Source: Gemmatimonadota bacterium (lineage in GTDB: Bacteria; Gemmatimonadota; Gemmatimonadetes; Gemmatimonadales; GWC2-71-9). Taken from it: a stretch of 47,217 nucleotides of DNA. Positions 1 through 47,217 of the stretch are shown piece after piece. Each line of letters opens with the position of its first letter. Positions within the stretch are counted from its first letter, which is position 1. The notes under the pieces were generated by a model. The model was given only the letters and a program-made list of their open reading frames with translations, was not told the DNA's origin and did not search any database. The stretch is from positions 1 to 47,217 of the forward strand of contig JADFPO010000014.1 in assembly GCA_022562295.1 (NCBI GenBank). The letters are read 5' to 3'. Made by a program: the position numbers and the translations under genes.

Positions 1-112
1 GGGCGGCCACTGGTCGCAAACCCGCCCGCGTCTACGTGTTCCGCGCGTTACATTGTCCCGACCATCATCCCGGGGTTATCAATCTGCTCTGCTTCCGGCG
101 AAGCACCACCTC

Positions 113-1258
113 ATGAACCCATCACCTGGCGGCCCCCTAACGGGGAAGGTCGCTGTCGTAGCCGGCGCGACGCGTGGAGCGGGGCGCGGGATCGCACGCG
201 GCCTCGGCGAGAAGGGTGCAACGGTGTACTGCACGGGCCGGAGCGTTCGCGGCAAGCCGGCGACCAAAGGCCGTCCCGAGACGATCGAGGAGACGGCCGA
301 ACTCGTCACCGACTGCGGCGGAGTCGGCATCCACGCGCGAGTGGATCACACCGACGAAGTTCAAGTCACCGATCTTTTTTCGCGCGTCAAAGAGGAGCAG
401 GGGCAGCTCGATATCCTCGTGAACGATGTGTGGGGTGGGGATGAGCTCACCGAGTGGGGAAAGCGGTTCTGGGAGGTGAGCATCGACAAAGGCCTGACGA
501 TGCTGGAGCGGGCGATTCACTCGCATATCATCACGAGCCGCCACGGCGCGCCTCTCATGGTCGAGCGCAACGAGGGTTTGATCGTGGAGATCACCGACGG
601 CGCCTCGGACCTCTACCGCGGAAACCTGTTCTACGATCTCGTCAAGACCACGGTGATGCGATTGGCGTACGACATGGCGCTCGAGCTTCGCCGTACCAAC
701 ATTACGGCCCTCGCCGTAACCCCCGGGTTTCTCCGGTCGGAGATGATGCTGGCGCACTTCGGAGTGACGGAAAAGAACTGGGAGGACGCCGTAGCAACGG
801 ACCGACACTTCGCCGAATCGGAAACACCGCTCTTTGTAGGACGTTGCGTGGCCGCGCTCGCGGCGGATCCCGACGTAGGGCGATTTGCCGGTGCGTCGCT
901 GGCGTCGTGGAATCTCGCCAAGGAATATGGGATTGACGATGCGGACGGTCGCCGTCCGGACTTCGGCACATATATGCGAGGACTGCTCAGCGAAGCGTTG
1001 GTGCGCGTCGCTCGGGCCGCCGGCCGGGGTTCGAAAACGGCGGGGACCGGCCATGGCGATGCGGTCGCCAAGGTGAGAAAAGCGGCCCACAAGGAATTTG
1101 GGAAGATCGGACTCGACTTCTTCCTGGATACGCCGTCGCGTGTGCTGTACGAGCACATCGCGGCGCTGGGGTCCGATCCCGATCCAGCGCGCGTAGCCGA
1201 CATCGTTGAGCAGGAGTTTACGTTCGACGCCACCCGGGCGGTGCCGCCGCTCGATTGA
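113..1258 (+). CDS. SDR-family short-chain dehydrogenase/reductase with a long C-terminal extension
   Basis: ORF 53..1258. Rossmann motif GKVAVVAGATRGAGRGIARGL and VNDVWGG. The track start at 53 is TTG. The first in-frame ATG is at 113, just before the Rossmann motif. Confidence 0.8.
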   Translation: MNPSPGGPLTGKVAVVAGATRGAGRGIARGLGEKGATVYCTGRSVRGKPATKGRPETIEETAELVTDCGGVGIHARVDHTDEVQVTDLFSRVKEEQGQLDILVNDVWGGDELTEWGKRFWEVSIDKGLTMLERAIHSHIITSRHGAPLMVERNEGLIVEITDGASDLYRGNLFYDLVKTTVMRLAYDMALELRRTNITALAVTPGFLRSEMMLAHFGVTEKNWEDAVATDRHFAESETPLFVGRCVAALAADPDVGRFAGASLASWNLAKEYGIDDADGRRPDFGTYMRGLLSEALVRVARAAGRGSKTAGTGHGDAVAKVRKAAHKEFGKIGLDFFLDTPSRVLYEHIAALGSDPDPARVADIVEQEFTFDATRAVPPLD

Positions 1259-1338
1259 ATCGGTCGGAGTCTGAGCGCAACCAGTACCCACTCGCGTGCC
1301 CTCTCACGACGCGGGCCAGCCAGCGTTACCTTGGCTTC

Positions 1339-2154
1339 ATGAGTATTTCCTTCGCCAACCTGCGATACCGCGGGCTGTCTGCCCGCACGTCGGCGCAGCT
1401 CGCTGTGGCATTGCTGTTGGGATCCGGATGCCGCGTTCAAGGGGAGGCGGGCGGGGGCCAGGTGTCAAACGAGCTTGTTGCGCAGACTCCCGCGGAGGAG
1501 CTGCTGACCCGGGCGATCGCCTTCCACGATCCGGCCGGCCGGTGGGCAAGCCACATCTTCCAGCTCGAGTGGTACGGAACGGGATCCGACGGATCGGAGC
1601 GAGTGTCAGTCGACCTCACACTGCATCCCGATGGGCAGCAGTTCAAGCTCAGTGGACGCTACCAGGGATCGACCCTGGAGTACGAGGCCGATGCTGAGCA
1701 GTGGACCGCGTCGGTCGACGGGGTCAGCGACCCTGCGCAGGAAGTTCGTGAAAAGATGCGGCTCCACCGTGAGGATGGGTGGTTCTGGCGCAGTTACTAC
1801 GGGTTCCTCGTCGGAATGCCGATGAAGCTGCGAGATCCGGGCACGCAGATCGATCCCGATCCCATACCAACGACCTTCGAAGGGCACGATGTCCTCGCCC
1901 TTCGCGTTACGTACGATCAGGAGGTCGGGACGGACACGTGGTACTTTTACTTGGACCCGGACACCGCCCGGCTCGTCGGGTGCCGGTTCTATCACGACGA
2001 AGAGGCGAACGACGGGGAGTACATCGTGTTGGAGGGTTTGATCGAGTCCGACGGCGTCAAGCTTCCCCGGCACCGTCGTTGGTATGTCAACGCAGACGGT
2101 CGTTTCCTCGGTGCGGACGAGATCAGGGGGTTGGAGCTGTTAGCTGTTAGCTAA
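1339..2154 (+). CDS. hypothetical secreted protein
   Basis: ORF 1255..2154. ATG 1339 gives a signal-peptide-like N-terminus (MSISFANLRYRGLSARTSAQLAVALLLGSGC). No family recognised with confidence. The last codons (LLAVS-stop) are encoded by GCTGTTA heptads. Confidence 0.6.
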   Translation: MSISFANLRYRGLSARTSAQLAVALLLGSGCRVQGEAGGGQVSNELVAQTPAEELLTRAIAFHDPAGRWASHIFQLEWYGTGSDGSERVSVDLTLHPDGQQFKLSGRYQGSTLEYEADAEQWTASVDGVSDPAQEVREKMRLHREDGWFWRSYYGFLVGMPMKLRDPGTQIDPDPIPTTFEGHDVLALRVTYDQEVGTDTWYFYLDPDTARLVGCRFYHDEEANDGEYIVLEGLIESDGVKLPRHRRWYVNADGRFLGADEIRGLELLAVS

Positions 2155-2156
2155 CC
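2136..2156 (+). repeat. heptad tandem repeat GCTGTTA GCTGTTA GCTAACC containing the stop codon of 1339..2154
   Basis: Read directly: gctgtta(2136-2142) gctgtta(2143-2149) gctaacc(2150-2156). TAA at 2152-2154. Confidence 0.9.
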
Positions 2157-2171
2157 ATTATTAGTGGTTAG
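2151..2171. terminator. hairpin CTAACCA-ttattag-TGGTTAG between convergent genes
   Basis: 7-bp perfect stem 2151-2157 / 2165-2171 with a 7-nt AT-rich loop, between the convergent stops at 2154 and 2207. No clear U-tract. Confidence 0.45.
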
Positions 2172-2183
2172 GTTACGCTCGTA

Positions 2184-2218
2184 GCTCACGACTCACCACT
2201 CACGACTCACCACTCACG
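2184..2218 (-). repeat. five phased heptads (minus-strand sense GTGAGTN) spanning the stop codon of 2207..2776
   Basis: Plus strand reads gctcacg actcacc actcacg actcacc actcacg. The minus-strand CDS ends ...CGT GAG TGG TGA inside the tract. Confidence 0.9.
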
Positions 2219-2776
2219 GTATATCCCCAGCTGCGTCGTTCCGGAGTCCCCCGCACGTACCTCCGGTATCCAGTCGGAGATGTCGTCCCACTGTTCCACC
2301 CGCACCAACATCCCGATGAGTCCTCCCAACACGAGTCCGGCCACGGCGCCTATGCGCAGTCCTCGTCGGGTAGACTGTTCCTCGGTGAGTCGGTTGACCC
2401 GTGTGTCGCGGACCCACCCGGCGGTTGCCCCGATCGGAATACCCGCGAGGAAACCGACAACCATGCCGGTAACGGGCTTGGCTTTGGTCCCACGGCTGAC
2501 GTGCAACCGCGTCATCCACGCCCACGGCAGCTCGAAGGTCGATTCGGGAGACCGGATGCTCGTCAGCACCAGATTGTCGGGCGTCGTTTCGACGACTCGG
2601 CCAAGCACCCAGTTGGGTCCACGATTGGCGCGGGGACGAGCCGCGCGAACCAAATCCCCGCTCGCCACAAAACCGAGATCCTGAGTCGCAGCGGGGGAGG
2701 GCAGCGCCAACCCGGCTGTGGCCAATATCAGCAGGCCGAAAGCCGCCCGACCGTGAGTCGTAAAAGTCGATCGCAT
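2207..2776 (-). CDS. hypothetical exported/membrane protein with glycine-zipper C-terminal segments
   Basis: ORF 2207..2824 (the track start at 2824 is GTG and lies inside the IS inverted repeat). ATG at 2776 gives a signal-like MRSTFTTHGRAAFGLLILATAGLALPSPAA. Gly-rich hydrophobic stretches GMVVGFLAGIPIGATAG and GAVAGLVLGGLIGMLV. Confidence 0.6.
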   Translation of the reverse strand: MRSTFTTHGRAAFGLLILATAGLALPSPAATQDLGFVASGDLVRAARPRANRGPNWVLGRVVETTPDNLVLTSIRSPESTFELPWAWMTRLHVSRGTKAKPVTGMVVGFLAGIPIGATAGWVRDTRVNRLTEEQSTRRGLRIGAVAGLVLGGLIGMLVRVEQWDDISDWIPEVRAGDSGTTQLGIYREW

Positions 2777-2809
2777 CGTTGGGTGCCGTCTCAAACTGCC
2801 CAGTAAGCC

Positions 2810-2852
2810 CGACTCACCACTCACTGGAGAAGTGCCACAGGATCAGCGTCAC
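2810..2852. repeat. left terminal inverted repeat of the IS
   Basis: cgactcaccactcactggagaagtgccacaggatcagcgtcac. The outer 15 nt are GTGAGT-type heptads on the minus strand. Confidence 0.8.
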
Positions 2853-2898
2853 CCAGGTGCCATAGGATGAGCGTCGGAGTGCCACAGGATCAGCGTCA
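2832..2898 (+). repeat. three direct subterminal copies of GTGCCAYAGGATSAGCGTC inside the left IS end
   Basis: Copies at 2832-2851, 2857-2875 and 2879-2898 (spacing 25 and 22 nt). One inverted copy lies in the right end (4183-4202). Candidate transposase-binding sites. Confidence 0.75.
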
Positions 2899-2972
2899 GT
2901 ATTGTATAAGAAAACATGTGTTTGGGGGTTCAGGATGGCTAAAAAAGTCGGGTTGAGCAGCGTCGCCGAGCG

Positions 2973-4124
2973 ATGGTGGCTGCGGTGCGGCGTGGCGCGT
3001 CGATGCGAGCGGTAGCGCAGCGGTTCCATGTGCATTTGCGGACCGTGCAACGGTGGGTTCACCGGGCCAACGGCCGGCGGTTGGATCGGGTCGAATGGAG
3101 CGATCGGTCTCGCCTGGCACACACGATTCATCGCACGGATGCGACCGTAGAAGATGTGGTGCTGTCGCTCCGCCGCGAGCTGCGTGAAATCAGCGATCTG
3201 GGGGAGTATGGCGCCGTAGCGATCCATCGCGAGATGCTCACCCGCCACGATCACCGCGTCCCCGCGGTGCGGACCATCGGACGCATCCTGAGTCGGCGGG
3301 GAGCCCTAGACAGTCGCCGTCGCGTGCGTCGCCCACCACCGCCTCGAGGCTGGTATCTACCCGAGGTGGCTGCGAGCCGCGCGGAGCTAGACAGCTTTGA
3401 CATCATCGAAGGTCTGGTGATCAAGGGTGGCACCGAGGTCGAAGTGCTCAACGGCATCTCGCTGCACGGCGGGTTGGTCGCGTCGTGGCCCGGTCCACCC
3501 GTCCGCGCCACCACTATCGTCGAGGCCCTGGTCGCGCACTGGCGGCAGTTCGGGCTGCCAGCCTATGCACAGTTCGACAACGACACCCGATTCCAGGGCG
3601 CGCATCAGTTCCCTGACACCGTCGGTCGCGTCACGCGTCTGTGTTTGAGTTTGGGGGTCGTCCCGGTGTTCACGCCGCCCCGCGACATCGGGTTCCAGGG
3701 GGCGGTCGAAAGCTACAATGGACGATGGCAGGCCAAGGTGTGGGCCCGTTTCCATCATCCCACCCGGGCAGCCCTGCGGCAGCGTTCGGATCGCTACGTG
3801 GCGGCGGTCCGGCAGCGGGCAGTACTGCGCCTCGAGGCCGCCCCACCACGACGACCGTTTCCCGACGAGTGGGAGCTGGACTTGCAAGCCCGTCCGCGCG
3901 GTCGTCTGGTGTTCTTGCGGCGCTTGAGCGAGCAGGGAACGGCCGAGCTGCTGGGTCATACCTGGCGGGTTGATCCACGCTGGCCCCATCGCCTGGTGCG
4001 TGCCGAGGTCGATTTCGACGCCAACCGGATCCGCTTCTACGCGCTGCGGCGGCGCGAACCAGGGTCGCAACCTCTGTTGCAGACCGTTCCCTATCGGTTT
4101 CCTCGTCATGGCTTTCAGGAATGA
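2973..4124 (+). CDS. DDE transposase / integrase-core (rve) protein with N-terminal HTH
   Basis: HTH-like GASMRAVAQRFHVHLRTVQRWV. Core with FDIIEGL..., AQFDNDTRFQG and GAVESYNGRW (D, D, E candidates). Confidence 0.8.
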   Translation: MVAAVRRGASMRAVAQRFHVHLRTVQRWVHRANGRRLDRVEWSDRSRLAHTIHRTDATVEDVVLSLRRELREISDLGEYGAVAIHREMLTRHDHRVPAVRTIGRILSRRGALDSRRRVRRPPPPRGWYLPEVAASRAELDSFDIIEGLVIKGGTEVEVLNGISLHGGLVASWPGPPVRATTIVEALVAHWRQFGLPAYAQFDNDTRFQGAHQFPDTVGRVTRLCLSLGVVPVFTPPRDIGFQGAVESYNGRWQAKVWARFHHPTRAALRQRSDRYVAAVRQRAVLRLEAAPPRRPFPDEWELDLQARPRGRLVFLRRLSEQGTAELLGHTWRVDPRWPHRLVRAEVDFDANRIRFYALRRREPGSQPLLQTVPYRFPRHGFQE

Positions 4125-4182
4125 TCGCCAACTCTCATATGTCACATGCGTACACACTACCTGTCACTGAAACACGTCTCAA

Positions 4183-4225
4183 GTGACGCTCATCCTCTGA
4201 CACTTGTCCAGTGAGTCGTGAGTCG
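4183..4225. repeat. right terminal inverted repeat of the IS
   Basis: gtgacgctcatcctctgacacttgtccagtgagtcgtgagtcg. Its reverse complement aligns to 2810-2852. Confidence 0.8.
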
Positions 4226-4266
4226 AACATCGGCAGGTCGCACTCGGACCCCCCATCCTCCATAGC

Positions 4267-4294
4267 CTACTCACGACGACCTACTCACTACTTA
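4267..4294 (-). repeat. heptad tract (minus sense GTAAGTA GTGAGTA GGTCGTC GTGAGTA) directly after the recombinase stop codon
   Basis: Plus strand reads ctactca cgacgac ctactca ctactta. The recombinase stop TGA is at 4301-4303 on the minus strand. Confidence 0.8.
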
Positions 4295-4300
4295 CGGTCG

Positions 4301-5218
4301 TCATGCCCGCGGATGGAACGACTTGTGGGCCGATCGCAGATACTCGCGATCCACATGCGTATAGATCTGCGTCGTCGAAAGATCGGCATGGCCGAGCATT
4401 TCTTGCACGGCTCTGAGGTCGGCTCCCCCCTCGAGCATGTGGGTCGCAAAGCTGTGGCGTAGCGTGTGTGGCGTCACCTTCTTGCTGATCCCCGCGCGCT
4501 CCGCGCATTGCTTGACGATCTCCCACGCTCCCCCCCGCGTCAGCGGTCTCCCCCGCGCGTTGAGGACGAAGCGGCCGTCGGTGTTTCCCTTGTCAAGCGT
4601 GGGACGCTTTTCCCGAATGTACAGGGCAGCGGCGGCAATCGCCCGCCGACCCAGCGGAACCAGTCGCTGCTTGTCACCCTTGCCGATCACACGCACGAGG
4701 CCGTCTTCGAGCCACATATCGGGTAGCGTTAGCCCCACGAGTTCGGAAACCCGAACACCGGTCGCATATGCCACCTCGAGCATGGCGCGGTCGCGCCAAC
4801 CGAGCGTGTCGTTGGGATGATGGGCGTCAATCAAAGATTCGATTTCACGCACCGTCAACACATCGGGTAGTGTGCGCCATCCCTTCGGAATCTTGATTTC
4901 CGCACTGACATCAATCTCGGTATGGCCCTCTCCCACCAGAAATCGATAGTAGGTCCGCAGTGCCGATATCTGACGGCGAATGCTCGCAGGCGACAGGCCC
5001 AAGTCCTTCAGGTGATAGATGAATTCGCGAATCTGCGGCGCCGTGATGGTGTCGGGACCCGGGATTTTTCTCGACCACGCGAACTGAGCGAAGCGGCGAA
5101 CATCTCGCGCATAGCTTTCCACCGTGTGCGGACTACTCCCCACCTCGATACTGAGATAGTCGAGGAATCCTTCAAGCCAAAAGGCGTGCGCGATCTCAGC
5201 GTTCGTCGAGCCCGTCAT
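4301..5218 (-). CDS. site-specific tyrosine recombinase, XerC/XerD family
   Basis: C-terminal catalytic region HTLRHSFATHMLEGGADLRAVQEMLGHADLSTTQIYTHV (R-H-R-Y signature) and an N-terminal SAM-like domain. I cannot separate XerC from XerD by eye. Confidence 0.85.
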   Translation of the reverse strand: MTGSTNAEIAHAFWLEGFLDYLSIEVGSSPHTVESYARDVRRFAQFAWSRKIPGPDTITAPQIREFIYHLKDLGLSPASIRRQISALRTYYRFLVGEGHTEIDVSAEIKIPKGWRTLPDVLTVREIESLIDAHHPNDTLGWRDRAMLEVAYATGVRVSELVGLTLPDMWLEDGLVRVIGKGDKQRLVPLGRRAIAAAALYIREKRPTLDKGNTDGRFVLNARGRPLTRGGAWEIVKQCAERAGISKKVTPHTLRHSFATHMLEGGADLRAVQEMLGHADLSTTQIYTHVDREYLRSAHKSFHPRA

Positions 5219-5867
5219 CCTCCACCATCGACTTCCGCCGGCGTCTCCACCACCATGTGGCTAGGCCCACCACGGCGGCGCTCACCGCGATGGCCGCGCC
5301 CACCCGATTGATCCCGCTGATCAAGTCGACAATTTGCTGCAGTTCCCGGATGGCGGTGGCCGCGAGATACGTGAGGGCGCCGTACCACAAACCGGACGCA
5401 ACGACGATCGGCACGATCGTACGGAACGCGCCCAAACCGGCAATCCCGGCGAACGGGGGTACGACGGCTCGCAGTCCCGGTACGAAACGGCTCAGCAGGA
5501 TACCCCAGGTGCCGTACTTCTCGTAGGCCGACTCCAACCGCGCCATCGCCCGCGGCTGGAGCAACCTTTTTCCGAGTCGCCCGCGGAAGAACGGTCGCCC
5601 AATCGTCCGTCCCGCAATGTATACGCCGGTCGCGCTCACCGAGTTCGCGGTCCATGTGATACCGAATACCATCCACACCGAGATCCGCCCGGCGGTCGAC
5701 AAGAAGGCCCCCACGGCGACGGCCGTGTCGGCCGGCACTAGAGGAAAGATGTTTTCGACCGCGGCAAGAATACCTATCACGGTGTATACCGCACCCGGTG
5801 GCAGGGCCACCAGTGCGTCGATGACGTCGCGGAGGAGATCAGGCACCGCCGAGGGACACGACCGCAA
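5196..5867 (-). CDS. DedA-family (VTT domain) membrane protein
   Basis: ILAAVENIFPLVPADTAVAVGAFL motif and multiple TM segments. The start is ambiguous (TTG at 5867 or GTG at 5846). Confidence 0.75.
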   Translation of the reverse strand: MRSCPSAVPDLLRDVIDALVALPPGAVYTVIGILAAVENIFPLVPADTAVAVGAFLSTAGRISVWMVFGITWTANSVSATGVYIAGRTIGRPFFRGRLGKRLLQPRAMARLESAYEKYGTWGILLSRFVPGLRAVVPPFAGIAGLGAFRTIVPIVVASGLWYGALTYLAATAIRELQQIVDLISGINRVGAAIAVSAAVVGLATWWWRRRRKSMVEDDGLDER

Positions 5868-6318
5868 AAACCACTAGGCCCTCGCCGCGGCCCACCGCGT
5901 CCATCTTCTCGTTGGTCTTGGCCTTGACCGAAACGGCGTCGACTGGGATGTCGAGGGCTTGTGCGAGTTCCTCGCGTATCGCCCGCGCGTGCGGGGCTAT
6001 CTTCGGTTCTTCAGTGACAATCGTGATGTCGATGTTGAAGATGTGATAGCTCGCTGCCACGATCCGACGACGCGCCTCGCCCAGCATGCGCATCGAATCG
6101 GCATCCTTCCACTGGGGATCGGTATCGGGAAACAGCTGGCCGATGTCTCCCATGGCAGCGGCTCCCAATAGGGCGTCGATCAAAGCGTGGACAACGGCGT
6201 CGCCATCGGAGTGGCCGGTGAGGCCACTCGGGTGCTCGATGATGACGCCGCCGAGTTTAAGCGGCCGGTCGGCACCGAACGAGTGGCTGTCGTAACCAAA
6301 GCCAAAGCGTTGTCGCAT
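5839..6318 (-). CDS. ispF: 2-C-methyl-D-erythritol 2,4-cyclodiphosphate synthase
   Basis: FGYDSHSF ... GHSDGDAVVHALIDALLGA ... typical IspF motifs, 159 aa. Confidence 0.9.
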   Translation of the reverse strand: MRQRFGFGYDSHSFGADRPLKLGGVIIEHPSGLTGHSDGDAVVHALIDALLGAAAMGDIGQLFPDTDPQWKDADSMRMLGEARRRIVAASYHIFNIDITIVTEEPKIAPHARAIREELAQALDIPVDAVSVKAKTNEKMDAVGRGEGLVVFAVVSLGGA

Positions 6319-6429
6319 GGCGATGATGTTAAGGGAGGAAGTGTCGTGTGGGAAGTAGGGAGCGGCATACTGTTGTGGTCGGTCTCTTCACCTTCTTACA
6401 TCCCAGGCCTCACTCCCGTATTGTGTAGC

Positions 6430-7248
6430 ATGCCGCAGACCTATCTACTCATATCCAATCCTCCACACGGTGAAGCCGACGCCAAGCTCATCGCGCAAGA
6501 GTTCGGATTCACATCTGCCGAAGCGCTCATGCGGATTCACTTTCCCGCACCTCAGGTTTGGTTCGCCGGCGAGGACCTCGACGACATCAAGCGAACCGGG
6601 GCGGCGTTGCAGGACGCCGGCGCCAGGGTCCGGATCATCAACGGTTCGCTCCTCTCTCTCATCCCAGCGCCGGACAATTTGCAGGCGTTCTCATTCGACG
6701 AAACTCGCCTCGCCATGAAGACCAATTCTGGAACTGATTTGGACATCCCGTACCATGCCCGGGTTATCCTGGTATCCTCCCAGCTAAAGGGCGAATCTCA
6801 GAGTCCCGAATCGCAGATGGGTAGCTCCTCTTCCCACGATATGCGAGAAAAGTTGGGGGCCGCGGTACCGATGACCGTCACGAGCCAGGGTGATTCGTTG
6901 GCGGCAGATCTCGAAGAGGCGACCGACGATGAGATATTGGACGCGTACTTCATCAGCGAGTCGCGTGTGCAGCGCGCCACACTGCTTTCAGACGGCGTGG
7001 ACTATACGGGGTTGGAATCCGACGCGACGTCGTCCGAAGAAGAGAATCGTGCGGCACTCATCGCGCGATTCACGGACCGGTTTCGGACGACCGATCTGGA
7101 CGAACGACTCAAAGGGGCCCCGGCGCCGAAACCGTATCTCGTCGGCGGAAAGGGTATGCCGGCGATTCTAGGGGCCATCGATCCCGGACTCCAGGACATG
7201 GCGACGGTCGATCTCCTGTCGAGGCTGGCCCTGCTCTCCCGCCTCTAG
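6430..7248 (+). CDS. hypothetical protein with an acidic, Ser-rich middle, directly upstream of the Ser/Thr kinase
   Basis: ORF 6187..7248 overlaps ispF antisense at its 5' end. The ATG at 6430 (MPQTYLLISNPPHG) is the first start clear of ispF. No family recognised. Locally lower GC by eye. Confidence 0.5.
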   Translation: MPQTYLLISNPPHGEADAKLIAQEFGFTSAEALMRIHFPAPQVWFAGEDLDDIKRTGAALQDAGARVRIINGSLLSLIPAPDNLQAFSFDETRLAMKTNSGTDLDIPYHARVILVSSQLKGESQSPESQMGSSSSHDMREKLGAAVPMTVTSQGDSLAADLEEATDDEILDAYFISESRVQRATLLSDGVDYTGLESDATSSEEENRAALIARFTDRFRTTDLDERLKGAPAPKPYLVGGKGMPAILGAIDPGLQDMATVDLLSRLALLSRL

Positions 7249-7311
7249 TCAACAAGGCCCTCACAATGGCCCATTCTTGCAATTGAGCCAGGTTGCGCAC
7301 ATCCTGATGTC

Positions 7312-9543
7312 ATGGATGCCGATCTACGGGATGCGCTAGTCCAAGCACTGGGACCCGACTACGAGTTGGGCCCCGAGATCGGACGCGGCGGCATGGGCGT
7401 GGTGTACCGCGCCACCGACCTGAGCCTGCAACGCGACGTCGCGATCAAGGTGCTCCCGCCGGAGCTGTCCTACCGCAAGGATCTGCGCGCGCGGTTTACG
7501 CGGGAGGCGCAGCTCGCCGGCGGCCTGAACCATCCCCACATCGTCCCGATCTACGACGTGGGCGAGGGCCACACGCTCGTCTGGTACGAGATGGCCCTCA
7601 TCGAGGGAGAGAGCGTGCGAGCGCGGGTCGAGCGCGAAGGACCGCTCACGGAGCCCCAGACCCGGCGGATCATACGCGAAGTGGCCTGGGCACTCGGATA
7701 TGCCCACGCGCGCGGCATCATCCACCGGGATATCAAGCCCGACAACATCATGCTCGAGCAAGGCACCGGGCGGGCGCTGGTCACAGACTTCGGGATCGCC
7801 AAGATGGCCGAAACCGACGGCGCCACCCAACCCGGAATGATCTTGGGAAGCCTGATGTACATGGCGCCCGAGCAGGCGACCGGGGAAGATGACATCGATG
7901 GCCGCGCTGATATCTACTCGCTGGGTCTGTGCGGACACTTCATGCTCGGCGGCAAGGCGCCGTTCGACAAGGCGACGATCGTGACCGTGGCGGCCCGTAT
8001 CGCCACCGGAGCCACACCGGACTTCGAGGGAATCGAGCAGCCCATCGACCCCGCTTTTCGCTCGCTGTTGGAAAAATGCGTCGCAGCCGATCCCAACGAC
8101 CGGTGGGATGACGCCGAGGCCATCCTCGAGGCGCTGGGGCCCCAAGCCCTCGCACCCCGCCCCATGCCAGCGTCCATCCGACGTCTCGTGCGGGACTTCA
8201 TGCTGGTGCCCACAGTCGGATTTCTGTTCTTGGTGATCGACATCGTTGCCGATGCGCCGACCGGAGAGGAGCTCATAGCATGGATGGCGCTCGCGCTGTG
8301 CATCAATTTCGGCGTGACCCTCAAGAAATTCACCGAACGTGGATTCCGATGGCCTGATCTCCGCGAAGGCCTCGAGATGGAGATCGCCCGGCAGTCGGAG
8401 GAGTTGGAAGCTACCGGCGCGCTGAAGGATCGGTTCAGCGCGCTGGTGTACATCGCGACGGCCAGCGCCACGGCGGTCGGCCTCGTGCAGGCGTGGATTC
8501 AATCCGGTCGATGGGAGTTGACCGTCCCCGTTGGTCTCGCGATCGCGGCGCTCGGCATCCTGGTGTCGTTTCCGATCTCATGGATTCAAGTAAGGATCTA
8601 TACGTTTTTCGGGAGACTGTTCTTGAAGTTGTGGCCGTCGCTCCCGCGGCCGGAAGCCGAAAGTTGGTTCTCCCGCGTCGCGGACCGCTGGCTGACCAAA
8701 CTCTTTCGCCCGATCCGAGTCAAACCGTCGGCGGACGACGACCCGGGGCTGTTTCGGGCCACCAGCGGTTGGACGGCATCCGACGTTGGTGCCGCTCGCC
8801 GGTCGACCCGATCCATCGATGATATCTTTACGGATCTTCCACGCGACCTGCGCCGCATCGCGCAACCCGCGTTGGAACTCGCTCGGGACCTAACGGCATC
8901 GGTCGGCGCCATGCGTCATGAGCGGGCCCAGCTCGATCGCCGCCACGGCGATGCCGTGGCATCCGTCGCCGCCAACTCCAAAGCTGCCACCCACACACTG
9001 CAAGACCTGCGGACACTGCTGGAAAACGTGGCCTCCGGCGCGGCCGATCCCTCCGAACTGGAGGCCATGACCGAACAGATTGCCGCGATGCTCGAGAGCA
9101 ACGAGGTACCGGCCGGCCAGGCAGGGCCAACGGGTCGCAAGCGCTGGTTAGGAGGCGTCCTGTTGGACTCGGCCGTGACTGGAACGGTGCGCGTGGAAGA
9201 GGAGAGTCCGAACCTTCAGCGGATCGCCACGGACATCACTTCCGAGTGGGATCGACGCACGGAACTGCAAAGCGCGTGGGCGTTGTCCCGGGATGATGTT
9301 CCCGACGTCGCCGAGAAGGCGAGCCGCCTGCAGGCGTCGATCGCACTGCACACACAGCGCGGCAAACACCTCGATCCGGCGGCGGCCGAGTCGGTCACGG
9401 AATGTGAGAGCCTCCTGGCAGAGCTTCTGGGCGCGATCAAGCGCTTCGACGCGGACAGCGAGGGAGGGACCCAGCAGATCGACGGCCTAATCAAGAAGAT
9501 CAACGACTTGCACGTCCAGATCGAGGTCGCCCTCAAGGTGTGA
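7312..9543 (+). CDS. Hanks-type Ser/Thr protein kinase with about four TM helices and a long helical C-terminal region
   Basis: GRGGMGVVY, VAIKVL, HRDIKPDNIML, DFGIAK and YMAPEQ. Hydrophobic segments in about aa 290-440. Helical, coiled-coil-like tail. Confidence 0.9.
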   Translation: MDADLRDALVQALGPDYELGPEIGRGGMGVVYRATDLSLQRDVAIKVLPPELSYRKDLRARFTREAQLAGGLNHPHIVPIYDVGEGHTLVWYEMALIEGESVRARVEREGPLTEPQTRRIIREVAWALGYAHARGIIHRDIKPDNIMLEQGTGRALVTDFGIAKMAETDGATQPGMILGSLMYMAPEQATGEDDIDGRADIYSLGLCGHFMLGGKAPFDKATIVTVAARIATGATPDFEGIEQPIDPAFRSLLEKCVAADPNDRWDDAEAILEALGPQALAPRPMPASIRRLVRDFMLVPTVGFLFLVIDIVADAPTGEELIAWMALALCINFGVTLKKFTERGFRWPDLREGLEMEIARQSEELEATGALKDRFSALVYIATASATAVGLVQAWIQSGRWELTVPVGLAIAALGILVSFPISWIQVRIYTFFGRLFLKLWPSLPRPEAESWFSRVADRWLTKLFRPIRVKPSADDDPGLFRATSGWTASDVGAARRSTRSIDDIFTDLPRDLRRIAQPALELARDLTASVGAMRHERAQLDRRHGDAVASVAANSKAATHTLQDLRTLLENVASGAADPSELEAMTEQIAAMLESNEVPAGQAGPTGRKRWLGGVLLDSAVTGTVRVEEESPNLQRIATDITSEWDRRTELQSAWALSRDDVPDVAEKASRLQASIALHTQRGKHLDPAAAESVTECESLLAELLGAIKRFDADSEGGTQQIDGLIKKINDLHVQIEVALKV

Positions 9544-9588
9544 TGGCGCGTCCGCGGTTGGCGGCGGGCTCCGCCCGAGCGCGCCTTG

Positions 9589-9999
9589 TCAGCTGTTCAA
9601 TATTCTCAAGGCAAACATTGCGGCGTTCTTCGCGTTGCCGATTCCCACAGTGCCCACCGGACACCCGGGCGGCAGTTGCGCAATGGCATACAGGGCGTCC
9701 ACACCCCTCAGTGGACCGACATCGAGCGGGAGCCCGACGACAGGCAGTTCGGTGAGCGCGGCGACGACGCCGGGCAGCGCCGCAGCCAGACCGGCGGCCG
9801 CGACGATGACCTTGTACCCTTTACTCTGAGCCGACTTCGCGATCTCAGCCGTTTGCTCGGCGTTCCGGTGCGCCGACGACACGACGAAGTCGTAACCGAC
9901 GCCGGCGTCTTCCAGCACCTTGAAAGCCGGGGCTACGCGTTCCCGGTCACTCTCGGATCCGGCAATGATCAAGACTGGTGTGTCCGCCATGTCGAGCAC
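9589..9999 (-). CDS. PurE/AIR-carboxylase-family protein (short, divergent)
   Basis: PVLIIAGSESD, VSSAHR and AAAGLAAALPGVVAA align by eye with the PurE pattern (GSxSD, SAHR, GGAAHLPG). Only 133-136 aa. Confidence 0.65.
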   Translation of the reverse strand: MLDMADTPVLIIAGSESDRERVAPAFKVLEDAGVGYDFVVSSAHRNAEQTAEIAKSAQSKGYKVIVAAAGLAAALPGVVAALTELPVVGLPLDVGPLRGVDALYAIAQLPPGCPVGTVGIGNAKNAAMFALRILNS

Positions 10000-10063
10000 C
10001 TTTACAGTTCGGAGAACCCGCCGGAGTACAGGCGCCGCGTCATACCTGCATCAACGCAGGTCT

Positions 10064-11128
10064 CTACGCCGCCACTTCTCTTCGAACGATCGAGTAGTCC
10101 TGCCGTCGTTGCGCCGGAGTGAAGCCTGCGTCCACGATGCACCGTCGCATCTCGTCGATGGTTGTACTGTGCGACGTTCCCGCAGCGGAGACGACGTTTT
10201 CCTCGATCATCAATGAGCCAAAGTCATTGCACCCAAACCTCAGCGCGATCTGTCCCACCTTCAGCCCCATCGTCACCCACGACGCCTGGAGATTTGGGAC
10301 GTTGTCCAACACGACCCGCGCAATCGCTACGGTGCGAAGGTGCGTGATCGAATCGGTCTTCGGTGTGCCGGCCATTTCCGTGCCGTCGGGCTGTAGCGGC
10401 CACGTGATGAAAGCCGTGAACCCGCCGGTGCGCGCCTGTACCTCTCGCACCCTCAGCAGGTGCTCGATCCGATCCGCATTGGTCTCCCCAATGCCATACA
10501 TCATGGTGACCGATGACTTCATTCCGAGGCCGTGCGCGATCTCCATGATCTCGAGCCATCGGTCGGCACCCGCTTTTTTCTTGGCGACCCGGTCACGCAC
10601 ATTCTGCACCAGGATCTCCCCTCCCCCACCCGGCAGCGAATCGAGGCCGGCAGCCTGTAGCTCTCTGATCACCTCATCCGCCGACATGCGAAACCGTGTC
10701 GCGAAGAAATCCACTTCGGACGGTGAGAACCCGTGTATGTGAATGGGGTGATGTTTTTTTATGTACCGCATCACATCCAAGTACCACTCAAACGGAATGT
10801 ACGGATTGTGTCCGCCTTGAATCAGAATCTGTACGCCTCCCAGTTCTTTTGTCTCGTCGATTTTCTTCCCGATCTCCTCGAACGAGAGGACGTAACCTTC
10901 GGGATGCTTCGGTCTCCGGTAGAAGGCGCAGAACTTGCAATCGGCCACGCAGACATTGGTGTAGTTGATGTTGCGGTCGACGATATAGGTCACGATACCT
11001 TCGGGATGCAGCTCCTCCCGCTTCCGGTCGGCCAGCATCCCCAGCTCGAGCAGTGGTGCGTTCTCGTACAGCTCCAGCAGGTCGCGAAACTCGGAAGTCG
11101 TCCGGTCGATCATGTCGGCCTCAGGCAA
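10064..11128 (-). CDS. mqnC: radical SAM futalosine-pathway enzyme, probably cyclic dehypoxanthinyl futalosine synthase
   Basis: VTYIVDRNINYTNVCVADCKFCAFYR (CX3CX2C). Size and neighbourhood with mqnA fit. The MqnC versus MqnE assignment is from memory of family patterns and is tentative. Confidence 0.6.
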   Translation of the reverse strand: MPEADMIDRTTSEFRDLLELYENAPLLELGMLADRKREELHPEGIVTYIVDRNINYTNVCVADCKFCAFYRRPKHPEGYVLSFEEIGKKIDETKELGGVQILIQGGHNPYIPFEWYLDVMRYIKKHHPIHIHGFSPSEVDFFATRFRMSADEVIRELQAAGLDSLPGGGGEILVQNVRDRVAKKKAGADRWLEIMEIAHGLGMKSSVTMMYGIGETNADRIEHLLRVREVQARTGGFTAFITWPLQPDGTEMAGTPKTDSITHLRTVAIARVVLDNVPNLQASWVTMGLKVGQIALRFGCNDFGSLMIEENVVSAAGTSHSTTIDEMRRCIVDAGFTPAQRRQDYSIVRREVAA

Positions 11129-11945
11129 CTGAAAGGAAGGAAAGTGCGCCGTCGGGCAAAGCTCCCCGCACCGCGAGCCTCCGGAAGAAACTCGTCAGCC
11201 CCTCGAGGTGTCGATACGACAGCGCATAATCCAGATCGCTCAGGTACTCCGTGCACACCTCCAGATCGATCCCGGTCGTGTCGCACGCTTCGACAGCAAG
11301 CTCGTCGAGGTGAGCAAGACCCCAATCGCGTGATCTCAGCAATGCATCATGGACCGCGCTGACTTCATCCCGATCGGCGTCGCGACGAGCCGCCCACACC
11401 GCAAACACAAATGGCAAGCCCGTCCATGTCTTCCAAACTTCGCCGAGATCATATCGGTAGGGATATGCGTGCCTGCCGGCGAGAATCAGGGCCGCGTCAC
11501 CAATGACCAGAACGGCCTCATGTGGCAGTCGAGCCAAAGCATCGAGATCCTGCCGCTCGGCCCGCGCTTCGACCAGCTTCGGCTCGATCCCCCAATAGTC
11601 GCTGCAGAGAAGCTGAACCAGATATACCGACGTCTTCGACGAAGACGATATGAGAACCGTGGCACCGCCCAGATGCGAGACTTCCTGACGGGAAAACAAT
11701 ACGACACTTCGCACCGGGCCGTCGCAAGAAATGGCGAGGTCTGGAAGCAGGTGATAACTCTTCGCGTTTCGCGCATATTCGACCGCCGACACAACCGAGA
11801 CCCCTAATTCCCCCGCCGCGAGGAGGTTGTTAAGCTCGGCGGGAGTCCCCGTGACAAATTCACTGGGATTCGTGATGAGCCCACGGTCGATTGCCCCGTA
11901 CACCGGATAACAATTGATGTACCCGATTCGCCCAACACGCATCAT
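11121..11945 (-). CDS. mqnA: chorismate dehydratase (MqnA/MqnD-family periplasmic-binding-protein-like fold)
   Basis: N-terminus MMRVGRIGYINCYPVY is the MqnA-type pattern. Start ATG 11945 overlaps the upstream stop (ATGA). The longer track ORF (to 12203) runs antisense-free but inside the upstream gene. Confidence 0.7.
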   Translation of the reverse strand: MMRVGRIGYINCYPVYGAIDRGLITNPSEFVTGTPAELNNLLAAGELGVSVVSAVEYARNAKSYHLLPDLAISCDGPVRSVVLFSRQEVSHLGGATVLISSSSKTSVYLVQLLCSDYWGIEPKLVEARAERQDLDALARLPHEAVLVIGDAALILAGRHAYPYRYDLGEVWKTWTGLPFVFAVWAARRDADRDEVSAVHDALLRSRDWGLAHLDELAVEACDTTGIDLEVCTEYLSDLDYALSYRHLEGLTSFFRRLAVRGALPDGALSFLSVA

Positions 11946-13153
11946 GCCCTCCCGGTCCCAACCAACTGCACGAGGTCGGGGGGCGACTGTGCACCACCGC
12001 TCGCCGCGTTGAGTTCGACCGGGATCGAATCGTCCGTATCGAACGTGCGCATCGTCTCGTACAGCGTGTTTCGTTCCACCGGGATCTTTCCCGCGGCCTT
12101 GATGAACCGCACCAATGCCCCGTACGACATGCTCATCGGCGTCTCGGCACCCGCCTCGTGATAGACCCGCTCGTACACCACCGTTCCCTCCACATCGTCG
12201 CATCCAAACTCGAGGGCGATCTGCGAGAGAAACGGCGTTACCATGGGCCAGTGGGTCTTGACGTGGGGGATGTTGTCCAAGAAAAGACGACCCACGGCAA
12301 TGTTCTTCAGGTCATCCATCCCCGTGGTCGCGGTGCCGACGCGTCCAAGCTCCTTCCCCAACTCATTGTTGTCCGGGTGATACGCCAGTGGGATGTACGT
12401 CAGGAATCCACCCGATTCGTCCTGCAGCTCTCGCAACATGGCAAGGTGGTCGATGCGATCGCGCATCGTCTCCACGTGGCCGTACAGCATGGTGCAGTTG
12501 CTGTATATCCCTAATTCGTGTGCCTCGCGATGGATGCGGAGCCAGTCGTCCGCCATCAATTTTCGGTCGGCGATCTCGGCGCGAACGGCGGGTCCGAACA
12601 CCTCCGCTCCTCCACCGGGCAACGCAACGACCCCGGCATCTTTCATGGCCACCAAAACGTCACGCGTGGAGGTCTTCTCGATACGCGCCAAATGCGCGAT
12701 CTCGACGGCCGTTAGGGCCTTGATATGCACCCCGGGGTGTCGCTCCTTGAGCCCACGAAAGAGTTCCAGGTAATAGCTCAGGCGGAGCTTTGGATGTAGC
12801 CCACCCACGATGTGGAACTCCCTGGTGGGGGCGTCGCTCGCGACCTCCGCCTCGAGAAACACTTCTTCCAGCGTGCGCACATACGCCCCGTCCTCCTTGG
12901 GAGTGCGTGCGAAGGAGCAAAAGGCACACGTCTTGCGGAGTATGCAAACGTTGGTGGGGTTAATGTGTTGATTGGCGGAGAACAGGACGCGATCGGAGTT
13001 CAGGCGCCGGTTCGCGGCGTTCGCCATGGAACCGACGCCCAGTAGGTCGGATGTTTCGAAGAGCATGAGGCCATCGTCGATCGAAAGTCGTTCGCCCGCC
13101 TCTACCTTTGCGGCGAGCGGCACGAGACGAGGATCGCTAACGGTGATCGGCAA
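11942..13153 (-). CDS. mqnE: radical SAM futalosine-pathway enzyme, probably aminofutalosine synthase
   Basis: NQHINPTNVCILRKTCAFCSF, IVGGLHP and HIKALTAVEI, with ThiH/CofH/Mqn-like architecture. Assignment relative to MqnC is tentative. Confidence 0.55.
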   Translation of the reverse strand: MPITVSDPRLVPLAAKVEAGERLSIDDGLMLFETSDLLGVGSMANAANRRLNSDRVLFSANQHINPTNVCILRKTCAFCSFARTPKEDGAYVRTLEEVFLEAEVASDAPTREFHIVGGLHPKLRLSYYLELFRGLKERHPGVHIKALTAVEIAHLARIEKTSTRDVLVAMKDAGVVALPGGGAEVFGPAVRAEIADRKLMADDWLRIHREAHELGIYSNCTMLYGHVETMRDRIDHLAMLRELQDESGGFLTYIPLAYHPDNNELGKELGRVGTATTGMDDLKNIAVGRLFLDNIPHVKTHWPMVTPFLSQIALEFGCDDVEGTVVYERVYHEAGAETPMSMSYGALVRFIKAAGKIPVERNTLYETMRTFDTDDSIPVELNAASGGAQSPPDLVQLVGTGRA

Positions 13154-13156
13154 GCC

Positions 13157-14398
13157 TTACTCCCGGTAGGCACGTACAGCGAGGGACACGTTGTGCCCCC
13201 CGAAACCAAACGAGTTGGAGACCGCGACCTCCACCTCGCGCTCGACCTTCACGTTGGGCGCGCAATCCAGGTCACACTCCGGATCGGGATCGTCGTTGTT
13301 GATCGTGGGCGGAATCGTGCTGCTCTCGATCACTCTTACGCACACCGCGAACTCCACACCGCCCGCAGCGCCGAGTAGATGGCCCGACATCGATTTGGTG
13401 GACCCCATGACCAAGGTCCGCGCGTGATCGCCGAACACACGCTTTACCGCGCGCGTCTCGGCGATGTCGCCGAGGGGCGTCGATGTCCCGTGCGCGTTGA
13501 TATACATCACGTCGGTAGGGGCAAGCTGTCCGTCGGACAGACATTCCTCCATGGCACGAACGGCCCCCTCGCCGCTGGGCGCCGGTTGCGTCATATGATG
13601 CGCGTCCGCACTCATGCCATACCCGACCAGCTCCGCTCGAATATTGGCACCGCGCGCCTTGGCGTGCTCGAGTTCCTCCAGTATCAAGACACCCGCCCCC
13701 TCTCCCAGTACAAAGCCATCCCGTCCCTTGTCGAACGGGCGGGATGCCGCCTCGGGCTCGCCGTTGCGCGTCGACAGCGCCTTCATGTTGCCAAACCCGG
13801 CGACGGACAGCGGCGTAATGGCGGCTTCGGCACCCCCGGCGACCATGGCGTCGGCTTTGCCCATCTGGATGAGCCTGAACGATTCGCCCAACGCATGGGC
13901 CGACGAGGAACAGGCGGACACCGTGCAGTAATTCGGCCCCCGGGCCCCAAGCCGTATCGATACCAGGCCTGCGGCCATATCCGGAATGAACATGGGCACG
14001 AAGAAAGGGGACACCCGGCGCGGCCCTTTTTCGAGATAGAGAGTACATTGCTCTTGGAAGGTTTCGATTCCACCGATCCCGCTACCGATGATCACACCGG
14101 TCCGATCGCCGGCAGGCTTGCTGCGGTCCCACCCCGCGTCACAGACCGCCATCTCTGCGGCGGCGATCCCATACTGAGCATAGCGGTCCGCTCGCTTGGC
14201 CTCTTTGCGATCCATGTAGTCCGTCGGATCGAAATCCTTGACCTCGCACGCGATTTGCGCGTAGAAGTCGCTTGGATCGAAACGTTGAATTGGCGCGGCC
14301 CCTGAGCGGCCCGCGAGCATCGCTTCCCAGGTTTCGTCAGTTGTGTTCCCCACGGGGGAGAGCAAGCCCATCCCCGTCACGACGACTCTGCGCTTCAA
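13157..14398 (-). CDS. fabF: beta-ketoacyl-ACP synthase II
   Basis: [16 protein letters not shown], active-site [29 protein letters not shown]. Confidence 0.92.
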
Positions 14399-14649
14399 GT
14401 AGCCTGCCCCACCTTATCTTGGAGGTATTTCAGCGCGTCGCCGACCGTGCGAAGCTGCTCGGCATCTTCGTCCGGGATATCGATGTCGAACTCTTTCTCG
14501 AACGCCATCACGAGTTCAACGGTGTCGAGACTGTCCGCGCCGAGATCTTCCATGAAGGTGGCATCGTCGGCCAGCTTATCGCGTTCCACGCCGAGTTCTT
14601 CGACGATAATGTCTCGCACCTTCTCTTCCATCTCCTGTAGATCGCTCAT
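14395..14649 (-). CDS. acpP: acyl carrier protein
   Basis: 84 aa with [16 protein letters not shown] (phosphopantetheine Ser motif DSL). Confidence 0.92.
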
Positions 14650-14681
14650 CTGATGCCCTCTGAGGTTGAGTAGTACATGTG

Positions 14682-15422
14682 TTACATCACCATGCCGCCG
14701 TCGACCACCACCACTTGCCCGGTCATATAGCTGGCGAGATCGGACGACAAAAACAACACGGCGTTCGCTACGTCTTCGGCGGCGCCGAGTCTACCGAGTG
14801 GTATCAGCTTCCGCAGGGTCTCCCGCGCGGCCTCGGGAAGTGCTCTCGTCATATCGGTGTCGATGAAACCGGGCGCAACGGCGTTCACGAGCACGTTGCG
14901 CGCCGCCAACTCCTTGGCCACGCTCTTCGTGAAACCGATGACGCCCGCTTTCGACGCAGAATAATTGGCCTGTCCGGCATTGCCCGTGATCCCGACTACG
15001 CTGGCGATGTTGACCACCCTACCGCCGCGACGCTTCATCATGCCCCGGGCCACTGCCTTCGTCATGTTGAACACGCCCTTGAGATTGACATCCAGAACGG
15101 CGCTCCAGGCCTCCTCCGTCATCCGAATCAGCAGACCGTCGCGTGTGATGCCGGCGTTGTTGACGAGCACGTCGATCGGACCGAGCTGTTCTTCAATCTG
15201 CGAAACAGCCGCGCCGACGTCGTCGGCATCGACCACGTTGGCCCGGACGGCGATCGCTCCACCTCCGATTTCGCGGGCGGTGGCCTCCAACTGCTCGGGA
15301 TCGACGACATCGACCAGAGCCACGCGAGCCCCTGCCCCGGCCAACCGGCTTGCAACCGCCTTGCCGATCCCTCGCGACCCACCCGTCACCAGAGCGACTT
15401 TGCCGCTCAAGTCGATGGTCAC
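14682..15422 (-). CDS. fabG: 3-oxoacyl-ACP reductase
   Basis: [31 protein letters not shown] start preceded by GAAGGAGGG. Sits in the fab operon. Confidence 0.9.
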
Positions 15423-15561
15423 GGCCCTCCTTCTCTACGACTCATTCGATCCCTGCTGGCGCCGGCACTCGACTGTCTCGCCCGTAATGTAGCGCCTGAC
15501 GTCGGATCACAGAAAGAGTTCGATGCGTCGGCCCAGGACACTGAGGCACCGTGCCCACCGG

Positions 15562-16506
15562 TCATGCCTTGGCCGCCATGAAGGCGGCAACGTCCTCCGC
15601 AGTGCCGAGGCTCACGACCTTGGCGCCAGGGACGATTCTCTTGATCAGACCAGCCAACACCTTGCCGGGCCCGAGCTCCACAAACACGGTGTCCGCGCCG
15701 GCCAGTTCGGCGCACTGCTGCACGCACCCCACCCACCGCACCGGATCGACCAGTTGCTCCGCCAGCAGTCGTTTGGCCGTTCCCCCGTCCCGCACCGGTT
15801 CCGCTCGGGCGTTGGCGACGACCGGAAATGCGGGATTGGAAAACTCCACTCGACGAAGTTCCTTCTCCAGCCCAGCCTTCGCCGGCTGCATCAGGGGAGA
15901 GTGAAACGCGCCACTTACCTCGAGTGGCACAACCCGTTTGGCTCCGGCCGCCGTGCAAGCCTCGCCGGCCGCAGCCACTGCATCCGGATCGCCGGAGATG
16001 ACGGTTTGATCCTGAGTGTTCAGGTTGGCCGCCACCGCGACGGAGCCATTTCGGCCAGCTTCGGCGCACGCAGTCTCGACGGCTTCGGTTGCGAGGCCAA
16101 GTACGGCGGCCATGGTGCCCGAGCGGATCTGCCCCGCTTCGAGCATCAACTCACCGCGGCGGCGCACGAGGCGAGCACCGTCTTGTGCCGATATGGATCC
16201 GGCCGCCACGTACGCGCTGTACTCGCCCAGGGAGTGCCCCGCCGCGGCGACCGGCGTGAGCTTGGCGCCTACCAGAGCGTGGACGGCCGCCGAGTGGGCG
16301 AGAATAGCGGGCTGAGCGTTGTGCGTGAGTGTCAGCTCATCCTGAGGACCCTTCCACATGATTTCCGACAGGGCCGGTGATACTCCGAGCGCTTCGTCGA
16401 TCGACGCGAACACCTCGGCGGCTTCAGGAAACTCTCGGGCGATATCACTCCCCATCCCCACCTTCTGCGCTCCCTGACCCGGAAAGATCAAGACATGGCT
16501 TACCAT
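15562..16506 (-). CDS. fabD: malonyl-CoA:ACP transacylase
   Basis: FPGQGAQKVGMG and GHSLGEYSA. ATG at 16506 (MVSHVLIFPGQG) overlaps the fabH stop by 7 nt. Confidence 0.9.
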   Translation of the reverse strand: MVSHVLIFPGQGAQKVGMGSDIAREFPEAAEVFASIDEALGVSPALSEIMWKGPQDELTLTHNAQPAILAHSAAVHALVGAKLTPVAAAGHSLGEYSAYVAAGSISAQDGARLVRRRGELMLEAGQIRSGTMAAVLGLATEAVETACAEAGRNGSVAVAANLNTQDQTVISGDPDAVAAAGEACTAAGAKRVVPLEVSGAFHSPLMQPAKAGLEKELRRVEFSNPAFPVVANARAEPVRDGGTAKRLLAEQLVDPVRWVGCVQQCAELAGADTVFVELGPGKVLAGLIKRIVPGAKVVSLGTAEDVAAFMAAKA

Positions 16507-17489
16507 CTCACCATTGTGGCGGCCCAGGTCAAGCCTCCTCCGAATGCCACCATGAGAATGTTGGAGCCGGGCTTGATTCGCCCTTCCCTGACGCACTCAT
16601 CCAGCGCGATGGGAATCGAGGCTGCCGAAGTGTTTCCGTATCGATCGATGTTGATGTACGTCTTTTCCAGGGGAATACCGGCGTGCTTGGTCAAGGACTC
16701 TATGATGCGCAGGTTGGCCTGGTGCGGAATCAACACATCGACATCGTTGGTCGTGAGCCCTGCCTGGATCAACGCGTGATCACACGCATCGGCCATGGAT
16801 CGAACCGCGTGCTTGAACACCTCACGACCCGCCATGCGAAGGAAGTACGAATGGTCGGCCAGCATTTCCTCCGAGGGGGGGTGGATGGCCCCTCCACCGG
16901 GACGCCACAGCAACTCGCCAAGCCTGCCATCTGTCTTTATGTAGGTAGAGAGAATCCCCCTATCGCCGTTTCGAGCGGGCCGCACGAGAGTAGCCCCGAC
17001 ACCGTCACCGAACAGAATGCAGGTGGCACGATCGGTGTAATCCGTGATCCTGGAAAGGCGGTCTCCACCGACCACCAGAACGTTGGTGGCCGTCCCCGCC
17101 GCCACCAGTCCCTCCGCCACCGCCAAGCCGTACAGGAACCCACTGCAGGCGGCAGTCACGTCGAACGCCGCGGCGTTGTCGGCGCCTAGGGCCGCCTGAA
17201 GATCACATGCCTGCGATGGGAGAAGTCGGTCGGGACTCGCCGTGCCAAAGATGATGCTATCGATCTCCAAAACGTCTACCTGCGCATCTTCGAGCACCTG
17301 CGTGCAGGCACACTGAGCCATTCGGGCCAGTGTTTCATCGTCGGAGGCGATGCGCCGCTCGCGAATGCCCGTGCGGTCCCGAATCCACTGATCCGACGTG
17401 TCGACCATGCGCTCGAGGTCCGCGTTGGTCAACACCTTCTCCGGCACAGCACGTCCGCTGCCGACGAGCTCAACAATGGGCCGGTTCAT
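16500..17489 (-). CDS. fabH: beta-ketoacyl-ACP synthase III
   Basis: AACSGFLYGL, HQANLRII and GFGGGLTW motifs, 329 aa. Confidence 0.92.
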   Translation of the reverse strand: MNRPIVELVGSGRAVPEKVLTNADLERMVDTSDQWIRDRTGIRERRIASDDETLARMAQCACTQVLEDAQVDVLEIDSIIFGTASPDRLLPSQACDLQAALGADNAAAFDVTAACSGFLYGLAVAEGLVAAGTATNVLVVGGDRLSRITDYTDRATCILFGDGVGATLVRPARNGDRGILSTYIKTDGRLGELLWRPGGGAIHPPSEEMLADHSYFLRMAGREVFKHAVRSMADACDHALIQAGLTTNDVDVLIPHQANLRIIESLTKHAGIPLEKTYINIDRYGNTSAASIPIALDECVREGRIKPGSNILMVAFGGGLTWAATMVRW

Positions 17490-17624
17490 CCGGTCGCTCC
17501 GAACGCCAGTTTCTCCCCGATATCACGGGGCAGATGATTTTCAACGGCTGTCACCGCCACGCGAATGGCATTCCTGATTGCCCGAGCCGAGGAACGGATG
17601 CGTCGAGCGCGATCCGCATCACGG

Positions 17625-17807
17625 TCAAACGTCGTCGACCTCGATTCGCTGTTTACCCGCGTAATAGCCACAGCTGGGGCACACTCGGTGAGGACGGCGA
17701 GGATCGCCGCAACGGGGGCACGCCTGACACGCGATCACCTGCGCCTTGTGATGCGTGCGACGCTTGAGCTTTCGACTCTTCGAGGTTCTTCTCTTGGGAA
17801 CAGCCAT
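17625..17807 (-). CDS. rpmF: 50S ribosomal protein L32
   Basis: MAVPKRRTSKSRKLKRRTHHK ... CPRCG ... CPSCGYY, 60 aa. Confidence 0.92.
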   Translation of the reverse strand: MAVPKRRTSKSRKLKRRTHHKAQVIACQACPRCGDPRRPHRVCPSCGYYAGKQRIEVDDV

Positions 17808-17813
17808 CGTTAT

Positions 17814-18320
17814 CTACCCGTCTAATCCTGTTTTCAACGCATCCAGAGCCTGCCACCGAGGATCGGTGGCCGGCTTGCAGTCACACGGTTCGACGTTGAG
17901 GTCAGCGCCACACGACGGGCACAGGCCTTTGCAATCCTCCCGGCACACCAAGTAGTCCGGCATTGCCAGAATCAGCTCTTCCCGCACGGCGTCGTGCAAC
18001 TCCAACACATGCATCCCTTCGGGCACCACATATTCCGACGGGTCGTCGGAGTCTTGGTCCTCGGTGAAGACCACGTCGACTGCGGCGGTGATCGGGAGCG
18101 AGGCCGGGCTCAGGCATCGCCGACAGACCGCGTTGACCGTGGTCACGATCTTCCCGTGCCAATAGAACCGGCCCACGGTCGCACTGGTCAGACGCCCGCT
18201 GACAACGACCGGCTCGCCCAAGTCGAAGGCGAGGTCCCGAAACAGCGGATCGTCCGCAGCCAGCGTGCCCGAAATATCGACCGGACGTCGCTCGAGGGCA
18301 CCGATATCCACCTGCAGCAT
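17814..18320 (-). CDS. yceD: YceD/DUF177-family protein
   Basis: Conserved position upstream of rpmF. CRRCL ... CKGLCPSCG Cys pairs are typical of DUF177. Confidence 0.8.
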   Translation of the reverse strand: MLQVDIGALERRPVDISGTLAADDPLFRDLAFDLGEPVVVSGRLTSATVGRFYWHGKIVTTVNAVCRRCLSPASLPITAAVDVVFTEDQDSDDPSEYVVPEGMHVLELHDAVREELILAMPDYLVCREDCKGLCPSCGADLNVEPCDCKPATDPRWQALDALKTGLDG

Positions 18321-18365
18321 AGCCGGTAAATCTATTCGTACGTATAACTTGGGTCAACGTGGACG

Positions 18366-18788
18366 TTACCCGCGATTCCGCCGAATTTCGGCCTCCGAAA
18401 AGAAGAAAGCGATCTCCCGAGCCGCGTTCTCTGGGGAATCAGACGCATGAATCGCGTTTCGTTCCTTAGATTCGGCGAAGAGCTTGCGGACCGTACCTTC
18501 CGCCGCCTCCGCCGGATCCGTCGCGCCGATGACGGTCCGAAGACGATCCACGGCGTCATCGCGTTCGAGAGCGACCGGAATGCAGGGGCCGGAGGTCATG
18601 AACGAGACGAGGGAATCGAAGAAGGGGCGCTCCCGATGGACTTCGTAAAACGCCCTTGCCTCCACTTCGGTCAAACGCACCATCTTGACTCCGCAAACCG
18701 CAAAACCGTCGGCTTCGAGATGAGCGAGGATGCTGCCGGCGCGGCCGGCTTGAAGCGCGTCGGGTTTCACGATCGCAAGGGTGAGCAT
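18366..18788 (-). CDS. ndk: nucleoside diphosphate kinase
   Basis: TLAIVKPDA, FYEVHRERPFF, NAIHASDS (active-site His), 140 aa. Confidence 0.92.
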   Translation of the reverse strand: MLTLAIVKPDALQAGRAGSILAHLEADGFAVCGVKMVRLTEVEARAFYEVHRERPFFDSLVSFMTSGPCIPVALERDDAVDRLRTVIGATDPAEAAEGTVRKLFAESKERNAIHASDSPENAAREIAFFFSEAEIRRNRG

Positions 18789-18802
18789 GTACGGGCCGTC
18801 GG

Positions 18803-19708
18803 TTAGGGTCCAAAGAGAAGACGCACGATACCTCCTCGGCTCAGCATGCCGACCAGCACACCCTCCCGGACAACTGGAAACTGGTCGGAGTCCTTGTCTA
18901 CCATCAGACTCGCAACATCAGCCAGGGTTTGGTCCTCCGAGACGCACAGGACACTTCGATCCATCACGTCCCGCACGGGCACCGACGCAGGATCGAACGA
19001 TTCACCGGCGTTTTCCACCTCGTCCGACTGCGGTTCGCTCCCGCTAACCTGCTTGAGATAATGGGGCAGTGCGCGGCGCAACAAATCTTGATTGCGGACC
19101 ATGCCCAGCACCTCACCGTCATCGGTCGCCACGGGAATCGACCGCAGATGGTGCCGCGTCATCACGCGAGCCGCTTCGGCCAAGGTGGTCTCGGGGTGTA
19201 CGAAACGCGGCCGCCGACGCATCACGTCGCCGACGAACACGGAACTGGGGAGTTCGACCTTCATGAGCTCGGGGATATTCTGCACATCGTCGGCGCTCTC
19301 GGAGGCGAGCACCGCATCTGAAACTTCCTGTTGACTCAACACGCGTGCAAACGCCGTCACTGCCTGGAGGACCGTGGAGGTCTCTTTTTGGGGTGCAGCC
19401 ACCAACACGACGATACGGGCCGACTGATCCGATTCTTGCTCGAGACGCATCGGCTCCGGTGCGACGCCCAGCGCAGCGCTCACCGAATCAACCGACGCCG
19501 ACCGGACCTGTAAAATAAATGCTTCACCACCGACTTTCACCGCCTCTTCCGCGGGCGTCTCATTCACCAGCGCAACCAGCTTCGATGCGTCGGAAGCTTG
19601 GCCCGTCTCGACGAACGAGCCGATCAACTGCTCCGCCGCATCGTGAAGCGTCTTGGCGGGAAGGGGAATGACGATCCTCTCGGGGGCCAACAAATCACGT
19701 AGGTTCAC
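18803..19708 (-). CDS. PTS-EIIA(type 2)-like domain fused to a CBS-domain pair
   Basis: The N-terminal ~150 aa resemble a PtsN/EIIA-2 fold (LLAPERIVIPLPAKTLHDAAEQL...). The C-terminal half has two CBS-like repeats (VGDVMRRRPRFVHPETTL..., VRDVMDRSVLCVSEDQTL...). Confidence 0.6.
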   Translation of the reverse strand: MNLRDLLAPERIVIPLPAKTLHDAAEQLIGSFVETGQASDASKLVALVNETPAEEAVKVGGEAFILQVRSASVDSVSAALGVAPEPMRLEQESDQSARIVVLVAAPQKETSTVLQAVTAFARVLSQQEVSDAVLASESADDVQNIPELMKVELPSSVFVGDVMRRRPRFVHPETTLAEAARVMTRHHLRSIPVATDDGEVLGMVRNQDLLRRALPHYLKQVSGSEPQSDEVENAGESFDPASVPVRDVMDRSVLCVSEDQTLADVASLMVDKDSDQFPVVREGVLVGMLSRGGIVRLLFGP

Positions 19709-19711
19709 TGG

Positions 19712-20581
19712 CTAAATGCGCTCCTCGAGAAGGGGTACGACGTCCGCCGGCCTCTTCATGACCGCGATGCCGGCTTTGTCGAACGCCGCCATTTTTTCAG
19801 CGGCCGTTCCACTGGAGCCGGAGATGATCGCCCCCGCATGTCCCATGCGTCGACCCGGCGGCGCGGTTTGGCCGGCGATGAACCCAACCACTGGCTTGGT
19901 GACATGGTCCGTCACATATTGTGCGGCATTTTGCTCGTCCGTCCCTCCGATTTCCCCGATCATCACGATGGCCTTGGTGTCTGAATCTGCCTCGAATGCG
20001 GCCAGACAGTCAATGAAATTCGTGCCGATGATGGGGTCGCCTCCGATGCCGATACAGCTCGTTTGCCCGAAACCTCGTCTCGAGAGCTGATGGATGATCT
20101 CGTACGTGAGGGTGCCACTGCGTGACACGACACCGATGTGACCCTCCCGGCAAATGTCTCCTGGAATAATCCCGACCTTGGAGCGGCCCGGTGAAATCGC
20201 TCCGGGACAGTTCGGTCCGATAAGGCGGGTCCCACGCTCGCGCAGGTACGGTATCACCTTGGTCATCTCCAACACGGGCACGCCTTCCGTTACGCACACG
20301 ATCAACTCCATGCCGGCGTCGGCCGCCTCATACATGGCGTCCGCCGCAAATCGGGCCGGCACGTAGATGACGCTCGTATTCGCTCCAGTTTCCTGTATGG
20401 CGTCCGCGACGGTATTGAAGACCGGGACCGTGTCTTCAAACCGTTGCCCGCCCTTGCCCGGCGTCACTCCGGCAACCACGTGTGTGCCATATTCCATCAT
20501 CTGACGGGCATGGAACGATCCGTCTCGCCCGGTAATGCCCTGCACAACGAGCTTCGTACCCGCGTCGACGAATACGCTCAT
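19712..20581 (-). CDS. sucD: succinyl-CoA synthetase alpha subunit
   Basis: [27 protein letters not shown] and GHAGAI (phosphohistidine loop). Confidence 0.93.
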
Positions 20582-21717
20582 GCCGCCTCCTGCGCGAGCT
20601 GCACGGCCTTCTGCACCGCTTCGTCCATGTCAGTCAGCGCACTGAAGCCCGCTCCCTCGAGTATCTCGACCGCCAGTTCTTCGTTCGTCCCCGTCAGTCG
20701 AATCACGATGGGCAGGTCGAAGGCAAGCTGTTTCGTGGCCGTTACGATCCCGTTGGCAACATCGTCACACCGCGTGATGCCACCGAAGATATTGAACAGA
20801 ATACTCTTGACGTTGGAATCGGCACTGATGATCTCGAGCGCGGTCACGACTTTGTCGGGATTGCTGCTCCCGCCAATGTCCAAGAAGTTGGCGGGATCTC
20901 CACCGTAAAACTTCACGAGATCCATGGTCGCCATCGCCAGACCAGCACCATTCACGCAGCAGGCGACGTTTCCCTCGAGCTGGATGAACGAGAGCCCGGC
21001 TTCCCGAGCCGCGACCTCCGATGCAGCCTCCGCCGAAACATCGCGCAGATCGGCTATGTCGGGTTTGCGATCCAACTCGTTGTCGTCGACGGCTATTTTC
21101 GCGTCCAACGCGACGACGTTGCCCGTGTCATCGGTAATGAGAGGGTTGATTTCCGCCAGCGACGCGCCCGCGTCAATGAACGCCGCGTAGAGTTGCTGCA
21201 AGATCACCGCGGCTTGCCGAACCTGTTTGATATCCGGATAGAGGCGAAACGCCGCGGCGGTGGCCTGGTGCGCGAGCAGCCCGAAACGCGGGTCGATGGT
21301 CGATTTGAAGATCTTCTCCGGCGTTGTGGCGGCCACCTCCTCGATGTCCACTCCACCCTCGGGACTCACCATGAGCACAGGGCGCTGGGACTCGCGATCG
21401 ACGATGATCCCTACGTAACTCTCCGACGCGATGTCCACCGCGGGGGCGACCAGCACCTTCTCGACCGTCAGGGACTTGATAGTCATGCCCAGGATCTGCT
21501 CGGCAACCGCTCGTGCTTCGCCGGGATCGGCGGCCAACTTCACCCCACCGGCCTTTCCCCGGCCGCCGGTGTGCACTTGAGCTTTCACCACGACTCCTGT
21601 TCCGATGGCGCGCGCAATTCGTTCGACCTCATCGGGCGTGGACGCGACGTCACCGTCAGGAACCGGGATCCCCGCCTCCTTGAGCAGGGCGCGTGCTTGA
21701 TATTCGTGAAGATTCAC
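20578..21717 (-). CDS. sucC: succinyl-CoA synthetase beta subunit
   Basis: MNLHEYQA..., [18 protein letters not shown] and [11 protein letters not shown] start overlaps the upstream stop (GTGA). Confidence 0.93.
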
Positions 21718-22670
21718 TCACTGTCTCCGAAAATTGATGTTCCAGTCTCGCCCTCGAGCGCAGGCATACCCTCCGCCAAGTGCGCGATCACCGCGCGGCG
21801 CCCGCCCAGTTCGACGAACTTGATCGCTGCCTCTAACTTCGGCACCATGCTGCCTCTCCCCAACGACTCTGTACGCAACAAAGTATGCGCTTCCGACACG
21901 GTCATACGGCGAATGGGGCGCGCGTGTTCGGTCCCCCAGTCATGATGAACCGCGGCTACGTCCGTGAGGATTAGCAGGGTGTCGGCTCCCAAGCGAGCCC
22001 CGAGAATAGCCGCGGTACGGTCTTTGTCTACCACCGCATCCACACCCTCGAAGCCCACGCCTGGGTCGTCATACACTGGCGTGCCGCCACCTCCCGCAGC
22101 CACCACGATTTTTCCTTCATCCACCAACTGCTTGACCGCCTCGGCTTCGACGACATCAACGGGATTCGGGCTGGGCGCCAGCCTGCGCAGCCGTCCCGCT
22201 GCATCCTTCCCCACATGATCGCCGCGCGCACGCAAGGCGTCGGCGAGCGACTCGTCAATGGCCATGCCGATCGGCTTCGTCGGATCGTGCAGCGACGGGT
22301 CGTCACGGGCGACCAGCGTTTGTGTGATGACCGTGAGTACCTGCCGATCTACTCCCGCCTTCCGGAGAGCGTTCTGCAAGGACTGCTGAACCATGTACCC
22401 CATCCAGCCGGCCGTCCCTGCAACGAGAACGCCGAGCGGAAGGGGCTCCACCTGATCCATGGCGCACTCGTTTCGGCGTAGCGCGTTCCCCACCTGTGGT
22501 CCGTTCCCATGTACGATGGCGATCCGCCATCCGGCCTCGGCGAGCGTGACAACCACTTCCAGTGACTCGCGGGTGTGGCGAAACTGATCGTGAACCGTCA
22601 CGGTTTCGCCGACCGGAGCGAGCGCGTTACCGCCGAGCGCCACCACAATCGTATCGGACATCGGTTTCAC
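21714..22670 (-). CDS. arcC: carbamate kinase
   Basis: IVVALGGNAL, IVHGNGPQVGN and amino-acid-kinase fold motifs, 318 aa. Confidence 0.8.
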   Translation of the reverse strand: MKPMSDTIVVALGGNALAPVGETVTVHDQFRHTRESLEVVVTLAEAGWRIAIVHGNGPQVGNALRRNECAMDQVEPLPLGVLVAGTAGWMGYMVQQSLQNALRKAGVDRQVLTVITQTLVARDDPSLHDPTKPIGMAIDESLADALRARGDHVGKDAAGRLRRLAPSPNPVDVVEAEAVKQLVDEGKIVVAAGGGGTPVYDDPGVGFEGVDAVVDKDRTAAILGARLGADTLLILTDVAAVHHDWGTEHARPIRRMTVSEAHTLLRTESLGRGSMVPKLEAAIKFVELGGRRAVIAHLAEGMPALEGETGTSIFGDSE

Positions 22671-22714
22671 GGGGCTGTCAAGGTAAGAGCGTGCTCCATC
22701 CGGATCAACCCGGA

Positions 22715-25348
22715 CTACCGGTCCGGCTGTCGCGCACCGGTGAGGAGACGTCGCAGCTCTCCGTAAGCGCGTCCGAACGCAGACCAGTCACCCGATTGAC
22801 GGGCTTCGTCGAGTCGCTCGAACCATCTTCGTGCCGCTGCCCAGTCGCTAAATACCGTAACCGCGGACTGATCCGTCAGGAGTGCTGCTTGCAACGCATC
22901 ATCGAACGTCGGGCCTTCGCCCACGGCGCCGGCCCACTCCACCGCCACGCTCACCAACTCGGGAGCCTTGTCTGGATCGTCGAGATTGTCGTACGCGGTT
23001 TGGACACTCAACATTCCCCCCGCGACACGAACCGTTTTCAGCGGACCGGCGACCCCGACGTCCACGCCGCGCCTGGCGACGAACCGCCCGACCGTTTGAT
23101 CCGGCCCGGGAAAATTCCACGATCGATCGAAGCGTTGGACGGTGACCACGAGCCCTTGATCGGTCACGGTACCCTCCATCAAACCGGTGAGCCTCAGAGG
23201 CTCTCCGGTTTGCAGGGTCGCCTGGAGTCGAAGCCGGGTCGTGGAATCGCCGGGAGCCGGTCCCAGCCACCAAAACGGCTCGATGCCGAGGCCGCCGGAA
23301 CCGACCGGTGGGCGGAGCCGACCAAAAAACCCAGGGCGCCGGGAGGTCGTGGGCGCACGCAACAGGCGGAGTTGATTCCGAAACAATCCCTCGGGATACC
23401 GCAAATGACGCCGCAGCGCCTCAGGGAGCTCACTCCACGACACTACGACATCGGGTGCGATGCCGGCCCACGCTCTGCTCAGCGGATCGGCGTTCGGCAG
23501 GAGATACACCGTAGTCTCGCCCGTAGCCGCCTCCACAACACCGACCAACCCAGCGCGCAAGTATCCCACTGCGGTCCCTCGCCACTCCACCCGTGGTACG
23601 AGAGGGAACGTGTTCGACGCAACGTACCCGAACGCGGTCCAGAATAGCCGACCGTCGACCACGGCGGGATGCGCCGCTCCAAAATCGGCGAACGGCGCCA
23701 CCGCCTCCAGTCGGTCGCCCACCGATCGATCCCACAGCACAACCGACGTTCGACTCACCGCCGGCGAGGTCACGAGTTGAGAGCTTTGCAGTTTCCACGC
23801 GAGTGCAACACGCCGTGGAAATCCGCCGAGAGACACCCCGTGGGCCAACCCTTCGGGCACCACGGCAAACTCTTCGGTTGTCGCACCAAACAGCAACAAG
23901 GAGTCATGTAGCGCGACGTCGACGGCATTGGGTACCACCGAGCCGGGCCGGCTCAAGTCGGGGACGAACAACGGATACCCTCGGTCCGACACCAAGTCAG
24001 CCCTTACCGCAACAACTCCCTTGGCGCTGCGATAGGGCTCGAGATGGATGCGCTCCCACGAAAACGCCGGGTCCACATCCCTCGCCTTGTTCAGATTCAC
24101 CTCTCGCACGCCAATGATAACTGGCACGTCCCGGCCGTCCGACACGCGGTAGCGGCCCACTGAGGCCGCTCCGAAATCCAGATACGGTTTCTCCCGCTCG
24201 AGCCGATTCAGCAACAGGTTTACGGCGAACTCATCCCACAGCATCGGTGCGTCGACGTCCGAGGGAGCGAGATGCGGCGGCACGGTCGGACGCGGGAGTG
24301 GAGAGCGAGTTTCCGCGGTTGGGGCCACGCCGTAGGCGTACCGCATGAAATCCGCTGCAGCGGCGGTGAGGATTTCCGACCGCAGTTCTTCGTCGGTGCG
24401 CACTCCCGCTGCCACAGCTGGGACGAGATAATGGCCCACGAAAGACAGCACGCCGAGGGCGCCCCAGCTAAATGCTATCACGGACATCCGCGCATACCGG
24501 ATCCACAAGAGCGACCCGGCGCAGGTCATCAGCCCCACGGCTCCGAGCAACCGGGCTGTCGGAAGTCGCACGTCGATCAACACGGAGTCGTACGGTACGT
24601 TGTGAACGCCTGCGAGATACTCGGCTGGTTCCAGGCGGTATCCCCAAACCAACGCCAGCGCGAAAATGGCCAACAGCGCCCCTAGGTGGCGCCTGGCCCC
24701 ATCGGTGACCTGCACGCCGCGTTTGACTGCCCGCACCGCCCCGACGGCCATGTACAAGATCAACGAAACACCGAACATGATCGCGGCCAGAAGCGTGGCA
24801 TAACCATGTATGATGCGCTTCCACGGAAGCGCAAACAGGTAGTAGGATGCGTCACGCTGCAATACCGGATCGCTCAGGCCAAGCGACGTACCCGCATTCG
24901 CAAGTGCGCGCGGGTACCACCACCCCCACGCCTCGAAGCTCATCGCAAACGCCAGAATCAGACCGAATATGACTAGACCGATCGAGACATAGTGGCGAGG
25001 TATGGCTTCGGTAATCTCGATGTTGCCTAAGCGGCGAGGAATGTGCACCGACCCGATAGACCGGTGCACCACGAAGAGATTGCCCATGCACCAAACCGCG
25101 GCGCTGATGAGTGCCGCCAAGAACAGTAGCGTACGAAGCCGGGCAATCGATCCGTGCGTCTCGGCAACACCGAGCGATTCGGCCCACAACCGGTCTGCCG
25201 TCCCGACGGCCCACCACCGACCCAGCAGGAGCGCCACGAGAGCCGCGGCAATGATGATCGGAACGAGCCACCTGCGAGGCGTGAAGCGTCTCTTCGCGTC
25301 GGACCGCGCTTCTCGTTCGATCGGTATCTCGTCTCTCCGCCCGGTCAA
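22715..25348 (-). CDS. UPF0182-family large membrane protein
   Basis: 877 aa. N-terminal third has about 7 TM helices and the C-terminal domain is large. LRYPEGLFRNQ resembles the RYPEDLF signature I recall for UPF0182. Confidence 0.65.
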   Translation of the reverse strand: MTGRRDEIPIEREARSDAKRRFTPRRWLVPIIIAAALVALLLGRWWAVGTADRLWAESLGVAETHGSIARLRTLLFLAALISAAVWCMGNLFVVHRSIGSVHIPRRLGNIEITEAIPRHYVSIGLVIFGLILAFAMSFEAWGWWYPRALANAGTSLGLSDPVLQRDASYYLFALPWKRIIHGYATLLAAIMFGVSLILYMAVGAVRAVKRGVQVTDGARRHLGALLAIFALALVWGYRLEPAEYLAGVHNVPYDSVLIDVRLPTARLLGAVGLMTCAGSLLWIRYARMSVIAFSWGALGVLSFVGHYLVPAVAAGVRTDEELRSEILTAAAADFMRYAYGVAPTAETRSPLPRPTVPPHLAPSDVDAPMLWDEFAVNLLLNRLEREKPYLDFGAASVGRYRVSDGRDVPVIIGVREVNLNKARDVDPAFSWERIHLEPYRSAKGVVAVRADLVSDRGYPLFVPDLSRPGSVVPNAVDVALHDSLLLFGATTEEFAVVPEGLAHGVSLGGFPRRVALAWKLQSSQLVTSPAVSRTSVVLWDRSVGDRLEAVAPFADFGAAHPAVVDGRLFWTAFGYVASNTFPLVPRVEWRGTAVGYLRAGLVGVVEAATGETTVYLLPNADPLSRAWAGIAPDVVVSWSELPEALRRHLRYPEGLFRNQLRLLRAPTTSRRPGFFGRLRPPVGSGGLGIEPFWWLGPAPGDSTTRLRLQATLQTGEPLRLTGLMEGTVTDQGLVVTVQRFDRSWNFPGPDQTVGRFVARRGVDVGVAGPLKTVRVAGGMLSVQTAYDNLDDPDKAPELVSVAVEWAGAVGEGPTFDDALQAALLTDQSAVTVFSDWAAARRWFERLDEARQSGDWSAFGRAYGELRRLLTGARQPDR

Positions 25349-26196
25349 TCCGGAAACCCGAGGGTGCCGGCCGCCGCGGCGTTGAGCAGGAATGCCAAGC
25401 GTACTCCGGCGCGTTGGAGTTGAATCCTCGAGATTTCTACCGCGCGATCGTAGTACGCCGGATCGATTTCACCACCCGCGGGAAGCTGGTAGACAAATTC
25501 TTCGTCGAGCCGGTATGCCTCGTTCGTCCAGCCCAGCACGTCGAAATTCCCCCACGACGCCGCTTGGCGTTGGGTGATGCCGCGGTCGAGTTCGAGTACA
25601 CTTCCCGGCCAGGTGATTCCTGCATGGCACAAGAACGTGATATCCCATACGGTGTGCAGCGACAAGTTCCGCCTCACACAATCTGACGCGAATTCCAACT
25701 CCACGTCGATCGAGTTGCCACCGCGATCTTCGAGGCGCCCCACGTGCATCGGCTGATGCAAATCGCCCACGAAGTGGCCCAGAAATCTCAACGCTTCCGC
25801 GCGTGTTGCTCCGGTTTGCGACCGATCCTGCAAAGCAATCGCGTAATGACGAATGGCCCAGGGGAGGCACCGTGTCGTGTGGCCGCAGTCGCGCTCCATG
25901 TCCACACCACGCCTGCCCGTCGGAACATTGATGTAATGGTACGTTCGCGTATGACGGTGCGTCGTGTATCGCACCGCGTCAGCCCAGGTGCAGGAATCAG
26001 CAAACGTTTCGCTCGGATCGTGCCGCCGCAGGTCGGACACGAGTTGCCGGCCATCGGGATCGAGGCGTCGCCACGCGATCTCACACACGATCTTGTGACC
26101 CTCCCGACCCCACCGCGCGTTTTCTGCCGGAGCACTCAGCACGATCGCTGTCGCAGCCGGAACCAACAAGCTCACACACCAGCGTTCACCCAGCAT
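25345..26196 (-). CDS. S1/P1-family zinc nuclease (secreted)
   Basis: Signal peptide followed by WGREGH (mature N-terminal Trp), HYINVP and HFVGDLHQPMH metal-ligand motifs. Confidence 0.85.
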   Translation of the reverse strand: MLGERWCVSLLVPAATAIVLSAPAENARWGREGHKIVCEIAWRRLDPDGRQLVSDLRRHDPSETFADSCTWADAVRYTTHRHTRTYHYINVPTGRRGVDMERDCGHTTRCLPWAIRHYAIALQDRSQTGATRAEALRFLGHFVGDLHQPMHVGRLEDRGGNSIDVELEFASDCVRRNLSLHTVWDITFLCHAGITWPGSVLELDRGITQRQAASWGNFDVLGWTNEAYRLDEEFVYQLPAGGEIDPAYYDRAVEISRIQLQRAGVRLAFLLNAAAAGTLGFPD

Positions 26197-26782
26197 GAGA
26201 CTCCAGAAATCCCTGTAGACGTCGCTTCACTTGCGGCCACTCGTCCCTCAAGATGCTGAAGTATACGCTGTGCCGTAGCCGGCCGTCGGGCTGTACCATG
26301 TGATTGCGCAGCGTACCCTCTTCCACTGCACCTAATCGAGCGATCGCCGCTCTGGATCTCTCGTTTAGCGAGTCGGTCTTGAACTCCACCCGATTACATC
26401 CCAGCTGCTCGAACGCATACCGCAGCATCAACAATTTGCACTCGGTGTTGACTGCCGATCGCTGAAGCCTTGGCGTGATCCATGTATATCCGATCTCCAG
26501 TCGCTTGTGGGACGGCTCGAGATTCCAAAACCCGGTGGACCCCACGATCTCGCCCGTAGCCTTGGTACTCGTGGCGAACGCGAGTCCGGCGCCCTCCTCC
26601 GCAAGTTGCACCGCCCAAGCAATTGTCTCGCGCATCTGTGCTTCCGACCCGATCACACTCGGCATAAAACGCCACAATTCGGGATGGCTGCCGGCCTTCC
26701 ACAGGGCAGGTGTGTGCTCGAGGTTCACTGGCTGGAGACGCACATGCTCGCCTTCCAGCTCTACGGGTTCAATCCAAGGCAT
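26186..26782 (-). CDS. GNAT-family N-acetyltransferase (RimJ/RimL-like)
   Basis: ATG 26782 is preceded by GGAGG. VRLQPV..., GFWNLEPSHKRLEIGYTW and RYAFEQLGCNRVEF patterns. Confidence 0.75.
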   Translation of the reverse strand: MPWIEPVELEGEHVRLQPVNLEHTPALWKAGSHPELWRFMPSVIGSEAQMRETIAWAVQLAEEGAGLAFATSTKATGEIVGSTGFWNLEPSHKRLEIGYTWITPRLQRSAVNTECKLLMLRYAFEQLGCNRVEFKTDSLNERSRAAIARLGAVEEGTLRNHMVQPDGRLRHSVYFSILRDEWPQVKRRLQGFLESHAG

Positions 26783-26943
26783 GATGCCTCCATTCTGAAG
26801 AGGCTGTTGGCAACCGATCCCGAAGGACGCGGTCTGGCACTCTAGAGTATCGCTCTGAGGTTCCAGGTTCCAGATCGCGGGTAACAGGTTGTAGGTTTCG
26901 GGTCGCGCCTCTGAAGGCACGCGACACCCGAACTAGACGTTCC

Positions 26944-27858
26944 ATGAGACCACTCTTCACGCTGGCGATCATTGCGATGCTCGCCGCAGATCCCGCATGG
27001 GCCCAGAGCCTTCGGAACGGTCCAATCGTTCTGGAGCTCCCGGCCAGTACGAGGGCCCTCGCCCTGGGAGGCGCTTTCGTACTCGCCGGTAACGATCCCG
27101 ACGCCATCTTTTACAACCCCGCTCTGTTGCGGCAGACGGGCGGCGCAGGAATCGCCGTGCAGCGCTACGGCTCGGCAAGCACGTTGGGTACGGTGTCGAT
27201 GGGGAGAGACTGGTCGACCGGTGGGCTCGCCATCGGCGTCCAGGTGCTGGCCTATCGAGCAAGCGCCTTTGATCCCACGATAGTATCGTCGGACGAGGCG
27301 ATGCTGCTTCAGCCCGGTCTCATCGGGGGCTCGGATCTCGTGGCGTCGCTAGCCTACGCCAGGACCATCAAGGGGATTCACGCAGGTGTTTCCACCAAAA
27401 TCATAGAACAACGGCTCGGCGCAGCGCGCGACGCGACCGCAGCGTTGGATCTGGGGTTGGCAAAGGACATCGGTGATGTAACGATCGGTCTGGCCGTGCA
27501 GAACCTCGGGCCGGGTTTGGACATCGACGTTTCCAGCCTTCCCCTACCACAACGGATCACCCTCGGTGCCTCACTCCAAAGTCAACAGGTAGGGCCGCTC
27601 GACCTCGTGGTGACGGCGGCCGTGTCTCGCCGGCGCGATGCGCAAATCGTCCCGGCGAGTGGAGTGGAGATCGCATATTGGCCTATCCGAGGACGCACCT
27701 TTATCGGCCGGGTGGGGATCCGACGCGTTCCAAACGGCGGCGCGAGCGCAATCAGTTTCGGGGCGGCGTTCACCGGCGACGCGATTACAGTGGAGTACGC
27801 GTTCCAAGAGTTCGACGGGTCGGGCGCCGCTCATCGGGTTGGATTGCGCTGGCGATAA
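26944..27858 (+). CDS. outer-membrane beta-barrel protein, PorV/PorQ-like
   Basis: Signal peptide MRPLFTLAIIAMLAADPAWA. STRALALGGAFVLAGNDPDAIFYNPALL resembles the PorV/PorQ N-terminal motif. Alternating beta-strand pattern and C-terminal aromatic ...GLRWR. Confidence 0.45.
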   Translation: MRPLFTLAIIAMLAADPAWAQSLRNGPIVLELPASTRALALGGAFVLAGNDPDAIFYNPALLRQTGGAGIAVQRYGSASTLGTVSMGRDWSTGGLAIGVQVLAYRASAFDPTIVSSDEAMLLQPGLIGGSDLVASLAYARTIKGIHAGVSTKIIEQRLGAARDATAALDLGLAKDIGDVTIGLAVQNLGPGLDIDVSSLPLPQRITLGASLQSQQVGPLDLVVTAAVSRRRDAQIVPASGVEIAYWPIRGRTFIGRVGIRRVPNGGASAISFGAAFTGDAITVEYAFQEFDGSGAAHRVGLRWR

Positions 27859-27859
27859 T

Positions 27860-28012
27860 CTCCACCACTCCACTCCACTCCACACCCGGCGGGCCCCTAC
27901 CACACCGCCACACCGCCCGGCGGGCCCCCGCCGCTCTTCTACCCATCCCGGCGGGCAGCCAGTACCGCCCACCTGCCCATCTGCCCACCTGCCCGCCCGC
28001 CCGCCTGCCCGC
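27860..28012. repeat. convergent intergenic region built almost entirely of short-period repeats (pentamers, a motif spaced at 31 nt, octamers)
   Basis: CCACT x3-4 at 27866-27885. cccggcgggc at 27885, 27916 and 27947 (spacing exactly 31). Six phased octamers CYGCCCRY at 27965-28012 abut the stop at 28013-28015. Confidence 0.85.
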
Positions 28013-29863
28013 CTACCGCCCTACCGTCACGCTGGTAAAGGCCGGATCCAACTCCGAAAACCCGATGTCATCGACCACGACCGTCCCGGATGCTACGCGG
28101 TCGAACACGAAGCGGATGGTGGTGAGTCGCGAGAGATCGAGCCGTGGGGTGACGAGGAGGAAGTCGCCGAGCGGTAGCGAATAGGTCTGCAACATCAGGT
28201 CGTAATTCTCGGGGAAGCGCTCCTGATCTCCTCTTCGCATGATTCTGATTCCGAGCGGCCGTCGCACGACGCCGTACCGGCTGATCGCGAGTTGCGCTCG
28301 GGCGCCGGCCGCGTCGGCAAGTTCGATCGTCAGATCGATTGGCTGCTGGTCGTCTCGACTCCCGCGCGTCGGCCCCGTGGGCGCGAGGAGAAAATCCAGC
28401 GATGTACTGGACGAGAGGTTCATCTCGTCGCCGAGGGAACCGGGCAGCGTCACGGCGTAGGAACCCGGAGTATTTTCCCCCTCCCTCTCCTCCTCCCCCT
28501 CCGAGCGATCGTCCCAACCCAACCAGACCGCTTGATTCTCCTGCGATTTCGAGGTCGTGGAGCGGTTGCGAGACCGTAGCAAGAGACGTCCCTCCCGCCA
28601 CGTTGTCAGGTGATCTCCCCGCAACGTCACACCCTGCTTGGTGCCGGACGTGACGTCGATGTCCTCTTCGAAGGTGGCGAGCGCCCGGAACGTGCTGGTT
28701 TGAAAGCGGGTGATATACATCGTCTTCGGGAGCCACCCACCGATGACCCGATGGTCCCGAAAGATCGGGAGATAGCGCTTGTCGCCCTTGAGCGTCGCCT
28801 CCAAAAATGCGGGTATATAGATCTTGGCGAACTGCCGTTGATCTTCGGCATCCATCAACGCCCCGAGGTTCAGAATCCGGCCGCTCCGTCCGCCGGTATC
28901 GCCACTTCCCCACACGGTGTTCCACTGACCGTGGTTGGCCCGATACACATATATCGCCGTCTTGAATCTCGGGACGCCGTCGGTAAATCGGATTCTGTGG
29001 TACAGCCGTAGTCCGTGAAAGCTGGTGACGTCGCCGTCGTGAGAACCGTGGAACACCATGTAGTTGACGTTCTGTACCGGCACGTGCCTGCCGGTCGGCA
29101 GGTACTGTCCGTCCACCGGCGCAATGGCAATCACCGACTGGATCCCGAAATTGAAATCGAACTCCAGGGTGGCGTCGTCGGGGTAATGGCTAAGGCGGTT
29201 GAACGCCGCGGCATGCCCCACGGCCTCGCCACCGCGCGAGTGTCCGATGACAGCGATCTTGTCCATATCTACCTTGCGGTAGAACGGGTTCCCTTGGCTT
29301 CCGGTGAACTCCCTCCATGCCTCGAGGTGCTTGAGGAACAACCACCCGCGCGCGTCGTTCTCCTCACGGATGCCCCCATTCACGAAATTCATGTCCACCG
29401 ACGTCATGATGAATCCGCGGCTCGCGAGCAGCTTTCCGAGATAGCCGTATCCAGGATCCGAGAACTCTCTCATGTTGTGGTTTCCGTGCGCGATCAACAC
29501 GAGCGGAAACGGGCCGGGACCTTCCGGATACCACACGCGCCCATTGAGAGGGAACGCGCTCGGATCGAAGCCCCAGTACCCGTTTCGTTCCTTCGCCTGT
29601 CGTCCGAGGTCGACGAGCTTCCTCGCATCGACCGGATCGGTCCGGATCGTTATGGAATCTCGGTACTCGGGCCGGCGCCGGTCGGTCCCACTGCCGTAGT
29701 ACAACGTGCGCACTTCGTATTGGCCGGGCTCCGCTGGATTCGGTGCATCGAGCAGCTGTTGCGCCAAGACTACATCGGCATCGTTCGGGGCAAGACGCAG
29801 CGAACTGCTGCAACCCATGGGAACGATTGCCAACAAAGTCAGTTTGAACAGTCTCTTTCGCAT
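28013..29863 (-). CDS. alpha/beta-hydrolase-fold lipoprotein with a C-terminal domain of unknown function
   Basis: ATG 29863 gives MRKRLFKLTLLAIVPMGCSS (lipobox-like). LVLIAHGNHN and the nucleophile elbow VIGHSRGGEA. The C-terminal ~250 aa are unassigned. Confidence 0.65.
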   Translation of the reverse strand: MRKRLFKLTLLAIVPMGCSSSLRLAPNDADVVLAQQLLDAPNPAEPGQYEVRTLYYGSGTDRRRPEYRDSITIRTDPVDARKLVDLGRQAKERNGYWGFDPSAFPLNGRVWYPEGPGPFPLVLIAHGNHNMREFSDPGYGYLGKLLASRGFIMTSVDMNFVNGGIREENDARGWLFLKHLEAWREFTGSQGNPFYRKVDMDKIAVIGHSRGGEAVGHAAAFNRLSHYPDDATLEFDFNFGIQSVIAIAPVDGQYLPTGRHVPVQNVNYMVFHGSHDGDVTSFHGLRLYHRIRFTDGVPRFKTAIYVYRANHGQWNTVWGSGDTGGRSGRILNLGALMDAEDQRQFAKIYIPAFLEATLKGDKRYLPIFRDHRVIGGWLPKTMYITRFQTSTFRALATFEEDIDVTSGTKQGVTLRGDHLTTWREGRLLLRSRNRSTTSKSQENQAVWLGWDDRSEGEEEREGENTPGSYAVTLPGSLGDEMNLSSSTSLDFLLAPTGPTRGSRDDQQPIDLTIELADAAGARAQLAISRYGVVRRPLGIRIMRRGDQERFPENYDLMLQTYSLPLGDFLLVTPRLDLSRLTTIRFVFDRVASGTVVVDDIGFSELDPAFTSVTVGR

Positions 29864-30148
29864 GGCCTCAAACGCCGCCGCGGTTAGGTCGGCTCTTCCG
29901 GTGTCCACGAAACCGTTGCGTCGGTTTACCCCGTCACCCCCGCGCCACACCGTGTCGCGGTCCCCGTCATCGTCCGCGAGACCTCACCGGCTAACGGTCG
30001 AACGGGTTAATTCAAAGTCCCGGGCGCGGAAAAAACAACCTCATCGAGCCGGCCGCCCGATGCGCTTCCCCTTCTCGGCCGAACACCGTATTCTAGCCGA
30101 GCCCTGATCGCCGTCATCCTTACGGGGACTACATCGCGAGCGACAACA

Positions 30149-30862
30149 ATGACCTATAGAACCGCACTGCGCGCACTGATTGTCGGACTCACCGGCAGCG
30201 TTCTCACGCACACGCCAGCCCTAGCCCGGCAGGAAATGAATCGGTTGACCGCATCCGAGCGCGCCGACGGATGGGAGCTCTTGTTCGATGGTGACACCAC
30301 TGACGAATGGCGAGGCTTCCGCCAGGATTCGATGCCCGACGGATGGAAGGTCGTCGATGGCGCCCTTACGAGGGTCGCGCCGGCCGGCGATATCATCACC
30401 AAAAAGCAGTTCAAGAACTTCGAGCTGCAACTCGAGTGGAAGATCGCCGAGGCCGGTAATAGCGGCATCATGTTTCGGGTCACCGAAGACCAGCGGCGCG
30501 CCTGGCTCAGCGGACCCGAGATGCAGGTATTGGACGACGCCAGGCATAGGGACGGCCAAGTTCCGGAGACGTCGGCCGGGTCCAACTACGGGTTGCACGC
30601 GCCGAAACCCGGAGCGGTGCGCGCTGCCGGTTCCTGGAACTCCGTGCGGCTGCTCGTCCGCGAAAGCCACGTTGAACACTGGCTCAATGGAGTCAAGGTC
30701 GTCGAATACGAGTTGGAGAGCCCCGAATGGGAGCGTTTGGTGTCGCAAACCAAGTTCGACACCATCCCTTCGTATGGGCGCCAGCGGACCGGCCACATCG
30801 CACTGCAGGATCACGGCGACCGAGTGGCCTATCGGAACATCAAGATCAAGCGTCTGCCATGA
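30149..30862 (+). CDS. DUF1080 (3-keto-disaccharide hydrolase family) secreted protein
   Basis: Signal peptide. [40 protein letters not shown] and [21 protein letters not shown] are the typical DUF1080 pattern. Confidence 0.8.
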
Positions 30863-32055
30863 GCAGCATCCGGGTGAGACTGTCCACCATGATGTTCTTG
30901 CAGTATTTCATTTGGGGAGCATGGTGGGTGACACTCGGGACTTACTTGGGACAAACCCTTCAGTTCGACGGCCGGCAGATCGGGTTTGCTTACGGAACCA
31001 TGGCCATCGCCGCCATGATTTCTCCGTTCTTCGTCGGGATGATCGCAGACCGATTCTTCTCCACAGAGCGGATCCTCGCGGCGCTGCACATCGTGGGAGG
31101 CGTGATCCTGTACGCAGGATCCACGCGGCTGTCGTTCGGTCAGCTCTATCCCGTCATCATCTTGTACGCTCTGCTGTACATGCCGACGTTGGCGCTCACG
31201 AACTCGATTTCTTTCCACCATTTAGAAGATGGTGCCCGAGAATTCCCACGGGTTCGGGTATGGGGAACCATCGGGTGGATCGTCGCCGGAATCCTCGTCG
31301 GGCGCCTGGGTTTGGAAGCGAGGGTGATCCCCATGCAGATCGCCGCGGGAGCCTCGATCGTAACTGGCCTGTACTGCCTTATTCTCCCTCACACACCTCC
31401 CAAAGCCGCCGGTGGACCAGTCAAGGCACGTGACGTTCTGGGCCTCGACGCGCTTTCCCTCATGAAAGACCGCTCCTTCGCGATCTTCGTCATCGGGTCG
31501 CTCTTGCTGTCGATTCCACTTCAGTTCTACTATACCTTCACCAACCTCTTCTTGAACGAACTCGGCATGGCAGAGCCGGCCACGAAGATGACCGTGGGTC
31601 AAATGTCGGAGATCGTCTTCATGGTGTTGATGCCCTGGTTTCTACTCCGACTCGGCGTGAAGAAGATGCTGCTCGTGGGGATGCTGGCGTGGACGCTGCG
31701 GTACGTCCTGTTCGCGTTCGGGAACGTCGGCAGCATGGTATGGATGCTCTACCTCGGTATTCTGCTACATGGGATATGCTACGATTTCTTCTTCGTAACC
31801 GGGCAGATTTACGTAGACCAAAAGGCACACGAAAAGATCCGTGCGGCGGCACAGGGGTTTATCGCGTTCGTCACGCTAGGTGTGGGGTTGTTTATCGGGG
31901 CGTTGGTTTCGGGAGCCGTGGTGGAGGCGTACACTATCACGGGCGGCACCGTGCCGCATGACTGGCGCACGATTTGGTTGATCCCCGCGATTGGCGCTGC
32001 AGGGATACTGGCACTCTTTGCGGTGATGTTCCGACCAGAACACAGTGAGTCGTGA
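30859..32055 (+). CDS. MFS transporter, nucleoside:H+ symporter (NHS) family
   Basis: ATG 30859 overlaps the upstream stop (ATGA). [20 protein letters not shown] is the NHS-type N-terminus. 12 TM-like segments. The last codons H-S-E-S-stop lie in GTGAGT heptads. Confidence 0.75.
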
Positions 32056-32114
32056 GTGGTGAGTCGGGTGAGTAGCACAGCCATCGGCCAGTGGCTAAGA
32101 GCTGATAGCTGAAA
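32045..32114 (+). repeat. heptad tracts GTGAGTN x4 (32045-32074) and GCTAAGA GCTGATA GCTGAAA (32094-32114)
   Basis: Read directly. The transporter stop TGA 32053-32055 lies inside the second heptad. Confidence 0.9.
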
Positions 32115-32137
32115 AACCAACTAACGAGGAGCACAAC

Positions 32138-33475
32138 ATGTCCTCACAGCAAATCTCGAGACGCGAATTCGTCAGCGACACGACGGCGGCCGGACTGACG
32201 TTCACGATCGTGCCACGACATGTCTTAGGCGGCCGTGGATACCGCGCGCCGAGCGATACGCTCAACATCGCGTGCATCGGCGTTGGGGGCAGAGGCAGCG
32301 CCGATGTGCGCGGCGTGAGCGACGAGAATATCTATGCACTGTGCGATGTCGATTGGAAGAGCGCGAGGAATACGTTCAACCGATTCCCCAAGGCTAAGCG
32401 TTTCAAGGATTTCCGCAAAATGCTCGAGCAGGAAGCGGCCAACATCGATGCCGTGGTCGTGGCCACACCCGATCACACGCATACCGTGGCCGCGGTCATG
32501 GCGATGGAGTTGGGCAAGCCCGTCTACTGTGAGAAGCCGCTGGCACGCACGATTTGGGAAGTGCGCCAGATGGCCGAAGTCGCCCGCACCTCGGGAGTAG
32601 CCACACAGATGGGTAACCAAGGCCACGCGCAAGACGGGACAAGACGAATCCGCGAGTGGATCGAGGCGGGTGCGATCGGCACCGTGCGTGAGGTGCAGTA
32701 CTGGACCAACCGACCCATCTGGCCGCAGGCGATCGAGCGCCCATTGGAACGGTATCACGTGCCTGCGCACCTCGACTGGGACTTGTGGCTCGGCCCCGCA
32801 CCGGAACGGCCCTACCATCCGGCGTACGCCCCGTTCAGGTGGCGTGGGTGGTGGGACTTTGGCACCGGCGCTCTCGGCGACATCGCGTGTCACTCGATGG
32901 ACGCGGCGTACTGGACGCTGGATCTGGGTTACCCGACGCGCATCGAGGCCGAATCCACCACGTTGTACGAAGAAACGGCTCCCGCGGCGTCGCGCATCGT
33001 GTACGACTTTCCCGCACGCGGCAACCGTCAGGCGGTCAAGGTCGTATGGCGTGACGGCAACATTTCGCCCCCGCGGCCCGACGAGGTGGGGGACGAACAA
33101 CCCTGGCCGTTGGAGAGCAGCGGACAGATCTGGGTGGGGGACGATGGCAAGCTCTTTGCCGGCATCTACGGCGAGAACCCGCGCCTTCTCGACGCCGAAC
33201 GGCACGCCGACCTCATGGCCAATCCGCCGGCCGAGAAGTTTGCGCGGCTGAACGGCCCGCACAAGGAATGGATCGACACATGCAAGGGCGGACCGGTCGC
33301 GGGATCGAATTTCGTCGAGCACTCGGGCCCACTCACCGAGATGGTGCTGCTCGGAAACCTGGCAGTGCGCTCCGCGAGAATCCTCGAACTGGATCCCAAC
33401 ACTGGCATGGTCACGAACACGAACATCCCCGATGAGTACACCAAGCCAACGTATCGAGACGGGTGGAGTCTGTAG
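32138..33475 (+). CDS. Gfo/Idh/MocA-family oxidoreductase with a Tat signal
   Basis: SRREFVSDTTAAGLTF twin-arginine leader, IACIGVGGRGSADV Rossmann motif, EKPLA motif. GAGGAG RBS upstream. Confidence 0.85.
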   Translation: MSSQQISRREFVSDTTAAGLTFTIVPRHVLGGRGYRAPSDTLNIACIGVGGRGSADVRGVSDENIYALCDVDWKSARNTFNRFPKAKRFKDFRKMLEQEAANIDAVVVATPDHTHTVAAVMAMELGKPVYCEKPLARTIWEVRQMAEVARTSGVATQMGNQGHAQDGTRRIREWIEAGAIGTVREVQYWTNRPIWPQAIERPLERYHVPAHLDWDLWLGPAPERPYHPAYAPFRWRGWWDFGTGALGDIACHSMDAAYWTLDLGYPTRIEAESTTLYEETAPAASRIVYDFPARGNRQAVKVVWRDGNISPPRPDEVGDEQPWPLESSGQIWVGDDGKLFAGIYGENPRLLDAERHADLMANPPAEKFARLNGPHKEWIDTCKGGPVAGSNFVEHSGPLTEMVLLGNLAVRSARILELDPNTGMVTNTNIPDEYTKPTYRDGWSL

Positions 33476-33672
33476 CCAGCTGATGTCGTCTGTAGTCGCG
33501 AGCTGCGCGCAGCCACCTAACTACGCAAGGCTCACAGCCCATGGATGAGACAATCCACTGGCCACCCTCCTGCCAGCGAGCAGAACCAATCCTTGAAGAA
33601 GATCGTCGTTGTCATGGCCCCCAGCTGACTCAAGTCCGAAGGAACCCAGGCCGATATTCCATCATGAAACCT

Positions 33673-33712
33673 GCGGGTAAACCCGCGGCTCGACCATCTG
33701 TCCGTAAGTGAC
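33673..33712 (+). repeat. degenerate forward copy of the two-hairpin repeat family (variant first hairpin GCGGG-taaa-CCCGC)
   Basis: gcgggtaaacccgcggctcgaccatctgtccgtaagtgac shares the CGGCTCG..ATCTGTC core with 41639-41684. Confidence 0.6.
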
Positions 33713-33723
33713 GTCTCGACAAC

Positions 33724-33769
33724 GTCGCTTCAGCGACAGAACAGCCGAGCCGCGACTATCAGTCGCGAG
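33724..33769 (-). repeat. full 46-nt two-hairpin repeat (reverse orientation), ending 9 nt before the gdh ATG
   Basis: gtcgcttcagcgacagaacagccgagccgcgactatcagtcgcgag. Palindromes GTCGCT-tc-AGCGAC (33724-33737) and CGCGACT-atc-AGTCGCG (33751-33767). Its reverse complement matches 41639-41684 with about 4 differences. Confidence 0.85.
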
Positions 33770-33778
33770 CGATCACCA

Positions 33779-35194
33779 ATGACCGAGCAGTTCGACTTCA
33801 GAGCACAGGTAAACCGTAGTTTCGACCGAGCGGCCGCGTTCACACGGCATCATCCCACGTTGCTGGCGCAGGTCCGCGAGTGCAACAGCGTCTACTACAT
33901 GAGCTTTCCCATCAAGCGGGACGACGGCACCATCGAGGTGATCGAGGCGTGGCGAGCGGAGCACAGCCACCACCGGCTACCCACGAAGGGAGGCATCCGG
34001 TTCAGCATGACCGTGAACCGTGACGAGGTCGCGGCGCTCGCCGCACTGATGACGTTCAAGTGTGCGTTAGTAGACGTCCCGTTCGGAGGGGCCAAGGGTG
34101 GCGTCAGGATCGCGCGCCACAAGTACTCGGAGGGCGAGCTCGAGCGCATCACGCGTCGCTACACCTTCGAGCTCAAGAGGAAAAATTTCATCGGTCCCGG
34201 ATGCGACGTCCCGGCGCCGGATTACGGCACCGGTCCGAGGGAAATGTCCTGGATCGTCGACACCTACCTGTCGCTCTCGGGTGGCGAGCTGAATGCGCTT
34301 GCTTGCGTTACGGGTAAGCCCGTCACACAGGGCGGAATTCGCGGTCGACTCGAGGCCACCGGCCGCGGCGTGTGCTATGGAATTCGCGAGTGCTGCAGCA
34401 TCGCGGAGGACATGAAGCGGCTGAAATTGAGCACGGGCGTCGAGGGCAAGCGATTGGTGGTTCAGGGCCTCGGCAACGTGGGGTATCACGCCGCCAAGTT
34501 TCTCGAGGAAGAAGGGGCGGTGTTGGTCGGCATCGCGGAATACGAGGGTGCCGTCTCTGCTCCGAACGGGCTGAAGCTGGAGGAGCTGGTCGCTCACAGA
34601 AAGGAAACCGGAACAATTCTCGACTTTCCCGGAGCGACCAACCTACCCAATTCCTCCGACGCGTTGGAGCTCGACTGCGACATTCTCATACCGGCCGCGC
34701 TAGAAAATCAGATTACCACGAAGAACGCATCGGCCATCAAGGCCAAGATCGTGGGCGAAGCCGCCAATGGCCCCACGACGGAAGATGCCGATGCGATTCT
34801 TCGCCAGCGCGGTGTGCTCATCCTCCCCGACATCTATCTCAACGCCGGCGGCGTCACGGTATCGTACTTCGAGTGGCTCAAGAATCTCTCGCACGTGCGG
34901 TTCGGCCGGCTGCAGAAGCGTTATGAAGAACGGGCGCACAAAGGGCTGTTGGACGCGCTGGCCAAGCTTCATGGGGATCAGCCTTCCGACCATGAAACGC
35001 CAGAGTTCGCCCGTGGCGCCGACGAGATCGACCTCGTCAATTCCGGGCTCGAAGAGACGATGGCCGTCGCCTATAGGGAAATCGTGGACCGGAAAACGCG
35101 GTTGGGAAACGACATCGACATGCGCACTGCCGCCATGGTCAACGCAATCGATAAGGTGGCGGTGACATACGAAGAGCTGGGGATTTTTCCGTAG
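33779..35194 (+). CDS. Glu/Leu/Phe/Val-family amino-acid dehydrogenase (glutamate dehydrogenase-like)
   Basis: KGGIRF, ALMTFKCALVDVPFGGAKGGV, VQGLGNVGYHAA, 471 aa. Confidence 0.85.
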   Translation: MTEQFDFRAQVNRSFDRAAAFTRHHPTLLAQVRECNSVYYMSFPIKRDDGTIEVIEAWRAEHSHHRLPTKGGIRFSMTVNRDEVAALAALMTFKCALVDVPFGGAKGGVRIARHKYSEGELERITRRYTFELKRKNFIGPGCDVPAPDYGTGPREMSWIVDTYLSLSGGELNALACVTGKPVTQGGIRGRLEATGRGVCYGIRECCSIAEDMKRLKLSTGVEGKRLVVQGLGNVGYHAAKFLEEEGAVLVGIAEYEGAVSAPNGLKLEELVAHRKETGTILDFPGATNLPNSSDALELDCDILIPAALENQITTKNASAIKAKIVGEAANGPTTEDADAILRQRGVLILPDIYLNAGGVTVSYFEWLKNLSHVRFGRLQKRYEERAHKGLLDALAKLHGDQPSDHETPEFARGADEIDLVNSGLEETMAVAYREIVDRKTRLGNDIDMRTAAMVNAIDKVAVTYEELGIFP

Positions 35195-35200
35195 CCGCAG

Positions 35201-35221
35201 AGTGGAAATTGGAGAGTGGAT
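35201..35221 (+). repeat. heptads AGTGGAA ATTGGAG AGTGGAT after the gdh stop
   Basis: Read directly. gdh TAG at 35192-35194. Inverted relative to 36529-36549. Confidence 0.8.
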
Positions 35222-35274
35222 TTATCCTGTAGTTGGTGCTCCCTGGTCTTCCCCCGGCTTGATGGACACGCAGT

Positions 35275-36153
35275 TTACGCAGCCCGCCGCGTTTGTGCGA
35301 GCTGAGCGGCGTACTCCACCGGTGTCCGATACCCGAGACTCGAATGCCGACGTTGCCGATTGTACCAGACCTCGATGTATTCAAACAGGTCGCGCGACGC
35401 TTCCCGGCGCGTTTGCCAGTCCGCCTCGGCGACCAATTCCCATTTCAGCGTGGCCATGAAACTCTCCACGACGGCGTTATCCCAACAGTTGCCCCGCCGA
35501 CTCATGCTGACCGCAATGCCCTGCGCCGCCAGGCGGTCGCGGTAGGTGCGACACGCGTACTGCACGCCCCGATCCGAATGGTGCAGCCCGCCCCCGCCAC
35601 CCTCGCGCTCCAGCGCCATGTCGAGCGCCGCCAGCGTGATGTCGTGCTGTAACGACGACCGCACCGCCCAGCCCACCACCTGCCGGTTGCCAACATCTAG
35701 AATCACCGCCAGATACAGCCACCCCTCCCGCGTGGGGAGGTACGTCAGATCCGCGGCCCATACCCGCTCGGCGCCCTGCCGGCCCACGGCAAACTGGCGA
35801 GCCAAGATATTGGGAGCCGGCGCATAGGCGTGGTCCGACTCCGTGGTCACCCGGAACCGGCGCCGTTTCTTGGCGCGCAGCCCGTCGGCCCGCATCAGCC
35901 GCTCCACCCGCTTCTTGCCACACCGCAGCCCCCGCGCCCGCAACTCGTGATATACCCGCGGGCTACCGTAGCGCCGCCGACTCTCCCGGTGAATCGTGCG
36001 AATCTCTACTCGAAGTCGCTGATCGTGTCGTGTCCGCGCGCTCGGGGCACGACGGTACGCCGCGTAGAACCCCGACCGACTCACCCCCAACACCCGACAC
36101 ATCATCGTCACCGGAAATCTGCCACGGTGCGACGCAATACACGCGTACTTCAC
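35275..36153 (-). CDS. IS3-family transposase OrfB (rve integrase core)
   Basis: WAADLTYLPT, HHSDRGVQY, GNCWDNAVVESF and YNRQRRHSSLGYRTP, typical of IS3 OrfB. In the -1 frame relative to orfA. Confidence 0.9.
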   Translation of the reverse strand: MKYACIASHRGRFPVTMMCRVLGVSRSGFYAAYRRAPSARTRHDQRLRVEIRTIHRESRRRYGSPRVYHELRARGLRCGKKRVERLMRADGLRAKKRRRFRVTTESDHAYAPAPNILARQFAVGRQGAERVWAADLTYLPTREGWLYLAVILDVGNRQVVGWAVRSSLQHDITLAALDMALEREGGGGGLHHSDRGVQYACRTYRDRLAAQGIAVSMSRRGNCWDNAVVESFMATLKWELVAEADWQTRREASRDLFEYIEVWYNRQRRHSSLGYRTPVEYAAQLAQTRRAA

Positions 36154-36449
36154 GGCGACTCCTGCGCGAAGAACACTGCCGCTTTTTTTAAGAAATCGCG
36201 CTCCTGCCTGACCCGTTCAAGCTCCCGACGCAGCTGCCGCGTCTCGTCCTCCGGCCCCGTCGCAGTGCCCTGGCCCGGAAACACCGTAGCCGGGGCCCGC
36301 TTCTCTACCTGCTGCTTCCACTTATGCAGCAAGCTCGGGGCAATCCCGAGATCACGCGCCACCTCCGCCAGCGAACGCTCCGACTCCACAGCCAGTTGGA
36401 CCGCCTCCAGCTTGAACTCCTTTGCATACTGCCGTCGCTGCTTGACCAT
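36150..36449 (-). CDS. IS3-family transposase OrfA (HTH)
   Basis: MVKQRRQYAKEFKLEAVQL...LGIAPSLLHKWKQQ. The start was moved to ATG 36449 because the track start 36515 lies outside the IS end. Confidence 0.85.
   Translation of the reverse strand: MVKQRRQYAKEFKLEAVQLAVESERSLAEVARDLGIAPSLLHKWKQQVEKRAPATVFPGQGTATGPEDETRQLRRELERVRQERDFLKKAAVFFAQESP
36183..36189 (-). other. A7 slippery heptamer (A AAA AAA G) for programmed -1 frameshifting orfA->orfB
   Basis: Minus strand reads ...ttc TTA AAA AAA GCG.... A hand translation after a -1 slip runs KKSGSVLRAGVAVKYACIAS straight into the OrfB frame. Confidence 0.75.
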
Positions 36450-36514
36450 GAACACCTCCCCACGGATTGTAGGACATCTCCTAACCATGTGTCCACCAAA
36501 CCGGGGGAGGCCCA

Positions 36515-36556
36515 CCCAATCTCAAATTCCCACTCGCCAATTTCCAATCTCCAATC
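36515..36556 (-). repeat. six phased heptads (minus sense AGATTGG type) after the M20 peptidase stop
   Basis: Plus strand reads cccaatc tcaaatt cccactc gccaatt tccaatc tccaatc. Peptidase TAG at 36566-36568. Confidence 0.85.
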
Positions 36557-36565
36557 TATTGGCCG

Positions 36566-37891
36566 CTAATCGATCCGATCCGCCTCGATCAGCCGGTACA
36601 TGAGCAACGCGGCACGCTTCGTCTGCATCGCCAGCGTGGGGAGATCGATCCACTCGTTCACCGTGTGATCGTTTCCACCACCCGGACCGAGCCCGTCGAT
36701 TGCCATATCCACCAGGCCCGCAACGAACGAGACGTCGGCCGCGCCCGCGTTGCGGGGATCCACCGCCGTTACCGGACCAAACCCCAGATCTCGGCTCGCG
36801 TCATCGAACCGTGCGAGCAGCCGGCGGTTGCCGTCAGTCGGCGCCAGCGGTGGGTAACCGTCATCGAACGTGAGTACCGCCGAAGTCCCCGGAAGGTTCT
36901 GCCCCGCAATGAAGGTCATGCGCGCGCGCGCCGCCGCGAGTTGCTCGAGCGACAAGGTCCGTAGGTCGCCGGTGACGACGGCGTGCCCGGCAACGACGTT
37001 GCTCTTTCCAAACGCCGTGCCGCGGCTCTGGAACGTGTCGTAATCGACGTCCGTGCCGGCCAGCATGACGCCAGGGTTGAAGGTGAGATAAGGTTCACCC
37101 GCCAGGCTCTGATAGAACTGCCCGAGGATCCGAGAGGCCTCATACACCGCCCCGGCACCAACCTCGGGCTGAAACAGCTGCGACGAGTGGGCTGGCGTGC
37201 CCGTCACGTCGAGACGCCAGCCGGTGGAACCCCGACGCGCGACCACTGCCGTGCGCGGGTCGCTGTCGCCGTTCTCGAAGGCGATGGCGATGTCCGCGTC
37301 TACGGCAGCTTGGATGAGTGCCTCCCGCGCAAGATCGAGCGGACGTCCGCTCCGCTCCTCGTCGCCGGTCATCACGATCGTGATGGTCATGCCGTCGAGC
37401 ACACCGGCGGCATCGAGTGCCTTCAGTGCATGGACGATGACGACGTCCCCACCCTTCATGTCGACCACACCGGGACCGCCCGCCGTCGAATCGCCCCTCC
37501 GCTCGAACCGTTGGAACGGGCTGTCGAGTTCGAACACCGTGTCGAGATGGCCGATGAGGAGAAGATGGGGTCTGGTTCCCCCCCCCTCCCCCGTGCGCCG
37601 GGCGAGCAGGTGCCCCGCACGCTCGAACGACGCGCCGTCCACCCACTCGGTGGCAAACCCGAGCGCGTCGAACTCGGCGCTCAGTACGCGGCCAACCTCC
37701 CTCACGCCCGCGAAGTTCATCGTGCCACTGTTGATGTTGACAACCCGTTCGAGCAACGCCACGGCCTCGGCGACGTGGCTGTCGACTGCTTCGATGATGC
37801 GTCGCTCAACAGCGGGAAGGTCCTGTTGCACGGACGACACCGCGCCGAGCACGGGAGTGGGCAGCAACAGGATTGCCGCAATAGTCTTCAC
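36566..37891 (-). CDS. M20-family metallopeptidase (carboxypeptidase G2-like), secreted
   Basis: LLLIGHLDTVF, GPGVVDMKGG and TGDEE motifs. GTG at 37891 gives the signal peptide (M)KTIAAILLLPTPVLGAVSS. The longer track ORF would translate the heptad tract. Confidence 0.8.
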   Translation of the reverse strand: MKTIAAILLLPTPVLGAVSSVQQDLPAVERRIIEAVDSHVAEAVALLERVVNINSGTMNFAGVREVGRVLSAEFDALGFATEWVDGASFERAGHLLARRTGEGGGTRPHLLLIGHLDTVFELDSPFQRFERRGDSTAGGPGVVDMKGGDVVIVHALKALDAAGVLDGMTITIVMTGDEERSGRPLDLAREALIQAAVDADIAIAFENGDSDPRTAVVARRGSTGWRLDVTGTPAHSSQLFQPEVGAGAVYEASRILGQFYQSLAGEPYLTFNPGVMLAGTDVDYDTFQSRGTAFGKSNVVAGHAVVTGDLRTLSLEQLAAARARMTFIAGQNLPGTSAVLTFDDGYPPLAPTDGNRRLLARFDDASRDLGFGPVTAVDPRNAGAADVSFVAGLVDMAIDGLGPGGGNDHTVNEWIDLPTLAMQTKRAALLMYRLIEADRID

Positions 37892-37898
37892 ACGGCCT

Positions 37899-37947
37899 CC
37901 GATTTCCAATCTCCACTTTTCATTCTGCAATCTCCAATCTCCAATCT
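37899..37947 (-). repeat. seven phased heptads (minus sense AGATTGG type) filling the gap after the Gfo/Idh/MocA stop
   Basis: Plus strand reads ccgattt ccaatct ccacttt tcattct gcaatct ccaatct ccaatct. Stop TAG at 37948-37950. Confidence 0.9.
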
Positions 37948-39186
37948 CTACCGCCATTCCCCCTTTGCCACCGCCGGCACGAACGCATCGAGATCCGCCG
38001 GTGGAAAGTCGATGGTCCTCCCCTGCTCCGCGCTCATATAGGCCGTCATGAGAATCTGCATCACCTCGACACCGTCGTCGAACGTCAACGCGGGCTGTTG
38101 GTCGTTCAGAAACGCCTGCGTGAAGTGACGGTTCTCGGCTTCGTACCCGTATGCGGTCCACTCGTCGGGAATGACCGGCATGAGGCCCACCTCGGCATTC
38201 TGTTTCTCGACCAGGTCTTCACCGGCTTCGCCGGACACTTCACGACTAAAGAACAACTTGAGCCCGCTCTCCAACGTGTTCCACGACATCGAGTATTCCG
38301 GCCCGAGCAGCTCGGCGGAGAGCCGCAATCCAGCCCCGACAAAACACCACGACGTTGTGACCTCACCTAAGAGCGGTGTACCGTCTTCGGTAACGTACTC
38401 GATCGTCGCGCTCGCAAAATCCTCCGCGGGACGCTTTCCGTAATCGACTTCGTCACCCATCATCTGAGCGAGCTTCTCCACGTACTCCGGGCGTGTCCAC
38501 TTCAGACTCGCGATGCGGGCCGTCACTCTCACCGGCCGGATCGAGGAGCGAGGAGCGCCGGGTTCGGTCAGCAGATGGCGCACGACCTCGACGGAGTGAC
38601 ACATCATGTCGGTCAACACACCGCCACCCTGCAGGTCCGCGCGCCAGAACCACGGCATATGCGGACCGCTGTGTTCTTCCGCCGCACGAGCCAGGTATGG
38701 ACGTCCGGTCAACGCGGCGCCTCGCGCCCAAATCAGATCGCGTCCCCGCACGACGTGCGGCGTGAAGAGTTGGTTCTCCAAGTACCCGTGGCTCAGATCG
38801 GCACTCTTGACGAGTTCGGTTACCGTGCGCGCCTCCCCCACCGTTCGCGCAAGCGGCTTCTCGCACGCAATGCCCTTCAGCGACCCCCTCCCCGCCTTGA
38901 TGGCGTCCACGACCTCCTCGACGTTCTCGATTCGCGCGTGATTGGGTCCGCACAACCAGATCGCATCGATGCTCGGGTCATCGACCATGTCGGCGATGGA
39001 CGAATATGGCTTGGCTTCCCCGACATTGAGGGTGCGTGCAAGATCGGCAGCGTCGGCAGCGTTGGCAGCGTTGGGACTGAAGATCCCCCGCACGTCCGCG
39101 TCTCGCACGCCGATTAGGGATTGGATGTGAAATCGAGCGTTGAATCCGCTGCCGATGAAGCCGATGCCGAGTCGTGATCGGGGCAT
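37948..39186 (-). CDS. Gfo/Idh/MocA-family oxidoreductase (cytoplasmic type)
   Basis: LGIGFIGSGFNARFH Rossmann N-terminus, CEKPLA motif, 412 aa. Confidence 0.85.
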   Translation of the reverse strand: MPRSRLGIGFIGSGFNARFHIQSLIGVRDADVRGIFSPNAANAADAADLARTLNVGEAKPYSSIADMVDDPSIDAIWLCGPNHARIENVEEVVDAIKAGRGSLKGIACEKPLARTVGEARTVTELVKSADLSHGYLENQLFTPHVVRGRDLIWARGAALTGRPYLARAAEEHSGPHMPWFWRADLQGGGVLTDMMCHSVEVVRHLLTEPGAPRSSIRPVRVTARIASLKWTRPEYVEKLAQMMGDEVDYGKRPAEDFASATIEYVTEDGTPLLGEVTTSWCFVGAGLRLSAELLGPEYSMSWNTLESGLKLFFSREVSGEAGEDLVEKQNAEVGLMPVIPDEWTAYGYEAENRHFTQAFLNDQQPALTFDDGVEVMQILMTAYMSAEQGRTIDFPPADLDAFVPAVAKGEWR

Positions 39187-39195
39187 GATTTCTCT

Positions 39196-39265
39196 CTGTT
39201 GGCTATCAGCTATCAGCTATCAGCTGTGGTAACGGTTAGATCACTACTCACTACTCACTACTCAC
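39196..39265 (-). repeat. ten consecutive in-phase heptads occupying almost the whole intergenic gap
   Basis: Plus strand reads ctgttgg ctatcag x3 ctgtggt aacggtt agatcac tactcac x3. The upstream gene's stop (39258-39260) lies inside the last units. Confidence 0.92.
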
Positions 39266-39869
39266 GTTCCCCATAGCTCACCCCCAACTTCCGAAGTTGC
39301 TCCTCCGGACACCCATCCCACTCAGTTGCCACGTTGCCGAGATACTGTAGGTCCTCTACACCCATTCGGCTGGACCAAAAACCGCTCGCCGTCAAATCGC
39401 GAAAGGAGGTGAAGAACGCGACACCGTGGCTCAGCTCGGGCCGCGCTCGCTCCGGCCACGCCAGCTCGTCCAAAAGTTCGGTACGCTGCGCCTCGGTGCA
39501 CTCCACGAAGGTGCTCCCGAACCGCCGCTTGCACTGCACGTCGATCCACGCGAGACCACCCCTCATGGCTGTCTGCCGACCCTGTTGATCGGCCACAATG
39601 AAGTCCATGAACTCCGGCACACCGGCGTCGGTGGCGCTGCCGGACCGTTCGTCGCGCGGCAAGATGAGATTGACGAGGATTCGAACCGTCTCGTACTCGT
39701 GCGCTGTAAAGAATTGGGGCTCGAACTGGGCACCTGCACCCGCCGCCTTGCGTGTGGCGAGCACCGCACCGCGGGCGCGTTCCACCTCTTGTGGCGTCCA
39801 ATCGAACGCCATCGCCAGCGGGGCGGCGGCGAGGAGTCTCACCATCTCACGCCGCTGCATGTTGCGCAT
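39258..39869 (-). CDS. gluconate 2-dehydrogenase subunit 3-family small subunit with a Tat signal
   Basis: MQRREMVRLLAAAPLAMA twin-arginine leader. ~200 aa, immediately downstream of and overlapping (1 nt, TAATG) the GMC flavoprotein gene. Confidence 0.75.
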   Translation of the reverse strand: MRNMQRREMVRLLAAAPLAMAFDWTPQEVERARGAVLATRKAAGAGAQFEPQFFTAHEYETVRILVNLILPRDERSGSATDAGVPEFMDFIVADQQGRQTAMRGGLAWIDVQCKRRFGSTFVECTEAQRTELLDELAWPERARPELSHGVAFFTSFRDLTASGFWSSRMGVEDLQYLGNVATEWDGCPEEQLRKLGVSYGERE

Positions 39870-41572
39870 TAGAGGTTCCCTCCGTTTCGCTCGGCGGCGA
39901 TGAACTCACTGGTGCGCATCGCGAGCGCCAGGATCGTCCAGGTCGGGTTCTTGTCGGACTGCGACACGAAGGGTCCGCCGTCGGCAACGAACAGGTTCTT
40001 CACATCGTGCGCCTGGCAATTGCTATTGAGCACCGACGTAGCAGTACTGTTACCCATGCGAGTAACCCCCACCTCGTGAATGATGCGTCCGCCGGTCAGA
40101 ATCCCGTATCCACTCTCTCGTGTGGGCATGGGAGAAAACACTTCGCCTCCCATCTCGGCGATGATGGCGCGAAAAGTCTCCTGCATGTGTTTGACCTGGT
40201 TGTACTCGTGTTCGCTCCACTTGAAGTGAAAACGCAGCACCGGAATACCCCACTGATCCACGGTGCTGGGATCGATCTCGCAGTAACTGTCCTCGTTGGG
40301 AATCATCTCACCACGACCCGAAAAACCCACCGTCGCTCCGTAGTAGCGCCGGTAATCGTCTTTGAGTGACTTCCCGTAACCACCTCCCGTGGGATATCGA
40401 TGGATTCCGCCCATGAAGCCGTAACTCGGCATCCCGCGGCCGCCCCATGGTTCGATGTGGTAGCCGCGCGGGAAATCGAGCGTCGAGTTGTCCAACCACC
40501 ACGGCGTGTAAATGTGCATTCCCCCGGCGCCGTCTTCGTTGTGCGGAACGCCATCCATCAACTTGGGAATGAACCCGGCGACGTCGGAGCCGGTACTGTC
40601 GGTCAAATACTTGCCGACCGTCCCGCTCGAGTTGGCCAGGCCATCCGGAAACAGCGAAGACGTCGAGTTCAGCAACAGGCGCGCCGACTCGCAGGCGCTG
40701 GCCGCCAGCACTACGATGCGCGCACGTACGATTTCCTCACGTCCGGTCTTCTTGTCGATGTAGATCACCCCGCCAGCGAGCCCGTTTCGGTCGATGGTCA
40801 CTTCACGCACCATCGCATCCGTCACGAGTCTCAGCCTGCCGGTGTTCATGGCCGGGGGGATGAGGACGTTGGTAGACGAAAAGTTGGCATGGATACTGCA
40901 CCCGCGACCGCATTGACCACAGTAGTGGCATGCTGGCCTGCCGTTCAACGGTTGCGTGAGAACCGACCGCCTGGCCGGAATACAGGTAACCCCCAATTCG
41001 TCGCACGCGTCCTTGATGAGCAGCTCGTAACAACGGGGCTTTGGAGGAGGCTGGAAGAAACCGTCCGGCGCGTTGCGGAGCCCCTCGTTGGTACCGTGGA
41101 TTCCCACCATTCGATCTAGGATGTCGTAGTACGGCGCGATGTCGTCATAGCCGATGGGCCAATCGTCGCCGAGACCGTCTCGGCTGCGCGCCGTGAAATC
41201 GTCCGGCCCGTAGCGCAGCGAGATGCGCCCCCAGTGGTTCGTGCGTCCACCCAGCTGCCTGACGCGGAACCAATCGAAGCTATCTCCGGGCGCCCTCGTA
41301 TACGGCTCCCCGGGGAGCGACCAACCGCCGAGCCCCGCGTGGAACTCACCGAAGTTCCGCTCGGGCGTCGAGGCCCCCCGGCGTGGTGACTCGTATGCCC
41401 ACCTGAACATGGCCGAGTCCGTCGCGTTGTCCCACATGCGACCGGCTTCAAGCAGGATGACCTCGGCGCCGGCTTCGGTGAGCTGCTTGGCGGCCATGCC
41501 GCCGCCCGCGCCGGAGCCCACGATGCATACGTCGTACTGTTGCTGGCGTTTGAGGAAAAACATGAATTCCAC
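39869..41572 (-). CDS. GMC-family FAD-dependent oxidoreductase (large subunit)
   Basis: YDVCIVGSGAGGGMAAKQLTEAGAEVILLE FAD-binding motif. C-terminal GMC pattern ...HEVGVTRMG...NLFVADGGPF. Confidence 0.88.
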   Translation of the reverse strand: MEFMFFLKRQQQYDVCIVGSGAGGGMAAKQLTEAGAEVILLEAGRMWDNATDSAMFRWAYESPRRGASTPERNFGEFHAGLGGWSLPGEPYTRAPGDSFDWFRVRQLGGRTNHWGRISLRYGPDDFTARSRDGLGDDWPIGYDDIAPYYDILDRMVGIHGTNEGLRNAPDGFFQPPPKPRCYELLIKDACDELGVTCIPARRSVLTQPLNGRPACHYCGQCGRGCSIHANFSSTNVLIPPAMNTGRLRLVTDAMVREVTIDRNGLAGGVIYIDKKTGREEIVRARIVVLAASACESARLLLNSTSSLFPDGLANSSGTVGKYLTDSTGSDVAGFIPKLMDGVPHNEDGAGGMHIYTPWWLDNSTLDFPRGYHIEPWGGRGMPSYGFMGGIHRYPTGGGYGKSLKDDYRRYYGATVGFSGRGEMIPNEDSYCEIDPSTVDQWGIPVLRFHFKWSEHEYNQVKHMQETFRAIIAEMGGEVFSPMPTRESGYGILTGGRIIHEVGVTRMGNSTATSVLNSNCQAHDVKNLFVADGGPFVSQSDKNPTWTILALAMRTSEFIAAERNGGNL

Positions 41573-41638
41573 GCGTTCCCGGTTCGGGTCGTAATCTGGT
41601 GCAGGAACGGCGTTGGCGCGAGTCGAGGGTCGAGGTTT

Positions 41639-41684
41639 CTCGCGACTGAGAGTCGCGGCTCGGCTATCTGTCGCTGAAAGCGAC
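41639..41684 (+). repeat. full 46-nt two-hairpin repeat, 66 nt upstream of the GMC start (reverse orientation relative to that gene's strand)
   Basis: ctcgcgactgagagtcgcggctcggctatctgtcgctgaaagcgac. Hairpins CGCGACT-gag-AGTCGCG (41641-41657) and GTCGC-tgaaa-GCGAC (41670-41684). Confidence 0.85.
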
Positions 41685-41907
41685 GGCTGAGCATAACCCT
41701 GCCTCGCGCAGCCCCTTCAGCCATCAGTATCTTAACGCCTCCAGCATACGCGGAACGGCCCTTCCGTATTGTCTTGCTAGAATCCGTGGAAACCCGACCC
41801 CAGCAACCAGCCAAAACGACCACGGTCGTAGTCTTCCTCTGGCGTCCCACGCATTGAGCCGCTGGTAATTACGCAGACTGGGAACCACAAGGACGGCTCA
41901 AACGCCC

Positions 41908-42233
41908 ATGTCCCGGCCCTACAAAGCTGCGATCGCTTCCAGTGGGTTGACTATTTATGACCCCATCGAGATGGGACACCCCACTCTTTGGATTCCGTCG
42001 CGTGATCTACAAGAGCTTCTCAAGAACTCCCTTGCTGGAACATCGCTCGCCGGTCCCCAATCAGGACGCGCTCCAAGGTTGTAAAGACACTCGTAGCTCA
42101 AGCCCTTGGCTATCCAATACGCTCGAGCTTCCGGAAAACACAACCCCGTTTCCCGGGGCAAAACTTCGACACCTATGTCCAGAAATCCAATTATCTGCAG
42201 ATCTGGAACGAAGCCGCCTGTCACGACGGCTAA
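41908..42233 (+). pseudogene. frameshifted, 3'-truncated fragment of a conserved-looking gene (possibly nuclease/restriction-endonuclease-like) with lower GC
   Basis: Frame 1 (41908-42084) reads MSRPYKAAIASSGLTIYDPIEMGHPTLWIPSRDLQELLKNSLAGTSLAG...stop. The sense continues in another frame (42048-42233) as RRSPIRTRSKVVKTLVAQALGYPIRSSFRKTQPRFPGQNFDTYVQKSNYLQIWNEAACHDG-stop. Hand count is 150 G+C in 280 nt for 41951-42230. Confidence 0.5.
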
Positions 42234-42236
42234 AGC

Positions 42237-42267
42237 CGCGGCTCGGCTATCTGTCGCTGAAAGCGAC
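42237..42267 (+). repeat. 31-nt partial copy (second hairpin module) of the two-hairpin repeat, followed by a T5 run
   Basis: cgcggctcggctatctgtcgctgaaagcgac is identical to 41654-41684. Followed by ctttttg. Confidence 0.85.
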
Positions 42268-42301
42268 CTTTTTGTTCAGTCGCCTTGGTGACGGTCGGAG
42301 C

Positions 42302-42325
42302 GCCGAGCCGTGGGTTTACCCGTGG
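42302..42325 (-). repeat. reverse-orientation variant module (CACGGGTAAACCCACGGCTCGGC)
   Basis: The reverse complement of gccgagccgtgggtttacccgtgg resembles 33672-33692 (ctgcgggtaaacccgcggctcg). Confidence 0.55.
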
Positions 42326-42362
42326 TGATCCCGTGCGGGGCCCCCGTTACGACAGTTGAAGC

Positions 42363-42393
42363 CGCCCCTCGGCTATCTGTCGCTGAAAGCGAC
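42363..42393 (+). repeat. 31-nt partial copy of the two-hairpin repeat
   Basis: cgcccctcggctatctgtcgctgaaagcgac. Three mismatches to 42237-42267, all in the first 6 nt. Confidence 0.85.
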
Positions 42394-42422
42394 GACGAAG
42401 CTGAGCGTGCGTCGATGGAAGT

Positions 42423-42440
42423 CCCGCCCTGAAGGGCGGG
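42423..42440. terminator. GC hairpin CCCGCCC-tgaa-GGGCGGG downstream of the isomerase gene
   Basis: Perfect 7-bp stem with a GNRA-like 4-nt loop, about 70 nt after the stop at 42510 (minus). No U-tract on either strand. Confidence 0.4.
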
Positions 42441-42453
42441 CTCCCCCGCAACA

Positions 42454-42509
42454 TCAACACCCGACACCCGACACCTGACACCTATCCCCCATCCCCTATC
42501 CCCCATCCC
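42454..42509 (-). repeat. eight phased heptads of two families (minus sense GGGATRG x4 then GTGTCRG x3-4) abutting the isomerase stop
   Basis: Plus strand reads tcaacac ccgacac ccgacac ctgacac ctatccc ccatccc ctatccc ccatccc. Stop TAG at 42510-42512. Confidence 0.92.
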
Positions 42510-43361
42510 CTAAAACCTCAATCCCTCGAGATACTCATAACTCACCCTTATCGACTCAAACTGCTCCGCCGGCCGATCGTGTTCCACGAAAAAGTGTCGG
42601 ATCCCTGCGCTCTCGCGCTCGGCGAAGATCGCCGCGAAGTCGATGCTTCCCTGCCCTACATCCACCATGGCACCGTTCGGCAAGCCATCCATGTCCTTCA
42701 CGTGCACCGACGGAAACCGTCCCGGATACCGCGAAAAATATTCCAACGGATCACGGCCACCCCGGATGATCCAAAAGAGGTCCATCTGTAGCAACACGTG
42801 CTGGCTATCGCTTTCGGCAATCAGCACGTCGTAGGGGACTTGGCCCTCGAGAAGCGCGAATTCCGCAGCGTGATTGTGATAGCCGAACGAGATTCCCGCC
42901 TCTCGCGCCCGCTCCCCGGCTCTATTGAACACGTCCGCCACTCGCTGGTACCCCGCAATGGACTCGGTCACCGACCGGGGCAGACCGGGGCAGATCAGGT
43001 AGTCGTGCCCGACCACGTTGGCGGTCTCGAGGATGGGTCCCCAGTCGTCACCCAGTACCTCATAGGAGACATGCGCAGAAGGCGCGCGCAACCCTACGTC
43101 ATCGAGCACCGCGCGTACGGCCGCAGGGGGCCGGCCGAAATAGCCGGCAAATTCGACCTCGGCGTACCCGATTGCGGCTACACGCCGCAGCGTCCCCTCG
43201 AAGTCATCCCCCATGGCCTGGCGCACGGTGTAGAGTTGGACGCCAATCCGATCCAGGGTTCCCGCGGCCCTGGTCGTAGCACCCCGAGCGTCACAGGCTA
43301 GACCCGCTGCCCCGAGGGCACCGGCGCTCAACGTCTTGAGGAACGTGCGACGATCCGACAT
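42510..43361 (-). CDS. sugar phosphate isomerase/epimerase (xylose-isomerase-like TIM barrel) with a Tat signal
   Basis: MSDRRTFLKTLSAGALGAAGLA twin-arginine leader. IGVQLYTV, GYAEVEF and FGYHNH patterns of the AP-endonuclease-2/XI-like TIM family. Confidence 0.8.
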   Translation of the reverse strand: MSDRRTFLKTLSAGALGAAGLACDARGATTRAAGTLDRIGVQLYTVRQAMGDDFEGTLRRVAAIGYAEVEFAGYFGRPPAAVRAVLDDVGLRAPSAHVSYEVLGDDWGPILETANVVGHDYLICPGLPRSVTESIAGYQRVADVFNRAGERAREAGISFGYHNHAAEFALLEGQVPYDVLIAESDSQHVLLQMDLFWIIRGGRDPLEYFSRYPGRFPSVHVKDMDGLPNGAMVDVGQGSIDFAAIFAERESAGIRHFFVEHDRPAEQFESIRVSYEYLEGLRF

Positions 43362-43406
43362 TGTGGAGACTCGCTAGAGTTTGTGTTTGACGAGCGCTAC
43401 CTGCCC

Positions 43407-43434
43407 CGGCGACCGGTGACGGGTGGACGGTGAC
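43407..43434. repeat. four phased heptads CGGCGAC CGGTGAC GGGTGGA CGGTGAC
   Basis: Read directly. Lies between the macro-like gene stop (43519) and the isomerase start (43361). Confidence 0.7.
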
Positions 43435-43518
43435 AGCGTAAGTTAGGTCGCCAGGAGATCACTTCGGAAGGCCGGCCAAACACGACGGATGAACGTAGGA
43501 GTGACGGGACGTCGTCGG

Positions 43519-44025
43519 TTACTGCAGCGGAAGACCAAGTGTAGCCAGGCTGTCCCGGACATCTCCACCCGTGCCATCCGGCACGACGACCCAGATCCGT
43601 TCCAGGTGCTCGACATTCGACTCCGCCAGAGCCGTTTCGAAGAGATCGACGAATCGACGAGGCGTGAGCGAACCGTGAACTGTCCCGAGCATCGGTAAGG
43701 CCAATCGGCGCGTCCGGCGACGTTCAGCCTGGTGAAAGATTTCTTGCAGTGCCGAGACAACCCACTCCTCCCGACACGTCGGCTCTTGGTTGAGGTCGTG
43801 CACGATCGCGAGGAATTGCAGCGGGTTCTTGCCGGTGACCAGAACCGAACCCAGCGGTTGGGCCTCGAAAGTACTGACCTGGCGCAACAAGCTCTCAGGG
43901 TTCTCGTGCGTCTCGCGCGGAGTAGGATCAGCGCTAAGGACCAAAAACGTGTCCTCTTCAAGCGCGACGGCGTCGACGTCGAGTAGTGCGCGGTCCGCAA
44001 TAGGCATGACGAGACCGGGACTCAT
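43519..44025 (-). CDS. hypothetical protein, possibly a divergent macro-domain fold
   Basis: Pattern GSVLVTGKNPLQFLAIVHDL ... RRLALPMLGTVHGSL ... IWVVVP loosely follows the macro-domain layout (G.a.vT..., h-iiH..., iAfPaigTG.gG). No strict motifs verified. Confidence 0.35.
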   Translation of the reverse strand: MSPGLVMPIADRALLDVDAVALEEDTFLVLSADPTPRETHENPESLLRQVSTFEAQPLGSVLVTGKNPLQFLAIVHDLNQEPTCREEWVVSALQEIFHQAERRRTRRLALPMLGTVHGSLTPRRFVDLFETALAESNVEHLERIWVVVPDGTGGDVRDSLATLGLPLQ

Positions 44026-44155
44026 CGTTCGCGGCGGAAGGTACCTCCGAGTGCCGGAGTCTCGTTCCCGCTCATATGCCGGACTGGCGAAGATGGTGAT
44101 CGAATAGATTCAATCTGCGGACCTTCACGGCCATGTTTCTGTGCATGCCCGATAC

Positions 44156-44428
44156 TTAGTCGGTGGGGCCTGTCAGACCCGGGTTTCCACCATGCAAGAG
44201 CCGCTCCGCCGACGCAATCCGCTCCCGCATCTCCAGACTGTCCTCCGCCAACCCTTCAATCTGGCCTCGCAGCTCGGTGATTGCGTTGGTAAGCTGCTCG
44301 ACTTCCTCCGCCGAATCGATTATGCGTCTTCGCATGATCGTCAGCGCTCGGAGCCAGAAGGCGCCGAGCACCCCACCCGAGGCTGCCATCGCGGCAATGA
44401 GTATGTAAACCATCAGGGCGAAATCCAT
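44156..44428 (-). CDS. small membrane-anchored coiled-coil protein
   Basis: 90 aa. Strong RBS GGAGGAGAGG upstream. N-terminal TM segment FALMVYILIAAMAASGGVLGAFWL, then a heptad-like helical segment. Confidence 0.6.
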   Translation of the reverse strand: MDFALMVYILIAAMAASGGVLGAFWLRALTIMRRRIIDSAEEVEQLTNAITELRGQIEGLAEDSLEMRERIASAERLLHGGNPGLTGPTD

Positions 44429-44606
44429 CAGACCTCTCCTCCAGGGCTACCAACCTATGGCACTCACAACTCAACCGGTGATACCGTAACCGTGAATCGG
44501 CGGTCCGACTTCATTTTGTCACGCCCACGTCCGCAAAACGACGTCAGCACGAAACTGGCTTCGTTGGTTTCGGGTTCCTCCGTCAAGCTACGCGAACGCG
44601 TGGGTA

Positions 44607-45512
44607 TCACCGAGCGGAATCTGACACCTCAACCATGCGATCGGTCTGCCCCGTATCCATCGGCGGTGGCATGTCGGGACAAGATTGATCGGACTGCTCA
44701 CCCAGCGTTCTGATATCGATGTAGGTCGCGGTCGCATACGAGGTGAACCCCGGAACCCCGTCGACTACCCGGCTGTCGACCACGTGCGGGAATTCGACGA
44801 ACGCAGAGTACGATTGGCCGCTGTTCAACGTGCCGGCGTGTACCGTAACCTCGGTGGTCCGGAAGGTCACGTAATCGCCCTGAAACGGTAGGCCCGTATG
44901 AAACAAACGCTCACCATGGCAGTCGGCAACAACCACGAAAATCATGTCGTCCACGATGCCACGTGGGTCGGCCCTGCCGTTGGAGTATTCGCTCCACCGC
45001 ACAACGAGATCCTTGGCAGGATCGATCAGGATGGGAGACACCACCGAGCCGTCTTGCTCGAATGAGATCGTGATAGGCGCCGGGATGTCCGTGCGACCTC
45101 CCGGGCCCGCTAGCAACAGCTCGGCGTGTCGCTCGCGTCCATCGGGTGTGCCAAAATCGAACGCGAACGTACCGTTCGGATAGGCTGCATCCACGTCTTC
45201 GAGTGTGTCGAAGTGTCCACCTTCGACGTAGTACGCGTTCTCGCGTTCCTCGTACACCATCGGCGCATCGGGATTGTCGTGGCGCGTGAGTGTCGCGGCG
45301 CTGAGCCCGCCATCGGGCTGCAGGAATATCTCGGAAAAGAAATGATAGTTGAGCAGGGTCAACTCGCCGGAGACGTCTTGCGAGTAATTCGACGACTTCA
45401 CCAGGACGAAGAACGAGATGTTCGATTGGTCGGTACACGCCCATTGCACGAGGCCGAGCAGGGCGAAAGCGAGCCAGGATCGTCTGAGGAGATCTACTTT
45501 ACCGGCTACCAA
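44607..45512 (-). CDS. hypothetical secreted protein
   Basis: 301-aa ORF. N-terminal hydrophobic leader LLRRSWLAFALLGLVQWAC. The track start is TTG, so the start is uncertain. No family recognised. Confidence 0.5.
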   Translation of the reverse strand: MVAGKVDLLRRSWLAFALLGLVQWACTDQSNISFFVLVKSSNYSQDVSGELTLLNYHFFSEIFLQPDGGLSAATLTRHDNPDAPMVYEERENAYYVEGGHFDTLEDVDAAYPNGTFAFDFGTPDGRERHAELLLAGPGGRTDIPAPITISFEQDGSVVSPILIDPAKDLVVRWSEYSNGRADPRGIVDDMIFVVVADCHGERLFHTGLPFQGDYVTFRTTEVTVHAGTLNSGQSYSAFVEFPHVVDSRVVDGVPGFTSYATATYIDIRTLGEQSDQSCPDMPPPMDTGQTDRMVEVSDSAR

Positions 45513-45545
45513 AGAGGGATTCCTACGCCATCAGCCAGTCGCTGC

Positions 45546-46430
45546 TCACGGTTCACCCCCTCCACCCGGTTCACTCAATACACCCGTCCGTTGGAGGAAT
45601 TCGCCGACGTCGACCCAGAAATCATCCCACGATGGCGGGCAATCGTTGTGTTGGCAATCGAGGCTGATCAACTCTGCATTTTCCGCTGCCTCCGACAGCT
45701 CGACCCCGTGCCGGTGTGGGATCACTTCGTCACGTCGGCCGTGAACGATCAACACGGGCCCCGAGAATGAAGCGAGACCGCGGCGATTGTCGAACGGGTC
45801 GAGCACCAAGAACGGCGGCAGGCGATACGCACCCCACGCCATGGCCCCGACACTGCTGAAGGCGGATTGGAGAATGAGGGCGCGAACCGATCGTTCCGCC
45901 GCCAGCGCCACCGCCGGGCCCGCGCCGAGTGAGCGACCCATCGCAACAATTCTTCCTGTGTCGATGTCTGATCGGCTCCCCAACCAGTCGTAGCCCGCAA
46001 TCATAGCCTCCATTATCCTGGCCTGAGTCGGCGTTCCCTCCGACCTGCCATACCCTGGGTACTCCATGAGCAACACACCTATGCCCATTCGTGACAGCGC
46101 ACTCATAGTTGCCGGCCACTCGTCGATCAACTCTGCATTCCCGTGGGTGAAGATGACCGCCGGGTGCGGGGCGGTCCCGTTGCCGCTCGGCACGGGGAGG
46201 TACCAGGCCTCGACGCGTCCGCCGGACGTTGGGAACCACAACTTCTCGAGCCCTCCGACCGAGTCGACCGCGCCGTCGGAGGCCAGACGCATATATGCTC
46301 CTGGAAACAGCAGGCGCCGCTGCATGAGGAAGAACAACGCCGTGTAGGCGAGGTAGACGATGACCGCGATTTTTATCAGAGCCATGGCTCTCTTGGTGAG
46401 ACTGGGGCGCATCGATCGTTCAAACCTCAT
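45546..46430 (-). CDS. alpha/beta hydrolase (membrane-anchored, BEM46/ABHD13-like)
   Basis: N-terminal TM segment ALIKIAVIVYLAYTALFFL. HGNAE, nucleophile elbow GRSLGAG, HGRRDEVIP and a C-terminal QHND (Ser-Asp-His candidates). Confidence 0.75.
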   Translation of the reverse strand: MRFERSMRPSLTKRAMALIKIAVIVYLAYTALFFLMQRRLLFPGAYMRLASDGAVDSVGGLEKLWFPTSGGRVEAWYLPVPSGNGTAPHPAVIFTHGNAELIDEWPATMSALSRMGIGVLLMEYPGYGRSEGTPTQARIMEAMIAGYDWLGSRSDIDTGRIVAMGRSLGAGPAVALAAERSVRALILQSAFSSVGAMAWGAYRLPPFLVLDPFDNRRGLASFSGPVLIVHGRRDEVIPHRHGVELSEAAENAELISLDCQHNDCPPSWDDFWVDVGEFLQRTGVLSEPGGGGEP

Positions 46431-46569
46431 GCTACTGCCCGTGGCACGCTGATTCGACGGAAGCGCGGATGGGAGAAGCTAGCGTGCGAACTCGATCATG
46501 GATACTGCAACCGCAGCGCCCGTGTCACCAAGCAGTGTCGTGGTTCGAGATCGTGCCGAGGATCGGATC

Positions 46570-47217
46570 CTAGCGAGTCTCGACCCGCATCTTTCGCATG
46601 AACGTTTGGCCGTTCATTGTCACATGGATACGGTAGTCGCCGGCGCCGACGAGGGGCGCTTGCTGCCGTCCGCGGAAGCCGGCCCCTCCACCCCCTCCGC
46701 GGCCTCGATTCGGATTCAGCAGCCGGAACAGCGTTCTGGTGTCCAATCCTCCGGCTCCTCCGAAACCACCGCCCGGCCCGCCACGCCCGCCACCCATGCG
46801 CTCACCCGGTCGCTCCACGAACTCACCGCTATCGCCACCCCGGCCGAAACCGCGACCTCCCCGGCCTCCACGACCAAACGGATTGAACGTACCGCCCTCC
46901 GCCTGTGACCTCATCCGCTCGAGCACCCTGGCGTTCATGCCTGCCGCGCCAAGCGAATCGAACACAAAATCCCTTCGGTGCGCAGCGACGACGCTGTCCC
47001 GGCGGCCGGCCGGTGAAAGCGGTTCCGCCGGCGGGCGCGTGCCTCGGAAATCCCAGGTCACGCGGTGAAATCCCGGTGTCGCGGGCCCGTCGAGGGTTCT
47101 CACGGTGTCCCCGTCGGAATTCGTGATCACGATCTGCGCGCGCGGGCCTCGGGCCCCCGGCCCCGGCCCCGCCCCCACCCCTGCCCCCAGCCCTGCCCCC
47201 AGCCCCCCCCGGCCACC
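46570..47217 (-). CDS. C-terminal part of a larger protein (5' end outside the window) with a Gly/Arg-rich low-complexity segment and a terminal beta-sandwich-like domain
   Basis: The reading frame is open to the window edge (no stop in 47179-47217). Contains GRGGRGGRGFGRGG, GGGRGGPGGGFGGAGG and the C-terminal YRIHVTMNGQTFMRKMRVETR. Confidence 0.6.
   Translation of the reverse strand, partial: GGRGGLGAGLGAGVGAGPGPGARGPRAQIVITNSDGDTVRTLDGPATPGFHRVTWDFRGTRPPAEPLSPAGRRDSVVAAHRRDFVFDSLGAAGMNARVLERMRSQAEGGTFNPFGRGGRGGRGFGRGGDSGEFVERPGERMGGGRGGPGGGFGGAGGLDTRTLFRLLNPNRGRGGGGGAGFRGRQQAPLVGAGDYRIHVTMNGQTFMRKMRVETR

Follow-up and report, generated by a model that had tools for sequence, protein, structure and literature searches.

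What are the phased seven-nucleotide repeats found at, or directly 3' of, the stop codons of numerous genes in this Gemmatimonadota contig, and why are they so consistently read in the sense direction of the gene that they follow? The window analyzed here is the whole 47,217-nt contig JADFPO010000014.1 of a MAG (assembly GCA_022562295.1, Gemmatimonadota bacterium, lineage GWC2-71-9), of which 3.85 kb (8%) is intergenic. It contains 14 solid period-7 tracts, every one within or bordering an intergenic spacer. TRF recovered period-7 arrays at 2135–2152, 2185–2218, 4211–4225, 32045–32066, 35199–35220, 36516–36557, 37897–37948, 39202–39225, 39241–39265, 42457–42482, and 42484–42510. A self-similarity scan identified five strong segments at period 7, as compared with zero or one at each other period from 4 to 12; 30 shuffles of the window returned no strong period-7 segment. 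The tracts, adjacent structures, and insertion sequences are as follows (positions in the window).

T1, 2136–2156, plus: GCTGTTA GCTGTTA GCTAACC, encoding the final codons and TAA stop of a DUF6503 gene (1255–2154).
Small hairpin, 2151–2171, no strand: CTAACCA-loop-TGGTTAG, between the convergent tracts T1 and T2.
T2, 2184–2218, minus: (GTGAGTN)x5, with the stop of a Gly-zipper gene (2207–2824) inside; a 14-nt period matches at 100%.
T3, 2811–2825, minus: (GTGAGTN)x2, interrupted by the IS481-like element at its left end.
IS481-like element, 2826–4209, plus: transposase at 2973–4124 and 22-nt subterminal repeats at 2831–2898, within a (GTGAGTN)n tract.
T4, 4210–4225, plus: two-unit remnant of a (GTGAGTN)x4 tract.
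T5, 4267–4294, minus: degenerate GTGAGTA type, 6 nt past the stop of a XerC-like gene (4301–5218); inverted partner of T4.
T6, 32045–32074, plus: (GTGAGTN)x4, with the TGA stop of a nucleoside symporter gene (30859–32055) inside.
T7, 32094–32114, plus: GCTGATA/CTGATAG-type block, 23 nt 5' of the ATG (32138) of a GFO/IDH/MocA gene.
T8, 35199–35221, plus: AGAGTGG AAATTGG AGAGTGG, 4 nt past the GDH stop (35194); 5' arm of a pair with T9.
IS3-family element, 35244–36514, minus: orfA at 36150–36515 and orfB at 35275–36153, between arms T8 and T9.
T9, 36515–36557, minus: six AGATTGG-like units, 8 nt past the M20 peptidase stop (36566); 21 nt are complementary to T8 at 90%.
T10, 37899–37948, minus: seven AGATTGG-like units, from the GFO stop (37948) up to the GGAGG Shine-Dalgarno sequence and GTG start (37891) of the M20 gene.
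T11b, 39202–39225, minus: (CTGATAG)x3.4, 15 nt 5' of the ATG (39186) of a GFO gene.
T11a, 39241–39265, minus: (GTGAGTA)x3.5, in one 7-nt register with T11b, with the TAG stop of a gluconate-2-dehydrogenase subunit-3 gene (39258–39869) inside.
GC-rich hairpin, 42423–42440, minus: CCCGCCC-TGAA-GGGCGGG, just 3' of T12 on the same transcript.
T12b, 42457–42483, minus: (GGTGTCR)x4, contiguous with T12a.
T12a, 42484–42510, minus: (GGGGATR)x4, adjoining the TAG stop of an iolE-like gene (42510–43361) and matching a G-quadruplex motif.

An earlier note, made from the sequence alone, had described such phased tracts on or after stop codons, and this description stands for the 14 tracts but not for one listed site, 43407–43434. 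Neither TRF nor the scan detects that site, and its orientation would be antisense if counted; we therefore treat it as chance. The signals at 4267–4294 and 35201–35221 are weak when taken alone and are backed by orthologous tracts in relatives. The note's statement that the fab, suc, and mqn operons are free of tracts was borne out by TRF and a spacer tally, which found no heptamer tracts in that block, where spacers are mostly shorter than 65 nt. Period 7 also predominates in other Gemmatimonadota contigs (874 kb, 92% coding), with 45 tracts as compared with at most nine at each of the remaining periods between 4 and 12; 31 of the 45 are intergenic.

The position of the tracts relative to stop codons is narrow. 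Stops lie within or adjoin a tract in the DUF6503 (2154), Gly-zipper (2207), symporter (32055), GFO (37948), gluconate-2-dehydrogenase subunit 3 (39258), and iolE-like (42510) genes, and fall 4–8 nt 5' of a tract in the GDH, M20 peptidase, and XerC genes. The CTGATAG-type blocks at 32094–32114 and 39202–39225 are closer to the following start (23 and 15 nt) than to the preceding stop. Wherever a window tract lies no more than 30 nt from a stop, the sense strand of the gene ending there is the G-rich, C-poor one, as the note had also proposed. A convergent spacer at 27859–28012 carries period-5 and period-8 repeats, for which the G-rich-sense rule fits one gene and not the other.

This polarity extends beyond the window. 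Sense tracts outnumber antisense tracts 13:1 in the window clade, and 68:10 (p about 1e-11) at 120 loci drawn from many phyla, counting tracts no more than 30 nt away from a 3' end; genes at the 200 comparison loci were called with a simple in-house caller, and the pattern loci were chosen for one unit type. At convergent gene pairs, 17 of 19 tracts are closer to the gene for which they are sense. When only tracts that follow a stop are counted, the distance is no more than 21 nt in 17/30 sense and 5/31 antisense cases (p=0.0013), and intragenic tracts are exclusively antisense (0 sense, 14 antisense). Divergent spacers carry about 0.13 tracts each, as compared with about 0.35 for other spacer types. 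Among unpaired tracts near stops in a soil Gemmatimonadota sample, no sense bias was found (4 sense, 5 antisense).

Stop adjacency is in part a matter of base composition. As C is absent from every stop triplet, stops abound on a C-poor strand; 7 and 3 share no common factor, so that GTGAGTN or CTGATAG closes all three frames within three units on that strand, while the complementary strand of these units contains no stops. Stop-rich sense tracts end any reading frame that enters them, which inflates stop adjacency for GTGAGTN. Composition is not the whole story, however, since the stop-free units AGATTGG, AGAGTGG, and TGCGGAA lie equally near stops.

About two thirds of the tracts are unpaired; the remainder form inverted pairs, in which the G-rich arm comes first without exception (19:0 and 28:0, 47:0 in total), on either strand. 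Tract pairs at convergent gene ends are predicted to fold into stop-to-stop hairpins that lack U-tracts. The IS-free counterpart of T5/T4 in relative L127 gives such a hairpin with dG -45.9 (z -3.06), and the T8/T9 spacer, with the insertion sequence excised, gives dG -34.2 (z -4.4); the T8/T9-type spacer of L135 has a z of -4.9, and the plus transcript around the T1/T2 hairpin (2130–2225) one of -3.6. In eight soil relatives, heptamer-armed hairpins without U tails are predicted 0–13 nt past the orthologous stop (dG -34 to -74, z -4.9 to -12.1). Unpaired tracts in co-directional clusters fold no better than shuffles and appear unstructured (T10, z -0.7); several have GGAG motifs adjoining the downstream start. 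No enrichment of canonical hairpin-plus-U terminators was found. Convergent spacers held tract pairs no more often than co-directional ones did, which a simple model of terminators at operon ends does not predict. In at least one of the relatives, L194, the Shine-Dalgarno sequence and start of the next gene seem to fall within the hairpin's extent, which points to translational coupling rather than termination.

Comparison of orthologous spacers, which the note had suggested as a check, did reveal variation in unit number. The tracts of L127–L129, independent assemblies from different samples at 99% identity, are identical base-for-base with those of the window. More distant relatives, L134 (97%) and L135 (85% amino acid identity), carry tracts in orthologous spacers with different unit numbers: the T10 counterpart is (AGAGTGG)x17 in L134 and x3 in L135, as compared with seven AGATTGG-like units in the window; T6 corresponds to (GTGAGTC)x5 in L135 rather than four units; and the CTGATAG block has three units in the window and 6–7 in L135, where the T7 orthologue is longer. 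An (ATATTCA)n tract differs between L136 and L138 by exactly 14 nt, and one complete spacer of L135 is a single phased array of drifting units. The units themselves also differ at orthologous sites (GTGAGTA or GGGAGTA; AGATTGG, AGAGTGG, or TGCGGAA; ATATTCA elsewhere). That the same orthologous spacers hold tracts with changed unit numbers and drifting units indicates that the tracts are real, inherited, and prone to slippage. Density is uneven: by the same count, eight tracts occur in the 47-kb window as compared with five in 10 kb of L135.

On balance, we lean toward the reading that these are long simple sequence repeats with a unit of 7, built by slippage and serving either to form stem-loop arms at 3' ends or to provide C-poor spacers. 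Replication slippage would create and remodel the heptanucleotide arrays in the spacer that starts at the stop codon. When paired, a G-rich arm next to the stop and a complementary C-rich arm would fold into a long stem-loop without a U tail, spanning stop to stop at convergent genes; it would most likely define or protect mRNA 3' ends, and may serve as a terminator or as a barrier against 3'-exonucleases. As both arms are periodic, they are complementary in any register, so that slippage resizes the stem without destroying the pairing. In the unpaired form, the tract would be an unstructured C-poor stretch between co-directional genes. Such tracts would be poor Rho loading sites; this, together with the GGAG motifs near starts, suggests that they are most likely permissive inter-cistronic spacers or orphan arms.

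A neutral origin, which we judge rather unlikely, would make the tracts functionless heptamer repeats, generated by a polymerase-linked slippage bias and surviving only where harmless. Polarity would then be a filter, with stop-rich strands barred from reading frames and C-rich untranslated RNA selected against. The rapid turnover of unit number and sequence is consistent with this, as are the numerous unrelated unit types, the lack of sense bias in the unpaired soil tracts, and a lineage-specific abundance (0–1 tracts in 12–21 kb in relatives at 77–78% identity); the repeats studied by Rehm et al. (2015; PMC4692102) likewise showed no regulatory effect. However, tract position is kept across relatives at 69–85% identity although the sequence turns over, paired arms change in concert and stay complementary within each lineage, and both the invariable G-arm-first order and the 0–13 nt stop distance of stop-free units are hard to obtain through tolerance alone.

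It is improbable that the tracts are arrays of sites for a sequence-specific RNA- or DNA-binding protein that governs a post-transcriptional regulon. Some unit types do recur at unrelated loci, as the note had observed (GTGAGTN at six sites), and the CTGATAG blocks 15–23 nt 5' of two GFO/IDH/MocA starts are conserved there in L135; rotated and with one mismatch, this unit is TAACTGA, for which such a role has been proposed in Beggiatoaceae, as it has for heptamers 5' of recF and recO in Nostoc. Yet at least five unrelated unit families occur within 47 kb, the tract-associated genes have no common function, and orthologous sites carry different units, which a specific binder would not tolerate.

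The two insertion sequences bear out the note's suggestion of insertion hot spots: each was inserted into a tract element, and the IS481-like element has three junctions within (GTGAGTN)n, all in one phase. GTGAGT units in inverted orientation adjoin both ends of this element, a third copy in L134 has an identical junction, and a tract arm flanks the IS3 element on either side, so that the tracts might be taken for termini of insertion sequences, MITE-like elements, or footprints of transposition. This origin is very improbable and largely refuted by L127–L129. These relatives match the window sequence exactly, down to 4210, and where the window carries the insertion, the IS-free relatives have an intact (GTGAGTN)x4 directly 3' of the TAG with which a convergent Metallophos gene ends; the tract is therefore older than the insertion. 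No insertion sequence lies near most tracts, and the IS3 element has its own 3-bp target duplication (CCC) at the arm edge. These data fit tracts as targets of insertion rather than products.

Among possible roles, the note had also named a slippage-prone contingency sequence; in such a locus, copy number would switch the expression of a neighboring gene (phase variation). The slippage part holds, in that unit number differs among relatives; the contingency part is more doubtful still than a mobile-element origin. Tracts begin at or past stops and the first in-frame stop falls within the first one or two units, so that changes in copy number leave proteins unaltered; the downstream Shine-Dalgarno-to-start spacing is outside the tracts, and the neighbors are housekeeping or catabolic enzymes rather than surface structures. 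Rehm et al. (2015; PMC4692102) concluded likewise for Xanthomonas. Contigs do tend to break at these repeats (by arithmetic, a related 30.7-kb scaffold ends near window positions 4330 and 35070, and the window end is itself a repeat), but an artefact of short-read metagenome assembly is scarcely credible given the identical tracts in L127–L129, the homologous tracts in more distant relatives, and similar tracts in long-read chromosome-level MAGs, for example (GTGAGTG)x22 in OZ252244.1.

The link of an STRR-like heptamer system to gene 3' ends and the sense strand is supported. The STRR heptamers of heterocystous cyanobacteria, reportedly described by Mazel and colleagues in 1990 with the units CCCCAGT, TTGGTCA, and CAACAGT, resemble the window tracts as intergenic tandem heptamers with several unit families per genome; they belong to another phylum, and none of their three units matches one from the window.

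The note's view that such tracts were undescribed as a 3'-end feature of a high-GC genome outside the cyanobacteria is contradicted by the GGGAATC heptamers of Xanthomonas, which are 89–93% intergenic, lie a mean of 28 nt from the upstream ORF, prefer the coding strand 3' of ORFs, are rare between divergent genes, and often form convergent inverted pairs (Rehm et al., 2015; PMC4692102). The window tracts share the 7-nt tandem unit, the high-GC non-cyanobacterial host, and the intergenic location; they too lie far nearer to where the upstream ORF ends than to the ORF that follows, prefer the coding strand, are scarce at divergent spacers, and frequently form convergent inverted pairs. Nostoc offers a published parallel for placement as well as Xanthomonas; for these published repeats, sister species vary in length and sequence at the same spacers (PMC4692102), as they do here. 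The Nostoc unit GGGGAYT is nearly identical to the GGGGATR of T12a. Unlike in Xanthomonas and Nostoc, several unit families occur together in the window, and most of its units (GTGAGTN, CTGATAG, AGATTGG, GGTGTCR) lack G3 runs and form no canonical G-quadruplex; in co-directional cases, Xanthomonas is about even between strands whereas the window lineage is almost entirely sense.

Other heptamers are less similar. TAACTGA direct repeats occur in Beggiatoaceae, Cyanobacteria, and Bacteroidetes (MacGregor, 2015; PMC4679880). T7 and T11b are likewise forward-oriented 5' of a start codon, and some TAACTGA sets also overlap the upstream ORF end; however, these sets mostly stop about 1 nt before the start, replacing the ribosome-binding site (PMC4679880), whereas the window has a separate Shine-Dalgarno sequence within the 15–23 nt between CTGATAG block and start, and its tracts are mostly stop-proximal. 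Geobacter metallireducens carries GGGACCG x4 at 49 loci and multicopy elements with MTYCTGA x5 (PMC2700814), which are similarly dispersed arrays of four to five tandem heptamers in a non-cyanobacterial host, annotated there as putative regulatory elements; unlike the window tracts, they have a fixed copy number, are both intragenic and intergenic, and have no reported stop-codon rule (PMC2700814).

In the survey of Mrazek, Guo, and Shah (2007), as relayed in PMC4679880, heptamers are the top class of long repeats in most genomes rich in 5–11 nt repeats, the ten richest including Burkholderia, Xanthomonas, and Actinobacteria. The window tracts share the dominance of period 7, the non-coding location, the scattered phylogeny, and the proposed slippage origin. 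As far as the survey is relayed in PMC4679880 and PMC4692102, its ten richest genomes include no Gemmatimonadota, and stop adjacency, strand polarity, and hairpin pairing are not reported as addressed.

For the paired tracts, a candidate model is proposed in the U-less stem-loops of E. coli, which protect Rho-terminated transcripts at their 3' ends (Dar & Sorek, 2018; PMC6061677), likewise stable stems soon after genes without a uridine tail; the E. coli stems are ordinary palindromes whereas the window arms are tandem heptamers. The tracts are members of a class of bacterial heptamer repeats that has been described before. Transcription through them, RNA 3' ends at them, and any effect on stability are putative; a role in forming or stabilizing RNA 3' ends is plausible.

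The window is one complete contig of a MAG; its G+C content is about 62%, and the nearest named relatives of its proteins are Gemmatimonadetes, Gemmatimonadales or Gemmatimonadaceae MAGs. Scans of the window with Pfam and NCBIfam gave the following gene map.

Short-chain dehydrogenase, DUF6503 protein, Gly-zipper protein
2826-4209: IS481-like element, with a 383-aa transposase (below the NCBIfam cut-off) and three 22-nt subterminal repeats at 2831-2898
XerC-like recombinase with IspF; Ser/Thr kinase
Minus strand: mqn-fab-ndk-suc block
Sugar/inositol catabolic cluster: 3-keto-disaccharide hydrolase, nucleoside symporter, GFO/IDH/MocA oxidoreductases (GFO), GMC oxidoreductase with small subunit, iolE-like protein
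Glutamate dehydrogenase (GDH) and M20 peptidase
35244-36514: IS3-family element, with orfA/orfB, inverted repeats TGGNCNTCCCCCGG... and a 3-bp duplication, CCC

The earlier note had claimed heptamer tracts at gene 3' ends with the G-rich strand in sense; this observation is confirmed and extended here, Tandem Repeats Finder reporting period 7 at nearly all of the sites concerned. A self-similarity scan recovered five strong period-7 segments in the window, as against zero or one for any other period from 4 to 12, and none in 30 shuffles of the window sequence. The tracts consist of head-to-tail 7-nt copies longer than expected by chance, as heptameric LSSRs do, and all 14 solid tracts (T1 to T12b) lie within or border the intergenic 8% of the window, as non-coding LSSRs do. 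Six window genes have a stop codon inside or abutting a tract, and three further genes have a tract 4-8 nt past the stop; at all nine the sense strand is G-rich and C-poor, in agreement with the strand rule proposed. The fab/suc/mqn block is free of heptamer tracts, also as described, and its spacers are mostly very short. The array placed at 43407-43434 was reproduced by neither method and would break the strand rule, and is therefore treated as chance. Two CTGATAG-type tracts, T7 (32094-32114) and T11b (39202-39225), are nearer to the following start codon than to the preceding stop. Continuous phase across unit types holds at 39196-39265 and in L135, a comparison locus from a relative; it is lost between 32045-32074 and 32094-32114, where, by inspection, an internal 2-nt insertion disrupts it.

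Two long spacers, 41573-42509 (937 nt) and 33476-33778 (303 nt), contain no Pfam-supported gene and no Rfam match; the former includes an unannotated 123-aa ORF (41957-42328) and two terminator-like hairpins. The convergent spacer 27859-28012, one substitution apart from its counterpart in L001 (a related 30.7-kb scaffold), has a C-rich plus strand with (CCACT)x3.8, (CCACACCG)x2.2 and (GCCCACCT)x6. The logic of a G-rich sense strand after the stop fits its minus-strand gene, 28013-29950, though with periods of 5 and 8, and the repeat adjoining the plus-strand PorV-like gene is C-rich in sense.

A one-genome-per-species scan for GTGAGTNGTGAGTNGTGAGT found at least 120 matching loci; the matches listed include Gemmatimonadales, many Bacteroidota, Planctomycetota, Cyanobacteria, Chloroflexota, Acidobacteriota, Verrucomicrobiota, Armatimonadota, Proteobacteria, and others. 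Genes of the comparison loci were taken from a simple self-trained ORF caller, which reproduced the pipeline gene ends in L135. Among the matches listed, the median distance of sense (GTGAGTN)n tracts in co-directional spacers is 8.5 nt to the upstream stop, as against 130 nt to the following start (Wilcoxon p=5e-5); the medians for antisense tracts are 98 nt from a stop and 53.5 nt from a start, a difference that is not significant (p=0.17). For the same matches, 17 of 19 tracts in convergent pairs are closer to the gene for which they are sense, intragenic tracts number 0 sense and 14 antisense, and a gene 3' end lies within 30 nt of 68 sense as compared with 10 antisense tracts when all period-7 tracts are counted. 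The pattern was also sampled in 874 kb of contigs from soil Gemmatimonadota, obtained by way of the GFO orthologue; these hold 45 period-7 tracts as against at most 9 for any other period; 31 of the 45 are intergenic, although the sequence is 92% coding. Per spacer, those between divergent genes carry about one third as many tracts as the other types. On Gemmatimonadales chromosome OZ252244.1, very long (GTGAGTG)n arrays run without mismatch for about 22 units (L125 6001-6156) and about 11 units (L048 4580-4661); the longer one is sense-oriented and begins 5 nt beyond the predicted end of a gene.

The XerC-proximal tracts recur without a single base change in L127-L129, three independent assemblies at about 99% identity; as judged from such sequence comparison, the tracts are inherited and no assembly artefact. 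Relatives differ by whole units at the same spacers, as the slippage-prone character proposed for the tracts would predict. L135, whose GFO orthologue is 85% identical and whose gene order is the same, has tracts of the same unit families in the same spacers, with other counts.

L135, after the small dehydrogenase subunit: GTGAGTA(GGGAGTA)3, then a longer CAGCTGA/TAGCTGA block ahead of the GFO start
L135, after the symporter: (GTGAGTC)5 and a longer CTGATAG block
L135, after GFO: (AGAGTGG)3
L135, after GDH: (AATTGG-type)3

At 97% identity, L134 has (AGAGTGG)17 where the window shows seven degenerate AGATTGG units. Copy number changes by whole units (x7/x17/x3; x4 vs x5; x3 vs 6-7), as in LSSR slippage. 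One spacer of L135 consists entirely of an array in 7-nt phase, its units passing stepwise from GTGAGTA to GATAGCT; this bears out the earlier note's point on continuous phase and suggests a single array diverging and locally re-homogenising. Relatives at 77-78% identity have only 0-1 tracts per 12-21 kb, and their symporter/GFO spacer holds (ATATTCA)5 or a version 14 nt shorter (L136 vs L138); tract abundance is therefore lineage-specific, and changes are by whole units. Tract position is conserved, while unit sequence and unit number turn over. Exact-protein look-ups for sister-strain contigs covering the right half of the window found none, with matches for NDK and YgbB only.

The end of the window, 47143-47214, is made of CCCCGG / CCCCGCCCCCAG repeats, and the ends of scaffold L001 would map, by arithmetic, near window 4330 and 35070, beside both IS/tract sites; such repeats seem to break assemblies. 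At L134 2725-3132, the 136-aa product of a public gene caller starts inside the (AGAGTGG)17 array, and tracts of this kind can yield spurious or mis-started gene calls.

Both insertion sequences of the window are associated with tracts. The IS481-like element splits a (GTGAGTN)4 tract after the second unit; IS-free relatives are identical to the window down to position 4210, beyond which they have the remaining tract units and a Metallophos gene. The other end of the element adjoins a different, inverted tract. Gene order shifts there relative to L127-L129, which have Metallophos and BMC-shell genes at this place, suggesting an IS-mediated rearrangement; no direct target duplication flanks the copy in the window. 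A third copy, at about 30-1390 of L134, has the same junction (marked by a slash), ACTCAC(T/C)/GGAGAAGTGCCAC, and because all three junctions seen read ACTCAC(T/C)/GGA(G/C)AAGTG, the element seems to select (GTGAGTN)n tracts at one fixed phase. The IS3 element is placed at the inner edge of tract T9 (36515-36557), one arm of an inverted pair, between the convergent GDH and M20 genes. The positions of the two elements, one inside (GTGAGTN)4 and the other at the edge of T9, accord with the earlier suggestion that tracts act as insertion targets. Given the tract present in IS-free relatives, and the IS3 element with its CCC duplication at the arm edge, the tracts are places where elements insert and did not arise from the insertions.

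Wherever a tract has an inverted partner no more than 200-250 nt away, the G-rich arm is the 5' one (G-arm-first), at 19:0 for GTGAGTN among the matches listed and 28:0 in Gemmatimonadota. Many soil relatives have a long hairpin of this kind 0-13 nt past the orthologous GFO stop, with a G-rich heptamer array, (TGCGGAA/TGCGGAG)n, (GCGGAAC)n or (GATTGCG)n, as 5' arm and a complementary array as 3' arm; predicted energies are -34 to -74 kcal/mol (z -4.9 to -12.1), and the stems have no U tail, there being no T run in the 12-nt tails. The window has two inverted pairs, T5/T4 (4267-4294 and 4210-4225) and T8/T9 (35199-35221 and 36515-36557), both at convergent gene ends and both IS-disrupted. In IS-free relatives, T5/T4 is predicted to form a stop-to-stop hairpin (dG -45.9, z -3.1). 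The T8 and T9 arms are 90% complementary over 21 nt, and the spacer with the IS3 element removed in silico gives dG -34.2, z -4.4. A GC-rich stem-loop, as in intrinsic terminators, is predicted for paired tracts only (z -3.1 to -4.9); the unpaired tracts T6, T10, T11 and T12, all in co-directional spacers, fold no better than shuffles. A separate GC hairpin lies downstream of T12 at 42423-42440. Canonical intrinsic terminators do not describe these structures, as no U-tract follows the stems and terminator-like sites number 14 as against 12.4 expected by chance; no Rfam family matches anywhere in the window. Base pairing of GTGAGTA with CTGATAG blocks within one spacer is not seen, the spacer folding no better than shuffles. 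An assignment of pairs to operon ends and singles to internal junctions was not supported, the paired fraction being about one third at convergent and co-directional spacers alike.

Heptamer tandem repeats have been noted in cyanobacteria since 1990, with subsequent reports from Xanthomonas, Burkholderia, Geobacter and Beggiatoaceae; to our knowledge, they have no agreed function. The tracts described here are a Gemmatimonadota representative of this already known kind. They are STRR-like, as the earlier note had it, in being tandem heptamers. The STRR1-3 units of heterocystous cyanobacteria are CCCCAGT, TTGGTCA and CAACAGT; none of the window units matches them, and the host here belongs to Gemmatimonadota, not to the heterocystous cyanobacteria. 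The note's further view, that such tracts were not known as a 3'-end feature of high-GC non-cyanobacterial genomes, is superseded by Rehm et al. 2015 (PMC4692102), who found the same placement in Xanthomonas. Their account of Xanthomonas and Nostoc is the closest description of such tracts, sharing the position near the upstream ORF stop, the coding-strand preference, the scarcity between divergent genes, the convergent inverted pairs, and the turnover between sister species (PMC4692102). However, their units (GGGNATC / GGGGAYT) form G-quadruplexes and most window units cannot: GTGAGTN, CTGATAG, AGATTGG and GGTGTCR have no G3 runs, and a G run of at least 3 per unit over at least 4 units fits only T12a (42484-42510; GGGGATR x4) and the (GGGAGTA)x4 of L135. 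Elsewhere, heptamers dominate among long SSRs according to Mrazek 2007, as summarised in PMC4679880, dispersed heptamer arrays occur in Geobacter metallireducens (PMC2700814), and Nostoc has heptamer repeats upstream of recF and recO.

TAACTGA repeats, described in Beggiatoaceae, sit upstream of starts (MacGregor 2015, PMC4679880), mostly in forward orientation, reaching to within a few nt of the start codon and standing in for a ribosome-binding site. The T7/T11b unit, CTGATAG, agrees with TAACTGA in rotated register (CTGATAA) at 6 of 7 positions, one mismatch short of a TAACTGA unit; the CTGATAG blocks are forward, but end 15 and 23 nt ahead of the ATG, with a separate purine-rich Shine-Dalgarno between. 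Blocks of CTGATAG/CTGATAA occur at window 32094-32114 and 39202-39225, L135 2268-2285 and 6465-6502, L039 at about 6340-6380, and L122 1115-1135 and 2857-2891; in the window and in L135 they lie ahead of the start codons of two GFO/IDH/MocA genes, and they are also present in a Vulcanimicrobiota MAG and a Bacteroidota MAG. REP/BIME elements, defined by imperfect palindromes of 20-40 nt in near-identical dispersed copies with a RAYT (Y1) transposase in the genome, differ from the window units, which are tandem heptamers and not palindromic; a Pfam scan of the 40 window proteins found no Y1 transposase.

The tracts may be RNA 3'-end elements. Slippage would create the arrays, an origin proposed for long SSRs by Mrazek 2007, as summarised in PMC4679880 and PMC4692102. 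Paired arrays would then form U-less stem-loops defining or protecting mRNA 3' ends; U-less stem-loops have been shown to protect the 3' ends of E. coli Rho-terminated transcripts (PMC6061677). Because periodic arms stay complementary in any register, slippage could tune stem length. A purine-rich 5' arm with a pyrimidine-rich 3' arm might favour RNA extraction from the weak r(pyrimidine)-d(purine) hybrid, a step resting on general nucleic-acid thermodynamics. Rho would load poorly on unpaired, C-poor arrays, in line with established knowledge of rut sites; some of them carry GGAG beside the downstream start.

Translational coupling is a live alternative at some loci, as the GFO-stop hairpin of L194 (11231-11300) appears to include the next gene's Shine-Dalgarno and GTG start; L199, L215, L195, L166, L181, L184 and L204 (about 11230-11350) may have the same arrangement. 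The Shine-Dalgarno in these soil hairpins is GGAG within the unit, and the downstream gene is a DUF1080-like secreted protein; if the start lies in the hairpin, the 3' arm would encode the signal-peptide beginning of that protein, and the hairpin could be a translational-coupling device. Closure of reading frames accounts for part of the pattern. Stop codons contain no C, so the C-poor strand abounds in stops and its complement has almost none; at period 7, all frames are closed after three units, and frames therefore end in GTGAGTN/CTGATAG tracts, which are never intragenic in sense. As a full explanation this fails, although it holds for GTGAGTN, CTGATAG and GCTGTTA: AGATTGG, AGAGTGG and GGTGTCR, and the relatives' TGCGGAA, GCGGAAC and GATTGCG arms, close 0-1 frames, yet begin 0-13 nt past stops. 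A Shine-Dalgarno-like GGAG is no general property either, being in AGATTGG, AGAGTGG, GGGAGTA and TGCGGAG units and not in GTGAGTN, CTGATAG or GGTGTCR. The contingency or phase-variation role that had been raised, in which a repeat inside a frame or one fixing promoter or RBS spacing would switch expression as its unit number changes, is unlikely, since tracts start at or after stops, with the first in-frame stop within the first two units, and the downstream Shine-Dalgarno and start lie outside them. Replication-strand bias is rejected as the cause of polarity, as the tracts switch between plus and minus sense together with the genes, over stretches of 10 kb and, where genes converge, even of 100 nt.

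Returning to RNA 3'-end elements, it is possible, though on balance doubtful, that G-arm-first heptamer arrays are a widespread bacterial class of stop-adjacent, slippage-self-adjusting RNA elements. Paired arrays would be U-tract-independent terminators or 3'-protecting stem-loops, and sometimes translational-coupling hairpins hiding the next start; unpaired arrays would be C-poor, Rho-refractory inter-cistronic spacers; and the universal polarity, with a G-rich 5' arm and a pyrimidine-rich 3' arm, would stem from the mechanics by which RNA is pulled out of the transcription complex.

With this window, Gemmatimonadota join the hosts of heptamer repeats. Three regularities emerge more sharply from it and the comparison loci, and any explanation has to account for them: tracts begin at stop codons, their G-rich strand is in sense, and inverted pairs are always G-arm-first. 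The tracts also have a practical side, in that they attract IS insertions, break short-read assemblies, and mislead gene callers, as with the L134 product. Should the paired arrays prove to be 3'-end stem-loops, this would go some way to explaining how mRNA ends are defined in high-GC bacteria without canonical hairpin-plus-U terminators.

Follow-up and report, generated by a model that had tools for sequence, protein, structure and literature searches.

Two-hairpin intergenic repeats in a Gemmatimonadota genome resemble REP/REPIN elements and are linked to an IS200-like Y1 transposase gene

What are the short two-hairpin sequences that recur between the genes of a Gemmatimonadota contig, and what could have spread them? 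The question was addressed in a window comprising the whole stretch of DNA analysed (contig JADFPO010000014.1, 47,217 nt), which is part of a 3.8 Mb draft genome, G000. The initial annotation had described a REP/BIME-like repeat family with at least five copies in the window. Every sequence that it quoted was found in place, and the family itself was recovered with a covariance model (R1), which detected six units instead of five. A 28-nt core, GGCTCGGCTATCTGTCGCTGAAAGCGAC, has three occurrences in the window when up to 2 mismatches are allowed, and 0 of 100 dinucleotide-preserving shuffles contained a match.

The six units are distributed as follows. The left half of a first doublet, located at 33667..33714 on the plus strand (R1, 48.6 bits, E 2.8e-10; DNA fold), has the hairpin 1 CTGCGGG-TAAA-CCCGCGG and a decayed hairpin 2, GTCCGTAAGTGAC. 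The right half, at 33722..33771 on the minus strand (50.2 bits), has a variant hairpin 1, CGCGACT-GAT-AGTCGCG, followed by the hairpin 2 GTCGC-TGAA-GCGAC, and it ends 8 nt ahead of the gdh start codon (33779). A single unit at 41637..41686 on the plus strand (53.7 bits; fold -14.4 kcal/mol, z -3.4) sits 65 nt upstream of the start of a GMC-oxidoreductase gene encoded on the minus strand. As had been described, the copies at 41639 and 33724 differ by one loop base in hairpin 1, by one substitution and one inserted base in the linker, and by a hairpin 2 loop shorter by one base. A second doublet consists of a short-linker (type A) unit at 42220..42269 on the plus strand (66.9 bits, E 2.4e-15) and a long-linker (type B) unit at 42277..42329 on the minus strand (36.5 bits), the latter being decayed, with mismatches in both stems. 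Another type A unit follows at 42346..42395 on the plus strand (58.4 bits). The sequences at 42237-42267 and 42363-42393 had been taken for half units; they are really full two-hairpin units with an alternative hairpin 1, which is ACGACGGC-TAAA-GCCGC in unit 42220..42269 and a weakened ACGACAGT-TGAA-GCCGC in unit 42346..42395. Similarly, the variant reported at 42302-42325 on the minus strand exists as part of the full, decayed unit 42277..42329. Inverted pairs had been called head-to-head; in fact the second hairpins face each other, so that the arrangement is tail-to-tail.

A unit measures about 48-53 nt and is ordered as hairpin 1, GGCTCGGC, linker, CTG and hairpin 2. The consensus of hairpin 1 is C-[C/G]-A-C-NNN, loop TNAA, N'N'N'-G-C-[G/C]-G, with a conserved A.C mismatch; that of hairpin 2 is GTCG-N, loop TNAA, N'-CGAC. 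Between them, GGCTCGGC is invariant and single-stranded, and is followed by a linker of 2-8 nt and CTG. No conserved GTAG or GTGG, the foot GT[AG]G, was found in the unit alignment, in which units start with nT-N-A-C. The claim that stem pairing is kept by selection on structure held, compensatory changes supporting both stems. An alignment of 143 units drawn from 15 genomes has 95.2% of its cells paired versus 82% in shuffles, a percentage inflated because the alignments were fitted to the model; both-sided changes were observed in 8 of the 11 pairs, and double-change cells numbered 147 versus 45 in shuffles and 4-14 in slid controls. A second and more diverse set comprised 68 units adjoining transposase genes, and there all of the 11 pairs (11/11) showed compensatory changes.

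Such changes equally support RNA stems. The units might thus be read as a structured RNA (terminators, mRNA-stabilising 3' hairpins or a small RNA) kept by the host for gene expression and spread by recombination, for which an association with a Y1 transposase gene would be secondary. In agreement with the initial annotation, the repeat matched no known RNA family: no Rfam match was obtained at gathering score across the window, and the units of five repeat-rich loci had no match even at E<=1. One copy is followed by a T-run, as the RNA reading would have it, but terminator-like sites were not commoner than in shuffles, and a T-tail was found on only 1/6 window copies.

Counting copies genome-wide with R1 (E<=0.01) confirmed that further copies exist, also in relatives. 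The 41 matches detected in G000 are located at about 28 loci, and none of them (0/41) overlaps by more than 10 nt the rough gene calls, which count about 78% of the genome as coding. Contig ends are close by for many copies: 14 of the 41 are no more than 400 nt away from one, versus an expectation of 4% (p about 1e-9). We conclude that the repeats break the assembly and that the true number is at least 41. Genus relatives carry up to 55 copies each. In a phylum sample of 201 genomes, 43 possess the repeat, all 43 belonging to this one taxonomic family, of which the repeat spans many genera. The intergenic position of all copies, together with the location of 16 of the 19 classifiable loci between convergent or tandem genes, agrees with the RNA reading, but other copies immediately precede a start codon or separate two divergent genes.

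Eight tail-to-tail A/B doublets were identified in the genome, with units 7-13 nt apart, including two in the window (33667-33771 and 42220-42329; units 7-10 nt apart). In each, a short-linker (A) subtype is paired with a long-linker (B) subtype, and the single-stranded form is one long hairpin. Folding gave -28 kcal/mol (z -4.0) for the doublet taken as 33663-33775 and one long hairpin of -31.5 kcal/mol (z -4.4) for the doublet taken as 42216-42333. Several singletons are adjoined by remnants of a partner unit. Most copies are, or once were, tail-to-tail inverted doublets, REPIN-like. The units are found in both orientations, mainly as inverted doublets, and therefore have no preferred single transcript orientation. 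This, and the close, conserved association with the gene for a single-strand DNA transposase described below, which the RNA reading leaves unaccounted for, make the structured RNA very unlikely.

In the window, units are placed at borders of strain-specific DNA. A frameshifted and truncated remnant of a restriction-endonuclease gene was identified by tblastn at 41957..42230 on the plus strand, with 44-54% identity to plasmid genes across 85-96% of the fragment, two of these genes being annotated 'restriction endonuclease'. Its homology stops at the start of the REP unit 42220..42269, and Pfam and PDB sequence searches with it returned zero matches. Four genus relatives have about 50 nt versus the 938 nt with four units in this window; these relatives, about 75% identical in nucleotides, are too diverged for empty sites to be defined base by base. 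Units at such borders, along with invariant GGCTCGGC and CTGTCG segments that resemble a sequence-specific site, are also compatible with sites at which a host protein binds or recombines DNA (a nucleoid protein, gyrase, or an Xer- or integron-type recombinase) and which have no role in transposition. We consider this highly improbable: the stems covary, and therefore structure, not duplex sequence, is conserved; no integrase or Xer gene is linked to the units, and only a Y1 transposase is consistently linked to them.

A RAYT or IS200/IS605-like gene had been suggested as a partner to look for. A Y1 gene flanked by the repeat is present, although it is not a canonical class-2 RAYT. Three Y1 genes were detected in G000 with the PF01797 profile, one of which, outside the window, encodes an HUH/Y1 transposase of 133 aa (contig C178, 294-692, minus strand; PF01797, 80.6 bits). 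The protein has an HVH motif (HuH motif THVH, DHVH in some relatives), a W motif WA and the tyrosine motif YIRNQPAHH; the pattern Y---Q--HH is shared by all three paralogues. It aligns with IS608 TnpA, catalytic-Tyr motif included (E 5e-9), and IS608 and ISDra2 TnpA are its closest solved structures; the E. coli RAYT structure was absent among the matches of a PDB search at E<=1. It passes the NCBIfam IS200/IS605 equivalog NF033573 (70.4 bits, cut-off 55) and is below the cut-off of the curated RAYT model NF047646 (28.5 bits, cut-off 80). Units are located at 194-242(+) and 252-304(-) on one side of the gene and at 780-833(-) on the other, and its stop codon is the TAA within a hairpin-1 loop. 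G000 has one copy of this gene; its two Y1 paralogues are only 34-37% identical and have different flanks. With a dN/dS of 0.17 between the G000 and G002 orthologues, it is under purifying selection.

The linkage extends across genomes. In at least 14 other genomes, an orthologue of the C178 protein (46-84% identity) is encoded about 100 nt or less from R1 units, the usual arrangement being REP(+)..gene..REP(-), and in several of the orthologues the C-terminal tail is translated REP sequence ('VASAT...PSR'). In the phylum sample, with orthologues defined at E<=1e-30, the repeat was found in 18 of the 23 orthologue-bearing genomes versus 25 of the 178 others (Fisher p 5e-10, not phylogeny-corrected). 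These 25 repeat-carrying genomes without a detectable orthologue include G004 (complete, 5 copies), G020 (13 copies) and G058 (17 copies). The repeat without an orthologue was also seen in two genus relatives, G003 and G006, whose assemblies are fragmented drafts.

A further explanation is an ordinary selfish IS200/IS605-type insertion sequence whose end hairpins and gene-less, MITE- or PATE-like derivatives would constitute the units, and which would be a transient, horizontally moving parasite instead of a resident system of the REP/RAYT style. The match to the NCBIfam equivalog and the nearest structures agree with it, as do the fairly close paralogues of some genomes (three in G060, five in G152). 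In G000, G001 and G002 the gene-adjacent units lie in direct orientation, both flanks following the gene's strand, as do the left and right ends of IS200. Moreover, DNA identity between G000 and G002 is 86% over the gene, the other DNA compared being about 66% identical or without match (about 66-75% across genus members), which hints at horizontal exchange within the genus. Copies of an active IS200 are near-identical, however, and here G000 has one gene copy with distant paralogues. Against the single gene stand at least 41 gene-less units. In most genomes the two flanks carry units inverted to each other, which is the REPtron pattern and not that of IS200. No tnpB-sized ORF adjoins the gene, which has a 131-aa ORF as neighbour on one side and the contig end on the other. 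The family is also spread across many genera of one taxonomic family. We therefore hold an ordinary insertion sequence to be unlikely.

The repeats are very probably copies of a REP/REPIN-type non-autonomous DNA element with a Y1 partner, a reading built on direct observation of the family, its copy number, extragenic placement, conserved structure, doublets and Y1 linkage. The REP/BIME-like proposal is thus supported, each check suggested with it having come out in its favour. The gene on C178 most likely spreads the repeats. Its product would recognise the units as single-stranded DNA hairpins, then cut and rejoin them, and this processing would allow both units and doublets to be copied or moved to new intergenic sites. 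Such mobilisation is established for IS200/IS605 ends with TnpA and is assumed for REP/REPIN with RAYT. These hairpins would then be what the C178 enzyme binds and cuts, and the spacer formed by invariant GGCTCGGC and CTG may be the determinant of recognition or cleavage.

Among short mobile DNAs that persist in bacterial genomes, REP/RAYT systems are the best known; to our knowledge, they have been described almost exclusively in Proteobacteria, where the enzymes are class-2 RAYTs and the hairpins GTAG-footed. We compared the present family with REPtrons, the RAYT (TnpA_REP) systems of Enterobacteria, Pseudomonas and Stenotrophomonas (Nunvar 2010; Bertels & Rainey 2011, PMC3116915; Ton-Hoang 2012; Messing 2012, PMC3479197). 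Both comprise strictly extragenic hairpin repeats, two subtypes arranged as inverted doublets that form one long hairpin, singletons resembling decayed doublets, a single-copy HUH/Y1 gene (in G000) flanked by its own repeats, and an own repeat family for each Y1 paralogue. Unlike in REPtrons, the GT[AG]G foot by which canonical REPs are defined is absent, each unit has two hairpins with the invariant single-stranded GGCTCGGC between them, the signature of the enzyme is the class-1 Y---Q instead of the class-2 Y---NP, in line with its NF047646 score, and horizontal exchange within the genus is hinted at. Classical REP families have hundreds of copies, whereas tens are found here. With IS200/IS605 elements (IS608, ISDra2) the family shares hairpins adjoining the gene ends, no visible target duplication, a score above the NF033573 cut-off and, in this genus, adjacent units in direct orientation; it differs in lacking near-identical whole-element copies and, on the side that the contig covers, a tnpB-sized neighbour, in having one gene copy in G000 and a large excess of gene-less units, and in carrying a whole two-hairpin unit per flank, inverted in most genomes. 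Because the enzyme is IS200-like and there is no GTAG foot, the system would work like REP/RAYT while standing outside the classical families.

The enzyme is IS200-like, class 1 and of subclass-1.2 type, not a canonical class-2 RAYT. TnpA_Y1 subclass 1.2 was defined by the signature Y---Q--HH (consensus YIKNQKEHH), the HuH motif DH[IV]H, the W motif WQ, a median of 148 aa, a mean paralogue identity of 36% and low copy number, and was recorded as 'REP: no' and placed in Cyanobacteria and Bacteroidetes (Quentin, Siguier, Chandler & Fichant 2018, PMC6006769, Table 1). YIRNQPAHH, 133 aa, low copy number and paralogues at 34-37% fit this subclass, and are not the behaviour of a typical IS; the Gemmatimonadota host, the dispersed partner repeat, THVH in place of DH[IV]H (with DHVH in some relatives) and WA in place of WQ are points of difference. 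Non-GTAG structured repeats flanking a Y1 gene in soil phyla are also known for TnpA_Y1 class 3 of Planctomycetes and Acidobacteria ('atypical secondary structures', Y----Q motif, 155-aa core, CnGA foot; Quentin 2018, PMC6006769) and for the class 2.1 TIRYT/TIRtrons of Acidobacteria (Di Nocera 2013, PMC3733652). Their repeats can be numerous, and an intermediate place between IS elements and REPtrons was proposed for them, but neither signature fits the C178 protein or its repeat. CGTC-tagged REPs, which have a CGTC head, an 8-9 bp stem beginning with A/T pairs and a CCA tail (Di Nocera 2013), were rejected as well: the reverse strand of hairpin 2 begins with CGTCG, but its stem is 5-6 bp long and G+C-rich, with no CCA tail.

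The family offers a clean, testable REP-like case in an uncultured soil phylum, with a different, two-hairpin repeat design and a partner enzyme whose subclass was reported without repeats in the 2018 survey (PMC6006769). It points to more than one origin of REP-like systems, or to a continuum between them and IS200. It also supplies defined substrates and an enzyme for biochemistry on hairpin reading by Y1 enzymes, and the repeats account for assembly breaks and for some borders of strain-specific DNA in these metagenome-assembled genomes. We regard it as an evenly balanced prospect that the IS200-like Y1 branch with the subclass-1.2 motif (Y---Q--HH) drives a true REP/REPIN-like population in Gemmatimonadota. 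It would then represent a second, independently evolved lineage of enzyme-plus-hairpin replicators, acting on a bipartite substrate of two TNAA-loop hairpins flanking an invariant single-stranded GGCTCGGC, and each Y1 paralogue would have co-evolved with its own repeat family. The second Y1 gene of G000, on contig C96, is bracketed by its own 118-nt doublet family, whose layout is also hairpin-GGCTCGGC-hairpin.

Six two-hairpin REP-like units were placed in the window by R1, a covariance model of the 48-53 nt unit, at 33667-33714 (+), 33722-33771 (-), 41637-41686 (+), 42220-42269 (+), 42277-42329 (-) and 42346-42395 (+). The initial annotation had counted at least five copies, and the sequences that it quoted are all present where it located them. 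With up to 2 mismatches allowed, a 28-nt core has three occurrences in the window and none in any shuffle of it. The unit consensus was built from an alignment of 30 distinct genomic copies. It starts with n-T-n-A, followed by hairpin 1, formed by C-[C/G]-A-C-NNN, a T-N-A-A loop and N'N'N'-G-C-[G/C]-G. Next come an invariant CTCGGC, which in most copies reads GGCTCGGC, a linker of 2-8 nt separating CTCGGC from CTG and, directly after CTG, hairpin 2, made of GTCG-N, a loop TNAA or similar, and N'-CGAC. A minority of copies carry an alternative hairpin 1, CGCGACT-GAG-AGTCGCG. The copy at 41639, previously taken as the type unit, is a real copy but carries this minority hairpin. The supposed half units proved to be full units with another hairpin 1, and the sequence at 42302-42325, described as a variant, does belong to the family, but as part of a full, decayed unit.

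The genome holding the window (G000) is a 3.79 Mb draft of 210 contigs, with 62% G+C and about 95% completeness. Exact matches to the core are found in the window only; a profile search combined with the R1 model and its 11 base pairs detected 41 units in the genome. Their placement was assessed with crude gene calls covering about 78% of the genome: none of the 41 units overlaps a call by more than 10 nt, and the 19 loci with both neighbours called correspond to 7 convergent, 9 tandem and 3 divergent gene pairs. A contig end lies at 400 nt or less from 14 of the 41 units, versus 4% expected, and therefore the repeats break the assembly and the true copy number is above 41. Two subtypes were distinguished by their linker, of 2-5 nt (A) or 7-8 nt (B). 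Eight pairs of units form tail-to-tail inverted doublets, 7-13 nt apart and mostly associating one A with one B, and several singletons are followed by a remnant of a partner's hairpin 2. For each of the two window doublets, the predicted single-stranded DNA fold is one long hairpin, with energies of -31.5 and -28 kcal/mol and z-scores of -4.4 and -4.0.

Pairing in the stems was evaluated on 143 units from G000 and 14 relatives, aligned to R1. A standard pair is formed in 95.2% of the cells, compared with 81.9% in shuffles and 22-70% in slid controls, and 147 cells are changed on both sides (45 in shuffles, 4-14 in slid controls). Fitting the units to the model biases their alignment towards pairing, and the percentage paired is weaker evidence than the slid controls and the double changes. 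Both-side changes affect 8 of the 11 pairs, in line with the preserved stem pairing that had been proposed. In hairpin 1, for example, C-G is replaced by G-C at both outer pairs, and the inner pairs show G-C to A-T and C-G to G-C exchanges; in hairpin 2, the top pair changes from C-G to G-C. In more distant genomes, 68 units neighbouring transposase genes show compensatory changes at all 11 pairs. An A.C mismatch is conserved in hairpin 1.

The units of the window lie beside DNA that relatives lack. Between the GMC-oxidoreductase gene and the iolE-like gene, the window has 938 nt where four genus relatives have about 20-75 nt. This gap contains four units and a frameshifted, truncated stretch (41957-42230, +), whose homology stops precisely at the 5' boundary of the unit starting at 42220. 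The stretch is without match in Pfam and PDB sequence searches, and tblastn aligned it at 44-54% identity with plasmid genes of Shewanella, Lactobacillus, Acinetobacter and Thioclava; this tblastn result supports a probable restriction-endonuclease gene remnant. The doublet at 33667-33771 is located at the left border of a segment of 4.5 kb (about 33500-37950), whose genes encode glutamate dehydrogenase (gdh), an M20 peptidase and, at 35275-36153, a transposase of IS3 type (rve). The segment is absent from the genus relatives G001, G003, G005 and G007, and in another relative, G008, this site is occupied by a different insert of 3.8 kb. The units therefore mark borders of strain-specific DNA, a position that fits mobile or recombinogenic elements. 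The window also comprises tandem heptanucleotide arrays at 42457-42512, with GACACCC and then CATCCCC/TATCCCC units. Arrays related to these match about 30 other places in G000, and period-7 arrays number at least 120 in a strict scan of the genome. They make up a distinct and abundant class of repeats located at the ends of genes, and their association with the positions of the REP units is only loose. The arrays were dropped as a mechanism, a strict period-7 array being within 100 nt of only 7 of the 41 units.

A REP-like family called for a search for an associated transposase, and an IS200/IS605-like Y1 gene flanked by R1 units was indeed found in G000, outside the window. It is one of three genes retrieved with PF01797 (Y1_Tnp) and encodes 133 aa on contig C178 (294-692, -), with an HUH motif (HVH) and YIRNQPAHH; the alignment of the protein with IS608 TnpA spans the core and includes the catalytic-Tyr motif. 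An A/B doublet (194-242, + and 252-304, -) stands on one side of the gene and a B unit (780-833, -) on the other, with another doublet at 10-111. The gene's final codons and stop (AAT TAC CAC GGG TAA) themselves constitute hairpin 1 of a B unit. Orthologues (46-84% identity) have R1 units within about 100 nt in at least 14 other genomes (G002, G023, G011, G060, G207, G172, G070, G161, G152, G199, G107, G212, a second G002 paralogue and one named MAG), usually in the order unit (+), gene, unit (-). At loci L019, L031, L118-L122 and L128-L130, the variable C-terminal tails of several orthologues are translated REP sequence, the reading frames running into the flanking repeat: tails such as VASAT...PSR translate hairpin 2 and the GCCGAGCC core, VASAT coming from GTCGCTTCAGCGAC and PSR from CCGAGCC. 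Comparison of the G000 and G002 orthologues gives a dN/dS of 0.17.

In a sample of 201 genomes of the phylum, Gemmatimonadota, where per-genome copy counts are minimum values from at most 29 scored candidates per genome, 43 carry the repeat, all in the taxonomic family of the host; one genus of a sister family also carries it. The repeat is present in 18 of the 23 genomes having the orthologue versus 25 of the 178 without it (p 5e-10, kinship ignored). The functional arrangement is that of a REP/REPIN-REPtron, in which, we infer, the C178 enzyme would act on the repeats. Most of the database homologues P0001-P0120, named 'IS200/IS605 family transposase' or 'REP element-mobilizing transposase RayT' in their sources, lie on contigs of only 0.5-2.5 kb, which fits flanking repeats breaking metagenome assemblies. 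Head-to-tail arrays were also observed: six same-orientation units with a 65-nt period in G020 (C34:115838-116211, L085/L009), with no detectable transposase orthologue in that genome, and, in G161 (C4:472800-473615, L122), five same-orientation units repeated about every 153 nt adjoining the transposase gene.

There are signs that the C178 gene and its units form an IS-like element. The gene has 86% DNA identity between G000 and G002, where other compared DNA is at about 66% or undetectable, some genomes have 3-5 transposase paralogues, and adjacent units are in direct orientation in the host genus. Against this, the gene is single copy in G000 beside at least 41 gene-less units, the flanks are inverted in most genomes and the distribution extends across the whole taxonomic family, as for a resident REP-type system. 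On a continuum from IS200 to REPtrons, we place the system closer to REPtrons. A G001 contig (C205, JADFIT010000168.1; L017/L030) is 99% identical to C178 over the transposase unit, which lies there in a different context than in G000, its 995-nt flank being 99.4% identical to another G000 contig, C85. Because G001 core genes share only about 75% identity with G000, this copy is not independent evidence and G001 was discounted as an independent genome; either mis-binning or a very recent transfer explains the contig.

Membership of the classical REP family fails on two defining features: the repeat is without the GT[AG]G foot of classical REPs, and the C178 protein scores 28.5 bits with the REP-associated transposase model (cut-off 80), whereas it passes the IS200/IS605 model with 70.4 bits. 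Its Y motif matches subclass 1.2 (Y---Q--HH), which is listed as having no REP and as occurring in Cyanobacteria and Bacteroidetes (Quentin et al. 2018, Table 1, PMC6006769), and rules out class 3 Y1 and TIRYT. The CGTC-tagged REP families were considered, the reverse strand of hairpin 2 starting with CGTCG, and rejected on stem and tail: those REPs have 8-9 bp stems opening with A/T pairs and CCA tails, which the units do not fit. Intrinsic terminators were also discarded, sites being no commoner than in shuffles and a T-tail present in only one of the six window units. The units had no Rfam match at the gathering score, or at E<=1 on repeat-rich loci, and none of the papers searched links REP/RAYT to Gemmatimonadota.

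The two other Y1 genes of G000 are flanked by different repeats. The second (C96; L003/L029) lies between two 118-nt elements that share 96% identity (14226-14341 and 14901-15018), each a four-hairpin tail-to-tail doublet with the hairpin-GGCTCGGC-linker-hairpin layout of the first family; this second family has about nine loci in G000. The window hairpin at 42423-42443 resembles this family but was rejected as a member, the family-2 profile giving no match. On either side of the third gene (C41; L002) stands a CCCCGGGC-loop-GCCYGGGG hairpin (22113-22140 and about 22585-22610), the downstream one starting immediately after the stop codon, and a few more copies exist elsewhere in G000. With distinct repeats flanking the C178, C96 and C41 genes, each Y1 paralogue in G000 so has its own repeat, as is known for RAYT/REP pairs (PMC6006769).

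What the first reader, a model, noticed from the sequence alone, without database searches (positions are those of the whole stretch)
39196..39265. Ten consecutive in-phase heptads of three unit families fill an entire 71-nt operon-internal gap
Only about 9 nt separate the tract from the next gene's ATG (39186). The rest of the gap after the small Tat subunit's stop (39258-39260) is heptads. On the mRNA strand they read GTGAGTA x3, GTGATCT, AACCGTT, ACCACAG, CTGATAG x3, CCAACAG. The 7-nt register is never broken although the unit sequence changes twice. That argues for growth by unit duplication followed by divergence, or for selection on periodicity itself. The arms are not self-complementary, so this is not a simple hairpin terminator. 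No recognisable Shine-Dalgarno precedes the downstream ATG.
Basis: seen in the sequence. Interest (0 to 1): 0.62.

Follow-up and report, generated by a model that had tools for sequence, protein, structure and literature searches.

The report
Heptamer repeat filler between operon genes
The gap between two genes of a sugar-oxidoreductase operon holds two short 7-base tandem repeats, one local copy of a repeat class that fills hundreds of gene gaps in this soil bacterium (family Gemmatimonadaceae); close relatives lack it at this spot, so it is an ordinary example of a known but unexplained kind of bacterial repeat.

Summary
The letters are as described, but "ten in-phase heptads" over-reads them. 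The tract is two perfect arrays on the mRNA (minus) strand: (GTGAGTA)x3.6 at 39241-39265, which contains the upstream TAG stop, and (AGCTGAT)x3.4 at 39202-39225. A 15-nt non-repeat spacer separates them. The "bridging" heptads match their neighbours at chance level, and the phase between the two unit families is undefined.

The tract is not special to this operon. This Gemmatimonadaceae genome has about 560 period-7 arrays, almost all intergenic. They lie close to stop codons with the G-rich strand in the sense direction. About 44% are paired with a complementary array to form long hairpins. The ordered pair GTGAGTN then GCTGATA recurs at 4-7 loci, one of them elsewhere in this window (32045-32112).

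The four same-genus orthologous junctions are 15-16 nt or overlapping and have no heptads. Across the order the modal junction is an ATGA overlap. The tract is therefore a recent, lineage-specific gain. An independent contig from a 99.2%-identical strain has the identical tract.

The tract shows no hairpin, terminator, Rfam family or SD. The same layout is published for Xanthomonas and Nostoc heptamer repeats (PMC4692102). Verdict: a new member of a known kind, most likely transcribed filler that uncouples the two cistrons.

The parts
39241..39265 (-). Array 1: (GTGAGTA)x3.6, perfect. It contains the last two codons and the TAG stop (39260-39258) of the small-subunit gene. G>C on the sense strand.
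   Evidence: It belongs to the GTGAGTN family, which has 81 loci with >=2 units in this genome.
39226..39240 (-). 15-nt non-repeat spacer TCTAACCGTTACCAC.
   Evidence: neighbour identities of 1-3 out of 7, chance level.
39202..39225 (-). Array 2: (AGCTGAT)x3.4, the same as (CTGATAG)n, perfect.
   Evidence: The unit occurs at 21 loci in the genome.
39187..39201 (-). CAACAG (part of a degenerate unit CCAACAG, 4/7 to CTGATAG) plus AGAGAAATC, the leader of Gfo. No SD core.
39258..39869 (-). Gluconate_2-dh3 family small subunit (203 aa; N-terminus MRNMQRREMV, twin-arginine-like). Upstream cistron.
37948..39186 (-). Gfo/Idh/MocA oxidoreductase (412 aa). Downstream cistron.
   Evidence: Orthologues.
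39869..41572 (-). GMC oxidoreductase large subunit. First cistron, overlapping the small-subunit start by 1 nt.
37897..37948 (-). Neighbouring junction array (AGATTGG)x7.4. It fills the 56-nt Gfo-to-M20 gap, begins at the Gfo stop, and its last degenerate unit gives the GGAGG before the probable M20 start, GTG 37891.
36516..36557 (-). Array (AGATTGG)x6, starting 9 nt after the M20 stop. Same unit family and orientation as 37897-37948.
32045..32112 (+). Second copy of the same ordered composite. (GTGAGTN)x4 at 32045-32074 overlaps the upstream TGA stop (32053-32055). A 26-nt spacer follows, then GCTGATAGCTGA at 32101-32112 and the next gene's ATG at 32138.
42457..42510 (-). Two abutting arrays, (GGGGGAT)x3.9 and (CGGGTGT)x3.7 on the sense strand, beginning at the stop of gene 42510-43361.

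Best explanation
The tract is a compound, non-hairpin copy of a genome-wide class of heptanucleotide tandem arrays that sit in the intergenic DNA of this Gemmatimonadaceae lineage, anchored at stop codons.

Shown:
- It consists of a GTGAGTN-family array that starts inside the last codons of the small-subunit gene and supplies its TAG, a short unique spacer, and a GCTGATA-family array. The same ordered pair occurs at several other loci.
- It was gained recently. Same-genus orthologous junctions are 15-16 nt or overlapping, and across the order the modal junction is ATGA.
- It is stable at 0.8% strain divergence.

Inferred:
- The arrays arose by copying of array sequence between loci, since variant-unit order is shared between sites, plus local replication slippage in 7-nt steps. 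They persist only where a 7-nt period cannot break a reading frame.
- On the mRNA the tract is carried as a 71-nt spacer. It is relatively AT-rich (46% GC against 62% for the genome), weakly structured, and has stops in all three frames.
- Because it has no hairpin or terminator, transcription probably reads through.
- Its main consequence is that the ancestral tight or overlapping junction (translational coupling) is replaced by independent, SD-poor initiation of Gfo.
- A dedicated regulatory role is not indicated.
For: Genome-wide class:
- Period 7 is the commonest TRF period (590 rows). Exact arrays of >=3 copies number 89 for period 7, against 13 for period 5 and 3 for period 9.
- 445 of the 590 rows lie mostly in the 11% of the genome that is non-coding. 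Intergenic self-match peaks at lags 7, 14 and 21.
- In intergenic gaps, 62 exact arrays are observed against 0.0 in Markov simulations.
- There are 560 merged arrays in 299 gaps. Density is 2.07/kb in convergent gaps, 1.08/kb in co-directional gaps and 0.55/kb in divergent gaps.

Stop-codon anchoring and polarity:
- 46% of arrays lie within 10 nt of a stop that faces them, against 19% for random placement in the same gaps.
- Arrays starting 0-15 nt after the stop are G>C on the sense strand 70:13. The bias holds for units without G3 runs, 33:8.
- The focal array 1 fits this pattern.

Recurring composite:
- GTGAGTN followed by GCTGATA occurs at 4 strict and 7 loose loci. No site has the reverse order or the opposite strand, and random placement gives 0.17.
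- Variant-unit order is shared between loci in 13 linked groups.

Recent gain:
- L002-L005 junctions are 16, 15 and 15 nt or overlapping, with no heptads.
- 69 loci across the order have gaps from -11 to 319 nt, with a mode of -4. Several carry other 7-8-nt units in the same junction.
- The GTGAGTA family has 11 sites here and 1 in the eight other genomes of the genus.

Real and stable: contig Ga0114948_10049016 is 99.23% identical, with 20 SNPs and no gaps, and its tract is identical.

No local structure or known RNA.

Published precedent with the same layout: PMC4692102. Heptamers as the dominant long SSR, attributed to slippage: cited in PMC4679880 and PMC4692102.
Against: - No expression data could be obtained.
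- No copy-number variation was seen in the one other strain available, so ongoing slippage is not demonstrated at this locus.
- The strong stop-proximal position and sense-strand G-richness of the class are not explained by neutral slippage alone. They leave room for a function, or for a targeted insertion mechanism.
- Gene calls for the genome-wide statistics come from my own rough ORF caller, so start positions in particular are approximate.
Confidence: 0.82

Rival explanations
1. Decayed hairpin element. The site once held a full GTGAGTN/NACTCAC inverted-array hairpin, like those at C43, C115 and C181, which look like putative transcript-end or mRNA-stabilising structures. It has since lost its 3' arm, leaving the 5' arm at the stop codon.
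For: - 44% of arrays have a complementary partner within 150 nt.
- GTGAGT-family hairpins of -46 to -60 kcal/mol start at stop codons in the same way as the focal array.
- The spacer contains TTACCAC, which resembles one 3'-arm unit (TACTCAC) with a 1-nt deletion.
- On RNA the two focal arrays can pair at 5 of 7 positions per unit if G-U pairs are allowed.
Against: - Complementarity of both focal arrays to their flanks is at null level: 4.0-6.5, against a null 95th percentile of 8.
- A best-rotation match of 5/7 with wobble has a chance probability of about 0.4 by my estimate.
- The same GTGAGTN-then-GCTGATA order recurs at other loci, twice with the arrays directly abutting. This points to a distinct direct composite and not to decay of a palindrome.
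- More than half of all arrays are solo.
Confidence: 0.1
2. Functional periodic RNA element, which is the first reader's 'selection on periodicity'. On the mRNA, the heptads would be a phased binding platform for a single-strand RNA-binding protein (for example a cold-shock-type OB-fold protein covering about 7 nt, or S1). Alternatively they would be an anti-Rho, G-rich spacer that tunes Gfo translation or the polarity of the operon.
For: - The class is strongly oriented, with the G-rich strand on the sense strand next to stops, 70:13. Such arrays are unlike the C-rich, G-poor RNA that Rho prefers (established knowledge).
- The tract is weakly structured and AT-rich next to an SD-less start.
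- TAACTGA heptamer repeats next to start codons in Beggiatoaceae were proposed as sites for post-transcriptional regulators, and CspB binds heptamer repeats (PMC4679880).
Against: - There is no conservation at the orthologous junction, even within the genus.
- Unit sequences differ completely between loci and genomes, which a sequence-specific binder cannot explain.
- The register between the two arrays is not conserved among copies of the composite.
- The 'bridging' units are at chance level.
Confidence: 0.06
3. Assembly or sequencing artefact, or a chance low-complexity run.
For: The genome is a 210-contig MAG. Some heptad arrays sit at contig ends, so repeats do disturb the assembly.
Against: - An independently assembled metagenome contig from a distinct strain (20 SNPs in 2594 bp) has the identical tract.
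- Markov simulations give 0.0 such arrays.
Confidence: 0.01

Closest known systems
G-rich intergenic heptameric repeats of Xanthomonas (GGGAATC) and Nostoc PCC 7120 (GGGGA(C/T)T), Rehm et al. 2015, PMC4692102
   Same: - Tandem 7-nt units, typically about 4 copies.
- Depleted in coding regions and between divergent genes.
- The G-rich strand is on the sense strand within 50 bp of the stop, and can overlap the stop. The G-rich strand is on the antisense strand just upstream of starts.
- About 70 convergent (inverted) pairs per Xanthomonas genome have hairpin potential.
- Length and sequence vary strongly between related species.
All of these were reproduced here.
   Different: - This genome has dozens of unrelated unit families: 31 canonical units among the exact arrays.
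- Most, including both focal units, have no G3 tracts and cannot form G-quadruplexes, yet the position and orientation rules still hold.
- The focal copy is a direct composite of two families and not an inverted pair.
- The phylum is different (Gemmatimonadota).
Long simple sequence repeats (LSSRs) with heptanucleotide units, reported as the most abundant long-SSR class in many prokaryotic genomes (Mrazek et al. 2007, as summarised in PMC4679880 and PMC4692102)
   Same: The 7-nt period is specifically over-represented relative to periods 5, 9, 10 and 11. The repeats are intergenic and scattered across lineages. Polymerase slippage is the proposed cause.
   Different: - Shared variant-unit order between loci and a recurring ordered composite indicate copying between sites as well as local slippage.
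- I could not read the primary paper, which is not held.
Cyanobacterial STRR sequences (short tandemly repeated repetitive heptamers of Calothrix and Nostoc) and TAACTGA repeats of Beggiatoaceae, cyanobacteria and Bacteroidetes (PMC4679880)
   Same: Dispersed tandem heptamers in intergenic DNA, often filling the space next to a start codon that lacks an SD. Indels occur in 7-nt steps between strains, and relatives have shorter repeat-free gaps.
   Different: - Those families use one or a few fixed units per genome and, in Beggiatoaceae, are oriented towards start codons.
- The class here is anchored at stop codons and has many units.
- No 7-nt indel was seen in the one strain comparison possible.
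REP/BIME elements and REPINs mobilised by RAYT (Y1) transposases
   Same: Small dispersed intergenic repeats placed after stop codons and inside operons. In this genome, many heptad arrays form stable hairpins.
   Different: - The focal tract is not palindromic.
- The arms of the genome's hairpins are tandem arrays with non-conserved loops.
- Two of the genome's three Y1_Tnp genes are flanked by conventional palindromes (GTCGCT..AGCGAC type at C178, another type at C96), not by heptad arrays.

Membership tests
Intergenic heptameric SSR class (Rehm 2015 / Mrazek 2007 type) | Head-to-tail tandem copies of a 7-nt unit, about 3 or more copies | tested here: met
   Two perfect arrays of 3.6 and 3.4 copies.
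Intergenic heptameric SSR class (Rehm 2015 / Mrazek 2007 type) | Genome-wide over-representation of period 7 in intergenic DNA, with depletion in coding regions and divergent gaps | tested here: met
Intergenic heptameric SSR class (Rehm 2015 / Mrazek 2007 type) | G-rich strand on the coding strand within 50 bp of, or overlapping, the stop codon | tested here: met
   Array 1 overlaps the TAG and has G3 C0 per unit on the sense strand. For the genome the ratio is 70:13, and 58:3 for arrays overlapping the stop.
Intergenic heptameric SSR class (Rehm 2015 / Mrazek 2007 type) | Not conserved at orthologous gaps of related species | tested here: met
Intergenic heptameric SSR class (Rehm 2015 / Mrazek 2007 type) | G3-4 tracts able to form G-quadruplexes (specific to the Xanthomonas/Nostoc subclass) | tested here: not met
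   Neither GTGAGTA nor CTGATAG contains GGG. Only 126 of 416 arrays in the genome have 3 or more G3/C3 runs.
Heptad-array hairpin elements of this genome (inverted pairs) | A complementary array within about 150 nt, giving a long stem-loop | tested here: not met
   Focal arrays score 4.0-6.5 against a null 99th percentile of 9.4. Fold z = -1.5.
REP/BIME (RAYT-associated) | Imperfect palindrome of 20-40 nt | tested here: not met
REP/BIME (RAYT-associated) | Copies flank a RAYT (Y1 transposase) gene | tested here: not met
   Three Y1_Tnp genes exist. Two of them (C178, C96) are flanked by conventional palindromic repeats, of the GTCGCT..AGCGAC type at C178. TRF finds only short heptads (2-3 units) within a longer duplicated flank at C178.
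Intrinsic (Rho-independent) terminator | GC-rich stem-loop followed by a T tract | tested here: not met
   No site in 39187-39265. The fold is not distinct from shuffles.
Phase-variable contingency SSR | Copy number varies between closely related strains, and the repeat lies in an ORF or a promoter spacer | tested here: inconclusive
   The tract is identical in one strain at 99.23% identity, so n = 1. The location is inter-cistronic.
Any Rfam RNA family | Covariance-model match | tested here: not met
   No match at E <= 1 in 36300-42700.

The most novel reading that the evidence does not exclude
The stop-codon anchoring, the fixed polarity (G-rich arm first on the sense strand), the recurring ordered composites such as GTGAGTN then GCTGATA, and the sharing of variant-unit order between loci may not be by-products of slippage. 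They could be the footprint of an undescribed dispersal mechanism that inserts or seeds 7-nt arrays at gene 3' ends. Alternatively they could mark a general RNA-level function, such as transcript-end or inter-cistronic punctuation that protects against Rho or exonucleases, in Gemmatimonadaceae and, convergently, in Xanthomonas and cyanobacteria. On that reading the focal tract would be a working 'half element' that sets the expression ratio of the small subunit and Gfo.
Probability: 0.1. Interest if true: 0.7.

Novelty: new member of a known kind. Interest (0 to 1): 0.3.

Why it matters
This tract alone matters little. It is lineage-specific filler in one operon junction and should not be annotated as a regulatory element.

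The class it belongs to is more useful. This Gemmatimonadaceae genome reproduces every positional rule reported for Xanthomonas and Nostoc heptamer repeats, yet most of its units cannot form G-quadruplexes. That argues against G4 formation as the general explanation for the class. It leaves two questions open: why the period is 7 nt, and why the G-rich strand sits at stop codons.

In practice the arrays supply stop codons and sometimes SD motifs, change cistron spacing and break MAG assemblies. Gene callers and operon predictions in this phylum should take them into account.

Tried and rejected
- Hairpin or terminator reading. The RNA fold of 39170-39290 gives z = -1.5, the terminator scan finds nothing in the gap, and direct complementarity of each array to its flanks is at null level. 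Rejected.
- Known RNA family. No Rfam match at E <= 1.
- 'In-phase' claim. Unit-by-unit identities and rotations, and registers at the other composite loci, give no support.
- Ascertainment bias as the cause of the sense-strand G-richness, on the idea that G-rich units carry TGA/TAG and so define the stop. It was controlled by using only arrays that begin after the stop, and the bias persists at 70:13.
Exact-protein look-ups found nothing. One metagenome scan found a single contig with an identical tract.
- REP/RAYT link. Y1 transposases are present but flanked by other repeats.
- Primary SSR survey paper. It is not held in the library, so it is cited only through PMC4692102 and PMC4679880.
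- Loop or spacer conservation among composite copies. None was seen by eye, and no alignment was pursued.

Full report
**1. Observation**

The TAG stop of the upstream gene is at 39260-39258 and the next ATG is at 39186, so the gap is 71 nt.

TRF reports two perfect period-7 arrays: 39241-39265 (3.6 copies) and 39202-39225 (3.4 copies).

- GMC oxidoreductase, 39869-41572.
- Gluconate_2-dh3 small subunit, 39258-39869.
- Gfo/Idh/MocA oxidoreductase, 37948-39186.
- An M20 peptidase follows.

"Ten in-phase heptads" is an over-reading.
- Successive unit identities are 7, 7, 4, 1, 2, 3, 7, 7, 4. The three "bridging" units are therefore at chance level and form a 15-nt non-repeat spacer.
- The two unit families are equally similar (3/7) at three different rotations, so a common phase cannot be defined.
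- Array 1 begins 5 nt inside the ORF and supplies its stop.
- True arrays cover 41 of the 71 gap bases.

**2. A genome-wide class**

The window is contig C124 of a 3.79-Mb, 210-contig assembly with 62% GC. The titles of the closest orthologous loci place it in the family Gemmatimonadaceae.

Period 7 is over-represented:
- It is the commonest TRF period, with 590 rows. Exact arrays of >=3 copies number 89 for period 7, against 13 for period 5 and 3 for period 9.
- With my own rough gene call (3300 genes, 89% coding), 445 of the 590 rows lie mostly in non-coding DNA. Intergenic self-match peaks at lag 7, with echoes at 14 and 21.
- Markov simulations of the intergenic DNA give 0.0 exact heptamer arrays, against 62 observed.

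There are 560 merged arrays in 299 gaps. Density is 2.07/kb in convergent gaps, 1.08/kb in co-directional gaps and 0.55/kb in divergent gaps.

Position and polarity are strongly biased:
- 46% of arrays lie within 10 nt of a stop codon that faces them, against 19% for random placement in the same gaps.
- Arrays that start 0-15 nt after a stop are G>C on the sense strand 70:13. This control excludes the bias that would arise from G-rich units defining the stop.
- The rule also holds for units without any G3 run, 33:8.
- Arrays next to start codons are C>G on the sense strand.

**3. Hairpin elements and solo arrays**

- Of 110 neighbouring array pairs, 54 are reverse complements at >=6/7 unit identity (null about 5%). 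The G-rich arm is nearly always 5'.
- These pairs fold into stems of -46 to -80 kcal/mol. Their loops are not conserved, and the first arm often overlaps a stop codon.
- By direct search, 182 of 416 arrays (44%) have a complementary partner within 150 nt, and the rest are solo.
- Every array in this window, including both focal arrays, is solo, with scores of 4.0-6.5 against a null 99th percentile of 9.4.

**4. The focal tract is a copy of a recurring composite**

- GTGAGTN arrays occur at 81 loci and GCTGATAGCTGA at 21 loci.
- The ordered, same-strand pair occurs at 4 loci by a strict criterion (C29, C122, window 32045-32112 and the focal tract) and at 7 loci by a loose one. No site has the reverse order or the opposite strand, and random intergenic placement gives 0.17.
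- At C25 and C122 the two families abut through an intermediate unit (GTGAGTC|GTGAGCT|GATAGCT). Unit divergence within one array is therefore a fair description of their relationship.
- The register between the families is 4, 4, 5 and 6 (mod 7) at the four strict sites, so register is not conserved.
- Variant-unit order is shared between distant loci in 13 linked groups. For example, one 28-mer is identical at C68 and C115. This indicates copying between sites in addition to local slippage.

**5. Comparative evidence**

- Small subunit followed by Gfo is conserved in the four same-genus genomes. Their junctions are 16 nt (with a GGAGG), 15 nt, 15 nt and an overlap, and none has heptads.
- Across 69 Gemmatimonadales loci the gap ranges from -11 to 319 nt, with the mode at -4 (ATGA overlap).
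- Several lineages carry other 7-8-nt units in the same junction: L047 AAACGGG, L054 CGCAATC, and L078, L089, L093 and L098.
- The GTGAGTA family is essentially private to this genome: 11 sites here against 1 in the eight other genomes of the genus.
- Period-7 density is 156 rows/Mb here and 68/Mb in a complete same-genus genome, where period 7 is still the top period and 3 of 5 adjacent pairs are inverted. Two genomes of another family show no period-7 peak.
- An independent metagenome contig, Ga0114948_10049016, is 99.23% identical over 2594 bp (20 SNPs, no gaps) and carries the identical tract. The tract is therefore real and stable at that divergence.

**6. Local function tests**

- The fold of 39170-39290 has z = -1.5, with 19 of 200 shuffles folding as well.
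- No promoter-like or terminator-like site lies in the gap, and no Rfam family matches.
- The tract is 46% GC. It carries 14 stop triplets across the three frames on the mRNA strand, against 2 on the antisense strand.
- The genome's 16S tail is canonical. The Gfo leader's anti-SD duplex energy is -3.6 kcal/mol, equal to the coding-control median. Only 34% of called starts have an SD core, so the missing SD is not unusual here.
- The neighbouring junctions carry the same class: (AGATTGG)x7.4 fills the 56-nt Gfo-to-M20 gap, and (AGATTGG)x6 follows the M20 stop.

**7. Mechanism**

The following steps are shown: class membership, recent gain at this junction, the composite identity of the tract, the absence of a hairpin or terminator, and stability in a second strain.

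The following steps are inferred:
- The arrays originate by slippage in 7-nt steps plus copying between loci.
- The tract is transcribed as an unstructured inter-cistronic spacer.
- Its main effect is to replace the ancestral tight or overlapping junction with independent, SD-poor initiation of Gfo.

**8. What is known**

- Heptanucleotide repeats are reported as the most abundant long SSRs in many prokaryotes, with polymerase slippage as the proposed cause (Mrazek et al. 2007, as summarised in PMC4679880 and PMC4692102). The primary paper is not held.
- Rehm et al. 2015 (PMC4692102) describe the same layout for Xanthomonas GGGAATC and Nostoc GGGGA(C/T)T repeats, with five shared features: depletion in coding and divergent regions; the G-rich strand on the sense strand within 50 bp of, or overlapping, the stop; about 70 inverted pairs per genome; about 4 units; and poor conservation between species.
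- Neither paper mentions Gemmatimonadota, and my literature search found no description for this phylum.
- The differences here are the many unit families and the fact that most units cannot form G4 structures, which argues against G4 formation as the general cause.
- A REP/RAYT link is not supported. Of the genome's three Y1 transposase genes, two are flanked by conventional palindromic repeats, of the GTCGCT..AGCGAC type at C178.
- Earlier notes of this scan on other Gemmatimonadaceae genomes reach the same class-level reading. I treat them as agreement and not as independent evidence.

**9. Verdict**

The tract is an ordinary, recently gained, non-hairpin member of a known but mechanistically unexplained repeat class. 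Interest is low to moderate (0.3). Novelty: a new member of a known kind.

Noticed in passing
window 32045-32112 (+): A second copy of the ordered composite. (GTGAGTN)x4 overlaps the TGA stop of the upstream gene, a 26-nt spacer follows, and then GCTGATAGCTGA lies ahead of the next gene's SD and ATG (32138).
   Followed up: yes
window 37897-37948 and 36516-36557 (-): The M20 peptidase gene is bracketed by two direct arrays of the same unit family (AGATTGG, x7.4 and x6). The upstream array ends in the GGAGG that precedes the probable true start, GTG 37891. Longer ORF calls (starts at 37957 or 38161) run through the array and are probably wrong. M20 is not found downstream of Gfo in the relatives checked.
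   Followed up: partly
genome-wide, e.g. G000 C43:1656-1760, C115:14834-14930, C71:18733-18850: About 90 long hairpins (-46 to -80 kcal/mol) have arms that are complementary heptad arrays. The G-rich arm is 5', loops are not conserved, and the first arm often overlaps a stop codon. The arms mirror each other's unit variants exactly.
   Followed up: partly
window 27965-28013 and genome-wide: The octamer family AGGCGGGC/GCCCGCCT accounts for 30 of the 41 exact octamer arrays of >=3 copies in the genome. Period 8 is the second non-coding period that is strongly over-represented (33 in gaps against 0 simulated).
   Followed up: partly
window 35275-36153 (-) and 36150-36455 (-): An IS3-family transposase (HTH_21 plus rve domains) with a short upstream ORF lies immediately downstream of the operon. 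It may mark a rearrangement boundary.
   Followed up: no
window 41580-41640 (-); G000 C178:80-340 and 690-940: Conventional REP-like palindromes (GTCGCTTTCAGCGAC, GTCGCGACTCTCAGTCGCGAG) lie upstream of the GMC gene. The same GTCGCT..AGCGAC type of hairpin flanks a Y1_Tnp (RAYT-like) gene on contig C178, which suggests a separate REP/RAYT system in this genome.
   Followed up: partly
L093 (CAWCML010000005) small-subunit-to-Gfo junction: In another Gemmatimonadaceae MAG the same junction has grown to 319 nt. It holds eight copies of a 16-nt unit (CCGATACCACGCAGGG) followed by C-rich heptads that run up to the ATG.
   Followed up: no
G000 contig ends (C116:1-33, C181:95-127, C209:210-241): Heptad arrays sit at or near several contig ends, so these repeats probably cause assembly breaks in this MAG.
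   Followed up: no
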